Shown: piece by piece, positions 1 through 64,000 of the stretch
How the letters are laid out: every line of letters begins with the position of its first letter
How positions within the stretch are numbered: position 1 is the stretch's first letter
Assembly (NCBI GenBank): GCA_951406725.2
Contig: OX597832.1
Span: 6,572,001-6,636,000, forward strand
Length of the DNA: 64,000 bases
Reading direction: 5' to 3'
Origin: Octopus vulgaris
Taxonomy: Eukaryota
Made by a program: the position numbers and the translations under genes
The notes under the pieces: model-generated
What the model was told of the DNA's origin: nothing
Seen by the model: only the letters and a program-made list of their open reading frames with translations
Databases searched by the model: none

Positions 1-97
1 AACATCGGTAGCATGAAGAGGAGAGGCTGGTATGCATGGGTGACTGCTGATCTTCCATAAGTCCCTTGGAGGGTACTTTCTATGACATAATGTAAAC

Positions 98-429
98 CAG
101 CGATTCTCGACCATTTTTTTCTATGGACCCCCTTTGATTACTATTTTAGTTTGGTGGACCTCCATTACCATTAAATGTTTAAAAACTAGTTTTGTAGATA
201 CTTCTTTTGAAAATTCCTATTTTGTTTTCTATGCATTAACTTGTGTAGGTTGAATTATGTAAAATGTTTGAGAAAGAAACCTACCTGTTTCTTGCAATAC
301 AAACCAATACATACATCTGAAGCAATATTTTTTCAGGGACCCTTAAAATACTATTGTGGATACCTAATTTACTATTTTGTTGAATGGACCCCCCAAAAAT
401 CTTATATGGACCTCAGTTGAGAACCACTG
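98..429. mobile_element. hAT (Charlie/Buster-type) non-autonomous MITE
   Basis: TIRs CAGCGATTCTCGAC / GTTGAGAACCACTG; 8-bp TSD atgtaaac (90-97) vs atgtaaaa (430-437) with central TA; internal GGACCCC subterminal motifs. Confidence 0.8.
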
Positions 430-480
430 ATGTAAAATATGTAGTAGATATATAACAGTGAATTTAGTTAATTTCTCTGT

Positions 481-601
481 AGATTGAAAAGATACTCATC
501 AGCCTTAATTGATTTTCAAACCTTATCAGATTCTCATCAGAGGTGTCGACATTGAATTTGGTTTGAAAATCGATTTAGGCTGATGAGTATATTTTCAATC
601 C
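481..601. repeat. Foldback element, ~42-bp arms, hammerhead-bearing (Penelope-like pLTR remnant)
   Basis: agattgaaaagatactcatcagccttaattgattttcaaacc (481-522) vs ggtttgaaaatcgatttaggctgatgagtatattttcaatcc (560-601). Confidence 0.8.
503..543 (-). ncRNA. Minimal type I hammerhead ribozyme candidate
   Basis: Minus strand: CCU-CUGAUGA-GAAUC(UGAUAA)GGUUU-GAA-AAUCAAUU-A-AGG. Stem I CCU/AGG, stem II with wobbles, stem III palindromic in the other arm (AATCGATT), UUA cleavage triplet. Confidence 0.65.
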
Positions 602-619
602 TAGTTGTTCCCCACCATC

Positions 620-711
620 ATTTGACAATCAGCATTGATCTGTTTACAGCTCTTTCACTTAGCTGTTCCGTGTAGGAGACTGATAGAATAAGTACCAGGC
701 TTTAGCAAAAA

Positions 712-742
<31 letters not shown>

Positions 743-830
743 TAGTAAGTACTGGGATTAATTCAATCAAAACTCTTCAAGGTGGTGTCCCATCATAGCT
801 GCAATCCAGTGCCTGAGACATGTTAAAAAA
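620..830 (+). mobile_element. SINE family A, 3' part
   Basis: ttgacaa...gatagaataagtaccaggctt...ctggg...cttcaaggtggtg matches the 3' half of the copies at 10950 and 59158. Confidence 0.65.
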
Positions 831-1228
831 AAAAGAACCAATTGTCATTGGCCTTTAAGAGAGTTGGATATTTTCTGATATAGCAAAATAAACTTAGGAA
901 GAAAGAAAAAAAAAAGAGTAAAAAACCATCAGTAAAATAGAGAGACTACTCAATTACACTCTATCAGAGAGAGCTGCCTTGTCTGTCTTCTCTTCATTGC
1001 TTACTGGTTGAATACCCATGGCTGAATCTTTTGTCTCTGAATGAGATTATTATTAAATGCTCAAATGCCAGCCAAGAAAAGAGCATCAACAACAAATACT
1101 TTTTGTGTTTTTTACAAGTTCTCAAACTTAGATTGTTCAAATATGAAATTGTGACTGTGTAAGTTTCACTAGTACTAGACTTGAAATGAGATTTTACACA
1201 TACACGCATGTGTGGGTATGTAGGTATG

Positions 1229-1260
<32 letters not shown>

Positions 1261-1265
<5 letters not shown>

Positions 1266-1354
1266 ATTAAGGCTACCATTGGCTTCATGTTAGGATAAAT
1301 TTCTTGATATTTTGATAATTTTTTACATGAAACCAATGGTAACCTTAATACACA
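1261..1354. repeat. Foldback element (30-bp arms) next to a (TA)/(TG) microsatellite
   Basis: tgtgtattaaggctaccattggcttcatgt / acatgaaaccaatggtaaccttaatacaca; the arm contains GAAAC-CAATG-GTA, a hammerhead-like 3' half. Confidence 0.75.
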
Positions 1355-1532
1355 GATAAAGAAATTCTATCCACCAATGCAATGTTGAGCACCCATTCTT
1401 TTTGTTTGACATTTACACACACACACATTCTATATATCTTATACCTTTCTGAATTTCAAACTTCTAATTCTGCCAAATATTATCTCCCTTGTATTATCTG
1501 TTTGCTGGGGACCACCATTTGTGGATGTCATA

Positions 1533-1820
1533 ATCATCATTTAATGTTTTTCCTGCTGGCATGGGTTAAATGGTCTGATAAAAGCTGGCATGCCAGAGAG
1601 CTGCAGCAGGTTCCGATTGTCTGTTTTGGCATGGTTTCTATGGTTGGATGCTCTTCCTAATGCCAGCCACTTTACAAAATGTACTGGGTGCTTTTTATGT
1701 GGCAACCGCACAGGAGTTTATTATGTGATATCTGCACAGGCACTTTTTACCTGGCACCAGCATGGATGCCTTTTATATGTGACCAGCATGGGTGCTTTTT
1801 ACCTGGCACCAGCACCCGTG
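1533..1820 (-). mobile_element. RTE-type LINE 3' tail fragment
   Basis: atcatcatttaatg...gcatgggtt...ggatgctcttcctaatgcca...gggtgctttt, same family as 5352 and 39623. Confidence 0.6.
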
Positions 1821-2650
1821 TTTTACACACACACACACACACACGCGTGCGCGCACAGACAAAATGTTTGAGTTCTTTTGAGTTTAAAATAAACTGAAAA
1901 ATGTGTATGTAAAAGTGAGCTAGAATCTGTGATATGGTTTTGTATAGAGAGATGGTATAAGAGTAATTATCTAACACAATGAAAGAGGAGAAAATTGTGT
2001 GGGTGTAATGTCACTTAAGTTGATTCACTGTTACTTGTTCGTTCTTTCACTCATCCTCTGGCTATGTCACTCACTCACTCACCCACTATCTGTCTATCTA
2101 GCTCTCTTTGTATACATTCATTTTAATATATACTTAAGTGGATCTAAATTACTATTGAAATAATGAGAAATTGACAATCTTTATTCAAGTATCAGCTTTT
2201 TAAATATGTTGTTGTAATGAAGCTTGTCAATTTCACTTTATTGCCTGATTCATTTAATACAATAGCATATGTACTTGTTTGAATGTGTGTATGTGTGTAC
2301 CATTTCTACAGATCTAACATAGAAAGGACGACATGGGTTTTGTATATAGAGATAATGCTAGCGTGTTTTATTATAAACTTTTTATAAAACATCCTACATA
2401 AACAAAAAAAAGTTTTATAGTTTTATTTATTTATCAAGGTTAAGTTATCATTTCACTTATGTACTTTACAAAAGTTATTCCTTAAATTGTTTCAAATTAA
2501 TGTTATGGGCAAGTATTTTAAAAATATTTATTCATTGTACTGTTTCACATGATGAAGAAAGTATTTCAAATATAGTAAAGTGGTGCTAGTAAACAAAGAA
2601 TATTTTTATTAATTAGTGGTCAGATGCAACAAAGAATTTTTTTATTAATT

Positions 2651-2686
2651 AGTTGTCACAGTACCCCAAGTGGTACTGTGACAACT
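2651..2686. repeat. Perfect 15-bp hairpin beside a ~36-bp tandem duplication
   Basis: agttgtcacagtacc-ccaagt-ggtactgtgacaact; preceded by two near-copies of aacaaagaa...tttattaattagt (2592-2660). Confidence 0.85.
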
Positions 2687-4574
2687 TGGGGCATCTTTTG
2701 CTTTAATTACCTCATCAATGAAGCCTTGTCTGACCATTGCTGTAAGAATGACTAGAGAAGATATTGTTTGTTTTTTGTGAATGAACATTGAGTGAGGTAA
2801 TGGTTGGAATTTTTAGATATTTTAATTATGTATTTTTAAAGCACATTTTAGTTATCATTTTGTGAAACATCAGTTCACTTTAGTTTATAAAATTTTGATT
2901 GGAATGTAAATATATAAACCTCTGTCATTTGCCCAGCATTGATTTACTGTTTTCTTTTCTTCCATTTTTGTCCTCCAGCTCAAACGCAAAAAAATAATTA
3001 AAAAAATCATGTAACATTGTAGTATTTGTTCTAACCTCATTTTCACCAAGGAATTGTGTTTTCAGACTTCTATTGTGTTGTTTCATTTATTAAATCTTTA
3101 AAATCCTTTGTGAAATTTATGGTCATTTTCAATCACATCATGCCAAAAACAGCAGTTAAATGTTGTCAGGTTTAATATGGATACTGGTGTTAGCTAGGGT
3201 GTAGAATAGGATCATGCAAGAACAGTAACTGCAACAGTTCTGGAAACAAGTAGGTCTCCAGAAAACCTTCCTTTTCACTTCAAGGAACTACTTTAAAAAA
3301 AAACAACTTTGTTTTAAAATGTCTATTATAAAACAGTATGTAGCTGGTTTGAGAGTATTGTAATGCAATTTTCTCTGATAGTCAACAGTATGTGGAGTGT
3401 TTAATTATAGGCAAAGAGAATTACTTGCATGCACTAAACTCTGACACAGGAAAATAGTCTTTATGGAGATGTATAATCAAGGCTTTTGGATATTTGTTTT
3501 GTCAGAAATATACATGTGATTATTACAGAAATATTTCTGTTGTTATAATAAAAAAAATCAAATTCAGAATGTCAATTTTTAAAGATGGAAGAAGACTAAA
3601 AAATTTTATGAATAAATAAATAACTACTGAAATATGAGTAAAACTGTATGTTTATTGCCATTACATATAATAAATGAAATTGAAGATCTACTAACAGCTG
3701 CTAATGTATTAGTAATATATTTAGTATTACCAGAGTCTCATTATAACTGATGATATCTTTTATATGTGTGTGGGAATATTATAATTCAGAGAGAAAATGA
3801 GATAGCTTCTTACAGAAGTGAATTACATTGTGGAACCCTGTTGACTTGTCATGTGTATATATGTACACAGACATATGTGTGCATGTGCATTTACACTCAC
3901 ACACACACATGCATGCATGTGTGTGCACATATAAACAAACTTCAGACAACTTTTGGTTGTTGCTCAACTTTGAAATGATTCTTGTAACCTTCTGTCATTT
4001 GTAACACTAGAAATTCCAAGCTTGGAAAATATTTTAACTATATAATTTTATATCTTCATTTATTTAATATTTTCCATAAGTGTAATATACATAAAGCTCC
4101 TAACCATTACTACCAGTTTAGAGAAGTAAACTGAAGTCTGTTATTGCTTTTTTTAATGTTATAAACTGTTAAAGGTTAAATTTAAATAGAATGTCTATGT
4201 AGATGGAAAATGCTATTTCCATGGAGAGGAGTTTCATAATCCATTAGATCATTGGAGTGTTACTGAAGCCTCCCCATTTATATAACATCTTCAGAGGAAA
4301 TCAGCCTCTAGGAACTTATGTCTTCAAACAATATTTTTAGCTGAACACTCACTGTTGCCTACTAAAAGACTTTTTCTTCAGTAGTAAGTTTTACTCAAGT
4401 ATGGTACCTATTTAAAGTCATTTGAAAACTAACATGACCAACAACACACTGCAACACTACTTAAACAAACTGCTGCCATTTGGCTGTCATTTATCCTTTT
4501 GACTTTACCATCTGAGACATTTATATTGTGAATATGTCAGTGACAAAATCAGAATGTAATTCGAAAGTATTTAT

Positions 4575-4970
4575 TCTTTTATTCTTTTACTTGTTTCAAT
4601 CATTTGATTGCAGCCATGCTGCAGCACTGCCCCAAAAGGTTTAGTCAAAGAAATCGATCCCAGAACTTATTTTTTTAAGCCTGGTACTTATTCTATCATT
4701 CTCTTTTGCCAAACTGCTAAGCTATGGGGTCGTAAACACACCAACACCAGTTGTCAAGCAGTGTTGAGGGGACAAACACAGACACAAAGATATATACACA
4801 CAGATATATACATATATATGATGGGCTTCTTTCAGTTTCCGTCTACCAAATCTACTTACACAGTTTTGGTTGGCCTGAGGTTATAGTAGAAGACATTTGC
4901 CCAAGGTGTTACACAGTGGGACTGAACCCAGAACCTTGTGGTAGGGAAGCAAGCTTCTTATCACACAGCT
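4575..4970 (-). mobile_element. tRNA-derived SINE family A (CORE-like), near full length
   Basis: Reverse complement of the 10950/59158 copies: cttttacttgtttca...cttctttcagtttccgtctaccaaa...gggactgaaccc. Confidence 0.85.
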
Positions 4971-5351
4971 ACAGAAAAGAAAAAAAGTATATTTTTAATG
5001 GTGGTAGCTCTTATGATTATGAAATGTAGTAAAGATAAAAGGTGTGTATTCAGAATGTAGAATTCCTCGACGGAATTTTCTAAAAGCTTTGCTAAAAAAA
5101 AAAAATCCAGTATCAGTGATTGTCTTAAATTCCTGAACTAAAGATGTTTTTTCTTTCATTGCTGACTCAGTGTAATGACTGTAGAGGTTTAAGACTTTGA
5201 GTCAGATTTTAGAAGGAAGTGCAAGCCACTTAAGTCAGGAGGAAAGGATTGTACCCATGACTTCCACATACCCTCCAAGACTAGTGAGACACTATATAGG
5301 TAGAGAGAGACACATGTATTAGATAGGCTTAGCTGTAGGTGAATTTGTCGT

Positions 5352-5850
5352 ATCATCATCCTCATTTAACGTCCGCTTTCCATGCTAGCATGGGTTGGAC
5401 GGTTCAACTGGGGTCTGGGGAGCCCGAAAGCTGCACCAGTCCAGTCAGATCTGGCAGTGTTTCTACAGCTGGATGCCCTTCCTAACGCCAACAACTCCGA
5501 GAGTGTAGTGGGTGATTTTATGTGCCACCGACACAGGTGCCAGACGAGGCTGGCAAACGGCCACGCTCGGATGGTGTTTTTTTATGTGCCACCGACACAG
5601 GTGCCAGACGAGGCTGGCAGACGGCCACGCTCGGATGGTGTTTTTATGTGCCACCGACACAGGTGCCAGATGAGGCTGGCAAACGGCCACGATCGGATGG
5701 TGTTTGTTACGTGCCCACAGCACGGAGGCCAGTCGATGCGGTACTGGCTACGGCCACATTCGGATGGTTTTCTTGTGTGCCACGTGCCACCAGCACTGGT
5801 ACCACAAAGATACAAATTCCATTGATGTTCATCTATTTTGATTTGTTTTG
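5352..5850 (-). mobile_element. RTE-type LINE 3' UTR with internal ~63-bp tandem repeats and (ATG)n tail
   Basis: catcatc...tttaacgtccgctttccatgctagcatggg tail; 3-4 copies of tatgtgccaccgacacaggtgccagacgaggctggc... at ~5519, 5583, 5645. Confidence 0.75.
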
Positions 5851-5979
5851 ATTTGATTGATTTTGATATAAAAGTTACAATGGTAGATAAGTCACGTCCC
5901 TTCTGTGTATGTAATATTTTGACTTTGGCCTTTGACTTGTACACAAGTCATATGTCACTTTTGTGAATACCGTTTACAG

Positions 5980-6400
5980 AGCGACCTGCTATGCTTACCT
6001 TGGATTGTAGGGCGATCTGCTGTGCTTGAGGAGACCTATTGAGTCAAGTACATCAACATCAACATCAAAATAAAAATCGAATTGAAATTGTAGTTGTTTT
6101 ACCCATGCCGGTGGCACGTAAAAAGCACCATCCAAACGTGGCCAATGCCAGCGCCACCTTGACTGGCTTCAGTGCCAGTGGCACATAAAAAGCACCAACC
6201 GATCATGGCCGTTGCCAGCCTTGTCTGGCCCCTGTGCCGGTGGCACATAAAAACCACCCACTACATTCACAAAGTGGTTGGTGTTAGGAAGGGTATCCAG
6301 CTATAGAAACACTGCCAGATCTGACTGAAGCCTGGTACAGCCTCCTGGCTTCCCAGACCCCAGTCGAACCGTCCAACCCATGCTAGCATGGAAAACAGAC
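5980..6400 (+). mobile_element. RTE-type LINE 3' UTR, opposite orientation to 5352-5850
   Basis: ctgtgcttgaggagacc (also seen after the RT remnant at ~40855) through gttaggaagggtatccagc...cccatgctagcatggaaaacagac. Confidence 0.75.
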
Positions 6401-6897
6401 TTGCAATTAGTTGCATGACAGCAATAAAAACATTTAGCTGAGGTAATCTAAATCTCCTTGAAACATAGATCATTGCAGTTGTTCCTGTGATTTCTGCATG
6501 AAACAAACAGACCAACCACTGCTTTTAAATTGTCACACCTGATAGACTGACTTGCAATATCTTAGAGCGGTAAGCTTTCATCCAGCTGATAGAGAAGTTA
6601 TTTTGTACAAAACTATCAAAATGAAATAAACATTTACAAAATATATTTTAATGATCTTCATTAAAAAAAAAAATCGTTTATAATATCCACACAGTTGTTT
6701 CTTGAGATTATAGAATTATTGGAGAGAGTTAATCATCATTACCAGATCACTGATATAACACTAGCTGGGGCATGACAATTTTGAGTAAAATTATGTTTAC
6801 TTGTAATCATGGATAGCTATAATATTTTTGTTGTAATAGCCTCTAGTCATGTAGATGTCGACAACTCCCCCCACACATAATTCACATATGCGTGTGT

Positions 6898-6936
<39 letters not shown>

Positions 6937-8814
6937 GCTGTTATACAATTTCTCATATCATTTAGCACATTTTGCTTTTGGCATTTTCTTGGGCTTCTGT
7001 CAGTCAGTCCCTCACTATTTCTGCTGGCACATATAACTCTTTCTCATCACTATGGCTTCCATGCCCTTCAGCATATTCAGTAACTCACAATTTAAAACCA
7101 ACCTTTTTATTCTTTTAGTGCTTTCTGTTTGATTATTTTTAAGAGGGTTGACATTTTTTACTTTTAGAATTGAATGAATTTTTTTTTTAATGCTTTTACA
7201 AGCAAATCTATACATAAACAGGCAGGAAATTTGGACAGCCTTGCATATCATAGCATTTGTTTTGTAGCACAGTTGAATTCTGCCGAAGCAGTTGTGTTTG
7301 TTTCTTATTTACAAAACCTGTATTCATATAAACAGAGTAGTGACATCAATAACCTGCTCTACCTGCTCAGTCATTTTTTTGTGGACATGTGTGGTCATTA
7401 GTGCATGCTGCGAAATTCAAAACTAGAGCAAGATTCAGTAGATAAGCTGTGTGATTTTTTCTCACTTAGTTTTTCTAAGTAAAACATCTATGACTTATGT
7501 ACATATACACACAGTAGATCTGAGAGTCAGAGCTTATTGTTATAGCAGAAGAAAAAGCTATGTGAAGAAGCAATGTGCCTGTGGATTAAAGGCTGAAGTG
7601 TATTGATCAATATTTATCAATCAGCCATGTGCTTTTGTGGTGGATGTAGGAACAATATTCCATTATTACTATGTTTCAGTTAGAATCTTGTCAACTGTCC
7701 TAGTATTTCAGAAATGTAGTTTTGTCTCTGGTATATATATATATATATAGAAATATGTGAGGTTAAGAAGCTTGCTTCTCAACCACTTAGTTTCATATTC
7801 AATTCTGTTTTATGGCACCCTGGGTAATTGTCTTCTGCTACAGCCCTAAGCTGACCAAAACCTTGCAAGTGGATATAGTAAACAGAAACTGAGAGAAGCC
7901 TATCATGTGTATGTATGTGTGTGTACAAATGTAAATGTTGATATCCTACAGCATTGTATTCTACTGTTTGTATGAAATATCTTTGATATGACATGTTGGT
8001 CCCTGCTTTCAAAGATCTGTAGGATAAAAAAAAATAGGCAAGGCTTGATAGTGAGAAGATTACCACCCATAAAATTGGACTTTGTGTGACCTGTTCTGAT
8101 ATGGAATGAATGATTAATTTTATTTGCTGCTAATCACTTTAGCACAAGTTTTGAAAGCTGCACTAGTCTAACTTGTAAACTATATTTTCAGTTGACAATG
8201 AATAATCAGGATTGTTTGAAGAACATAATTAAGATAAGTTTGTTTTCTCAAGTGTATACATTCACTGCAGTGGAAAAGTAAAAGTCCTTTTAAAGGTCAA
8301 AGAGCTTTTATTTTAATTTTATTCCCTTAACTAATAATGTGTGGGCAAGCAGAAACGTGAAGAAATTGCTTAAATGTGATCATTTTACTTAGTTGTTGTT
8401 TTCTCTCCTTGAGATCAGGGAGAATCCTTAGGAAGAAAGCAGAAATACTTAGTTCTCTCTTCTAAGATATCAGGGAAAATTGTTATGAAGGAAGCAAAAC
8501 TACTTAGTTTATCTGTTGAAACCATTGTACTTAGAACACCATTGTTTATATATAAAATATATATTTTTAAAATAACATTCTTTAAGGATATATACACATT
8601 AGTGTGTACATATGCACAAGCATCTGTTTTTGAGAACTGATTTCTTTTTAGAAGAATTATGCCTTTTTTTTTTCTTGGTTGGGAATTTGCGCTCATAGAC
8701 TAGTTTCAAGTACTTGGTCATATGTTATATTAGAAGAGGTGTCATTCATTCAAATTTTCATAATTTTGAACAATCATTCAATGGAATTTACAAAGAACAA
8801 TATGTATATCTTTA

Positions 8815-9060
8815 TCATCATTTAATATCCATTTCTCCATGCTTACATGGGTTGGACAGAGTTTATTTGAGGTAGATTTTCTACACCTAGATGCCCTTCC
8901 TGTCACCAACCCTCACCTGTTTCTAAGTAAGGTAATATTTTTGTATGGCTAGACACGATTTTGCGGATTATTGAAAATGACTAACACTACTTGTGTAACA
9001 GGACACTCATTTACAAATACCACACAGTATCAAGACAAGGAGGTAACCTCCCCCATCACA
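8815..9060 (-). mobile_element. SINE family B 3' part (RTE-like tail)
   Basis: atcatcatttaatatcc...catggg...gatgcccttcctgtcaccaaccctcacctgtt...gtaaggtaatattt; similar copies at 19240, 25645, 36817, 57830. Confidence 0.6.
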
Positions 9061-10949
9061 CACGCAACATCTAGTTACAGAGAAATATAATATCTACTAT
9101 CCATTCCAAGAGGGAAAGGTTAAGGACACTATTATTAATGTAACAGAAAAGGTTGTAAATTGAGTTAGTACTGTCACTTAGTATAGTTTTCATGCTTGGT
9201 ACTAGTTGATATAATGATTTGCAAAAACACTGAATGTATAAATAAAACTTATTTAATTAGGTAACACATGCATCGTAGGCCAAGGCTTCTCTCATGTTGG
9301 CATTGTTATGTATATGAAACTAGCTTTAACTGAGCAGAACTTCAACATGGAAGTCAGTGAAATAAACCCCCAACACACAAAATACAATCAGTCTTTCTAA
9401 ACTCATATAAGTATGCTGTTTATATGGAATAAGGAATACTCCTGTCATAGTTTGATTTGAACAGTAAGGTATTTTGCAAATATGTTGCTAACACTAAATT
9501 CAAAATATGGTTTTAGAAAACTGAATTCTGAAAGAGGCTTACTTAATCTTCCATTGAAATTTTTGCTGGTGTTCTGCATCCAGTCTATGTTATGTAATTG
9601 GTAGTAAGAAGGGCATCCAGCCATAAAAGCAGTGCCAAACATATGATATACACAACAAAGATTACTAGGTTTCTCTGTTGCCCTGCAGACTAAACAGCAA
9701 AGGACTTCAACAAACAGCAAAACACTGTGAGACTCGTTCAACTCATGCTAGTATTTAAAAAAAAGTAGACATAAAAGATGATTTTTTGTGTTTGTGTGTG
9801 TGTGTGTATATATGTGTGTGTGTTTCTTAACTGCAGCTCCTGGAACTCTGAACAGTTTTCTTTTCAATTGCAAACTTGCTTACACAGAAAAGTGTAAGAA
9901 GTTAATGTGTAGGCTGGGAGCAATTTAGTTCAGTTTCCCATGTGCTACTATTTTCAGTATCATTAATATTAGCTTTGAATTCTATTGTGCTGCCTCTATG
10001 TAACATTTACTAAACTAATTATAATATAGTTAAGTTGATAGACTCCCCCAATCTGTTCCTTCATATAGCTTCATCTCTTTAATGGGCAAACATGGCAGAG
10101 TGGTAATTTAAACATAAACAACACAACACAAAAGCTATAACTCAGAAATGATGAGTTATCTTCTATGTAGTCACTTCACCTACTAGAAATAGCAGTCAAA
10201 TCTAAGCTTCACCCTACTACCTAAAGAAGATATGATCAGTCATAGCCAACCTTGAACAAAATAACAACAGTGATGGTCATAACTGAAATGCTTTTGGTCA
10301 TAGATATGCTTGACCTGAGACTAAACAGCACTTGTAAATTCTTTTGTTAAATAATAAAGTTAGATGAGGGTATGAAATATGTGTACAAGAAAATTGTCTA
10401 TTGTTGCTGTATTAATTCTCTTGACACACAGTTTGAACTGTGCCTGAGTTTTGATCAATTTATAATTACATTACAGCATCACTCTACACATCTCAGTTCT
10501 GTATTATCACACCTGTGATGCTGAATATTAACCAGGGTTTTAAAAAATGATTCATAAGAGAGTGAAAATAATAAAAAGATTGTGGGTAGTATAAGAGAAA
10601 GTATAGCTTAGCTGTGTCTTTGTTTTATACTAAAGCTGAGAATAGATTTCTGAATACTAATTGGATGGAAATAATAAAATGTTGGGATTAATTCATGGAA
10701 GTAGTTGCTATTTAAGGTTTCTTAAAACATTATGTTCATGAAAAGTTTGTGAAAGCGCTGATTTTCTAATTTTTTTAACTATTTCTTCCAACTGCATGTG
10801 TGTGTGTGTTTTCTAGAGAAAGATAGGGAAAACAGTTGATAGACTGGAATATTTTCAAACTGAAAATTATAAACTTTTCCTGAGCCCTTAAAAAAGATGT
10901 TCAATATATCTTTCTTACATTAGGGCTAACTCTTTAGCAATTAAACCTG

Positions 10950-11342
10950 TCAGGAGTGGCTGTGTGGTAAGTAGCTTGCTAACCAACCACATGGTTCCGG
11001 GTTCAGTCCCACTACGTGGCATCTTGGGCAAGTGTCTTCTGCTATAGCCCCGGGCCGACCAATGCCTTGTGAGTGGATTTGGTAGACGGAAACTGAAAGA
11101 AGCCCGTCGTATATATGTATATATATATGCGTGTGTGTGTTTGTGTGTCTGTGTTTGTCCCTCTAGCATTGCTGGACAACCGATGCGGGTGTGTTTACGT
11201 CCCCGTCACTTAGCGGTTCGGCAAAAGAGGCCGATAGAATAAGTATTGGGCTTACAAAGAATAAGTCCCGGGGTCGATTTGCTCGACTAAAGGCAGTGCT
11301 CCAGCATGGCCGCAGTCAAATGACTGAAACAAGTAAAAGAAA
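10950..11342 (+). mobile_element. tRNA-derived SINE family A, full length
   Basis: A-box-like gtggctgtgtggta, B-box-like ggttcagtccc, CORE-like cttgggcaagtg, central microsatellite, tail gactgaaacaagtaaaaga. Confidence 0.9.
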
Positions 11343-12514
11343 AAAAATATCCAGCCTCTATTAGATAATGTGTGAATAAGTCAACACAATGTAAATAAAT
11401 GAGCATTACTTTTGACAAAGTCATCTGAATGCAAAAGAGTTAAACATTAACATCTTTTTGGTCTGTTGCTCACCTACCCATTAAACTGTAAATCTCTCTA
11501 GCTAATTAAAGAAGCACTATATAGTCACTTGCTTGGAATAACTGCCAAATCTCACTCAAAGCACAGTCTACCATCTTAAATTCAAGAAGGATGAGGTAGA
11601 TAATGTAGCATAACATAGCATTAAAAAACATGATTTACCAGTTAAGTAGAAATACAGTTGGAATACATTTAATAAGTCTACTTGATCAGAGTTGACCTGG
11701 GATTAAACATTATCTCTATTTTTTTTTTTTTTAAGTGAAATTATATAATATAATAATGAAATTATTGTCTACAGTGCTCAGGTGCACCACAACTTGTCAG
11801 AAAGTGCATATAAAGTATATGCAGTAATGTACAAATGGAGATGTGTAATACATAAAAGAAAATAGATTCTCCAAGTTATTATCTTGTTGAAAAAAAATTT
11901 ACTAATTCTTCTGATTTTAATTTTGTGAGTAAACCATTTGTTTCTTTGTTCTTAGACTTTCCATTAAGTTTTAACGGAAGAAACAGATTTATGAATGAGA
12001 ATCTTTACTCAAGTAATAAAAATCATTTCTGAAATACCATCATGTTAGCGGTTCTTAAAATGCCAGATATGTTTTCAAGCTAAAGTTGAGCTGAAAATTA
12101 GCAAAAAACAAAAACAAAAAAAAAATATTAAGAAAAAATACTGTTAATGCTGCAATATTTTCTTAGTCAACACAAGTTTTTAACAGTATTCTCATTTTGC
12201 TATACTGGGAAAGAATATTTAATGGGCCTTAACTGGTAAATTTTATTTAATACATCCTTTACCCAAGAAAGAGAGGCAATTTTGGAAAATATTTAGATTC
12301 TCAAGTTGATATGACACCCTCCCAGAATTCTTTAAAAATGCCTTAAATTCTTAATTTTTCAAGTATAGTCTAGGATAATTATTATGGTTTATTATTGTAG
12401 TAATCATTTATTTAAAATGTGATGAAAATGGTTTCAGTAAAATGAGAAACAGTACTGTAAGGATAATTGTTTTTGTGTGAAGTAGAGATTTCTCTATCTG
12501 TTTAATAATTCAGT

Positions 12515-12935
12515 AGGTGCAGGCGTGACTGTGTAGTAAATTTGCTTACCAACCACATGGTTCTGGGTTCAGTCCCGCTGTGTGGCACCTTGGGCAAGTG
12601 TTTTCAACTATAACCCTGGGATGACCAAAGCCTTGTGAATGGACTTGGTAAATGGAAACTGAAGGAAGCCCATTGTGTGTGTATGGGGTGGGGTGAATAT
12701 ATGTATGTATATATGTGTATGTTTGTGTCTCATCATGACATTATGTGATACTTGTAAATGAGTGTTACTGTCATGCCAGTAGTGTCATTCATTTCCATTA
12801 TTGCAAGAACATGTCTTCCTTGGAAACAGGGGAAGGCTGGTGACAGGAAGGGCATCCGGTTGTAGAGAATCTTCCTCAAATAATGTCCACTTTTTCATAC
12901 TTGCATGGATCAGATGGAGTTTAAATAATGATGAT
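12515..12935 (+). mobile_element. SINE family B: family-A head and core with RTE-like 3' tail
   Basis: Head aggtgcaggcgtgactgtgtagta...ggttcagtccc, then tgacaggaagggcatcc...gcatgga...atgatgatg. Confidence 0.7.
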
Positions 12936-13542
12936 GAGTTTGAAAAACTGCTTTTAAAAATGGCTCTGCTTAATATTATATATGTACTAAGAAACTATAC
13001 AGAAAATATATATTTCAAAATTTAAAAAAGATCATGTTTAAGATAATATTTTATCATGATCCTAATTAGTTCAAGCTAGTTTGAAATAAAATATAAATTA
13101 AAGACTTTTTTAATGGAAGTTGAATAAAGGCAATTGTATTACATATATCAAATTTCAAACGTTTTCTGTGGCTTACTTAGTAACACTTTTTAATACAATA
13201 TCTTTTTGTGCTACTGTTTTTTAACTCCTGACTGATAAGTGCTGAAAACAAGATCTCAACATTTTAGACATACTCTTATATCTAATTTATTTTTATATTT
13301 TCTTTATCATTTTTCACTTCAAATTTAGTAGCAATGGCCTCTAATCTATACATATAAAGGTAACAAGACACCAGCATAGTACTTGATAGAACTATTTTAG
13401 CATAATTTTTATTATTACCATAGGCTCAGGCATGGCTGTGTGATGAGAAGCTTGCTTCTCATCTACATGGTTTTGAGTTCAGTCCCATAATTTCTGTTAG
13501 CATGTTATTTTCATTGTTTACTATCTTCTCCACTCATGTATA

Positions 13543-15105
13543 TCTGTATATATATATAACCATGCCTAGAAGAAAAGTATCAAATTTGTCTACAATATCA
13601 AGGTAAATCAAAAGAATGTCTCTGTCCAGGGAAAGAGAGACAGCTGCAGAAAGGGAAGCATGCCAAGAAATGAACAGACTGTGTGCTACAAAAGTCAGAG
13701 CATCACAAAGTGGTTAACAGAGGTATGCACAATTGACAAGGAATAGGATCTCCACCGCAGAACGAAGAGCAGTTGCAACAGCTCAGAGAAGCAGTTCATT
13801 ATGCAAATGACACTAGAGTTTCCATTGGTGCAATGACAACTGAGTGCATACATTGTGAAGCCAAGAAGTAGTCTGGAGAGACACCCGCACTGAGCTGCAG
13901 CGGTGGAAAGGTTAAACTCTAGAGCCATTGAAGAAACTGTTGTCATCAACTGACCGAGATTCCAAGCACTTCCAAAACAAAATTAGTATAAATGCTGCAC
14001 TACAGATTACATCATTTGGAGCCAGAAGAGATATAACTGAACCAGGATTCATGCAAACTTTCAAGGTCCAAGGTCAGGTTTATCATCGGATTGGCGTTCT
14101 ATTACCTCTGTCCAATGGCTCACCAAAATTCCTCCAAATATATTTTATGGGTGATTCTCAACAAGAAGGGCAAGAGTGGTGCAAGAAATTTCCGGCATCA
14201 GGATGAATATTGTTGTGTCTCTGCAAAAGATGCTGCATAACAACAACCTGATCAGAAGCTTCAAGACTGCACTTGAAACAATTCTACTTGACTCCATCGA
14301 TTACAAGGTAGTTATCAGATCAGACAAGAAACCATCTGGTCAGCATGAAAGGATGTTTAATGTGCCAACAGTAAATGAAATAGCTGTGCTTCTGGTTGGG
14401 CAAGAACATGACAAGCGTGACATTGTCCTCCATCTCAGACACAGCACACTGATGAGGTTTAGCTTTGCAATATCTATCAACAAAGCACAAGGTCAATCTC
14501 TAAAGGTTGTAGGACTTAGCCTCCTTCAACCCTGCTTCTCACATGCTCAGCTGTATGTTGGATGTTCTCGAGTTGGAGATGAAAAAAACCTCTACATTCT
14601 CAGTGATAAACGTGGCAAGACAGAAAGCATAGTATATGAAGAAGCACTTATGTGAATAGTATGTCCATGTCATATACAGAAGTGTAAAACCATTGAGTGT
14701 TAAGGTATTACTATTTCACTTATAGTTTTCGACTGACCTGCGTGAATGTATATCTGTGTGTATAAAAGTGAAACAATAACATGATAAATTCGTTGTCTGT
14801 TTGTGTGTGTACTCTACACACGGCCTTTCATTGTTTATAATCTATACATGTTTTTTGGTTATGAAATAAGTTAGACAAAACGTGTTTTTGAATTATGTGT
14901 ATTTACTTTATATACATATACGAGTTGAAAACTTTCTTTTCGCATTTCACTTAACGTCTATGTTTCATGCTGGCATGAATTGCAGAGTTATTAGTGTAGA
15001 AAGTTGGTATCTCAGCTACTAGCAGATAAGACCTGCATAATCTAGACAGTGTTTTAAAATTTCATTGCTATCTTTAACTTGGGGAGTGCCAGGTATTGCT
15101 GCTAG
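13543..15105 (+). mobile_element. Internally deleted Helitron (RepHel remnant)
   Basis: 5' A|TC at 13543, 3' CTAG|T at 15102-15106. Coding relics: IGAMTTECIHCEAKK zinc finger, AALQITSFGA...FKVQGQVYHRIG...PKFLQIYF, RMFNVPTVNEIAV, and PIF1 C-terminus FAISINKAQGQSL...FSHAQLYVGCSRV. Confidence 0.88.
13562..14655 (+). pseudogene. Frameshifted Helitron RepHel ORF lacking the Rep nuclease and helicase core
   Basis: ATG at 13562 (MPRRK); ORFs 13928-14206 and 14176-14655 lie in different frames; stop codon in the zinc-finger segment. Confidence 0.85.
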
Positions 15106-16514
15106 TTATTTATAAGGGATTATGTTTAATATATGACTTTTTTTTTTTTAAATATTTTTGTTAGTATTTAATATCAGCTGTACTGAAATTTTGCTTGAGT
15201 CATAGTAACCAGATATTCAAATGTCTCATGTTCTATATAAAAAGGTGCAGTCGAGTAATTGATATCAGCAACTTATGTTATTCTGAAACTCTTCCTTAAT
15301 AAATTGTAGAACATTGAAACACAGAGTTTGTCATGTAATAACTAGATTTGTAATTATTTTAAAATACTTGCCTTGCTGTCAACACGAATAAAATGTACAG
15401 TAGCTAGTCCTTTAGAAATCAGCAATCAAAATGTTAGATTTTTTTTTCCAAATATGTTCATTATAAAATATAGATTTCTGCTATAGGCATAAGACCTCAA
15501 ATAAGACTGTGTAATGTTTGTACCTTTATCAATGGCATTACTGCATGAATAATGTGGCTCCTGCCAGAAATCGAAATACAATATGCTGTTTTATTTTAAA
15601 AGTAGCAATGCTATTAGAAAACTCCTACACATCACCTGACTATTATTAAATTGCATTTTAAGATGCAGATCTCTTCCTGTGTTAATTCTTCTTCAGTTAA
15701 CATTTAAAAGTTTAATGCTGCAATATGCTACTCATTCAACTAAAAATCTATAATCATAATATCTGTGATTAAATTGTTATGTGAAACTAGAGGCAAAGAG
15801 TATCATTTCAGCTTCATAATATATTTCCTTTTTAGTGAAGACCCTCTTCTCTGAGAAGTTAAATAAATCCTTTTCCTTTAATTTGAATGACTATTTTCCC
15901 ACCAATTTTGTGTAATATTGTGTGTATAAAACATGCTGTGATATTGTATGTATCTAAAATTTGCAAATATGAGAAATTTTGTATAATGAGATAGAGCTGT
16001 AGTTTCCAACATTTCAGGCTCTTCCTCAGAATGTTAGAATCACATGAATCACATAAACTTTCCATATGTAGGAATTTACTGATTTTTTTTCCTGGAGATT
16101 TAGACTATCACCAGTTTCTTTAGACTTTGGTTTTTATTCACATACATAAATATGTGTGAGGAGGGAAGGGCATGGCTGAGGAGTTATGAATTTTGCTTCA
16201 CTACCATAAGGTCCCAGTTTTGAGTGTCTTTTACTGTAGTCTTGAAGTGACCCAAGATTGTAAGTGAAATTGAGTAGACATAAATTACAGAAGCTTATTG
16301 GATTGAATTTACTTGTAAATTAAAAGAAAGCTTATTATTCACTGTGTCGTGTTGAGTCTGACTGAAAATAACATTAAAAATACATGTTTGTGGATTATTT
16401 AGTTATTTACATGTTAGTTTAATGTAGATGTAGTTCAGTTGATCAGAAAACTGGAATACTCATCAACACTGACAGTGCAACCTTTTTTATTTCTTATATG
16501 TACATGTATGTGCA

Positions 16515-16760
16515 GTGGAGGTGCATGGCTTAGTGGTTAGGGCATTGCACTCTTGATCATAAGATTGTGATTTTGATCCTTGGACCAGGTGATACATTGT
16601 GTTTTTGAACAAAACACTTCAGTTCACTTTGCTCCAGTCCATTTAGCTGGGAAAATGAATAATCCTGCAATGGACCAGCATCCTGCCCAGCAGGGGGAAT
16701 ATAAACACTACAGAATCTGGAAACTAGCTTTTGAGCCTATGGCTCAAGAAGGACCTTTGA
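16515..16760 (+). mobile_element. tRNA-derived CORE-type SINE, distinct family
   Basis: ggaggtgcatggcttagtggttagggc...ttgatcc head, cttgaacaaaacactt-type core, then cacttt gctccagtcca. Confidence 0.55.
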
Positions 16761-17149
16761 TCCTTGATGTATGTGCATACATATGTGAGCACATGTGGGT
16801 ATGTGTATGTGTGTTCGCATACATATATATGTCTGCACACCTGTGTGCACATGTATGCATATATACACATCTAAAATATCTCATAGAATTTTCAATTTAC
16901 TGAAGTACAATGCATTCTGAAATATAATGCAACATCAGTATTTTATAGTTAAAAATTAGTAATATACTTTATCTTTCTTATATAATGTAAATTCTGAATA
17001 TAGCCATAGCTATTATTATTTTTGAAGACACCAGTGTAATATAGCTGCAAATTTTAAAAACTGTAAAAAAAAAACTCAAAACAAGCTAAAACACAAATAG
17101 TCTTTGTTCTGTAACTTTTGTTTAAAAACTATTAAGTGAAGGTTGTATG

Positions 17150-18650
17150 TAGTACAGGTTAACAAAAAACCCTAAAAAACAGTTGTTCATAAAAGGATCT
17201 TCTCACTTAAAAACTACCAAAGTCTAATTGGATTATCTGATTCTTCAAATAATTCCAACCACACTTCTTCATTTAGCTTTTCATCAGTGTTCCATCCATC
17301 ATTTTATCATCTTTTAAGTTTCCAGTGTTGTTTGTAGTTGCATCTTGATCATTCCCTGGCAAGTTGTCTTCCATTTCATCCAATTTATTACTGATAACTA
17401 GCTTTTAATCTCTTGGAAACCATCTTCTGGTAAAGCATTCCAAGCTATTTTAACCCAGGTGACAGCAGTAGCAAGACTATTTTTTTTTTTAGATTCTTTT
17501 TTTAGCTTCATCAGATGATACTCATGATATTCAGTGCCTCCCAACTTCATACATGATTTTATTCAAAACATGAAGAACACTTGTCAAACTAGACACATAG
17601 AATTATAGCTTTCATATCTTTCAATATGTATAATGTCAGTTCCATACCAGCATTGTTAAGTTTCTTAAAAATTGCTTCAGATCATTTATCTCATACTTTT
17701 CTTGGCCATAAACCTCTGTCTTCCCCATTCATTCTGCTTTTACGGTGACAGAGAATAAAAACTCAAGAAAGGATTTTCACATTTTTTGGAATTATTTTAC
17801 TTTCAACAATAATCATGGGATTTAATTTGCTGTCAGTAGCTAAATAACAAAGCTGCAGTAAAATGTTGTAGACGCGGATTTCTCATTTTTGTTTCCAAAT
17901 TGACCTGGTTCAAGTCATGCTAGTATCATCTAGGTTTATTTTTAAAGCTATGAAACTGCATTAATCTTATCATCAAATCAGTGGGAAGCTTCTCTGGAAT
18001 TTTTTTTGTTTTCTAACATAAAGAATTTCTTCTGAAGAATCTCCAGCACCACCCATTTGAAAATTTGAAAGACTAACTATTTCCACATTTCACATTTTTT
18101 TTAACATGTTCTTTGTAATTTTACAGTGTTGTGGTTACATCAGACATTTCTCTTGTCTTCCACCCATTGAGTCAGCCACTTTTTGCAGTTCTTGGAGATT
18201 ATTTACTGCTTAACATTTTCTGCATTAGGTTTTGTTTTTTTTTCCATAACCCAATATTGCTTTTAATTCTAAATTTCCCAGGTGCTACACAGTTGTTCTT
18301 TTCAATAAATTCAGTAACTGTGTATACTGAAGATTTTAAACTGTGATCTTTTATATCAAATAATTAATTACTTTTAATCAAAAAAAAAAATCACACACCA
18401 AATGCCTGCTAACAGAATTAACAATTGCTTTTGGATATATTCAAAGTATATGGTGTTTCATAGCCACAGGTAATGAGGTGTGTACACATTTGTTATGAGA
18501 TATCTTGAGGCTATCATCTTTCAGTAATATTATTTTCACACACTTCTTACTGTGTATTTTTTTATACACTTAAATATAATAATACACCCCAATTTTTACC
18601 TTTTGATTTGTTACATTAAATATCTCACATTTTACACAAGTAAATATGGC
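17150..18650 (-). mobile_element. Highly decayed pogo/Tigger-like DNA transposon (tentative)
   Basis: Terminal-like ttttacacaagtaaatatgg at ~18630-18649 and coding-like composition on the minus strand; no clean motif recovered. Confidence 0.25.
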
Positions 18651-18764
18651 AAAAACATTTTTATACCTGATTTAAAACAACCTGTCATTCCTTCCTACAT
18701 TTTTAAATTCTAAGAATGTGAAAATAAACCTAATTTAATACAGTAATAATAGTATTAACTGAAA

Positions 18765-18980
18765 TAAGGCAGCAAGCTGGCAGGATCGTTAGTGTGTCAG
18801 ACAATATGCTTAGCAGCATTTCGTCTATTTTTATGTTTTGAATTCAAATTGTGCTGAGGTCGACTTTGCCTTTCATCCTTTCGGGGCCAATAAAATAAGT
18901 GCCAGTCAAGTACTGGGGTCAATATAATCAACTTACCCCAACCCCTGAAGTTGCTGGTCTTGAGCCAAAATTTGAAACCA
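18765..18980 (+). mobile_element. SINE family C
   Basis: aaggcagcaagctggcaggatcgttag...gtcgactttgcctttcatcctttcgggg...aaataagtgccagt; related copies at 26545-26750 (-), 53955-54080 (+), 62590-62740 (-). Confidence 0.75.
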
Positions 18981-19780
18981 GTATTAATTGAAATATTGCT
19001 TGCTTTGGCACAAGAGCAATTTTTGAAAGGAATTCATGTATTTTGTTTTTATTTTATCAATTCCTGAGGGATGAACCAAAGTATGATATGAACTCAGAAT
19101 GTGAAGGGATGAGACTAATCACTGTAAGCCCTTTAAGCTTTCATCTTGCTAACTTATGTGTAATTTAATATAAATGGATATACAAATATAAAGATTGCAG
19201 TCCAAAAGGTAATATTTGATATGAATTCAACTACACATGATGATGATCATCATCAAACATTCACTTTTACATGCTCACATGAGTCTGATGGAATCTGTTG
19301 AGGTAGATTCTCTATGACCAGATACCTTTCCTGTTGCCAACCCTCACTTGTTTTCATGTAAGGTAATATTTCCTTCTGACCCGATATATTTTCAAGGAAA
19401 ATTGGAAATGAAGTACTCCACTTGCATGACAGTGACACCTACAACTATCATGTGATGTCAAGACAAGAAGGCAGTAACAGCCCCTCCCCATGTACACACA
19501 CATATACATTCACACACATGCATACATACATGTGTACATAATCATAATTAAATCTGAAAAGTAGATTTCTTTCATCTTTGCATAAAATTGATAACGAGTT
19601 GTTAGAATACCTTCACCATAAAGGTGTCCAAAATAATGAAACAAAACTGACAAGAAGAAAGCAAAGAGCTTTTAAAATTATTTAAATCTGGTGTGTATAT
19701 ACACTCACATCAGGTGTGTATATGTGTATATATATACACATGTATATCCATGCATACATGAGTGTGTATGTATATATGTG

Positions 19781-19930
19781 CAGTGGCAGACTGGCCAGGT
19801 TGCCAGCTTTCCCGATGGCAAGTAGGCCCCTGTGCCATTAGAATTCATATAAGGGGGCCCATATTAGTATCTAAGGGGCCCATCCCCTCGAGTTTGAGAA
19901 TTTTTTATTCGCACCTGGAAGAATGCATTA
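19781..19930. mobile_element. GC-rich hAT-like terminal fragment
   Basis: cagtggcagactggcc start and repeated ggggccc subterminal motifs; no partner end found. Confidence 0.35.
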
Positions 19931-22900
19931 TTTCAGCCTGGCTGTGTTTGTAGACCTTTCATGTTGTTAATTTTAGAAATTCACATGATTTTCTTACAAA
20001 ATTCAAATGACATTTGTGGTTGATTTCCTGATCAAGTGAGATCTGTTAGTATTAAAACTGTTACCAACATTGAAAGCCTCCAAATATTTAGATGATATTT
20101 TATGAAGAAACAATATCATATTTTGTGAAAGAAAACAAAAATAATTATAAGTGTAAAAAAAAGTTATAATTTTTTTTCAAAACTACTTAAAATATGCTTC
20201 CCTAGTTTTATTAGTATTTTAAATAGTCCATACTCACCAATAACTGGATGTAATTGGTAGGTCAATCATAATTAATAAACTGGGATTAGTCACATATAAA
20301 AACATCAACTTGGAAAATGTGATTAATGTTGCTTTTGTAATTTTTGTTCTTCTACACTCCCATTATAAAGCAAATAGAGACCTTTGTAGCCATTTTATTA
20401 TCTAAAAATAGAAATTTATTTAATTCACTGATGTGGATTGACAGTACAATTGGAAAAAAAATCAAAATATATGACTAGATCTTCAAAATAAATTGTTCTC
20501 TAACAATGCAAGGTCATTTAAATGTCCTTATCATAACATCTTGAAATGATTGTTTTTATCATGGACATACCTATCAAGGAAGCTTCAATGTAGTTATTAG
20601 ACTCCTAGAAATAACAACCAAATCTTTTTCCACTCCAAATATCTCTACTGAGTTAAACAAAGAAGCATAGTGTAGACAAGGTATGGGCAATCATGAGACA
20701 GGCTGCATTTAAAAAAAAAAAAAATCTGCAATTTTTTTGCCAGACATGCCATTCAGGAAGTCCTAGGACACAGTTTGCTCATGATTGATGCAGACTTTCA
20801 TATACAAAAAGATGGGATGGTCATAGCTGAAATGCCTTAAATAATAGGTACACTCATTCAGGGCTGACTTGGTGGCTAAACAACAAGTATGAAATTCCTA
20901 ACAGAATAATATTAAATTGCCTGTAATTATTTCATTTACTCTGTTTGGTTCTGGTAAACAATAGCCAGCTTTTATAATTTTGCTTGCTGCATATGCTGTT
21001 ACTGGTATTATATAATGCATTTTGATGAAGTTATTTGATACAGTATTAAACTAATGTTGAGATAGATTTCTAAAATTATCTGCTGCAAATGTTCAGTTTT
21101 TGGCCTGGTATTACTTTTACTGGTTTCTGTTGATAGGCTATGTCACTGTGTTTCTTATAAGAGGAAGTTTAACTCCAGCTTATGCCAGTAAATATAAAAA
21201 CATGTGCACACTCACACACACACATAAATGGCCAAATAACTTTTGTTGGTTTCTGTAATAGGATAGTGGAATAAAGGAAGAGGAGACAAAGGATCATGTG
21301 TTTGTGCATACATATATAAATACTAACAAAACCTTGTATTAAATAATAGTGAAACTGTTAATCTCACTTTTGATCAAGTATACAGGTGGAAGGTAAACAT
21401 TAAGAATTAGTTAAAGAGTGAGAGAAGCAGTGGTTGTGTGAAGAGATTAGGGCTTCTCAAACTTTTAAGCACTAACACCCCTCCCTCATCACAGAATTAC
21501 TGAGCCTTCACCAACTTTACCCCCTCTCTATGACGCATGCAGTAAAATAGTACAGTGTTTTCAGAGTTAAGTGGTGTGAATTCAATGTGAATTAATGTGC
21601 ACTTTAATAAAATTGGCTTATTATCAATAATAATCTATTTTAATTTAAAATGAACGATACATAGTATTTCAAAAGGTAGTGAATAACTTATTTTCATCAG
21701 GGATAACCTATGATATACAAATGTTTAAATGTTAACATTATCAATCACTAGAAATCAAAGTTTATCTTACATTCTGGTTGAAAATAAGTGATATTGGGAA
21801 CAATACAAATCGTATTGCAAAATATTTATTTCCCTTTATTTTCTATTAATGTCAAAAGTTTATCACTTGAAATGTTGGTGGATAGTACTTTATCGTTAAA
21901 AAAACTGGAAATTGATTGATTTTATGAATGTAAATATAGCAATAACCTACTTACGAATTCTATAAACTTTGATTGCCATATGAGCATAATCTTCTGAGAT
22001 CTCTACTTTTTAAAAATGATATACCTTTTTCAAATTTCTAGTTTAATGGTATCTGAATAGAGAGACTAAGTATAGTAGAACTGTAGCTTATAGATAAAGC
22101 TACTTCTGGTTTTTAAATAAATAATACTCCTCTTGGCACAGAATATTTAAAATAAGAAAATATAAAATTATTCAGAACTGTCAAGAGAAAAGTAAAATCG
22201 GATGTTACCTTAATAACGCAGCAAAGGACAATAAAATGAATAAGATAACAAATATTATTTTATTGAAGAAGTTTTAGACACATAATGAAATGAATGGGTC
22301 TGGCAACTGCTAATAATAGAATAAATACTAGGATGATTTTTTTCTGTCAGTTTTTATTTGCTTTACTGTGCTTTATATTTGGCTAAATTCAGTTTGACCA
22401 AATTGCAGTTTGCAAATATGAGTAAAAATGCATCAGCATCTGCCCTAATTGGATATTAGATTGTAGTGCTTTCACTATTTCAGAGACCACTAGGACCTTT
22501 ACCTTTCAACAATACTTTTGCATTTAGAGTTCAACAGGAGAAATGATCCAGTCGGGTACATGCATATTTTCAAGAACCTCAAAGTGGACTTCAAAAGTGT
22601 CCTTTAATTTTGAAAGCTGGGCATCAGATTAGCAGGTGGTTCTCTGAAATGTTTTCATCTGCTTCTTGTTCTAGTCATGATATATTCCAGAAATATTGAA
22701 AATTCTTGCAACCCAGAGAAGATTTATACAAGCCAATCTTGATTTGAAATCCTGAAATAAGAGTTTAAACTTGAATTATACTAATGTCTTTACCCTATGA
22801 TTATTTCTGCATTTCATTATATTTAGTAATAGTGCTTTTCAAATTTTTAACTAATAGTCACTTTTTACTAACACTTTTTCTTTGCTTACTTGCTACACTT

Positions 22901-23534
22901 CAACACCTTCATTTTTTTTTTATGTATATACATATAATATCAGATCAGAGTAATTTAATTTTAGGTACTAGTTTGAAATGGATAACTTCTAACTACAGAA
23001 TAACTTTATTATAAATGTATACTATAAGCATGGTGATATATGTATACATGTGTGTGTATATGTGTGTTTGGCTCTGGTTTTGCTTATTTACATTTTGAAG
23101 TCTATTATTATTGTTGATGTTGTCATTATTATTATTGTGATCATGACTAACAGTCTATCAAAACCTTACATCTACAGATGCATGTATCACCTTTGTCTCC
23201 CAGAACTTGTATCAAAGTTTCTGCCGTGCCTCTAGGAGGCAGAACCATTCACTTTCAGAAGTACTAATTTAGAAAATGTCAGCTAAATAAAGCAGGTATT
23301 TATACACAGCTGCAGTTCATCACTAAATGATAAATTCACCTCATAAAGGAACTCAACAGGTGAATCAAAACATTCAACCAGCATTTTTGTAAGCTATCTT
23401 CTTTGGATAAGCGCGTTACATCAGTATGCAAAAGTGCTGTTTGAAGCTTCATTGGTTAAAGTTTTTTTTTTTATCATTACTTTAACATAATTATGCAAAT
23501 TGTTGAGGACTGAGCTGGTTTGTTTTTATAAGAC

Positions 23535-23753
23535 TTAGCATTTAAACCAACCACATCTAATCCAAATATTTTACCTGTTTTCTGTTTAAACCAGCATGAT
23601 CTGGCCTCTCACACTTACCCTACAGTGTCATTCATAAAATAACAATTGTATCATTGAAATCTTAAAACTATGAAATAAGCCATGATTGATTTAAAACAAT
23701 GTCAATTCACAAGCATTATATTTGACAGAATAATCTAAATACTGAAGGCTTAA
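23535..23753. mobile_element. piggyBac-type MITE, degenerate, inverted relative to 48034-48253
   Basis: ttagcatttaaacc...cctctcacac...aatctaaatactgaaggcTTAA aligns in reverse with the 48 kb copy. Confidence 0.65.
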
Positions 23754-25470
23754 TGTATATTTTCAAGGTACAGTGAAGTTGTCCACTGAGTTCTTTTTTT
23801 TTTTTTTTTGTTACAAGATATTTTCTGTACAAGACACACTGTAGACATTTTACATTGGGATTTTTTTTTCTTTAACAATGCTGAAAGCACTTAGTATCTA
23901 TCAATCATAGTCATGTGACATTAGTAGCAACTGCCATAATCATATTAAGGCAAATAGTTTTTCATTTAACAATACCCACCCCTAAGATTTGCTTTATTGG
24001 CCATGGTATTACCCTGGTGTATTATCTGAAATATATATCTAAAGAAATTGTTTCATTAGTTGACTAAGCCTTAAGATATTTTGAAGAGAAATTCATCAAC
24101 AATACATTTATACTACAACACCTTATGTATGCCATAAGAATATTAGAACTTACAAGGGATAGAACCCTTACACCAGAGATCATCCAAAGTTATTGCAGCA
24201 CATTATTGACAAGTGTCATCTCATCAATATTATACTATAGGATATTGTTACTCAGAGGAATAACCTTAAAAATAGGTTCAGAATATTCAAAATAACTTTG
24301 ATGACTTCCTTTACTGCTGGTGCAATAATATCCTTTTCAATCATATTTTGCACTTTTTTCTTGCTATATTAAAGTATATATTGTAAGAGATCTTCATTCA
24401 CCCTTCAATTTCAATACAAAATAGTGAGTCATGAATTGAGGTTAATGTTAGATACTTTACAAACCCTTTTCTTTTTGTCAAAAAATTGAAAAATTTCTTT
24501 TATTTATCTGAGTATATCATGTAATGATAGTTGTTCATCTTCAAAATTTTCATCACAGTGTTTTTTTTTACATAGCAAATGCACTAGTGATTGAAGAAAC
24601 AAAATCCAGTTCCAAATATTTCTGTGAATATTGTCTGCATTTTCCTTCCTAGCACCAAGAATTGACATACTGTAAAATTAATGAGCTATAATATAAATAG
24701 AATTCAGCAACATATAAGCTAGTTCCTTTAAGATTGCTGTAATAAACTTAAATTATAAAATTATACAATACAATATGAAGTTAAATACATCCTTCTTTTT
24801 TGTCTTTCCATTCAAGTTGCCATTTTGCTTAAAAAAACTTATGCCACAATTATACAGAGTCATAAACAAAATACATTCTTGTGATAGTTAATTGATTGAG
24901 AATAATTATATATTTATGCATGTATGGACCAGTGAGTCATTAATTATATGCAATGCACTTGTGATTTTTTTCTTATTAGCAGGAAACTTAGTTGCATGCA
25001 AGTTGCTAAACATAGAGTCCTACTAACTATTGTGCAGATTTGAACTTGAAACATCCATTAAGCTGTCGTTTGCTCCAATTTTTGTTTTCTCCCTCCCCAC
25101 CCCCCAAAAGCAGCAACATTCAGTGGTTTTAAATTCTATCAAGTACAAGTATGGATTTTTTTAAAGTATGATTACATTTTTCTTCATGGTTCGTCTTTGC
25201 ACATACTTTTTTATGCCCTCAGAAAAAAAAGTCTTTGACTGAGAGATGAGCCACATATGAATTGCTTCTTTCAATTCCATGCAATCTGTAGTAGTGAAAC
25301 ATTGTTCCCATTTTGTACTGAAAACCTTTTGGTGGTTTTATGCCTCTGCTACCTGTTCAACCTGGAGAAAACAACATAGAAGTGTTGCAAAATGACAAGA
25401 AGCAATGAAACAAGGTTGGAAACAGGAAGAATTACAAAACAGAAATTAAACCCCATACCCTCACCCCAAG

Positions 25471-25501
<31 letters not shown>

Positions 25502-26544
25502 GGTTTCTGCACAGATTCTAGCTACCAAAATTTCATCAACAAGGCATTAGTCAGTCCAACCCTACAGTAGAAGACCAAGGCTCTAAAATCTTTTGCGACA
25601 GAAAGTTTCATTATAAAATTATAACATTCAGCTGTTGTTGTCATTATCATCATCATCATCATTTTAATATCTACTTTTGTATGCCTGCATGAGTCAAACA
25701 AGACTTCATTGTGAAAGAATTTTCTAAAGCCAGATGCCCTTCCTGTTGCTAATTTTCACATGTTTTCAATCCCTCAATCTATCAAATACAAATGGCCTGG
25801 TCATGTTATTGCAAATGGCACTATGTATATGAACAGTGAGGCTTTTGTTTACAATCCATGCGCATATGTTAAGACATGTCAAGAAGCCTGGAAAAACTTC
25901 TATGATGAACGGTAAACAAATGAAGAATGTCCAGATATAGTTTTGTTGACTATATTGGATTAGCTTAGAGTTTGTTAACAGATCTGGAAAACGTGCAAAA
26001 AATAAAAGAAGTTTTTTTGAAAGTTTTGACATTTGTGAGTATATGCATATGAGTCTTTTTAAGATAAACTGTTTGAAAATGCTATTCAGTTATCCTTAAT
26101 GTTAAGGAAGAAGGGAAAATGGTAAACATTCTTCAGTTATTTGCTCATTGGCAATACTGAGATCTGAAGCAAACATGTTTGTACAGCCAGTGCAATCTAA
26201 GTATGTTTCCACTACGATTGTTGCTCTACAATCCATCAAAAATTATCTGGATTGTTTGTTAAACTGTATCTTTAGAACAAGTTAGATAACATAGTAACTA
26301 GCCACTCTTACGCTGCAAAGAAATGTAGCTTACCCTTCCCAAGAAAATGAAAAAGAAAATATATTCAAGAAATGAATTGCTTGAAATTTTTTTTTATATG
26401 TAATGCGAGGAAGTTTGAACTTTAGAACATATGACTTTATAGCTGATGTTGTTTTATGATTGTTGTGACTTTTACTTCTCTTAAGTCAATTACGTGTGGA
26501 AAGAAAAAATAAGATTAATAAGAATAATAACAACAACAATAATA

Positions 26545-26750
26545 AAAGCTTCAAATTTTGCCACAAGTGCAGCAATTTGGGGGGAGGAGATGAGTCAATT
26601 ATATCGACCCCAGTCTTCAACTGGTACTTACTTTATCGACCCCAATAGAATGAAAGGCAAGGTCAATCTCGATGGAATTTGAACTCAGAACTTAGCAGCA
26701 AATGAAATACTGCTAAGCATTTCACCTGGCATGCTCACGGTTCTGCTAGC
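26545..26750 (-). mobile_element. SINE family C
   Basis: actggtacttactttatcgacccc...gaatgaaaggcaaggtc...gaatttgaactcagaac...gctaagcat. Confidence 0.75.
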
Positions 26751-27370
26751 ATGAGTGCATGCGTACATACAAGTGTGTGTGGATATATATGTGTGTGTGT
26801 GTGTGTGTGTATTTATACATGTATGTGTGTGTGTGTGTACTTGAGCTGTTGTTAACATGCTATCCAGTACAACTTGTTACATGGCTGGCTTGTCAATGAC
26901 TTTAGCTGACAAACGTATTTATTGATGAGAGTTGTTAGAAACCCAGGACCCGTAGCATTAGGAGAGCAGTAATGTATAAAATCTGCATTGAGTAAATGTG
27001 GAGGTTCTTGAAGCTGCAGCAAAGCAACCTGTGCAGAAGAGCAGTAACTGTAAGTGATTGCACAGTGTAATATAGGTTGTTTTGTCTGACAACCTTTTCA
27101 GTCTTTGCAGCACCATAAAGTGCACCTATTCTGTTTTAAATGGTTGATGATAGAAAAGATATTCAGCCAATCAAACCATGCCCAAATCACAACACTTACT
27201 TATACATTGAAAAAGTAACTGTGTAGTGAGAACCTACACTATCATATTAATTCTATGCAAGGTAGTAGGGCAGTCAGGTAGGATCATTTAACCATGAGTA
27301 AGATCTTCTCTCTCTTTTTCTCTTTCCTTCCAAGTGAAAGGCAGATTATATAATGCTAGCATAGGAAATA

Positions 27371-27620
27371 CTAGCAGAAATAGCTGGCGTTGCCTGTGTC
27401 ACGTGGAATTGAAGAATTAGACTTTTCTTTTATATTTTCTCTAATGAACTGGAATATCTAAGATTTGAATTTCATCAAATGAACCCTAAGTAAGGCATGT
27501 GTAAAATTTGAATGAACCCTAAGTAAGGCTTGTGTAAAATTTGAATGAAATCAGTTGTGTAGTTCTCGAGTTTTGGGGATTCAGACAGACACACATCATT
27601 TACATCTTTAAATATATAGA
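27371..27620 (-). mobile_element. Non-autonomous Helitron, 250 bp
   Basis: Minus strand A|TCTATATATTT...TGTCTGTC...CAGGCAACGCCAGC...CTAG|T; internal ~33-bp tandem repeat (27478-27550). Confidence 0.75.
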
Positions 27621-28279
27621 TGATGTTGCATTGTACAAAACCTAAGCAATGACTGCACAAAGGATGTCTGAAAGCTAGAAAGAAATGAAGCAAGGATGCT
27701 CTTCAACTAGATGCATGATATTTTTATGCATGAATGATAGCATAAATGAACTGAGAAAAATTTAGTATAGGAGTAATCAGATGTAATGATCTAGAGAGAT
27801 GATTCAATTGGTATGAACATGTGATGCATAGTGGGGTGGTGGTGGCAGCAGCAGTTAAGTAAATAATTGGTAAGCAGTCCAAGAGGAAGGAACCTACTGA
27901 AGAGGATAGAGTGGTGAAGATTGTTCTTGAAAGGCTGACCTCCATAAAGGAAATGACAAAAAACTTCAATAAGTAGTAAGATGCTGTGCTAGAAAAGACC
28001 CATCCAGAACATGCATGCAAACATGGATAAATGGATATATATTTATATATGCATGTATATATACATGTAGATGTCGGTACGTACATATATGTTTGTATGT
28101 ATGCATATATTTTATTTATTACACTATATATATATATATATATATATAGATAGATAATTACAAAGATGATAATGGTTGATATATATATGTGTGTGTGTGT
28201 GTGTGTGCGTGGAGGGAGTTGTTTTCGTGTGTTTGTATGTGTATATGTATGTGTACATGCATATGTAGGTGCATACTCT

Positions 28280-28468
28280 TTTACTTGTTTCAGTCATTTG
28301 ACTGCGGCCATGCTGGAGCACCACATTTAGTCAAGCAAATCAACTCCAGCACTTATTCTTTGTAAGCCTAGTACTTATTCTATCGGTCTCTTTTGCCGAA
28401 CCGCTAAGTTATGGGGGCATAAACACACCAGCATTGGTTGTCAAGCGATGTTGGGGGGGATGAGCACA

Positions 28469-28508
<40 letters not shown>

Positions 28509-28665
28509 TATATACGAGTGGCTTCTTTCAGTTTCTGTCTACCAAATCCACTCACAAGGCTTCGGTTGGCCCAAGGCTATAGTAGAAGACACTTGCCTAA
28601 GGTGAGTGAGACTGAACCTGGAACCATGTGGTTGGGAAGCAAGCTACTTACTCCTGCGCCTATCC
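28280..28665 (-). mobile_element. SINE family A, full length
   Basis: ctcttttacttgtttcagtcatttgactgcggccatgctggagc...ctcctgcgcct; a 25-bp tandem duplication covers the head (28643-28693). Confidence 0.88.
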
Positions 28666-28886
28666 ATGCTACTTACTCTTTCGCCTATCCATGAACAAAC
28701 ACATAACTCACACTTGCCCAGTCTAGAAAACTATACAATAAATAGAGGTGGGAGACACAGAACATAGTAGTAAATGTCAGTAGTAAGTGTGTCATTAACA
28801 TGCTGTCTTTGGATCCTTCCTATCCATCCATGGCGAACAAGTGCATTAAATTAGTGTTTTGTCCAAAGGAAGAAATATTTACCAAT

Positions 28887-29560
28887 TTGTGTTGCAAGAT
28901 GCCTGATGTGAAATTGTGTGTTGAAACAGAATGGAGTAAGTTTAGCAAGAACTCACACAAAAACAAAAAGTGTCACTGAAGTGGTCACAGATGTGTGACA
29001 AAAGATTCCTGGGCAATGGACATGAGTTAAAATAATATAAGAACAATAATAAATGAGTGAAGAAAAAAAATTTATTTGGCCAAAAAAAAAAAAAACGAAG
29101 GAAAAAGATCATCTTGAAATACAACAATTTCTGTTTCAACACACGGTTTCACATCAGGAATCTTGCAACACAAAATGACAAACGTAATGACTTAAGCCTC
29201 AGCCAGGCTAGCAAGACGTTAAAAAACACTATATTCTGTTGTCTTAAGATCATCACAATACAATAACTTCACTTCATAAAACTATGTGTCTCCTCCAGGA
29301 CTTACTCCTGGATGGTTACTAACAAGGTAGGAAAACTACAACTAACCAGAGGATATCTATCTTAGAAGAACAGAATGGAGTAAATGGAGCAAGAACACGC
29401 ATGAAAACAAAAAGTGTCGCTGAAAAGTCATGTGGGGCGAAAGATTTCTGGACAATGGACATGAATTGAAATAATAAAATAACAGTAATAAATAAATGAA
29501 GAAAAAATAGTGCGTGTGTTTATTTGACAAAACAAAAAAGGAAATTATCTCGAAATACAA
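28887..29560. repeat. ~195-bp direct duplication, first unit bracketed by a 45-bp inverted repeat
   Basis: IR ttgtgttgcaagatgcctgatgtgaaattgtgtgttgaaacagaa (28887-28931) / ttctgtttcaacacacggtttcacatcaggaatcttgcaacacaa (29129-29173); unit agaatggagtaa...gaaatacaaca at 28928 and 29372. Confidence 0.8.
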
Positions 29561-32500
29561 CAGAATAAATATTTCTCTATTGCTTAAACATTTAAAATCT
29601 CAGATATGAGTACACAACTAATAATGTCAAAGACCAGAATCCCCCCAGCCCAAATATTTACCCCTTCATTGTCTTTCTCTCTCCCTTCCTTTTACCCACT
29701 TTATAAATTACTGGTAGGTTTAGTTATATATTGTTTCTAATTTTTTTTTTTTTTTTTTTTTAAATATAAGTTCAGAGTTTAACAATAAAGGCAATCTTTT
29801 CTGAAGTGCTGATTCAGTTATTAAACAAACATGCCTTCACCTAGGAGTCATTCATAATTAAAATATTTGAGTTGAAAGCTTTCTAAAAACATAACTAACC
29901 TCCCACTCTTTAAAAATAATATATTGTCTGCTTTCAATCCCAGTGGCAATATTTCCTTTATTTGTATGAATGTTATGTAAAAATGTTAAATTTTTTTACT
30001 TACACCCAGTATGGGGAATATCATTATGCCATGACTCATTTAGGTATTTTGATTCCTGTCCTGTAAGTAATTTTGGGCTAAAAGACATATTTTCGAAAAC
30101 CCATTAGATTCCCTTTTTTATTTATTTATTTTTTTAATATTCATCTTAATTTGTCTGCTTTATTTTTTTTTTAAGTTTGTATTCCATTTTTGTTTCTTAT
30201 CATTGAAGAAAAAGAGACATCACTGTAATCTTTGCAGACACTCATAGACTAGTGAAGTTGATGTGGTTGATATTCAACTTCTGAAGGTTGTGATATCTGT
30301 AGGAAAAATTTTGAGTAAGGGAGAGTTCTCAAATGCTTCAGTTCTGGATGGGAAGGATTTAGTGTGGATTTGATTTCATTTCATTAAGTGGATAAGACAG
30401 AGTGGGAGGCAAGAAAGAGAAATATGTGCACTAGTTGAGCATGAGAAGGAGTGGTGTTCAGTTTACAACAATGCAATCCATTGTAATAGGGATAGAAAGG
30501 AAATAAAATGTTTTTGTGTACCAGTAGTTGTAGTATGTTGGTGAAGAGTTCTTACTGATCAAATGTATATTTTAGAATTCTTTAGATATCAGATTTTGTG
30601 TGTCCTTTACAGAGAGAAAGATTGAAGAGACACTAATCTTTTTATTAAACATGTTTTACCTGCATGTTTTTCTTTTTGTAAATAATCTAAGTTCTGAAGC
30701 TGTCATTAAGCTACTTTTTTTCTTATCAAAAACAGCAGATAGATCTCTAGTCTGTTTTATTATAGATGCAATCTATTAGATGACAGTATATACCAAAGCA
30801 ACTTTGAACGATTCAAAAGAGAACAGTATAGTTATCAATTCTATTACAAATGTAATAATTATTGAGGTAGTTATAATTAAAAACCTTCTATTTGAGACAT
30901 TAAATTGGTTTTTCTAAACCATCTTGGTCATAAATTTTATTTATTTATATAATTTAATTTCCTAATAAAACTACTTCTCACGTGTAATATTTAATCAAAT
31001 AGAGTCCCCACATTTAAGGGTATTTTTCTTGTTTCATCATGATCATCTGGAAGACATTAGATGAGCTCTCTTTCAATTTACTTTTAATACAATGAAGACT
31101 TTAGCATTTTACACGCTAAGCATATTGATCTTTCTTTTTTTTTCTAATGAGTACAAGGGCTGTTTTTGTAAGACAGGAAGTATTGTCATCAGAATCATCA
31201 TCATCATCATTATATTGCCAAAATTTAATTTAATTAACCTGTGTAGTGGAGTTGAAAGCAAACATAAGTTGAGCAAGGTGTAAATATGTAAACGAATGAA
31301 CAAATCTAAATGTGATTATATTTAGTTTGGCACACTACTGATAGAGCAATTTCTATTAACCTTGCCTCGAACACAATTCTTTTTTTTTTGTTTTTGTTGT
31401 TTTGCATTTCTGGTTTGAACAAAGTGGTTTTTATTTGGATGCATGTTTTTTACAGCTGGATGCCCATATATACATTAACTATTCATATAATCAGAAGGAA
31501 TTGAATCTGTTTTTAATATGTAAATTAAGGCAAGCAGAGTCATGAAATTCCAACAGTTATTTAGTAAGAGCATGATCCATAATAAAACAAAAGGCTAGTT
31601 AGATATTTAGTGTTTTATTTATTTAGGTTTAGACGGTTTTATAGGTTTAGATATTTGCATGTTGGATTGAAACAGTATTTTATTTCTGAAAAGCCAAATT
31701 CTGTGCTGAGCATTCAAACATAAAATAGGAGTGGTTTTATATAGACTGGCCTCTAATAACTAATGAAGGATAGTTTTCATCTGTATAAATCTGATTGGTA
31801 ATAAAATCAAAAGAAATTTATAGCGTGTAAGATGAAGCTAAAACAATTGTTTGGGCAGAGCTCTTTGTTCAAATGAAAATATAAGCAAATAGAAAGAAAT
31901 GTGTTGCATTTCTCTCATCTTTATTATTCTTTTTGTATGATTGTAAAGCTTAGTTCTGTGGGAATTTAAATTTATAAATGTAGTACCTGACACTTAATAT
32001 CTTATAGCAATGATCTACCAATTAACATTTGAATAAGATGTGAAACATCATTTAGATGTTTCATGAAGTACTGACTGCCTCTTTTCTGAAGTACCAACAC
32101 AGCAATTTACATTTTTGAAGTAGTCTCTTCAGTCCCATAAAGCAACAGTGTTTAGATTTATGATGTATAGAGACCATTTATTACATGAAAAATTTACATT
32201 CTGTGTCTTGTTGAAGATTTTCACATCTTCAAGAGCACTTATTGGTTAATGCCTTTTAAATATAATCAATTAGATAGGAAATAAAGGTTTCATATAATTG
32301 AGCTTAATCGGGATTTAAATAATTACTGGGTTATTTCACTATCCTAAAATATATTTCTTAAAATGTCTGTCACTAATTCTTCAGATGTTTTATAAAGGCT
32401 GGCACTTAACTCTAGTTTAAAAACCATTGGTTAGATAAAAGATAGATTTCAAGCATCAAATTAAGTGTTCTGTTTGGAGACACAAGGGAACACACTAGAA

Positions 32501-35500
32501 ATGAATTCATGTTCTTAAACTGATAGTTCTGTAAATATCATATTCTGTTAACCATTTTGCCTATACTCTTAATTTGAAATTCAGTATTTTTGTTGTTACC
32601 TTTGATCATAACTTGCAGCAAGGCTTGAGCAAATCATGATTATTTTTTACACTATTAAATTCCAGTTATGTAGAAGATTGGAAGAATAACTTTTGTACTG
32701 GAAACTGGTTACTTCAACACTTTTTAAATGTGTGTGATGGATGACTATTTAAAGTCATCGTTCTGATATTAAAGACAATGAGTTCAAACTTTTTCCTTGA
32801 TATAACATAATTTAGGCATATCAATCGTTTTGCCTTCTTCAAGCTAGTTAAAAATTATTTTATATTTTTACTTTACACATGTACTCATCAGCACAAAACC
32901 TCATACCTCAAGTGACATAAATCTCCAGTTATGCACAAGCATTTTAGCGATAAATCTATAACAATCACAAAAATCAAATATATTAAAAAATTCAACATAA
33001 ATAAACTGAAAATAATTGCAATAATTGTATTGATATTAATTTTGATTGCTTTGTAATTCCTCAGGACTGATATTAAGGATCCAGCTCCCTAGTACCATAG
33101 ATCTTAAATAGGATTATCAGAGAACATGTTAACATGTCAATGTCAGTTTAGTAGTCAATAAAAGTATTATTTTACTACTTTCATGTATGTGTGTGTCTCT
33201 GTTTAATATCAGCATCACATCTGATATAATATCAAGTATAACATCAAAATGGCACTGAATAAACCATATGTGTCTGTTAGTTTTCTGAGATTGGCATTAT
33301 TTTTTCTGCTTCTAGTTATAGGCACTTAATGTACTATATTGTATTTTTGCTTGCAAAAGAAGTATTTTGTGGCTAGCCATAGTACAATATTATCAGTTAG
33401 ACCAACTTAGCTTTAGGTTTCTCAATAATTACTACTTTAAAACAGTTGTGTTGCTAAGTAGTAAACTAAAAAAAATGATTCCGTGAAGATTAGTAAAGCA
33501 GATTATAAACTGATAAATTTGCTTCCTTTTAATTATAAATTCTAATATTATTTAATGTTTCAACATGGTGGACATAAATATTAAACATTTTTTCTATATC
33601 CATTTACTTAGTGTTTGTGAATAAGTTGTATCTGTCTTTCTGCTAGTTCAAATCTTGGAGTATTATGAGTTAATAATGCCAGCATATTTGTTGTCCATAT
33701 TATATTGTTGAATATTTACTGGAAATGATAATATAATAGTCTTTCATTATTGAGAATTGTAATTGGAAACATTATTCCTAGAACATGATTTAGAAATTTG
33801 AATCCTAACAGTACCCCTTTTATGTAACCAAATTTAACACCTATCTAAATGTCAAATTATAAGTGGCTAAGAATTATAAATGATAAAAAACCTTCTCTAG
33901 TTATAAAAGACAAGTGATTTGTGTTTTTCTGCATATACTCATCACTTATTTAGTTTCTAGCTGTTGATCAGAAACTGATGTTGACTATTAAAAACTATAA
34001 TGATATAATTAGTATAACATTCCTTAGTTCTGGAAAATCCCAAAGTATAGTAACCTTATGAAACTGTCTAAATTAACCCAGCCTGCATATGAATTCAGCT
34101 GGTAATAAGAGTGGCCAACTAAGTCAAGTTTAGGCATTATCAAGCCTAATAAAGGCTAAACCGAGCAATTATTTCAGAAAACTTATTGGATCACTTCTGT
34201 AACAAGTAACTGGTATCTTTGCCCTGAGTGGTTTTACTTGTATATTAGATACCCTTCAGAATTCACTAAAATTTATGAATCTAAGCTGAGCAGGATGTTT
34301 TATTACAAAGTAGTTGTTTATGTACTTGATTTGTTAGAAATCCTAGCTAGCAAACTGAAAAGGATATATCTTAACTCAATACTATTTACCATATAAAACT
34401 ACTAAATCTTGTAAAAATATATTTAAAATATTCATGTCAGGTTAATTTTATATAAAAGATTACATTCAAAGAAATTTTTGTATGAAATCCAACACGTCAC
34501 TATACAACCACCCTATAGATATTTTAAATTAACTATCACAATTCATTATATATTATGTCATAATGAAAAAGCTTTTTATTGATTATTATCTGCCTAAATT
34601 GAAACAACAATATTGATTATTTTATTTTAACTTAAAATACAATTGACTTCATTTATACAGGATTTATTTCTACCAAATGGAAATTTTACAAAAGGTTAGA
34701 CACTAGCAAACATAAATAAATATTTAACTTGACACTAATCTGTTATTCAAAGAGAAAATTTTTCTTATTGATTTCTTTTTGACAAGGTAAATTTTTCTAG
34801 GATCGGGTATAGCTGATTGAATTCAATCAGTGTATTATTGTTATATTGTTTATCAACACCTAAGATAGAGAACGCTACTTTCATTGTTGGTACTTATACT
34901 GTTTCCAAGTTGTCCAGCATTTTACTGTCTCAACTAACATTGCACATCTCAGTATCAATGAAATTTGGATCATAAACTGATTTGTATGAGATAAGAATTT
35001 ATGGTTAGCAAGTAAGGACATTGAAACCTGATGAAAGAAACAAAAATGGGGTAAACATCTGAATATCATTCCAACTTAAGAAATGGTAATTAGAGTTAAA
35101 ATAAGTGAAATTAATTTTGGTAAGGTAGTCTAGATCAGCAACTAGTTCACTTTGTCTTCCCCCCCCCCCCTCTCTCTCTCTCCTTCCCAACTTTCTGATC
35201 TATCTACAGCTTATACTGCTGCTCTCTTCCCACTTCTTATCACCTCTTCCTTCTTGAGCTATTTCTTTTACCTTGTCCTTTATACTGATGTTTATATCAT
35301 CAGCTACATTCACCTCCATGCCCATCGATAACCACTTGTCACTCTCTTTTTACACTCCAAATGCCTGATCCACCATCTCTATCTTCTTTCCAGCTACACC
35401 CATCAACTCCTAATGCTGGTAGCCATGTATCTTTTCTATAGCAAGACACCTGTACCTATCTCTCTATCATACTTTAGCCTCTCAGCGCCTGATATTATAT

Positions 35501-35529
35501 TGCCTCTCTCTAGGAGGCTTCTTATTTAA

Positions 35530-35740
35530 AGTTACATGGCAACCTTCACTTGTTCTGGTGTTACAAAAAAAAGTACACTATACACTCTGTGGAGTGGTTG
35601 GGTTTTGGGAGGGCAGCCAGCTGTGACCTCCCCCACTACCAAAACCAGCCATTGGAGCTCAATGTAGTCATCCAGCTTACTGGATCCTGTCAAACTGTCC
35701 AACCACACCGGCATGGAAGATGAATGCCAAATGATGATGA
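35530..35740 (+). mobile_element. RTE-type 3' tail, decayed
   Basis: gagtggttggg...gggcagccagctg...caaactgtccaacc...gcatggaag...atgatgatgatg. Confidence 0.55.
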
Positions 35741-36816
35741 TGTTGCCACATTCCGTTCCTAAAAACTCTACTATTGAAAGTGGTAGAAGCAAAATAACTG
35801 TGAAATACAGTATTGGATTACCTACTCGTGAATTGAAATCTACCACTTCTTAATGAGTTTTTGATCAGTATGTTTCATTCTACACTACTTCGATGTTTGT
35901 AACTATCCAGTATTAAACCGTCTGGGATTATTGCTTCTAATATACAAACATCTTATCCAGGAGGGATTTAATTCTCAGAAGCTTCATACCATGAAATTGG
36001 AGCTGTAAACTGGTTCTCAAGTACTTCCCCACAACACCTTTAATGCTTAGGAGATATTTATATTACTACTAAAAATCCACACTGCACTGATTAAGGTATA
36101 TTTCATTAAGACTATAAATTTCTTTTTTGACTCACTAAATAATAAAGCTTTAATAAAAGCAATACATTGTCTCTTACATTGCATCTTAAAAATGAAATAT
36201 GTATTGGTTTCCTACTACCTCATAGTATCACTTTTCCAATAAATAAAGTAGTTGGGACATGTTTTTAAGTGCCCTCTCATGTTTTTGTATGATTGTATTG
36301 TAATGCACTCACAAGTAGACATGCTTGGTTTATATCAACTAACATCAGCCTATAATTACTTTATAAACTAACCCACTTTATCATTGTATGTTGCTGCAAC
36401 AAGTCAGCATACTTATTCATAGCCAAGTATGTTTGAGTGCAATGTTCTATAGTGCATTGTAATTCTACAAAAGGAAATTTATCTTTCTATATTTGCTTAT
36501 GGTTTGCTAAAAGTGATGTAGGTATTCTTCAATTTTTCTCATGTAATATTAGTGACTTGTTTTCTAGCCATGTTTCTCTCAAGTTTATATATTTTTGCAA
36601 TTAAACAGTGAATTAATGCATGAAAAGTTTAAGCATCATTAACTACCAGCTCCCTTTTCCCTTCCTCTCTTATTGTTAAAAATTTGAACTAATTTCCAAA
36701 GAATAGTGTAGCAAAATTTATAAATTCTTTGTTTCAGCCCTAGCTTATTTCAAAATAGAAGAAATGCTCTAATATGTGTATGTTTGATTATATAGTTTAT
36801 TGGCATGCGTAAGAAC

Positions 36817-37245
36817 CACCATCATCATTTAACATTCACTTTTCCATGCTTGCATGGGTCAGATGGAATTTTGTTGAAGCAGATTTTTATATGGCTGGAT
36901 GCCATTCCTGTCACCAACCCTCACCCATTTCCAAACAAGGTGATATTTCCCATGGCCAAACATGTTTTTCCACAGAAGACTGCAATCAAACAACATCACT
37001 TGTGTGATGGTGTGCTTGTTTACAGCCGTCACATGATATCAAGATAAGGATGTACACATATGCATGCACATACACATGCACATACATCACACACACACAC
37101 CTTTCAGTTTGTCTACCAAATCCATTCCCAAGGTTTTAGCTTGCTCAGGATAATAATAGAAAGCACTTGTCCAAGGTGCTACACAGTGGGATTGAACTTG
37201 AGACAACATAGTTGGAAGCAGGCTTCTTAAACACACTACCAACCT
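36817..37245 (-). mobile_element. SINE family B, near full length
   Basis: RTE-like tail (catcatcatttaacattc...) at the left, family-A core and head (ttcagtttgtctaccaaatcc...gggattgaac) at the right. Confidence 0.7.
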
Positions 37246-37757
37246 GTGCTTTCATATGAATTAGTGATGAAAAATTATTTACAAGCTATAAAGTATAAAC
37301 TCATCTATGAAGTACAGAGAATTTCAGCATTTATAATGTTTACTTACATTTCTAAACTTTTACCCTTGATAGAAACATTAGAGCACCTGATTAAATGGTT
37401 TTTTTCTGAACCTTTACATTTCGAGCAAAAATTCTGCGAAGAAACACTTTGTCTGATATTTGGTCTGGGTTGATAAAATAAATCCAAAAAATTTCTTTGC
37501 TCCAATTTTACAAATCTATAACTTCATGCCAATGTTACAAAAATGTTATTTCAGCATTTAGTTTCTACAGCTCATCTGCAGCATTCCTGTGAAACATCAT
37601 ATTGATACACAGCCATGATTGATTAATTTTTAAAAAATTGTATCTTTGTAAAGTTAATCAATCACAACTTATCTCATTAAAAAATATTCCTTCCTGCTAA
37701 TTTAAATTAGTAATTGGGGCAATTTCTGTATTGATTTTGTATCTGCATGCCTCCCTA

Positions 37758-37790
<33 letters not shown>

Positions 37791-38344
37791 CACACACACA
37801 CACACACGTGTCTATCTGCGTGTGTGTGTGTGTGTGTCCCTTTCTGATAGTCATTTTAGAATATATTTTCACCAAGTGTCCTCTGCATGGCTAGCTTTCT
37901 TTTTGTTAAAGATGGTCGTCCTTTTTTTTTTTTTTTTTGCCTTTGGTGCAGCCATTCACACCTTGAATTTTAAGGTCTTACAAACTTTTATTGTTTCAAA
38001 TATCATAGTTGCCTTCTTTGTCACCATTACATGCGTACACCTTTTCTTCTAAAATCTATGTACAAATCTACACACGTTCTTATTGGCCTTGTTGCTCTCA
38101 TGATAACAGGTATCAGATAAAAATGTACTTTGGGTTTGCATATGAAGGTTACTTCTCAACAATTTCTAGATACTATCATCCCCTTTCATTTCTCCTACCA
38201 CATTGATGTCTAGTGCATAACAGCGGAACACGTTTGTATTTTTTTTGGTCCCAAACAATAACATCAGGTTAGTTATATTTGAATTTTATTACTGGTTTCA
38301 GTTTTAGGTTCCACTAATCTTTTGATCTATCAGTTACAATATCA

Positions 38345-38553
38345 ATTTCAGTCATTGGTCCGTGGCCATGCTGGGGCATTACCTTTAAGAGTTTGTCAAC
38401 AAATTGGCCCTAATACTGATTTCTCTCTTTTTTTTAGCTTGGTACTTATTCTGTCAGTCTCTTTTGTTGAACCACTAAGTTATAAGGATGTAAACAAATC
38501 AACACTGGTTGCTTAGCAGTGGTGTGAGCCAAACACAAAGGCACATGCATGCA

Positions 38554-38605
<52 letters not shown>

Positions 38606-38790
38606 CACTCACTCACTCACACACACACACACAGCTTCTTTCAGTTTCTATCAACCAAGTCCACTCACAAAGCTTAGGTTGGCCTAGGGCTGTAGTTAAA
38701 GACACTTTCCCAAGGTGCCATGCAGTGGGACTGAACCCAGAATCATGTGGTTGGGAAGCAAAACTTCTTACCACACAGTCACACCTGTAT
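38345..38790 (-). mobile_element. SINE family A
   Basis: ttcagtcattgg...ggccatgctggggc...cccaaggtgccatgcagtgggactgaaccc...ttaccacacag. Confidence 0.85.
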
Positions 38791-39552
38791 TTGTTGATAT
38801 TTTCTTCATCACTATGTTCTAGATTGCTCTGGCTACAGTATTATGTCTCAGGGAAAGGTAATATCTAGAGATACTTTGGTTTTGGTTCTGCATTGCCTAC
38901 GTTTCTTGTCAGCTGAGGATTTTTATCTTTTCTATATATTAAATTCTTGGAAAAGAATTTCTTGTATCTATATTACATAAAGGTGACCTTCAGTATTAGC
39001 TGCTCCAAACTTATTGGTGCTCCATAACAGTCTTTTAGTGTGGTTTGTTCTTTCTACAATTGGCCTTTTTTCATTTCAAGGCCCATGTGTACCTTTCTCA
39101 CTGAGCTATTGTAAGTGTTGCAATTATTATGCTAAGTTGGACTTTACCATGTTTCTTGGCAGGAGATCTATGTCAGTTTTTATTTCATGTCTCCTCTCAA
39201 GTTTATCAACTGATATATTGATTTTTATATTTTTGTGCTCACAAACTGAAGTGGGAGAGTTGCTAAGCTTTTTTCTCTCTCCTAGAAGTGATGCTCCAGT
39301 CTAACAATCTGGGTCTTGTTTGATGTTAATGCAGATTTAAGGCCACAGTTGCCCTCCATGCATGGGAAATATAATTTGTCTACATTCCCACTGATGTTGA
39401 AATTTCCAGTAATCCTGAATATTTCTATCTAGGTTAAGTTATTTTAATTGCTAGTTCCGGATAAATGTACTTGTTAAGATAGATACTAGTAAGGTGTTGT
39501 GAAATAATGTGTATATACACATATACATTTGCATGCGTGTGTGCATTTTATA

Positions 39553-39596
<44 letters not shown>

Positions 39597-39622
39597 AATT
39601 ATACATACATGTATATTTATAT

Positions 39623-40010
39623 TCATCATCATCATCATCATTTAACGTCCGTTTTCCATGCTTGAAATTGGTTGGACGGTTCAACCGGGGTCTGGGAAGC
39701 CAGGAGGCCGCACCAGACTCCAGTCTGATCTGGTAGTGTTTCTACAGCTGGATGCCCTTCCTAACGCCAACCATTCCATGAGTATAGTGGGTGCTTTTTA
39801 CATATCACCAGCACAGGGGCTAGAGGAGGCTGGCAACAGCCACGATCGGTTGGTGCTTTTTACGTACCACTGGCACGGAAGCCAGCCAAGGTGGCGCTGG
39901 CATTGACATGCCAATGGCACGGGTATCACAACTACAATTTCCATTTGATTTTGATTTTAATGTTGATGTACTTGACTCAATAGGTCTCCTCAAGCACGGC
40001 AGTCGTCCCC
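39623..40010 (-). mobile_element. RTE-type LINE 3' UTR with (ATG)n tail
   Basis: (CAT)n tttaacgtccgttttccatg...ggatgcccttcctaacgcc...ggtctcctcaagcac. Confidence 0.8.
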
Positions 40011-40019
40011 CACGATCCA

Positions 40020-40960
40020 AGGTAAGCACAGCACACATGTATACCAGAACTAGAGTAGAAGTTCCAGGTATGGAAACAAGGTCTAAAATCGAAGGGCCTT
40101 AAAGTTAACCTAGCAAAAACTAAAATCTTAGTAAGTAAGCAAGCAGACAAATCACAAATCGTTGTGGACACATAAAAGGTGTAGCAACATCAGAGGAAGG
40201 TTAACAGGGAAACTAGCTTTTGTATGTGGAAGAAGCGCAGGTACAATAAATGTTGAAAATGTGCAGAAAATAGACTTCATCAACTACCAGTGGCGAAAGC
40301 TAGAGGTAGTAGATAGCTTCCATTATCTAGGTGACCAAGTTAGTAGTGGAGGTGGATGCTCCAAGAGCGTAGCTGTGAGAATAAGATTAGGTTGGGCAAA
40401 GTTCAGAGAGCTCCTACCTCTGCTGGTAACAAAGGACCTCTCTCTCAGAGTAAAAGGCTGATTGGATGATGCCTGTGTACAAACTGCTATACTACACGGC
40501 AGTGAAACATGGACTGTAACAGCCGAGGACATGCGTAGGCTTGAAAGAAATGAAGCCAGTATGCTTCGCTGGATGTGCAATGTCAGTGTGCATGTTCGAC
40601 AGAGTGTAAGCATCTTGAGAGAAAAGTTAGACATAAGAGGCATCAGATGTGGTGTGCAAGAGAGATGACTGTACTAGTGTGGTCATGTGATACATATGGA
40701 TGAGGACAGCTATGTAAAGAAGTGCCAATCTCTAACTGTGGAGGGAACCTGTGGTAGAGGTCAGCCAAGGAAGACATGGGATGAACTGGTGAAGCACGAT
40801 CTTTGAGCCCCATGGAGGCAATGACTAGTGACTGAGACCTTTGGCGATATGTTGTACTTGAGAAGACCTGTCAAACCAAGTGAAATCATAGTCATGGCTG
40901 ATGGTGGTGTCACGTAACTGGCACCTGTGCTGGTGGCAGGTTAAGAGCACCTTTCAAGCA
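40020..40960 (+). mobile_element. RTE-clade LINE: RT C-terminal region plus start of 3' UTR, disrupted
   Basis: KVNLAKTK, LEVVDSFHYLGD, RIRLGWAKFRELLPLL, LHGSETW...LERNEASMLRWM, GHV..M, GRGQPRKTW motifs with stops and frameshifts. Confidence 0.9.
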
Positions 40961-41162
40961 TTGAGATTCAGATGAAAACCTTGTAGAATGCTACTCATTT
41001 TACACCTTCGATGTATGATAATTACACATCCTACCAATGTATTACAGATGTAAAAATGTGTTGAAACAATTGTAGTGATTTTAAAGAAAGAATGTTGTTC
41101 ATTCCATTTTCTATCAGTTGTCTGTTTATATAATATGTACTTATATAAGGTATATATATATA

Positions 41163-41668
41163 CTAGCAGTATCGCCCGGCGTTGCTCGGGTTTGTAAGGG
41201 AAATAACTATATAAGCATTTTTAGAGAGTTACTTCCCTTATAAATTCGGGCTTTCTTAGCCATTTTTGTTTTGGTGTCTTCAAGCCATGAAGTCGTTGTT
41301 CTAAAAGAACGCTGGTTTCCTTCACAATGCATTACGACGTTGATTTCTTTACACTCCCTTCCCCACAGCTTCATGAGGGAGGGAAGGGGGAGAAGCAAAC
41401 AGGTGCAGCTGTGAGCGTGGACGCCAACTCCGCCGCCATCGACATACGATGCATTTTATGCATTAAAATGGAATAAAAAATTATGTTAAATTATTTTTAA
41501 AATCGTAGACTCATCGTTGACGCGCGCTAATAGTCAGACGGGCTCGATATGAATCACGACTATAAGATACCCGAATTTGGTTAAACTGCACCGCAAAATG
41601 TGGGAGGAGTTAGGAATCTAAATCGAAGGGGACAGACACTCACACAACTAGAGTTTTATATATATAGA
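41163..41668 (-). mobile_element. Non-autonomous Helitron, 506 bp, young-looking
   Basis: Minus strand A|TCTATATATATAAAA...TGTCTGTC...CCCGAGCAACGCCGGG hairpin...CTAG|T; CpG-rich relative to flanks. Confidence 0.88.
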
Positions 41669-42272
41669 TATGCACTCATTCCTACTCAATCCACCTTTAT
41701 TGCTTTCTGACTTTGTCTCTGTGTGTCTCTCTCACTCCCTCTCTCTCTCATTTCCTGATATTACTTTCCCCCTTTCTCTCCTGTCTTATCTTTTCTGCAT
41801 GTAACACTTTACCTTCCAATGTATAATGTGGGGTAGTGCTGCTTCCCCCTCACCTGCTATCCTATTACTGTGACACACTCTCTCTCTCTCTCCCTCCTTC
41901 TTTTACACTAATCTTTGACATTGCTCTTCCCCTTCCCTTCTATTCTATTTTCTGTTATTACTCGGCTCTCTCCTAATACTGTTTCCTCTTTTATTCTCTC
42001 CTCTACAATGTTCCTACTACAATAAATCTGCTCCATCCATCACATTACAAGCTACTGGATAACCTCACCAGTACTAGTACCAAAATATGTGGTTGGTAAA
42101 TCAAGTCACACAGCAACAATGTAGTTTGAGGGGGATCAAGTAAGAATATTATTGACAGCGACTTCAGAGTTTTTGCCAGTTAGGCTGAGGTTAATCTAGC
42201 ATTATATAGTCTGCTTTGGAGTATAGCCTTGGCTTCATAAAGAAATGTCAAAACCACTGTCAGTAATATTCT

Positions 42273-42660
42273 TGGCTGTGTGGTAAGTAGCTTGCTTACC
42301 AACCACATGGTTCCGGGTTCAGTCCCACTGCATGGCACCTTGGGCAAGTGTCTTCTACTGTAGCCTCGGGCCGACCAAAGCCTTGTGACTGGATTTGGTA
42401 GACGGAAACTGAAAGAAGCCCGTATGTATGTATATGTGTGTATATGTTTGTGTGTCTGTGTTTGTCCCCCCCCCAACATCGCTTGACAACCAATGCTGGT
42501 GTGTTTACGTCCCCGTCACTTAGCAGTTCAGCAAAAGAGACCGATAGAATAAGTACTAGACTTACAAAGAATAAGTCCTGGGGATCGATTTCCTCAACTA
42601 AAGGCAGTGCTCCAGCATGGCCGCAGTCAAATGACTGAAACAAGTAAAAGAGTAAAGAGT
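42273..42660 (+). mobile_element. SINE family A
   Basis: tggctgtgtggtaagtagcttgc...gactgaaacaagtaaaagagt; ends ~320 bp upstream of the SH2 exon. Confidence 0.9.
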
Positions 42661-42978
42661 ATAAAGGTAATTTTGTATATATTGAAATTGAAACAAAGAT
42701 CTATGTCAAGTTCTACCTTCTACTTCATAACCATCCACAGTTAATATTTTTTTGTCTCTCTTATACAGTTTGAAATCTCTAAATATTGCAAGAAATATTT
42801 TCACACTTGGATGGATGTTAGAATTTATTTTGGTAAAATTACTGGCATTGCCAGAGTAAGATTCTATGCATGACACAGGGGTCAAGTCTTCACATTCTTT
42901 GATAGCCAGTTTTTATTTAAGGCAGAAGTGAATCTTATTGGAATACAATTTAATTTTGAATTTTTTACTTTTTTTCAG

Positions 42979-43100
42979 ATGGTACTTTGGGAAAATACGC
43001 CGTGTTGAAGCAGAGAAGAAATTGCTACTACCTGAAAATGAACATGGGTCATTTTTAATAAGAGACAGTGAGAGTAGAAAGAACGACTATTCTTTGTCAG
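42979..43100 (+). CDS. Src42A: Internal coding exon of a Src42A/Frk-like non-receptor tyrosine kinase (N-terminal half of SH2 domain)
   Basis: Polypyrimidine tract + CAG acceptor (ttttttactttttttcag|, 42978) and donor AG|gtgaat (43101). Phase 2 to phase 1 exon translating as [40 protein letters not shown](V), near-identical to the SH2 start of Drosophila Src42A as I recall it; FLIRDSES (FLVRES) motif intact. Too short for the ORF track. Confidence 0.93.
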
Positions 43101-43787
43101 GTGAATATTCTTAAAATTTGTTTACAAAAGAAAAGTAAAAGAGAGAGAGAGAAAGAAACTAAGCATAATCTTTATTTAAATCTTTATCACAGCTGCTTAA
43201 CAGTCTTCTTTGCTGTACAACTGAAATGTTTTCCTTAAATTTATGTTTGCTTAAGATTAATTCCACTACCTGTTTTTAATTATGAAAACTAGAACCATAT
43301 ATTTCTTTTTCTGTATTTCTGTTTATATAAAGCATAATCTACCATCATCTCTCTTTACTTTATACTTGCAAGCAGATATAAAGCATTTGCGATTAAAAAA
43401 AAATTCACTCTGTATCCTAGATGATACATGAATAATAGAATTATTAGGTATAAATCTTTTAACTGGAATACTGAGTTATCTATTACACCCACATACAAAA
43501 GAAAACATTCCCCAAATCCCTAGGAATGAAACAGAGCTCATAAGCAGTTTTACAATTTCAAGAAAGCAGAATCCTTACAAATAGATAAATCCCATATCAC
43601 AAACCAAAGCAACAGTTTAAAATTTAAGGGTAATTTAGTTTCTGTCTCTGAACAAATATAAATCTGATGTGTCCACAGAATGAAAACTCATAGCAAATTT
43701 GAAAAGTTTGAGAGCTTGATGCTAATCTTAATAAGTATTCAGATACAATCAATTAGAGTAATTAAAGAAAAATGTGAAATTTCTAAG

Positions 43788-44168
43788 TGTAGGCACAGAC
43801 ATAGCTGTGTGGTAAGAAGCTTGGTTCCTAACTACATGGCACCAGTTTCAGTCCTGCATTGCAGCTTGGGCAAATGCCTTCTACTGTAGCCTCGAGCTGA
43901 CCAAAGACAGAGACTGAAAGAAGCGCGTCATATATATATATATGCATGTGTGTTTGTGTTTGCCCCCCCCCCCCATTACCACTTGACAATGGGTGTTGGT
44001 GTATTTATGTCTCTGTAACTTAGCAGTTTGGCAAAAGGGACTGATAGAATTAATACTAGGTTTTAAAAAAAGTAAGTCCTGGGCTTGATTTGTTCAACTA
44101 AAACCCTTCAATGCAGTGCTCCAGTATGGCCACAATCAAATGACTGAAATAAGTAAAATACTAAAAGA
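43788..44168 (+). mobile_element. SINE family A, diverged
   Basis: taggcacagacatagctgtgtggtaag...cttgggcaaatg...gactgaaataagtaaaa. Confidence 0.8.
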
Positions 44169-44580
44169 ATAGACAAGGAATACTATTTGAAACTTTATAA
44201 ATGATTGAGAAAAATTGTTGGTTGTCTTTTTAAATGGTTTTATTACTTGGAAAAAGATGGTATGTTTAATAACTTAATTAAAGAGCTTGGATACCTCATA
44301 ATAGAGTGATGAGGACATATCATTGATAAAGTTGCAAATGCCAATGAAAGGACTCTCATAAATTTACTGATTGATAGCCTGATCGACTGATTAGTCAAGC
44401 AATCAAATAATTAATTTGTCAGCTAGCTGATCAATAATAAGAATAAAAAGAAATACAGTAGAACTTGTACAGTTTTTTTTTATTAGCAAAATGACCCTTC
44501 CAGGATATAACATAAGTTTTTCCAAGTCTTAATCTTGTTGTTTGTATTTCTGTTTACACAATCTTTCAATTAAGTTGATC

Positions 44581-44632
44581 TCTAGTTATCATCAGGTACT
44601 CTGATGACAACTAGATATGAAACGAGTCATAT
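44581..44632 (+). ncRNA. Decayed hammerhead motif within a short foldback
   Basis: tctagttatcatcag-gtact-CTGATGAcaactaga hairpin, continuing tat-GAAAC-GA-GTC; stems I and II are damaged. Confidence 0.4.
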
Positions 44633-44859
44633 TCAGGAAATAAAGGATCTGTGACAGAGCTTCAGAAAAAATCCATTTAATTAAAACATTGTATAAACTA
44701 AAACACACAAGATAAGATTAATAGTCCAACAAAGTGTAATTATTATAGCTCATACCATATAATTAATACTTGCTTACAAACTACACTTTAATTCAGCACA
44801 TTCAATGATTAGCATTTTGCCAGTTAACATTTTCATAAGCTAAAGCAGGTAGTTGTATC

Positions 44860-46180
44860 AAAATAATGTCCTCTCCTTTTTCTATTCACCTGTGAGATTT
44901 TTGTATCATCTGCATAACTTGTAATCGTGGCTCTCTGTGTGGCTGAGGGCATGTCTGAGAGGGCCATTATTAACAGCAGTGGTCTCAAAACATTGCCTTG
45001 TGGAATACCACTCACTATTTGCATGTCATTAGAGGTGGCCCCATTGGCTACTACTGCTTGACTTCTATCTTTCAGAAAGTCATGTAGTTATTCTCCCAAT
45101 TTCCTGACTATGCTGAGCTCACACAGTTTGTACATATATATAATTCCATGATTGACTTTATCGAAAGCCTTTGCAAAGCCAAGATATATCACATCCACAT
45201 TTGAGTTGTTGAGCAGCTGTTTCAACACCCAGTCATAGTGTTGTAAGAGCTGAGTCAGGCAGCTTCTTCCTGGTTGGAAATCATGTTGGGTGTCAGTCAG
45301 CAAGTCATTTTCCTCAAGGAAGGTGATTAGTTTTCTTCTGACTATTCATTCCATGATTTTGCTGATGTGCAAGGTCAGAGAGATAGATCTGTAGTTTTTA
45401 GCCTCTATTCTGCTACCTCCTTTATGGATGGGGCATCTTTTCCCTTCCTTCAGCCTTCTAGTTTGCCAGTTGAAAGAAGCTCTGGAAGAGAGACAGCAGT
45501 GTTCTTGCTAGGACTCATATGATTTTAAAAGGATTGCTGAGAATTCATCAGGGCCAGTAGCTGAGTTCGAGTTCCTCTCATTTAAAGCCCTTATAACATC
45601 ATCTTTATATTGAAGTGATCAATCATCACTGCCTCAGTTTTTATATCTGCAGTGGCGAAAAAGTCAGCTGGATTGCTGACTTGCAAGTGTCCTAGTGAAA
45701 ACACTTTTGAATTGCTCATTTAGTATTTCACTTGTCCTCATTGGGTGTCCTGTAAGTGAACCATCTTTTTGGTGGAGTGGCCCTGCTCTGCAGTGCACTG
45801 AGGCTGTTTCTTTGGCAAACTTATAGAAGGCTCTGGGGTTAGATTTTATATTGTCTATAGCCCAGGCTTCTTACTCTGCTTTCTTTTTCATAGAAGGAGT
45901 TGCAGATTTTTTTTCAATTTCCAGCAGTTGTATTTTCTGGTGGGATTTTTCATTGCTTTCAGTTTGTTTGCTTAAGCAATTTGAAATTTTTGTATGCCAT
46001 CTCATAAGAACTTTCCTTTCCCTGGGGATTTTGTTCTTGTGTACAGTGGCCTTTCTCTCTGGGACACATATGTAGCATACAGCTTGCATTACAGACATGA
46101 ATTGTTGAAATTTCATGTCAATGTCTGGTGAGGAGAGACATTTAGGCTAGTTTTGTTTGAGGACCTCTTTCTCAATTTGT
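44860..46180 (-). mobile_element. CR1-clade LINE ORF2 (reverse transcriptase) remnant
   Basis: QHDFQPGRSCLTQLL, VDVIYLGFAKAFDKVNH, SGIPQGNVLRPLL and YADDTKI motifs in ORFs 45088-45303 and 44833-45024. Confidence 0.9.
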
Positions 46181-46192
46181 TTCCAAGGAATA

Positions 46193-46228
<36 letters not shown>

Positions 46229-46660
46229 CTAGCTGACGTACCCAGTAATTCCAGGGGGAGCGGGGCTTATCCCTTGGTTCCGTTCTCATAATTATGTTGC
46301 TTAGCCAGTAACAACAATACAAACTGTGTAGCCCTTAACAAAACCATTCGCAGTAAAAAAGTACATGAAAGTTTGTTTACAGAAACAACTACAAACTAAT
46401 CATAGTTCTTAAATCTGACAGAAAAAAAGTAGGAAGGTTTGCTGGTATAATTGGTTGCATAAACAGAGATGTGGGTTCGAAACCCATGTGTACGGGAAAA
46501 CCTACTTTTTTTTATATGCTCCATTATTAGACTATTTTCTTTAGTCATTGCACAGTGATCGCTATAAGCTTTAAGCTTATAAAATACTTTTATTATTATT
46601 TACAGAATTGTAAAAATTGGCACTGCTTAACAAAACCATTCGCAGTAAAAAAAACATATA
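46229..46660 (-). mobile_element. Helitron 3' end fragment inserted at (TA)n
   Basis: Minus strand CCCTGGAATTACTGGG hairpin...CTAG|T; internal direct repeat cttaacaaaaccattcgcagtaaaaaa at ~46334 and ~46627; 5' end not located. Confidence 0.6.
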
Positions 46661-48033
46661 TGATTGTTATATATTCACCATGACGATAATGGACTTCAAA
46701 GAGAATTAAAGTAGACTGATAATGAAATAATGATTTAAGCTTAATTATCTCAAAATTCAGTATTTATCAATTATATTAATCTAATTTGTTGGGTGCGCTA
46801 TAGCTAGAAAATAAAAAGACAATTTAGAAAATAATTTTATCTGTACCAAACTTGAAGGAAAAAGACATGCATAAAATTGAAAAACTGACCATCTCAAAGG
46901 AAATTCCAGATATTTTTGATTTCTATAAAGTTATTCTGTGACATTACACATGCCCACACACACTCATAGATGTGTGTGTTTTAATTATTATTGTATCTGC
47001 TGTTACATCAGTTCCTAGAAGAGTGGGAAATCTTGTTTCATCATAAATGCTTTTCATTTTGCATTTGACAGAATATATTTTGCCTGTGACATGGAAAATT
47101 GTCAAAAAATAATAAAAAGAAAAGCTTAAAGGAGTGGCATAGTAGTAATACTTATTATATAGTCTTGGGAAGTTTTATTTTGTATAATATTAATGACTGT
47201 CCATAAATTATACAATTGAAGCAAATGCTTTAAACTATGAGCTACACCAGTATGACAAATTTACTTTGTTTTATATAATTTAATGATGCAAGGTATATTC
47301 TACTGGCTTTCTTTTTACATTCAGAAAATACTCATCATGACTTTTTAATGGGCTTTGATACAGAATCTTTAATTAATCAAATGTTATTTCTTCCATTCAT
47401 ATACACGATGTTCAGGAAATATCATCTATATTATCTATTAAAAAAATGTTTGTTTTTTATATACATTATGAAATCCTGAATTATACATCACATTTTTGCG
47501 TCATTCTTTAGAAATGCCAAATATATATGACTAACACACACTAGTGCATTTGTGTGTGAGTGAGTGAAGACATGGTAGTGGAGTGAAGAGGTTCACTTTA
47601 AAACCTTGTGCTTAGGGATTCAGTTCCACTGCATGGATGTTATAGACAGGTAACCTATACTATAGCCATAGGTTGATCAATATCTTGTGAGTAAAACCAG
47701 TTGGCAGACAGAAAATAAGCCCTGTGTGTGTGTCTTTGTGTGAACGAGTTCATATTTCTACTCATCTTCATATGTTTGCTGGTCATAAACAAAAGCCCCA
47801 CTTCATCGGAAAGAGTGTTTCCATTTCTCTGTGAAACCATGTCCAGGCTGTTTGTTGAGTGAGTGATTTGAGGATTATTACCTCACTTGGAAATGAGATC
47901 CAGCCATAGAAAACTCAACCCCTTCATACCATGGAAGCATGGGGTGACCATACTTTTCCATCAATTTTCAGTGTAATGTGAGGAACTGCATCCTTTGATT
48001 TTGTTATAATTCACTTTGTGAAACCAGACTTAA

Positions 48034-48253
48034 CGCTTTAGCATTCAGAATACTCTGTGAAATGTTCTGCTTATTTATTCACATTGTTTTGAATGAATCA
48101 TGTATTATCTTTTCGTGTTAAGATTTCAATGATATGATTGTTTACTTTTAGAATGACATTGTAGTATAGGTGTGAGAGGGTGGATTTGACAGGTTTGAAC
48201 ATAAAACAGGTGGAATATTTGGACTGGATAGGACCAGTTTAAATGCTAAAGGA
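48034..48253. mobile_element. piggyBac-type MITE
   Basis: TTAA TSD on both sides (48030-33, 48254-57); TIRs cgctttagcatt / aatgctaaagga. Confidence 0.8.
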
Positions 48254-49889
48254 TTAAAGAGCAAATTAACATTTTTAATAAAGTGTATTTAGCTTGTATT
48301 TCTGCCTGAAAATTAAAAAATATTGCCAGTGAGTCAACATACACGTAGCTTTATGTATGCATCTGTACATACATATACATGTACATATTTATGCAAATTA
48401 TACAGTAACCAACAGTTTACTCAAATCCTGAATGGACATGTGATATGAAAATTTACCTGCTAATTGTTATTTGCAGATTTACTGTATCCTAAGAGACAAT
48501 TATTGCATATTACATACATAATTGATTTGCTATATAAGATTGTTTTAAGAGAGAGAGTTAGCAAGCATTTAATTTTATTGCTTTAATTGTATTCAAAGAT
48601 TATTGATAAGTAGAGGGATAATCTCTTTTGGAATAAAGTATTTCCCTATAAAGACTATAATCCTATACTATATGGAAATTTTCATAAATGTTTCATTTGA
48701 ATTGAAGCCAAACTAATAAATCAAATTTAACCCTAAATAAACATTAAATCTTATTCAAAACAAAGAAATCTAATAAATTTATTTCTATCTTTCAAAACTT
48801 AGTGGTTTAGATCTAGTTAAGTTTAAGGTCAAACACATTAAAACTCTTGATGTGAGCGTCTTTGGTATCAACCAATATAGTTTTGAAGAGATGAGTTCTT
48901 GTTGAGTCTCTTTTGTCAAGTTCAGTTCGTAGATGATCAGTTTCCATTTGTTTGTATCACCAGTATTCTAGAAAGAAAGAATCTGTCAAAAGACTTCATT
49001 TCTTTCAGTGTTTTATTCTTGTTTTAAAAACAAATATTTTAATAACTTAATAGTTCGTTGTTACAATCAGAGTAAATATTCCATAGCTGAACCTTCATAA
49101 CAAATATAAGTTCAGTATAAATTTCTTGAGATGCCGTCTGTTTGATAAGCTTTAAGTGTCAGCATGCTTATTCAAGGCTTCGTAAAATCTGCAAAATAAG
49201 AAAGCCTTTGTTAATTGAAACCTGAACTAGTTACACTTCTTGGATGATGCAAGTTCACTTCCTTGTATGCATTAATTCTCAGTATTAAACACCCAACTGT
49301 TTCTGAAATACAAGGTCTTTATATCATCATAGTTATTATCAGTAACATACATCGATTTTTATAAGTTGGCTTGATGGACAGGTTGTCATGGTGGTCATGG
49401 TTCACTTTATCTTCTCTACCAAACAACAGAGAAAAACAATCCCCTTTTGCTGTTGCGTATGTCATAGGTACATTTTATCATGACACCAGCACTAGACTGG
49501 TTGTCCTCTCTACTATGCATCAGTTATTTGGAGTGATTTCCCTCATAGACAGATAAACTTTGAAGCTGCTTATGGGATCATACTTGTACATCCCATTTTT
49601 GGCGTATTTTCTATGGGTGAAAATCAGCACCCATTCTCCAGGCTGTACTGGGTGTATTTTATCTCAGAGCATTAACTAAAGAGTCTCTTTCACCTTGTAT
49701 CATTTCTTATTTGAATTACTGTCTTTTTGACTGGGAAGCCTGCAATGGTGCCTATGGATTGCACATCATATGTTGAATTACTTGTGTTTATTATTTAATT
49801 TTTTTTTAAAGTTTGGTTTTAGATTTACTGAATAAGGACAGTTTTAGTAAACCTTCTGGTTGAGGTAACAGAAATGATATTACTCTTGC

Positions 49890-50580
49890 TGTGTGAGTAG
49901 ATTTGGTAGGCAGAAACTGAATGAAGCCTGTCGTGTATGTATATATATATATATATATATATATGTTATTTAGAGATAGTAGTCCCCATCATCACACCAT
50001 ATAAAAGAATCTTAATTTAATACTTACTACTCATTTCTCTGCTACACGTGTTTCTTGAGGTTCTTTTATGGTTCCTTAAGCACGGAATGTTTTTCAGGAA
50101 CCTTTCTTAAAATGTAACCCCAATCATCAGTTACATTTTAAGAAATGTTCCTGTAAAGCACTGCGTGCTTAAGGAATCGTGAAAGAACCTCAAGAAACAC
50201 GCGTAGCAGTGAAATGAGTAGTAAGTATTAAATTAAATTAAAATTCTTTTATATGGTGTGATGATGGGGACTACTATCTCTAAATAACATATGTATTTCT
50301 TCATTGAGAATAATCTGAATCGCCGTGATGCCAGAATTTTTATTCCCTAATAAATAAAATGAAATAATATATATATATATATATGTATGTGTTTGTTCCC
50401 CCACTATCGCTTGACAACCGATGTTGATGCATTTACATCCTCATAACTTAGCAGTTTGGCAAAAGAGACTGATAAAATAAGTACTAGGCTTACAAAGAAT
50501 AAGTCCTGGGGCCAGTTTGTTTGACTAAAGGTGGCATTCCAGCATGGTCACAGTCAAATGACTGAAACAAGAAAAGGAAG
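49890..50580 (+). mobile_element. SINE family A interrupted in its (TA)n by a foldback element
   Basis: gtgagtagatttggtagg...gaagcctgtcg before 49940; tttgttccccc...cgcttgacaaccg...gactgaaacaag resumes at ~50390. Confidence 0.8.
49961..50366. mobile_element. Foldback element, ~158-bp arms plus ~75-bp unpaired tail, hammerhead motifs (Penelope-like)
   Basis: atatgttatttagagatagtagtcccc...aaaatgtaac / gttacatttt...ggggactactatctctaaataacatat; minus-strand CTGATGA at the axis (50124-50130); (TA)n on both sides. Confidence 0.85.
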
Positions 50581-51957
50581 ATTGCATATCTTCTTTTATA
50601 ATTTTTTTTTTTTTTTGAAAGTCTAAATTTGTTTCAAAAGACAAAAATGAGAACTTAATTTTCTTTTCATTTTATACTTTCTATTGTTTTCTTATGTTTC
50701 AAATGTTTAGCTTAAGTATGTAATCTTTTTGACTATATTTAAGTTTACTGCTTGCAATAAATTGGTGTTTTTGATTAAATTGCAAATATAACATAATGGA
50801 TTTTCATGACATATATGTTTTTTTTTTTAACTCGGATCCATAAATGATAATTGAAGAGTGAATTTGAAAAGAAAAAAAAAATGCAATTCACACACATACA
50901 CACACAGCTATCATATTGCAACTGCCATATTGTCAGGGATCTATTTTATGCAATCTGTATTAAAGTCATTGAGCAATCCTTAAGTTATGAGCATTCATCT
51001 CGCATGCATACTCGTGTGTATGTGATGTGGAGAACTGCTTAAAATGGTATTGCTATGTTTGATGATATTCTGTAAATATGGTAAAATAAACAATAATGAT
51101 TTTGATAGATATTGTTAAAGCTGTATGATCAAATTAGTCTAAAATGAATCTTTGAGTGTTTAAGTGAAGACCTAAGATCTTCAATAAATAGCATCTGTTC
51201 CTCAATATATCTCCATCTTCTCCATTTCATAGCATCTGTTCCTCATTTTTGCTCCCTTAAAAATTGACTTAAAGAATGAAATTATTTATAATAATCTTAT
51301 GAATCTAGACAGTTTTTTTTTTCTGTCAAATGAATAACAGCTTTACTCTATGCATGTTGACACAATTAAAAAATAATAGCCATTTATTTTAGCTTTTCAA
51401 CTGAAAGACATACATACATCTACAGTGTATTTAGGTTTTGCTTATGAGAGCCTTGTTATAAAACCCCAGTGTCAAGATGGATCATACACTACTGATTCAT
51501 CAGATATATGTAGCAGTCTTATAAAAAAATATATATCAACTAACTAAAATTTTCTTTAATAGACAGAAAGTAATAACTCACACACCCATGTAACTAGTGA
51601 AAAAATACATATATATATAGAAGGCTCTATTAATTATCTTAGAACCGGCTTAGCTCCAAAACCAGATAATATTCTAGTGGTTTTCTTGAAATCTTGCAAA
51701 AATATTTAAAATATTTGAATATTATCTTCCAAAGTTTTCTAAATGCTGGAAAACTTCCAACAGCTTTTGAAAAAGGAAACCATTTCAGCAGTTTGGTAAA
51801 GTGTGTTGCTGGGTACAACCTGGTAATTAGTCTAGCATCCCTCATCTCACACATGATTAAAATACTGAAATGAATAGATCATGCGAAAATTCAGCTTGTA
51901 AATTAACAATGAAATTAACTTTTAGTTTCTTGATACCACTCCCTCCACCGAGATTCT

Positions 51958-52036
51958 CCACACAAGTTATTACCACACAAGTTATTACCACACAAGTTAT
52001 TACTACACAAGTTATTACCTCACAAGTTATTACCTC
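51958..52036. repeat. 15-bp minisatellite x5
   Basis: ccacacaagttatta repeated with single substitutions. Confidence 0.95.
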
Positions 52037-55000
52037 ACCACCAGACAAGAGCAAAGCCTCAATTGAGAACCCTCAGTCATCTGCACATACACCCATCAAA
52101 ATACCCCTTATTTTATTCAAATGAACATCTAAACAAAAACTACATGCATACATTTTTGAGTGAGATAGTGAGAAAGGAATCAATTATGATGGAGGATAAT
52201 AAACTGGACGAAGCTATTTAACATTGTAATATTTCTTTTAATAGGTGCAATGCTGATTGCATTTGTTTAGACTTCACAAAGTTGATCATGGAATGAATTA
52301 TATACCTCAGTATCTTAAGGCAATCAGGGGATTTGATTTTTGATCTCTTGAGAAATAGGTACCAAATAGTTGCAGCTAAACTGCAGATTATCAATGAAAT
52401 ATCCTGTAAACAGTGAAATTCACAATGTACTATCATTGGATTTCTCTTATTTATGACACTGTTTGATAAGATTGGATGGCTTCAGTCTCCTAGGACAATC
52501 AATTACATGAATGACAGTAAGCTGTCACTTAGGATACAGGCAGTAAATAATTTTCAAATACTACAGTGAAACATAAACTTTATGCAAATAAATACTGAAT
52601 AATAATATGAAGTTCAATTCAACAAGGCACCATACTTAACTCTATACATTGGGAGTATTTATAGAGACCCAAAGAATCAGACTTTATTTCAAGTCTTTCC
52701 AACTGTGTATTATGTGGATGTACTGGTCTTCAGTGTAAATAATGGAGATATTGTATCATTGATAAGTTTATTTCCTGCTAACTCTGAAAAAGATATCTAA
52801 CTCTATTTTGCTAATGGCATCATGTCTTAACTGAAATATCCACATTTATTTTCATTCATTCTCTATATCAAAGCAAAATAGTTATCCAACTGCTAATACA
52901 TTATTAAATATTACTTAATCAATATTCTTAACTGTTACTTTATATTTATTCTTTTACACAATTATGGAAACTGCATTTCAAGGCATCTAATTGATTATGG
53001 ATGAAATTCTCAATAATTGACACCTCCCTTTTAGTTGGAGAAAGAAAACAAAAACCTTGTGTTATTTGTTAGCAACTCTCAAAGAAAAGGGAGATAATTT
53101 CAAGAAATTAATAATTAATTTCACATGCTTAACTGAACAAATTTCAATTAACTGAGATATTTTTTTTCTTTTTCTCTCTCTCTCTACTTTTTTTTTTCAC
53201 ATGTCATTTAGTACATCACTCCTTATCTAAATTCCTTCCATTCACCTACTTGAGTGATTTCCTTTGGTTCATTTTGTTTTTATTATAAATGGTTTGCTTT
53301 ATGTTAGTTTGTCAATTTGTATAGCTATGGTACTGTTAATCTGTAGAGTAGATTTTTGGTTTAAATTTATTGAAGTTATATAGATGAACAACCTTTAGCT
53401 TTTATTTTATATGTATCAAAATTAATTACAAAGAGTAAATATATGGTTTCTTTACTACAACCATCTATTAATTGCATTAAAATTACAGACCAGACTCTGC
53501 ACTAATTATGATTAAACATTTTTGTTTGGGGCTTCAACTTTCATGGAAAATCTGATCATCTTAGAGATTAATTATTTCATCTATTGAGGTGATCTACTTA
53601 ATCTCCTTAGGGTTTTAACATAAACTCATGCTCAACTTTCAACTGTTATTTATAAATCTCCTACAATCAAGTACTTTATAGTTTCCTTTTAAATCCTCAA
53701 GGCTTTTATATTTTCTTAGTTTGATTGCTTGAAATCCATTTCTGTCATATTTTGATGTAATTTTAGTAAAATTTAGCTCATACCATACATACTAACTGCT
53801 GTGTCTGATATTAGTCTTCTAATGAGAGATTAAGATAATTAAAAAAAATAATTGTTTACAATCTCCTTTTAATGCCCCATGACTTTCATATCGCATCCCA
53901 TTTTGACCATTTTAGACTATTTTCATAAAATTGAAACACTAATATTATTCTGGGAAGAAAGCAGCAAGCAGGTAGAATTGTTAGCACACCAAGCAAAATA
54001 CTTAGTGGCATTTTATTCCTCTTTCATGTTCTGAGTTCAAATTCTGCTGAGGTCTTTTATCCTTTCAGGGTTGATAAGATAAGACTTAGCCAAGGAACAT
54101 TTTTAACATTGATTCCATTGCAATATTAGCATTGTCGCATTTCTGTCCATTGTATTTTCCTAAACCCTGTTAATTGAAACAATGAAGTAAATGAAGCAAT
54201 ACTTCTTAATATTTCCACAAACACTTAATCAGTATAAAAGCTTAATATGGACAAGATTAGATGTATTCATTCATGAGCTATTCTTTTGATGATCATTAAA
54301 ACATGCATAATACAGTCAGTAAGTTTGTTGAAGTTTTGAGAGACAGATATAATGTTCAGTTAACTTTAAAAACTGAAGGTAATCTTTTTACTTCAACATT
54401 TCTTCCAAACTAACTGAAAGCTGAAAAACTACATTACTCTCTGAATGTAATTGTAGTTGTATATATATATATGCCAAGTCCTGGGCAAGTAAGATTTGCT
54501 CTCTTAAAAGAGGTGAAAACACCTCCTTAAATTTGGGAACAAATCTTTAGATTTTAACAATGGATCCTAACTGTAGTTTGAATTAGTTGCTGCTTTTAGA
54601 GAAGAAACAGTCTGCAGTTCTTGTGAATAAGCATTACACCAAGATCAACTGAAAAGTATTTTTCAGTAGACTGTAGAAAGCAGATTTTGTGTAGAAATGG
54701 TGGATATCTGAATTAGAAACTCAAATATTCATCAGCGAGCTCTCTCTTTCTTTATTCTTGGATTACAAAATCTGTAGAGTGTAGGATGAAATATCTACTT
54801 GTATTTGTTTATTTATGATTTGTGTTTAGATTTTTCCCAAATCGTTTATTTACCTTGTATCTTGCAGTTGTTAATACAATATGTACCAGTCCACTATCGG
54901 GTATTGATATATCTTCAAAAGTGATGCTACTGCATGGCCAGAGTCCAGTAGCTGAAACCAGTAAAAGTATAAAAAAAACTCAAAGAAAGCTTAAAATGTG

Positions 55001-55239
55001 TTTTATTGCATAGTTTACTTGTTTTATAGAATGAAAAAATAATTGCTTATTTTATCTTCATTTCTTTCAACTTTAACCTTGTTTAAACTATATTTGGTTT
55101 GTTTAATTGATATTTAACAATGACAATCTTTTCATCCTTTTTAACCATGTGTGAGTGTATGAAAATATAAATGTTATGTTTATGTGTGGGAAGACATGAA
55201 CAAATGAGATGTATTCTTTTATAGATAGTTTCCCTAAAG

Positions 55240-55298
55240 ATGCTCTGATGAGTAAGGTATTGCCTGGTATGTGGTCTTTGACAGAAATGTGTCTGTAT
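55240..55298 (+). ncRNA. Decayed solo hammerhead motif
   Basis: atgct-CTGATGA-gtaagg...ctttgac-a-GAAATGTGTC-tgtat; GAAATGTGTC would be the CpG-decayed form of GAAACGCGTC. Confidence 0.4.
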
Positions 55299-55399
55299 AT
55301 ACTATATGATCCATGACTAAAATAAGCTCTGATACCTTGTACGAGCCATGACTGAAGTATGCCGATATATAGTTCAAACTAATTAGCTATCAAGTTTTA

Positions 55400-56500
55400 A
55401 CAAATGGACTCAGACAATAAATGCTTTTCTAAGAATATGAGCAATTGCAAGAAGGGTGGATTTTTGAAGCACTCACATGTCCATCTTGATGTCCAACCAT
55501 TCCAAGTGGTGCATTAGTTTTTTTTCTTTCTCAGGATTAAACCTATTGCTTCCGTGATAACTTGTATAACTTCCACATTTGCCACTGAACATTATTGATA
55601 TTTCTACTTCCAATATACCATATTTCGAGATTTTTTCTGCATCTTTTCTGTAATTTTTATGTTTAAAGGAATTGCAGCATCTTTTTCCAGTGTCATGTTT
55701 AATAATATCTGGTGTAAAGTATTCAGTTACCTTTTTCCATAGAATCTTTGGTTTACTAGATTTGTTCAGATCCATTCTAGTACATGATTGTTCCACCCAT
55801 CTGAAGTGTTATGTCCAAATAGTTTATAAGCAACCAATGCAAATTGAGATAGACCTTATCTTGATATTCATATTCTTTCTTAGTTAACATTTCACAACTT
55901 GCTACAGTATGATCAATATTTTCCACTCACTCATTACAGAGACAATATCTTTTCATTGAGGTGGTATAATAAATGTCTTTATTTACTGGAATAGTATTAA
56001 ATTCTTGATATCTCTGTGGAACTGTATTTGTCATTGCATTTTCCTTGCACAGCCTTTCTTTCACTAACTAACCTATTTTTAGTATACATTCTTCTCTTCA
56101 AGTTCAACACCAGCAGATTTTAATTCTATTGTAGCATATTTAAGTAGTTCTTCACCTTTTTTGCAAGATAATATCTTATTGACCTTAGCACTCTATCCAC
56201 ATAGTCATAAATGCTAATAAGTCCTCCCATTTCATGTATAAACTACTAACATTTGCCTTCAGATCTAGCACTTCATGTATAGTTAGTTTTTCTCATTTTT
56301 CTGTCTAATACAGCTATGTCATCTTTCATCCAATCGACTCTTCTAGCACTATAACTCATGACTGCATCCACTCACATGTTGATCATCACATTTATAAAAT
56401 TCCTTGAATTACATTTGGAAGTCAACAAGCCTCAATTTTTTCAAATATGTGTCATTTTCACATTCTACTGAGCTATAGATGTAGGCATGACTGTTTGCTT
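55400..56500 (-). mobile_element. R4/Dong-like non-LTR retrotransposon remnant (zinc knuckle + REL endonuclease)
   Basis: Minus strand CLCNE..ENIDHTVASC..L.KKEY..QDKV..LHW, then PDII...EKISKY..LE.EI (ORF 55473-55796); upstream AVMSYSA...W. Confidence 0.7.
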
Positions 56501-56804
56501 CATAACCATATGGACAAGTATCTTCTACCTCAACCTTAAGCTGAAATTTGAATGAAATTTAGTAAATAGGAACAGTAGGGAGCCCATTGTATGTGTGCGT
56601 TTGCACATGCACGTGTGCACACACAACGCACTAAACTTTAAAATAATTACAGGATCAATATACTTGACTAAACCCTTGAAAATGTATTACAGCTGCTCAC
56701 CAATATTTGATAAAAGACTAGAATAGAAGGATATATATATATATATATATATATATATCTATATAGATATAGATTGATATGGAGATATATATAGATATAT
56801 ATAT

Positions 56805-56975
56805 ACTGTGAATGCCACATAAAAAGTGTTCAGTCCACTCTGCAAAGTGGTTGGTGTTAGGAAGGGCATCCAGCCTTAAAAACCCTGCTAAAACAGAGTG
56901 AAGGCTGGTGCAGTCTTCTGCCTAGCTACCCCCTGTCAAACCATCTAACCCATGCCAGCATAGCAAATGGACATG
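56805..56975 (+). mobile_element. RTE-type 3' tail fragment
   Basis: agtggttggtgttaggaagggcatccagc...aacccatgccagcatagcaaatggac. Confidence 0.65.
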
Positions 56976-58031
56976 GTTAAGAGTTGTTTTGACTCTTACT
57001 TCTAGCAATGCTGATGTGTATAGTTCTGCCTTATAATTGTAAATTGCGAATAAGCCACCTTTATTTATACATACATGCATACATATATATATCATACTTT
57101 ATATAAACTATTTATCAGTCTTATAAATAATATGGATAATATAAAAATGTTGTAACTCTAAATAGATTTCTTTGATTTCACTCCATAGTTTGGAGTACGA
57201 CAAAAAAGACTCAGAAGTCAATAGTACTGTTATAGTATGTAGATAATTATAACAATAGTGTCTATATGGATATATAACCAGATAAGTTAGACAGAGCTAC
57301 TGTATAACTTGTTGATCCTGTATTGGCGAATTTAGTTAATAATTTGTATATAGTGTGGAGAAAATTAATTTTATAAGACTGAAATAATCCACAAGTATAT
57401 TAAAGTACTTTTAAATGCATGAAAAAAAGAACCTCTGAAAATGTCACAATACTGTTGGGTATGTCAGAACAAACTAACATGGAAATAAATCAAGTAATTC
57501 TGATATGATATTAAAAGCTCCTATTGGAAGCAGTGCTTCTTCATAGACACATCAGTCCTTTTGATTCTTTCGAAGAAAGTGAGAATATAAGTATCTAAAA
57601 ATAGAAGTACAAAATGCATTGAATGAAAGTAGAAACAGTTCTACTTTTCTTGGAAACAATTCCAGTAAGAAGAGCTCTCTACAAATGATACAAAGCATAG
57701 CAAATGTAAACTTTCCATGGAATCAAACAGTCTGTGGAAAATGCACCTGGGATTGGAAACATCATCCCAGCATGGGTGCAGTCCAGTGATTGAAGCAAAT
57801 ATACACACACAAGTGTGTGTGTGTGTGATATCATTTTGCTTTTTAACATCCACTTTTCTGTGCTAACATGGATTGGACAAGATTTCTTGATGCTGTATTT
57901 TACAGCTTGGTATTCTTGTTGATGTCACTCTCGACTTGAACCACCAAGCTGCTGGACTTTTCTGTTTGTTCATGACAGAAATATGTCTAAGTAGTATGTG
58001 CGCACGCACACACACGCACACACACGCACAC

Positions 58032-58075
<44 letters not shown>

Positions 58076-58539
58076 TTCTGTTAGTTACAATGACGATTTT
58101 AAGCTGTAGCTGCTAAACTTGTAACTGTTCTGTAACTGCTGCTCATCATGCTGTGGTCAGCATACTGTGGTCATCTTCAGGTGGCCATTTTAATGCTCAT
58201 TAATCAGACAGCTGAAAAAGGAAAACTCTGTCAGAATGATAGACTGATACAGTTATTGTTTATCAATGAAGAACAGGAACATTGCTGCCATTGATAGTTT
58301 AAATGATGTTTATTGACAGAAAGAAATACTACATGCAGAATGGTATCATTTTCATCAAAACTTAACTAAATCAGTTTGGGCTTGTAAGATGTGCTGCACA
58401 TAATGGAAAAACCCATTACATTACTCTGAAATGCTGACATTTGCTCCGGAGTTTTAGAATCGGACCTTGTCAGACTAATCAAAATCATATAATCAAATGA
58501 GTTAAAATATAGTTTGTCTAGTTCTGATAAACAAGTGCT

Positions 58540-58860
58540 TGAATCCGGTACTTAAGCAGGATGTTGTCAATGTCATAATTTGGAATTATATGTGTCGAGA
58601 CAAGAGTTTAGTCCATACATCAAATCAAGAGCTTCATAAACTGTACAACCTCTCTGAATATCTTGGAGAAGACTATGCTTTCATATGCCTTGAGTAATTT
58701 GATCTGGTCATGGATTTTTCAGTATAATAATAGTTTGAAACATACCACAAGAATAATGAAGAAATTCATCAAAAGCAAAATATTTGATACTGCAAAAGCC
58801 AACGCAATCTCCAAATTTTTTAATCTGATAGAAACTTTCAGAAATGAATAAGAGAAATCT
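58540..58860 (+). mobile_element. Tc1-family transposase remnant
   Basis: WIFQYNNSLKHT (cf. FQQDNDPKHT) and QSP...NLIE (cf. SPDLNPIE) across a frameshift. Confidence 0.6.
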
Positions 58861-59157
58861 AGAAAATAAAGTAAATTGTATGATAATGTGATTAAAAAAT
58901 AGGAAGAAATTCCCAATAATATGACCATCAAACTTATAGTTCTGTTTCAAAAAAATTCAGGTCACTAAGTCTTAGTGCTATATAATTTTACTTATCTTGA
59001 TCTTTAATGAACACATCCCATTTTGATGAAAAACATTCTATGATTTAAATGTTCGTAAATCAACTCATAATCATCTATTTTGCATTATTGATAGTGTTGA
59101 TGATTGCAGAAGCTGAAATTTATATTATTTAGGAAGTACAATAAAATAAAGTTGGAC

Positions 59158-59565
59158 AGGCGCAGGAGTGGCTGTGTGGTAAGTAGTTTGCCAACCAACC
59201 ACATGGTTCTGGGTTCAGTCCCACTGCGTGGCATCTTGGGCAAGTGTCTTCTGCTATAGCCCCGGGCCGACCAATGCCTTGTGAGTGGATTTGGTAGATG
59301 GAAACTGAAAGAAGCCTGTCGTATATATATATGTATATATGTGTGTATATGTGTTTGAGTGTCTGTGTTTGTCCCCCTAGCATTGCTTGACAACCGATGC
59401 TGGTGTGTTTACCTCCCCGTCACTTAGCGGTTCGGCAAAATAGACCGATAGAATAAGTACTGGGCTTACAAAGAATAAGTCCCGGGGTCAATTTGCTCAA
59501 CTAAAGGCGGTGCTCCAGCATGGCCGCAGTCAAATGACTGAAACAAGTAAAAGAGTAAAAGAGAA
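59158..59565 (+). mobile_element. SINE family A, full length, best-preserved copy
   Basis: aggcgcaggagtggctgtgtggtaag...gtaaaagagtaaaagag; nearly identical to 10950-11342. Confidence 0.92.
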
Positions 59566-59616
59566 AGAGAATTGTTAATGGCATCATATTCAAAAGAGTA
59601 AAAAAAAATCGTTTTA

Positions 59617-59660
<44 letters not shown>

Positions 59661-60188
59661 TTTGAATTGTGATTAAATAAAAGGAAATGACTTTTAATCA
59701 TCAGCATACTCTTGTCTTTAAATGCTACCACTACACACACACACATATGCATGCACACACATGATGGACTTTCACTCAGTTTCTGTCTACAAAATTCCAA
59801 AGGCTACAGTAGATGCTAGATTGTGATTTCAGGCTTAAACTCAAAATCACATGGTTGTGAATGGAGCTTCTTAACCACATGAACCTGCCTGCACCTATGT
59901 ATCTACTTGTTATGTACACACACACACATACATATATATAACGAATTATTAATGAAGGATTCTCAATCTGGACAAAATACTTCTTAAGCTCTCTGCTAAT
60001 ACAAATACACCAGGCTAACAAAAGGTTTTTTGATTGGTATAGAACTGCAGGTAATCCTAAGGCGAAATCTATAGTTGAAGTCCATCACCAGTCAACTTTG
60101 TAAATCCATGGTTTCATTCCTCCTCTGTTAATATGTTATGTTTCCACAGATGGATGTAGAAGAAAAGGTATAAATAATGTGTTTTACA

Positions 60189-60436
60189 TATTTATTTGTG
60201 CATTGTAGACTTTCAGCTGTTTCTGATATGCATTTTATGCACATTCATAACTTCATTTACTCAATCGGTTGATTGGTCAAATGAAAAAGTTGAATGACCT
60301 TAACAAATTCTATCATCTTCAGATTGCATTTAAGGTCATTTCAATCAATCAGTCAACCAGTTGAGTAAACAGATTTATAAATGCACTCGATATTCATATC
60401 AGAAACGGCTGTAAGTCTATGATGCACAAATAAATA
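60189..60436. mobile_element. Foldback element, ~110-bp diverged arms, hammerhead-like motifs
   Basis: tatttatttgtgcattgtagactttcagctgtttctgatatg / catatcagaaacggctgtaagtctatgatgcacaaataaata; inner aatgaccttaa/ttaaggtcatt; minus-strand CTGAAGA in the loop (60316-60322). Confidence 0.8.
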
Positions 60437-61134
60437 AATACAAAAAGCCCATTATTTGTGCATTTTCTTTGTGTGTGTGTGTGCACGCGTATCTGTCCTT
60501 CTGTCTGTACAATCAAAGTAAGAAGAATAAAAAATTAATCATTGTAAATGAAATGAAAGTTTTCCCCACCTAAGAAAGTTGTAACAAGAAATAGATAGAA
60601 ACTGTATAAAAAGCCCATGTACTACTGAGAAAACTCTTAAGTGTTTCTGCACGTGTGTAATTTAATTAATTGTTATTAATTTGTGCTAGATTATTGTTAT
60701 TAATAGTTGAAGGCATAATTTATTTCAGTTTAATGTCTATTTATTTGTTGTTATCACACTCTCTTCTTTAATTACAAATGAAATAGTTACTAACATGTCA
60801 GCTCAGAAATTTCTGAACATATCAGAGGTAAAAGATAAAATCAATAAAAAAATATCTAAACCTATTGTTGTACTGTGTTTGATGATGGCCGTGTGATTCT
60901 CAAAATGTATGGAAATGGAAAATAAGAGCATGAAGAACTCAGCAATGCAACTTAACCAGACTAAGAGAAATAATGAGGTATACATTCACAATGTACCACT
61001 TAGAGAAAAAAAAAAAAAATAAATAAATACTTAAAATACGGGATGATTTTAATGAGTGAACTTAACTCAAAACATAGAATTGAAAAGGTCATTACCCTGA
61101 TATTCTTGGTAGTACGACACAACTTGGATGTGAT

Positions 61135-61495
61135 CAGGCATGACTTTATGGTAAGAAATTTACTTCTCGAACACATGGTTCTGGGTTCATTCCCACTACA
61201 TGGCACTTTGGGTAAGTGTCTTCTTCTATAGTCATGGGCCAACCAAATCCGTGTGAGTGGATTTGGTAGACAGAAACTGAAAGAAGCTCATCATGTGTGT
61301 GTGTGTCTGTCTGTCTGTCTCCCTTCCACTACACTTGACAACTGGTGTTGTGTTGGTAAAAGAGACTGATAGAATAAATACCAGGCTTAAAATGAAAATA
61401 GGCACTTTGAGCAATTTGTTCGACTAAAGTTCTTCAAAGCTGTGCCCCAGCATGGTTGCAATCTAATGACTGAAATAAGTAAAAGATAAAAAGAT
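61135..61495 (+). mobile_element. SINE family A, diverged
   Basis: caggcatgactttatggtaag...gggttcattccc...gactgaaataagtaaaagataaaaga. Confidence 0.8.
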
Positions 61496-62117
61496 AACTA
61501 AAAGTAACCAGAGATACAATAAAAATAAAGCAAAAATATACCAGAAGGAAGCTATTAACATTCAAAATTTACCTGAAAGCCAACACACCTTATTTTATAT
61601 TCCTAAACAGAACAGAGGAAGAGGTCTCGTACAGCCATAGATTGTCTTCAAAATCTCTACAATTTGACAAGCTCTGTACAAAAGAATGACACCCTGTTAC
61701 AAGCTGTCATATCAGAAAACAAGTTGCATTCATTGCTCATAGGAACTCAAATAGTTACTCTAACAAATCACTTTAAAAACCACAAACACACTTTAAACAC
61801 AATAGAAAAAGTTAATACTTGAAGACTTGTTACGTAAACCATTCAAATGAAATCCATATGACAGTGTTCTAAAGATGTATCCTTGTTTTGTGACAAAAGT
61901 ATCAAGAGCAATTTGAAAAAAGGCTTATAAATAAATGTATAGCTTTAGTGTACAGAATGGCTTCAGAAGGATAGAGTATGCATATGTACAAGATAACAGT
62001 AGTGATTATAGTTACTAATTACATCAAATTTCATACTTCAGTTCTATGTTTAAGAGATGAGGAATTATGTACATTATTTACAATTGACGGATATTTGTCC
62101 TCATCTTGTTTGTTGTT

Positions 62118-62163
62118 AACACAACATTTCGGCTGATATACCCTCCAGCCTTCATCAGGTGTC
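62118..62163 (-). ncRNA. Minimal type I hammerhead ribozyme candidate
   Basis: GACAC-CUGAUGA-A-GGCUG(GAGGGUAUAU)CAGCC-GAA-AUGU-U-GUGUU. Stem I 5 bp, stem II 5 bp, loopless stem III (ancestral ACGU inferred from the two arms), GUU site. Confidence 0.7.
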
Positions 62164-62435
62164 TTGGGGAAATTTCGAACCTGGGTTCTCATTCCTAAGG
62201 TATTTTTTGATGCTGTTGTTTTTGTTGTTGATATTATTATTATTATTATTATTATTCAGGTCACTGCCTGGAATTGAACTTGGAATCTTGGGGTTAAGGG
62301 CGAGGGCTACTAACCCCAAGATTCTGGGTTCAATTCCAGGCTGTGACCTGAATAATAATTAACAATAATAATAATAATAACAACAACGTTGAAAAATACC
62401 TTAGGAATGAGAACCCAGGTTCGAAATTTCTCCAA

Positions 62436-62481
62436 GACACCTGATGAAGGCTGGAGGGTATATCAGCCAAAACATTGTGTT
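62436..62481 (+). ncRNA. Mirror hammerhead copy with core G12-to-A mutation
   Basis: gacac-CTGATGA-a-ggctg...cagcc-AAAA-cattgtgtt: GAAA is lost at 62469. Confidence 0.55.
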
Positions 62482-64000
62482 AACAACAAACAAGATGAGG
62501 ACAAATATCTGTCAATTGTAAATAATGTAAACAATTTAAATTTCATCCCAGAAGGATGGAAGGAAATGATTCTGCTAAATAATAATAATAATGCTTTCCA
62601 CTATAGGCATAAGGACTAAAAATTTGTGTGGAGGGGCTAGTTAATCACATGGCAACATTTGAACCCAGAACATAAAGCTGGAAGAAATACTACGAAGCAT
62701 TTTGTCTAGTGCACTAATGATTCTGCCAGCTCACTGCTTTTATAATAATAATAACAGCAGCAATATATATATAAGGGTCTATGACTTCAAGAACCAAGAG
62801 TCATTGATATATGAACTCTGAGCCATACAGCTTTGATTGCTCATGGTCAGTCACCCTGAAAATAGATTTTTTATTTTTTGCTTTCATTTGGAGATTTTTA
62901 TTTTTTGCCTTTGTTTGGAGCTCCTAATCCACACCACTATTGATTAAGAGCATTAAGTTCCAGTTTTTGTTACTCAAAGCTGCGGCAACTGAATACTTAA
63001 GTGACATATATTTTCACCTCATCAGCCATGCTTAAATGAATTCAGTCCATACTCTAATATATTCAGACCATACTATTATTATTTTATTGCTATCAAAGCC
63101 AGGAAAAAAATTAGCTAAACTTTATAATCCACTGTACTGTTCAATCTAGCATTGAGTGAGTTTATTCTGTCTGCTAATTGTAAAAGTATAAATTCTTTCT
63201 AAATATCTTTGAAACAATTTTATCATCAACTTTCAGTTGTAATTGTATAAAAAAAGACGTATGCTGATAATCCTACATATTGTAAAAATATAAGAAAAGT
63301 TATCAGGTTTACTTATTACTATTTTGGTAAACAGAAACTTATGGGAAGTTTATATTTAATTTAGCTTAAACCTTCTTTTAATTGAAATAGAGTTGGAGAT
63401 GTTGGCATATTTGTAAATGAGCACATACAAAGAGACATCTTTGTTTTATATACATTCACATTTCTATTAGAATTGGCTTATACATATGACTCATAAAACC
63501 AGTAGATTTCTATGTAACCAACTACTAACGCATCATTCTAAGTTGTACAACTCTTCACTCTTAAGGGTACACACACACACACACACACACAAAGTGAGAG
63601 TGAAGGAGAGAAGTTGAATAACTCTTGATTTGTTTTTGTTTTTTTACTATAAAACTGTATTTACTGTCTGTTGCCTAAACACTATTGAACGTTTTTCTCT
63701 TTGGCTGTTGGAAATGTGTAAGGTGATGGGATGCATTATAACATTACTTGTGTTTCTGACAGCTTTTACTTCACACTCCAGTAAACATTTATAGCAATAG
63801 TTAGGATATAAATTATCTTTTGTTAAGCGAGTGTCTTGCTCTCAAGTTACCATTACGTGAAGAACTTGAAATCAATTTTTGGTTTCATTTTCTATGACTC
63901 ATCTGAAGTCTTATTGACTCGGATTGTGATAATTATTTATGTTTTTTTGAAGCTATGCTTTTTTAAATTTGAGATTAGTGTTAGGGTAAAGGAATTCCAA

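Follow-up and report, generated by a model that had tools for sequence, protein, structure and literature searches.

Endonuclease-bearing Penelope-like elements (PLEs), as portrayed in published accounts (PMC8557442, PMC3846280, PMC8969392), resemble the octopus palindromes studied here in their 5′ truncation and partial tandems, their preference for simple repeats, their tail at one end and the 8–10-bp duplication around the whole insert. They also share an inverted 5′-truncated copy at the 5′ end, arranged head to head; this copy and the one-sided tail have been described for PLEs before (PMC8557442; PMC3846280), and self-priming was proposed as the source of the inverted copies (Arkhipova et al. 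2013, PMC3846280). The Poseidon element PAc of the green anole (Frangieh et al. 2024, PMC11167929) likewise has two fixed 3′ ends, both downstream of its hammerhead. Its protein, a predicted dimer, cuts and extends both strands and starts reverse transcription at two sites, and hammerhead mutants left insertion in vitro unaffected; the main text of that paper gives no explanation for inverted copies. Animal non-LTR retrozymes (PMC7229834; bioRxiv 10.64898/2026.07.22.740005), short non-coding hammerhead repeats defined by tandem arrays, are proposed to be non-autonomous PLE derivatives.

Six palindromes and their hammerhead motifs

In the window, the 64,000-nucleotide stretch of Octopus vulgaris DNA analysed here, a first-pass annotation had reported six foldbacks with hammerhead motifs and taken them for the products of several families sharing one mechanism. 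The foldbacks and their motifs were borne out, with CTGANGA at 540(−), 44595(−), 44601(+), 50130(−), 60322(−), 62158(−) and 62441(+), and the observation as a whole was partly confirmed. The reading built on it is partly supported: unrelated retroelement families, hammerhead motifs and a common route to the palindrome are upheld, but an RNA 5′ end set by cleavage, with fold-back at that point, is not. The inserts, with arm positions in family coordinates given in brackets, are as follows.

442..600, family A insert (foldback re-found at 482–600): minus arm 552–442 (160–273), head to head with plus arm 555–600 (185–230)
540 (−), family A hammerhead core
1261..1416, family B insert (foldback re-found at 1261–1354): minus arm 1323–1261 (53–116, short end), plus arm 1306–1416 (65–178, long end)
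after 1341, predicted hammerhead cut of family B
44529..44721, element C, a single-copy, decayed foldback
44619–44628, element C, GAAACGAGTC
49957..50360, family D insert (foldback re-found at 49957–50296): minus arm 50130–49957 (307–485, short end), plus arm 50130–50360 (319–549, long end)
after 50205, predicted cut of the family D hammerhead, which has a long stem II
59973..60469, family E insert (foldback re-found at 60160–60469): minus arm 60328–59973 (5–368, long end), plus arm 60339–60469 (47–177, short end)
after 60413, predicted cut in the family E plus arm; the hammerhead has a long stem II and lies at the family 5′ end
62039..62541, family F insert (foldback re-found at 62063–62536): minus arm reaching 62039 (long end, 299), plus arm 62292–62541 (23–271, short end)
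62158 (−) and 62441 (+), family F hammerhead cores, with point changes in both
62026..62034 (+), left copy of the family F target-site duplication, 9 nt, AAATTTCAT, flanking the whole palindrome
62538..62546 (+), right copy of the same duplication, 9 nt

Five of the six belong to mutually unrelated repeat families with 145–3203 candidates per family. The statement that they have no primary sequence in common held, three matches of 18–24 nt (E 0.02–0.09) being all that was found between families. The family A unit is ~270 nt long and family D ~790 nt, and the window copy of D sits inside a TA repeat. Family F by itself has 10–12 insertions in 800 kb, which scales to about 35,000–42,000 genome-wide, half of them palindromic.

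The majority sequences of families A, B, D, E and F all show the predicted layout of a minimal type I hammerhead, with 3–8 bp in helix I and 5–8 bp in helix II; family B alone among them has the U3–A8 core variant (core TTGAAAA). Consistent with the annotation, GAAA is followed by a palindromic stem III, whose family majorities are ACGT, ACACGTGT, ACAGCTGT, AATCAATT and ACCAATGGT, with AATCGATT replacing AATCAATT in some copies. The 1261 element had been said to keep only a 3′ half, which is true of the window copy, cut into the motif, but not of family B, where the layout is whole. In their short helix I, the additional base ahead of helix II, the dimer-suited palindromic helix III, the U3–A8 variant, the many unrelated families in one genome and the dual motifs on opposite strands 100–700 bp apart, these elements match known minimal type I hammerheads; they differ in their helix II regions of 69 nt (D) and 92 nt (E). 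In type I hammerheads the cut lies 3′ of the entire core, so that arms folded back at the cut would be without the core. With a strict structural scan, too exacting for decayed copies, the window gave 2 sites and a 400-kb sample gave 7, compared with 0–2 in five shuffles. Rfam reported no hammerhead in the window; among the family copies its best hit was a sub-threshold HH9 in one copy of A (13.1 bits, E 3; cut-off 52), and its other matches were generic microRNA-hairpin models only.

Element C stands apart. Its inner hairpin of 14 bp (44582–44595/44601–44614) carries CTGATGA on both strands and is enclosed by outer arms of 51 nt each with 76% identity. Stems I and II amount to just 1 bp apiece, short of a minimal hammerhead, so the element is at best a relic, likely an old one of the same kind as the family palindromes. 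A genome search and the collected loci yielded no family of relatives.

Among 73 foldbacks in 800 kb of unselected DNA, the proposed enrichment of CTGANGA was upheld: the motif lay within 50 bp of the axis in 13 of 73, compared with 4.5% of random positions (p 2e-5), and cores read outward rather than inward by 15 to 6. The accompanying GAAA-palindrome signal (12 outward, 8 inward) did not discriminate by itself. Counting every sort of foldback gives one per 11 kb; the motif is present in only 13–15 of the 73, which puts the frequency at ~1 per 55–60 kb, a lower bound since decayed cores are missed, and not at the one ribozyme palindrome per 10 kb that had been estimated. A position at the axis is no family rule; arm starts are scattered along each element, and the five family copies in the window place the axis ~25–170 nt from the predicted cut. 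The proximity of axes to CTGANGA has two main causes: the motif is contained in the arms, which are short 5′-truncated element ends, and the 5′ end of family E coincides with stem I (13/38 starts).

Linkage to Penelope-like elements

For families F and B, the palindromes are head-to-head 5′-truncated PLE ends. Family F starts ~35 nt past the stop of an ORF combining RT with a GIY-YIG-type endonuclease in L369, L371, L373, L374 and L375, and the same order recurs in L011, L030 and L264. The RT domain upstream of F was recognised as PF00078 (E 1.4e-10), while Pfam did not recognise the endonuclease piece of this ORF; by its motifs, the RT is a candidate Poseidon type. Among 11 loci chosen by their RT, 10 contained family F sequence. 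Family F is the pLTR of an autonomous RT + GIY-YIG PLE, and it has an open frame that continues through the hammerhead region, a likeness to PAc (PMC11167929).

Family B lies downstream of a second type of PLE ORF in 20 loci, with the RT part in L293. This ORF was matched by tblastn to its homologues, and Pfam gave nothing for the ORF or for them; its assignment to RT/endonuclease is a presumptive one, based on motifs. For families A, D and E, too, PLE ends are likely. In loci with 1.5–5 kb flanks, neither they nor element C had a contiguous PLE ORF, no autonomous partner was found for A, and E had a PLE ORF in one locus only (L117), non-contiguously. PLE fragments near family D in L048 and L059 were rejected as a partner, being unshared and on the opposite strand. 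The window itself gave no PLE ORF by tblastn or among ORFs of at least 110 aa.

As short non-coding hammerhead repeats, families A, D and E resemble the retrozymes (PMC7229834; bioRxiv 10.64898/2026.07.22.740005), but most copies here are single or inverted, with one partial tandem or dimer (family A, L278) and no tandem units seen in D or E. Tails, 30–40 nt in published PLE accounts, measured ~37 nt in F, 40 nt in the youngest autonomous PLE family, 60 nt in B, 66 nt in D and ~190 nt in E.

Arm geometry and the origin of the palindromes

Across families F, D, E and B, counted mostly on top-scoring search hits rather than a random sample, 91 inverted pairs were head-to-head and none tail-to-tail; in 800 kb of unselected DNA, these families contributed only 7 head-to-head pairs. 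In 75 of the 77 pairs with both ends classifiable (14 further pairs, with one unclassifiable end, were set aside), a long fixed 3′ end was joined to a short one, and both ends also occur as loose ends in RNA reads. In 37 of the 75, the 5′ reach of the short-end arm exceeded that of the long-end arm by at least 10 nt; 30 pairs were nested and 8 equal. Those 37 pairs, with neither arm lying inside its partner, favour two target-primed cDNAs over a simple fold-back. Within family F, pairs with the short arm complete and the long arm truncated were about as frequent as the reverse (9 and 7), and non-nested pairs were no more diverged than the others (0.056 vs 0.056). Repeats of at least 8 nt flanked 29 of 41 F inserts but only 26 of 1640 mismatched flanks; the target-site duplication surrounds the whole F insert. 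No duplication was discernible around the window copies of A–E. In family A, the inverted pair is confined to the window copy, with 0 palindromes among 28 search copies.

We infer, with a probability of roughly 65%, that the palindromes are paired 5′-truncated PLE ends with hammerheads, made from two cDNAs primed at the two strands of one break. The GIY-YIG endonuclease would make a staggered cut, and reverse transcription would be primed from each 3′-OH at one of two fixed sites that lie 3′ of the hammerhead. The two cDNAs would extend toward the RNA 5′ end, halt either variably along the way or where the RNA ends, and be joined in the middle of the insert. The hammerhead would be a passenger, copied through uncut, and families A, D and E would likely be non-autonomous derivatives relying on the same enzymes. 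Against twin priming, post-insertion deletions at the palindrome centre could also yield non-nested arms.

With the same PLE identity, a single cDNA might instead fold back and copy itself by the self-priming that Arkhipova et al. (2013) proposed, endonuclease trimming setting the second end and a later central deletion adding asymmetry; this we regard as possible but rather unlikely. The idea has the precedent of PMC3846280 and fits the 13 of 41 F pairs whose arms are both full-length and join at a small 5′ hairpin. It also fits the youngest autonomous family, where 3 of 20 copies are inverted and all 3 are nested, a set chosen for intact ORFs that for this reason neither shows nor excludes twin priming. 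Non-CpG variants common to both arms exceeded those of random arms in three families (F 0.116/0.043, D 0.258/0.092, E 0.166/0.099), a result that counts for self-priming and twin priming alike, but not in B (0.065 vs 0.079); CpG decay dominates, so shared variants do not separate one RNA template from two. What speaks against fold-back is that 37 of 75 pairs are non-nested without excess divergence, and that the short end in L375 belongs to the arm with the ORF and the long end to a 105-nt inverted arm. Fold-back would need trimming of either arm, or one-sided deletion in about half of events. On balance, the counts favour twin priming over published self-priming.

An origin as MITEs, other DNA-transposon relics or chance hairpins is improbable. 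Such an origin would suit inverted repeats with a flanking duplication, the MITE families listed in a published octopus annotation, the lack of the motif in most of the 73 background foldbacks (themselves unclassified) and the single-copy state of element C; yet 5′ truncation is variable while 3′ ends are fixed, many copies are solo and non-palindromic, and the direct link to RT + GIY-YIG ORFs refutes it for F and B. The MITE signature, terminal inverted repeats that are fixed throughout and no link to an RT, was not what we found, in keeping with the earlier judgement that these are not MITEs. Least credible of all is the earlier model, in which the RNA 5′ end is fixed by hammerhead cleavage and fold-back of the cDNA happens there or close by. 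CTGANGA is ~fourfold commoner within 50 bp of axes than at random positions, family E begins at stem I and two family D arms begin exactly at the core, but of 182 arm starts 162 are upstream of the predicted cut and only 2 come within 5 nt of it, F starts cluster at the tRNA-like head ~200 nt from the cut, RNA-seq read ends do not pile up there (a weak test with libraries of this type), and hammerhead mutants of PAc insert unchanged in vitro (PMC11167929).

Because the architecture is textbook for PLEs, the finding is mostly ordinary. Compared with the published PLE accounts, what is added is a count of strict long/short pairing and of non-nested arms, which bears on an open step in PLE integration. 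If twin priming is correct, the "inverted pLTR" and the "tail" are two sides of a single step.

The tRNA-like head of family F

Unlike PAc (PMC11167929), family F has a pLTR that opens with a head resembling a tRNA and with a run of AAT. In the window copy the head comprises:

62292..62350 (+), tRNA-like head of family F, 5′-truncated
62327–62337 (+), B-box-like GGTTCAATTCC

An A-box-like part is absent from the window copy and present in the family majority sequence; the box names are putative and follow the general consensus. ARAGORN at default settings called 0 tRNAs in 8 loci and, at a lowered threshold, called the head in several copies along with many spurious sites; Rfam gave no tRNA match for the head. 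The notion that F is an independent tRNA-derived SINE was dropped, the head being part of the pLTR of an autonomous PLE. Raw RNA reads from a related organism contain both strands of F, with 8023 of 12.9 million reads in one run; this does not establish that F has its own promoter.

It is conceivable, though we hold it only tentatively at somewhat under even odds, that these data supply a missing second half of PLE transposition, in which a dimeric enzyme primes both strands of a break with one cDNA per fixed start and joins the two, together with an autonomous family F whose pLTR has acquired an internal promoter of tRNA type and which gives off SINE-like palindromic copies by the tens of thousands. 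In the literature searched, we found neither twin priming nor the tRNA-promoter reading of F stated in print. PLE palindromes account for part of the short hairpins in this genome, which annotation could mistake for MITEs, SINEs or microRNA precursors.

The six foldbacks and their setting

The window lies in a 2.8-Gb genome and is AT-rich and microsatellite-rich. All six foldbacks described in the first-pass annotation, here labelled A (482), B (1261), C (44601), D (50012), E (60182) and F (62063), were present; its CTGANGA positions were correct as given, and the families have no real sequence in common, as it had claimed. Genome searches returned at least 416 candidates for A, 1063 for B, 731 for D, 145 for E and 3203 for F, while element C, with one candidate (a lower bound), has no family. 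Among named proteins, the best relative of one element comes from Octopus sinensis. The sequence upstream of the D copy in one collected locus (L050) looks like the end of a coding region and may be caspase-like. Further features of the window itself are as follows.

28878-29182, a seventh repeat that has an inverted piece of 50 nt at its end and recurs in 15 collected sequences, head-to-head in some (L332); possibly another family of the Penelope-like element (PLE) type
5361-6410, a very common repeat (815 matches in 120 collected sequences) that contains tandem units and is arranged here as a large inversion
2159-2242, a weak 84-nt foldback with no motif and no relatives among the collected loci
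14155-14655, a 166-aa open stretch with a weak, below-cut-off match to UvrD_C_2 (helicase C-terminal; E 0.008), which from its motif we take to be a likely Helitron fragment

Penelope-like identity of families F and B, and probably of A, D and E

PLEs are abundant and recently active in this genome, since a Pfam search for the GIY-YIG endonuclease domain gave 6136 candidates, many of them intact 781-aa frames with reverse transcriptase (RT) and GIY-YIG domains, together with tandem terminal repeats (pLTRs). One young family (L212-L231) has a U3-A8 hammerhead core and is mostly inserted in TA repeats, most copies being 97-99% alike.

L220:3837-6179, minus strand, an example of this young family, its 781-aa RT and GIY-YIG frame intact and its pLTR about 500 nt long

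F is the terminal repeat of a different PLE. Its sequence was found in 10 of 11 loci chosen by an RT that had been found head-to-head with an F copy, and in five of those loci F starts about 35 nt downstream of the stop of the RT and endonuclease ORF. The endonuclease piece of this ORF aligns with the 781-aa protein in its GIY-YIG region (E 3e-5), and one of its homologues is annotated as a GIY-YIG endonuclease. The same upstream UTR precedes three further F copies, out of 14 that stand alone and have kept their head intact, and the UTR/pLTR junction is spanned by RNA reads from a related organism. In 20 loci, B extends upstream into a decayed ORF that belongs to a second type of PLE. We regard F and B as PLEs with high confidence. 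A, D and E are probably PLEs as well; no contiguous ORF was found beside them in the flanks collected, and they are likely non-autonomous. The proposal that several unrelated families form palindromes in one shared way held up.

In the autonomous F-family PLE, the pLTR opens with a head that resembles a tRNA, having motifs similar to A and B boxes, and with an AAT run (window 62292-62350; L369:3658-3753). Of the complete short F copies, most begin at the first base of this head.

Arm geometry and the probable origin of the palindromes

Across all collected loci, de-duplicated, 91 arm pairs were head-to-head (inverted, 5' sides meeting) and none tail-to-tail; most copies are top-scoring search matches, so these proportions do not represent random sampling. 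This geometry is the published PLE footprint, in which the 5' end carries an inverted copy, itself 5'-truncated, and one end bears a tail (PMC8557442; PMC3846280), and PLE hammerhead pairs likewise lie on opposite strands (PMC4209133). Among the 12 F records from 800 kb of unselected DNA, 6 had the head-to-head arrangement. The two fixed 3' end points of each family are separated by about 37 nt in F, 60 nt in B, 66 nt in D and 190 nt in E, and by 40 nt in the young PLE. One long and one short end were combined in 75 of the 77 pairs with both ends classifiable; 14 further pairs have an unclassifiable end. A repeat of at least 8 nt surrounds the whole insert in 29/41 F cases, versus 26/1640 mismatched flank pairs.

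AAATTTCAT, target-site repeat of the window's F copy, flanking the whole insert

When a single cDNA folds back on itself, the second arm lies wholly within the sequence of the first. Non-nested arms, each holding sequence missing from the other, were found in 37 of 75 pairs; 30 were nested and 8 equal. The window's D copy is among the non-nested kind, by 12 nt. Non-nested pairs were no older, and the one-sided classes of F were balanced (9 vs 7). The simplest reading, to which we give a probability of about 0.65, is twin priming: both strands of one staggered cut would prime two cDNAs, which would use the two start sites of RT and become joined in the middle. It fits in vitro data on an anole PLE, whose protein, a predicted dimer, both cuts and extends the two strands and begins at two tail-defining sites (PMC11167929). 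Against twin priming, all three inverted copies among 20 young PLE loci, which were selected for their ORFs, are nested. Self-priming, in which one cDNA primes and copies itself (PMC3846280), could also be reconciled with the counts if the centre had suffered deletions or either arm had been trimmed; we consider it the less likely of the two.

The kind of element and its architecture are already known; the families described here are new members. In a search of mostly open-access main texts, no paper stated twin priming in Penelope elements, or a tRNA-headed or polymerase III pLTR. An octopus repeat paper catalogues 31 Penelope-like families with recent activity, and neither "hammerhead" nor "ribozyme" occurs in the text consulted (PMC13282606).

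Hammerhead motifs and the predicted cut

The majority sequence of each of families A, B, D, E and F has a type I minimal hammerhead layout, with helix I of 3-8 bp, helix II of 5-8 bp and a palindromic or near-palindromic helix III; element C has 1 bp each in helices I and II. Rfam scored none of the six above its threshold. The core of B, TTGAAAA, is the U3-A8 variant described in PMC4209133; that of the young autonomous PLE, TTGATAA, is similar, and helix I is just 1 bp long in the one copy checked.

The first-pass annotation proposed that the RNA 5' end is set by or near ribozyme cleavage, with the cDNA folding back there. Type I hammerheads cut 3' of the whole core, and arms beginning at the cut would therefore be without it. 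Only 2/182 arm starts fell within 5 nt of the predicted cut and 162/182 lay upstream, which contradicts that mechanism. F arm starts cluster on the first few bases, where the tRNA-like head begins, and E arm starts at helix I (13/38), the latter because family E begins there. Among 29 E copies picked by tail alone, about 12 start in the first 25 nt and the others are spread. No read-end pile-up appeared at the predicted cut in three RNA-seq runs from a related organism, a weak test, and an anole PLE with a dead hammerhead inserted with equal efficiency (PMC11167929).

The 5' end of family E coincides with hammerhead helix I (window 60312-60328). Helix I is also where the Penelope intron of Drosophila virilis ends (PMC4209133), and by analogy a splice junction there may be one explanation.

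The enrichment of CTGANGA near axes is real. Unselected DNA was sampled as 80 stretches of 10 kb, 20 from beside the window and 60 from across the chromosomes. Of the 73 foldbacks in this sample, 13 had the motif within 50 bp of the axis, versus 4.5% of random positions (p 2e-5); among these 73, cores read outward in 15 and inward in 6. The suggested density of about one ribozyme palindrome per 10 kb was not confirmed, motif-bearing palindromes occurring about once per 55-60 kb in unselected DNA, a lower bound since decayed cores escape detection; the window is richer than average. More hammerhead-like palindromes, of families other than A–F, were seen at L232:3687-3802, L258:44-216, L260:9707-10000, L142:5092-5753 and L155:505-631.
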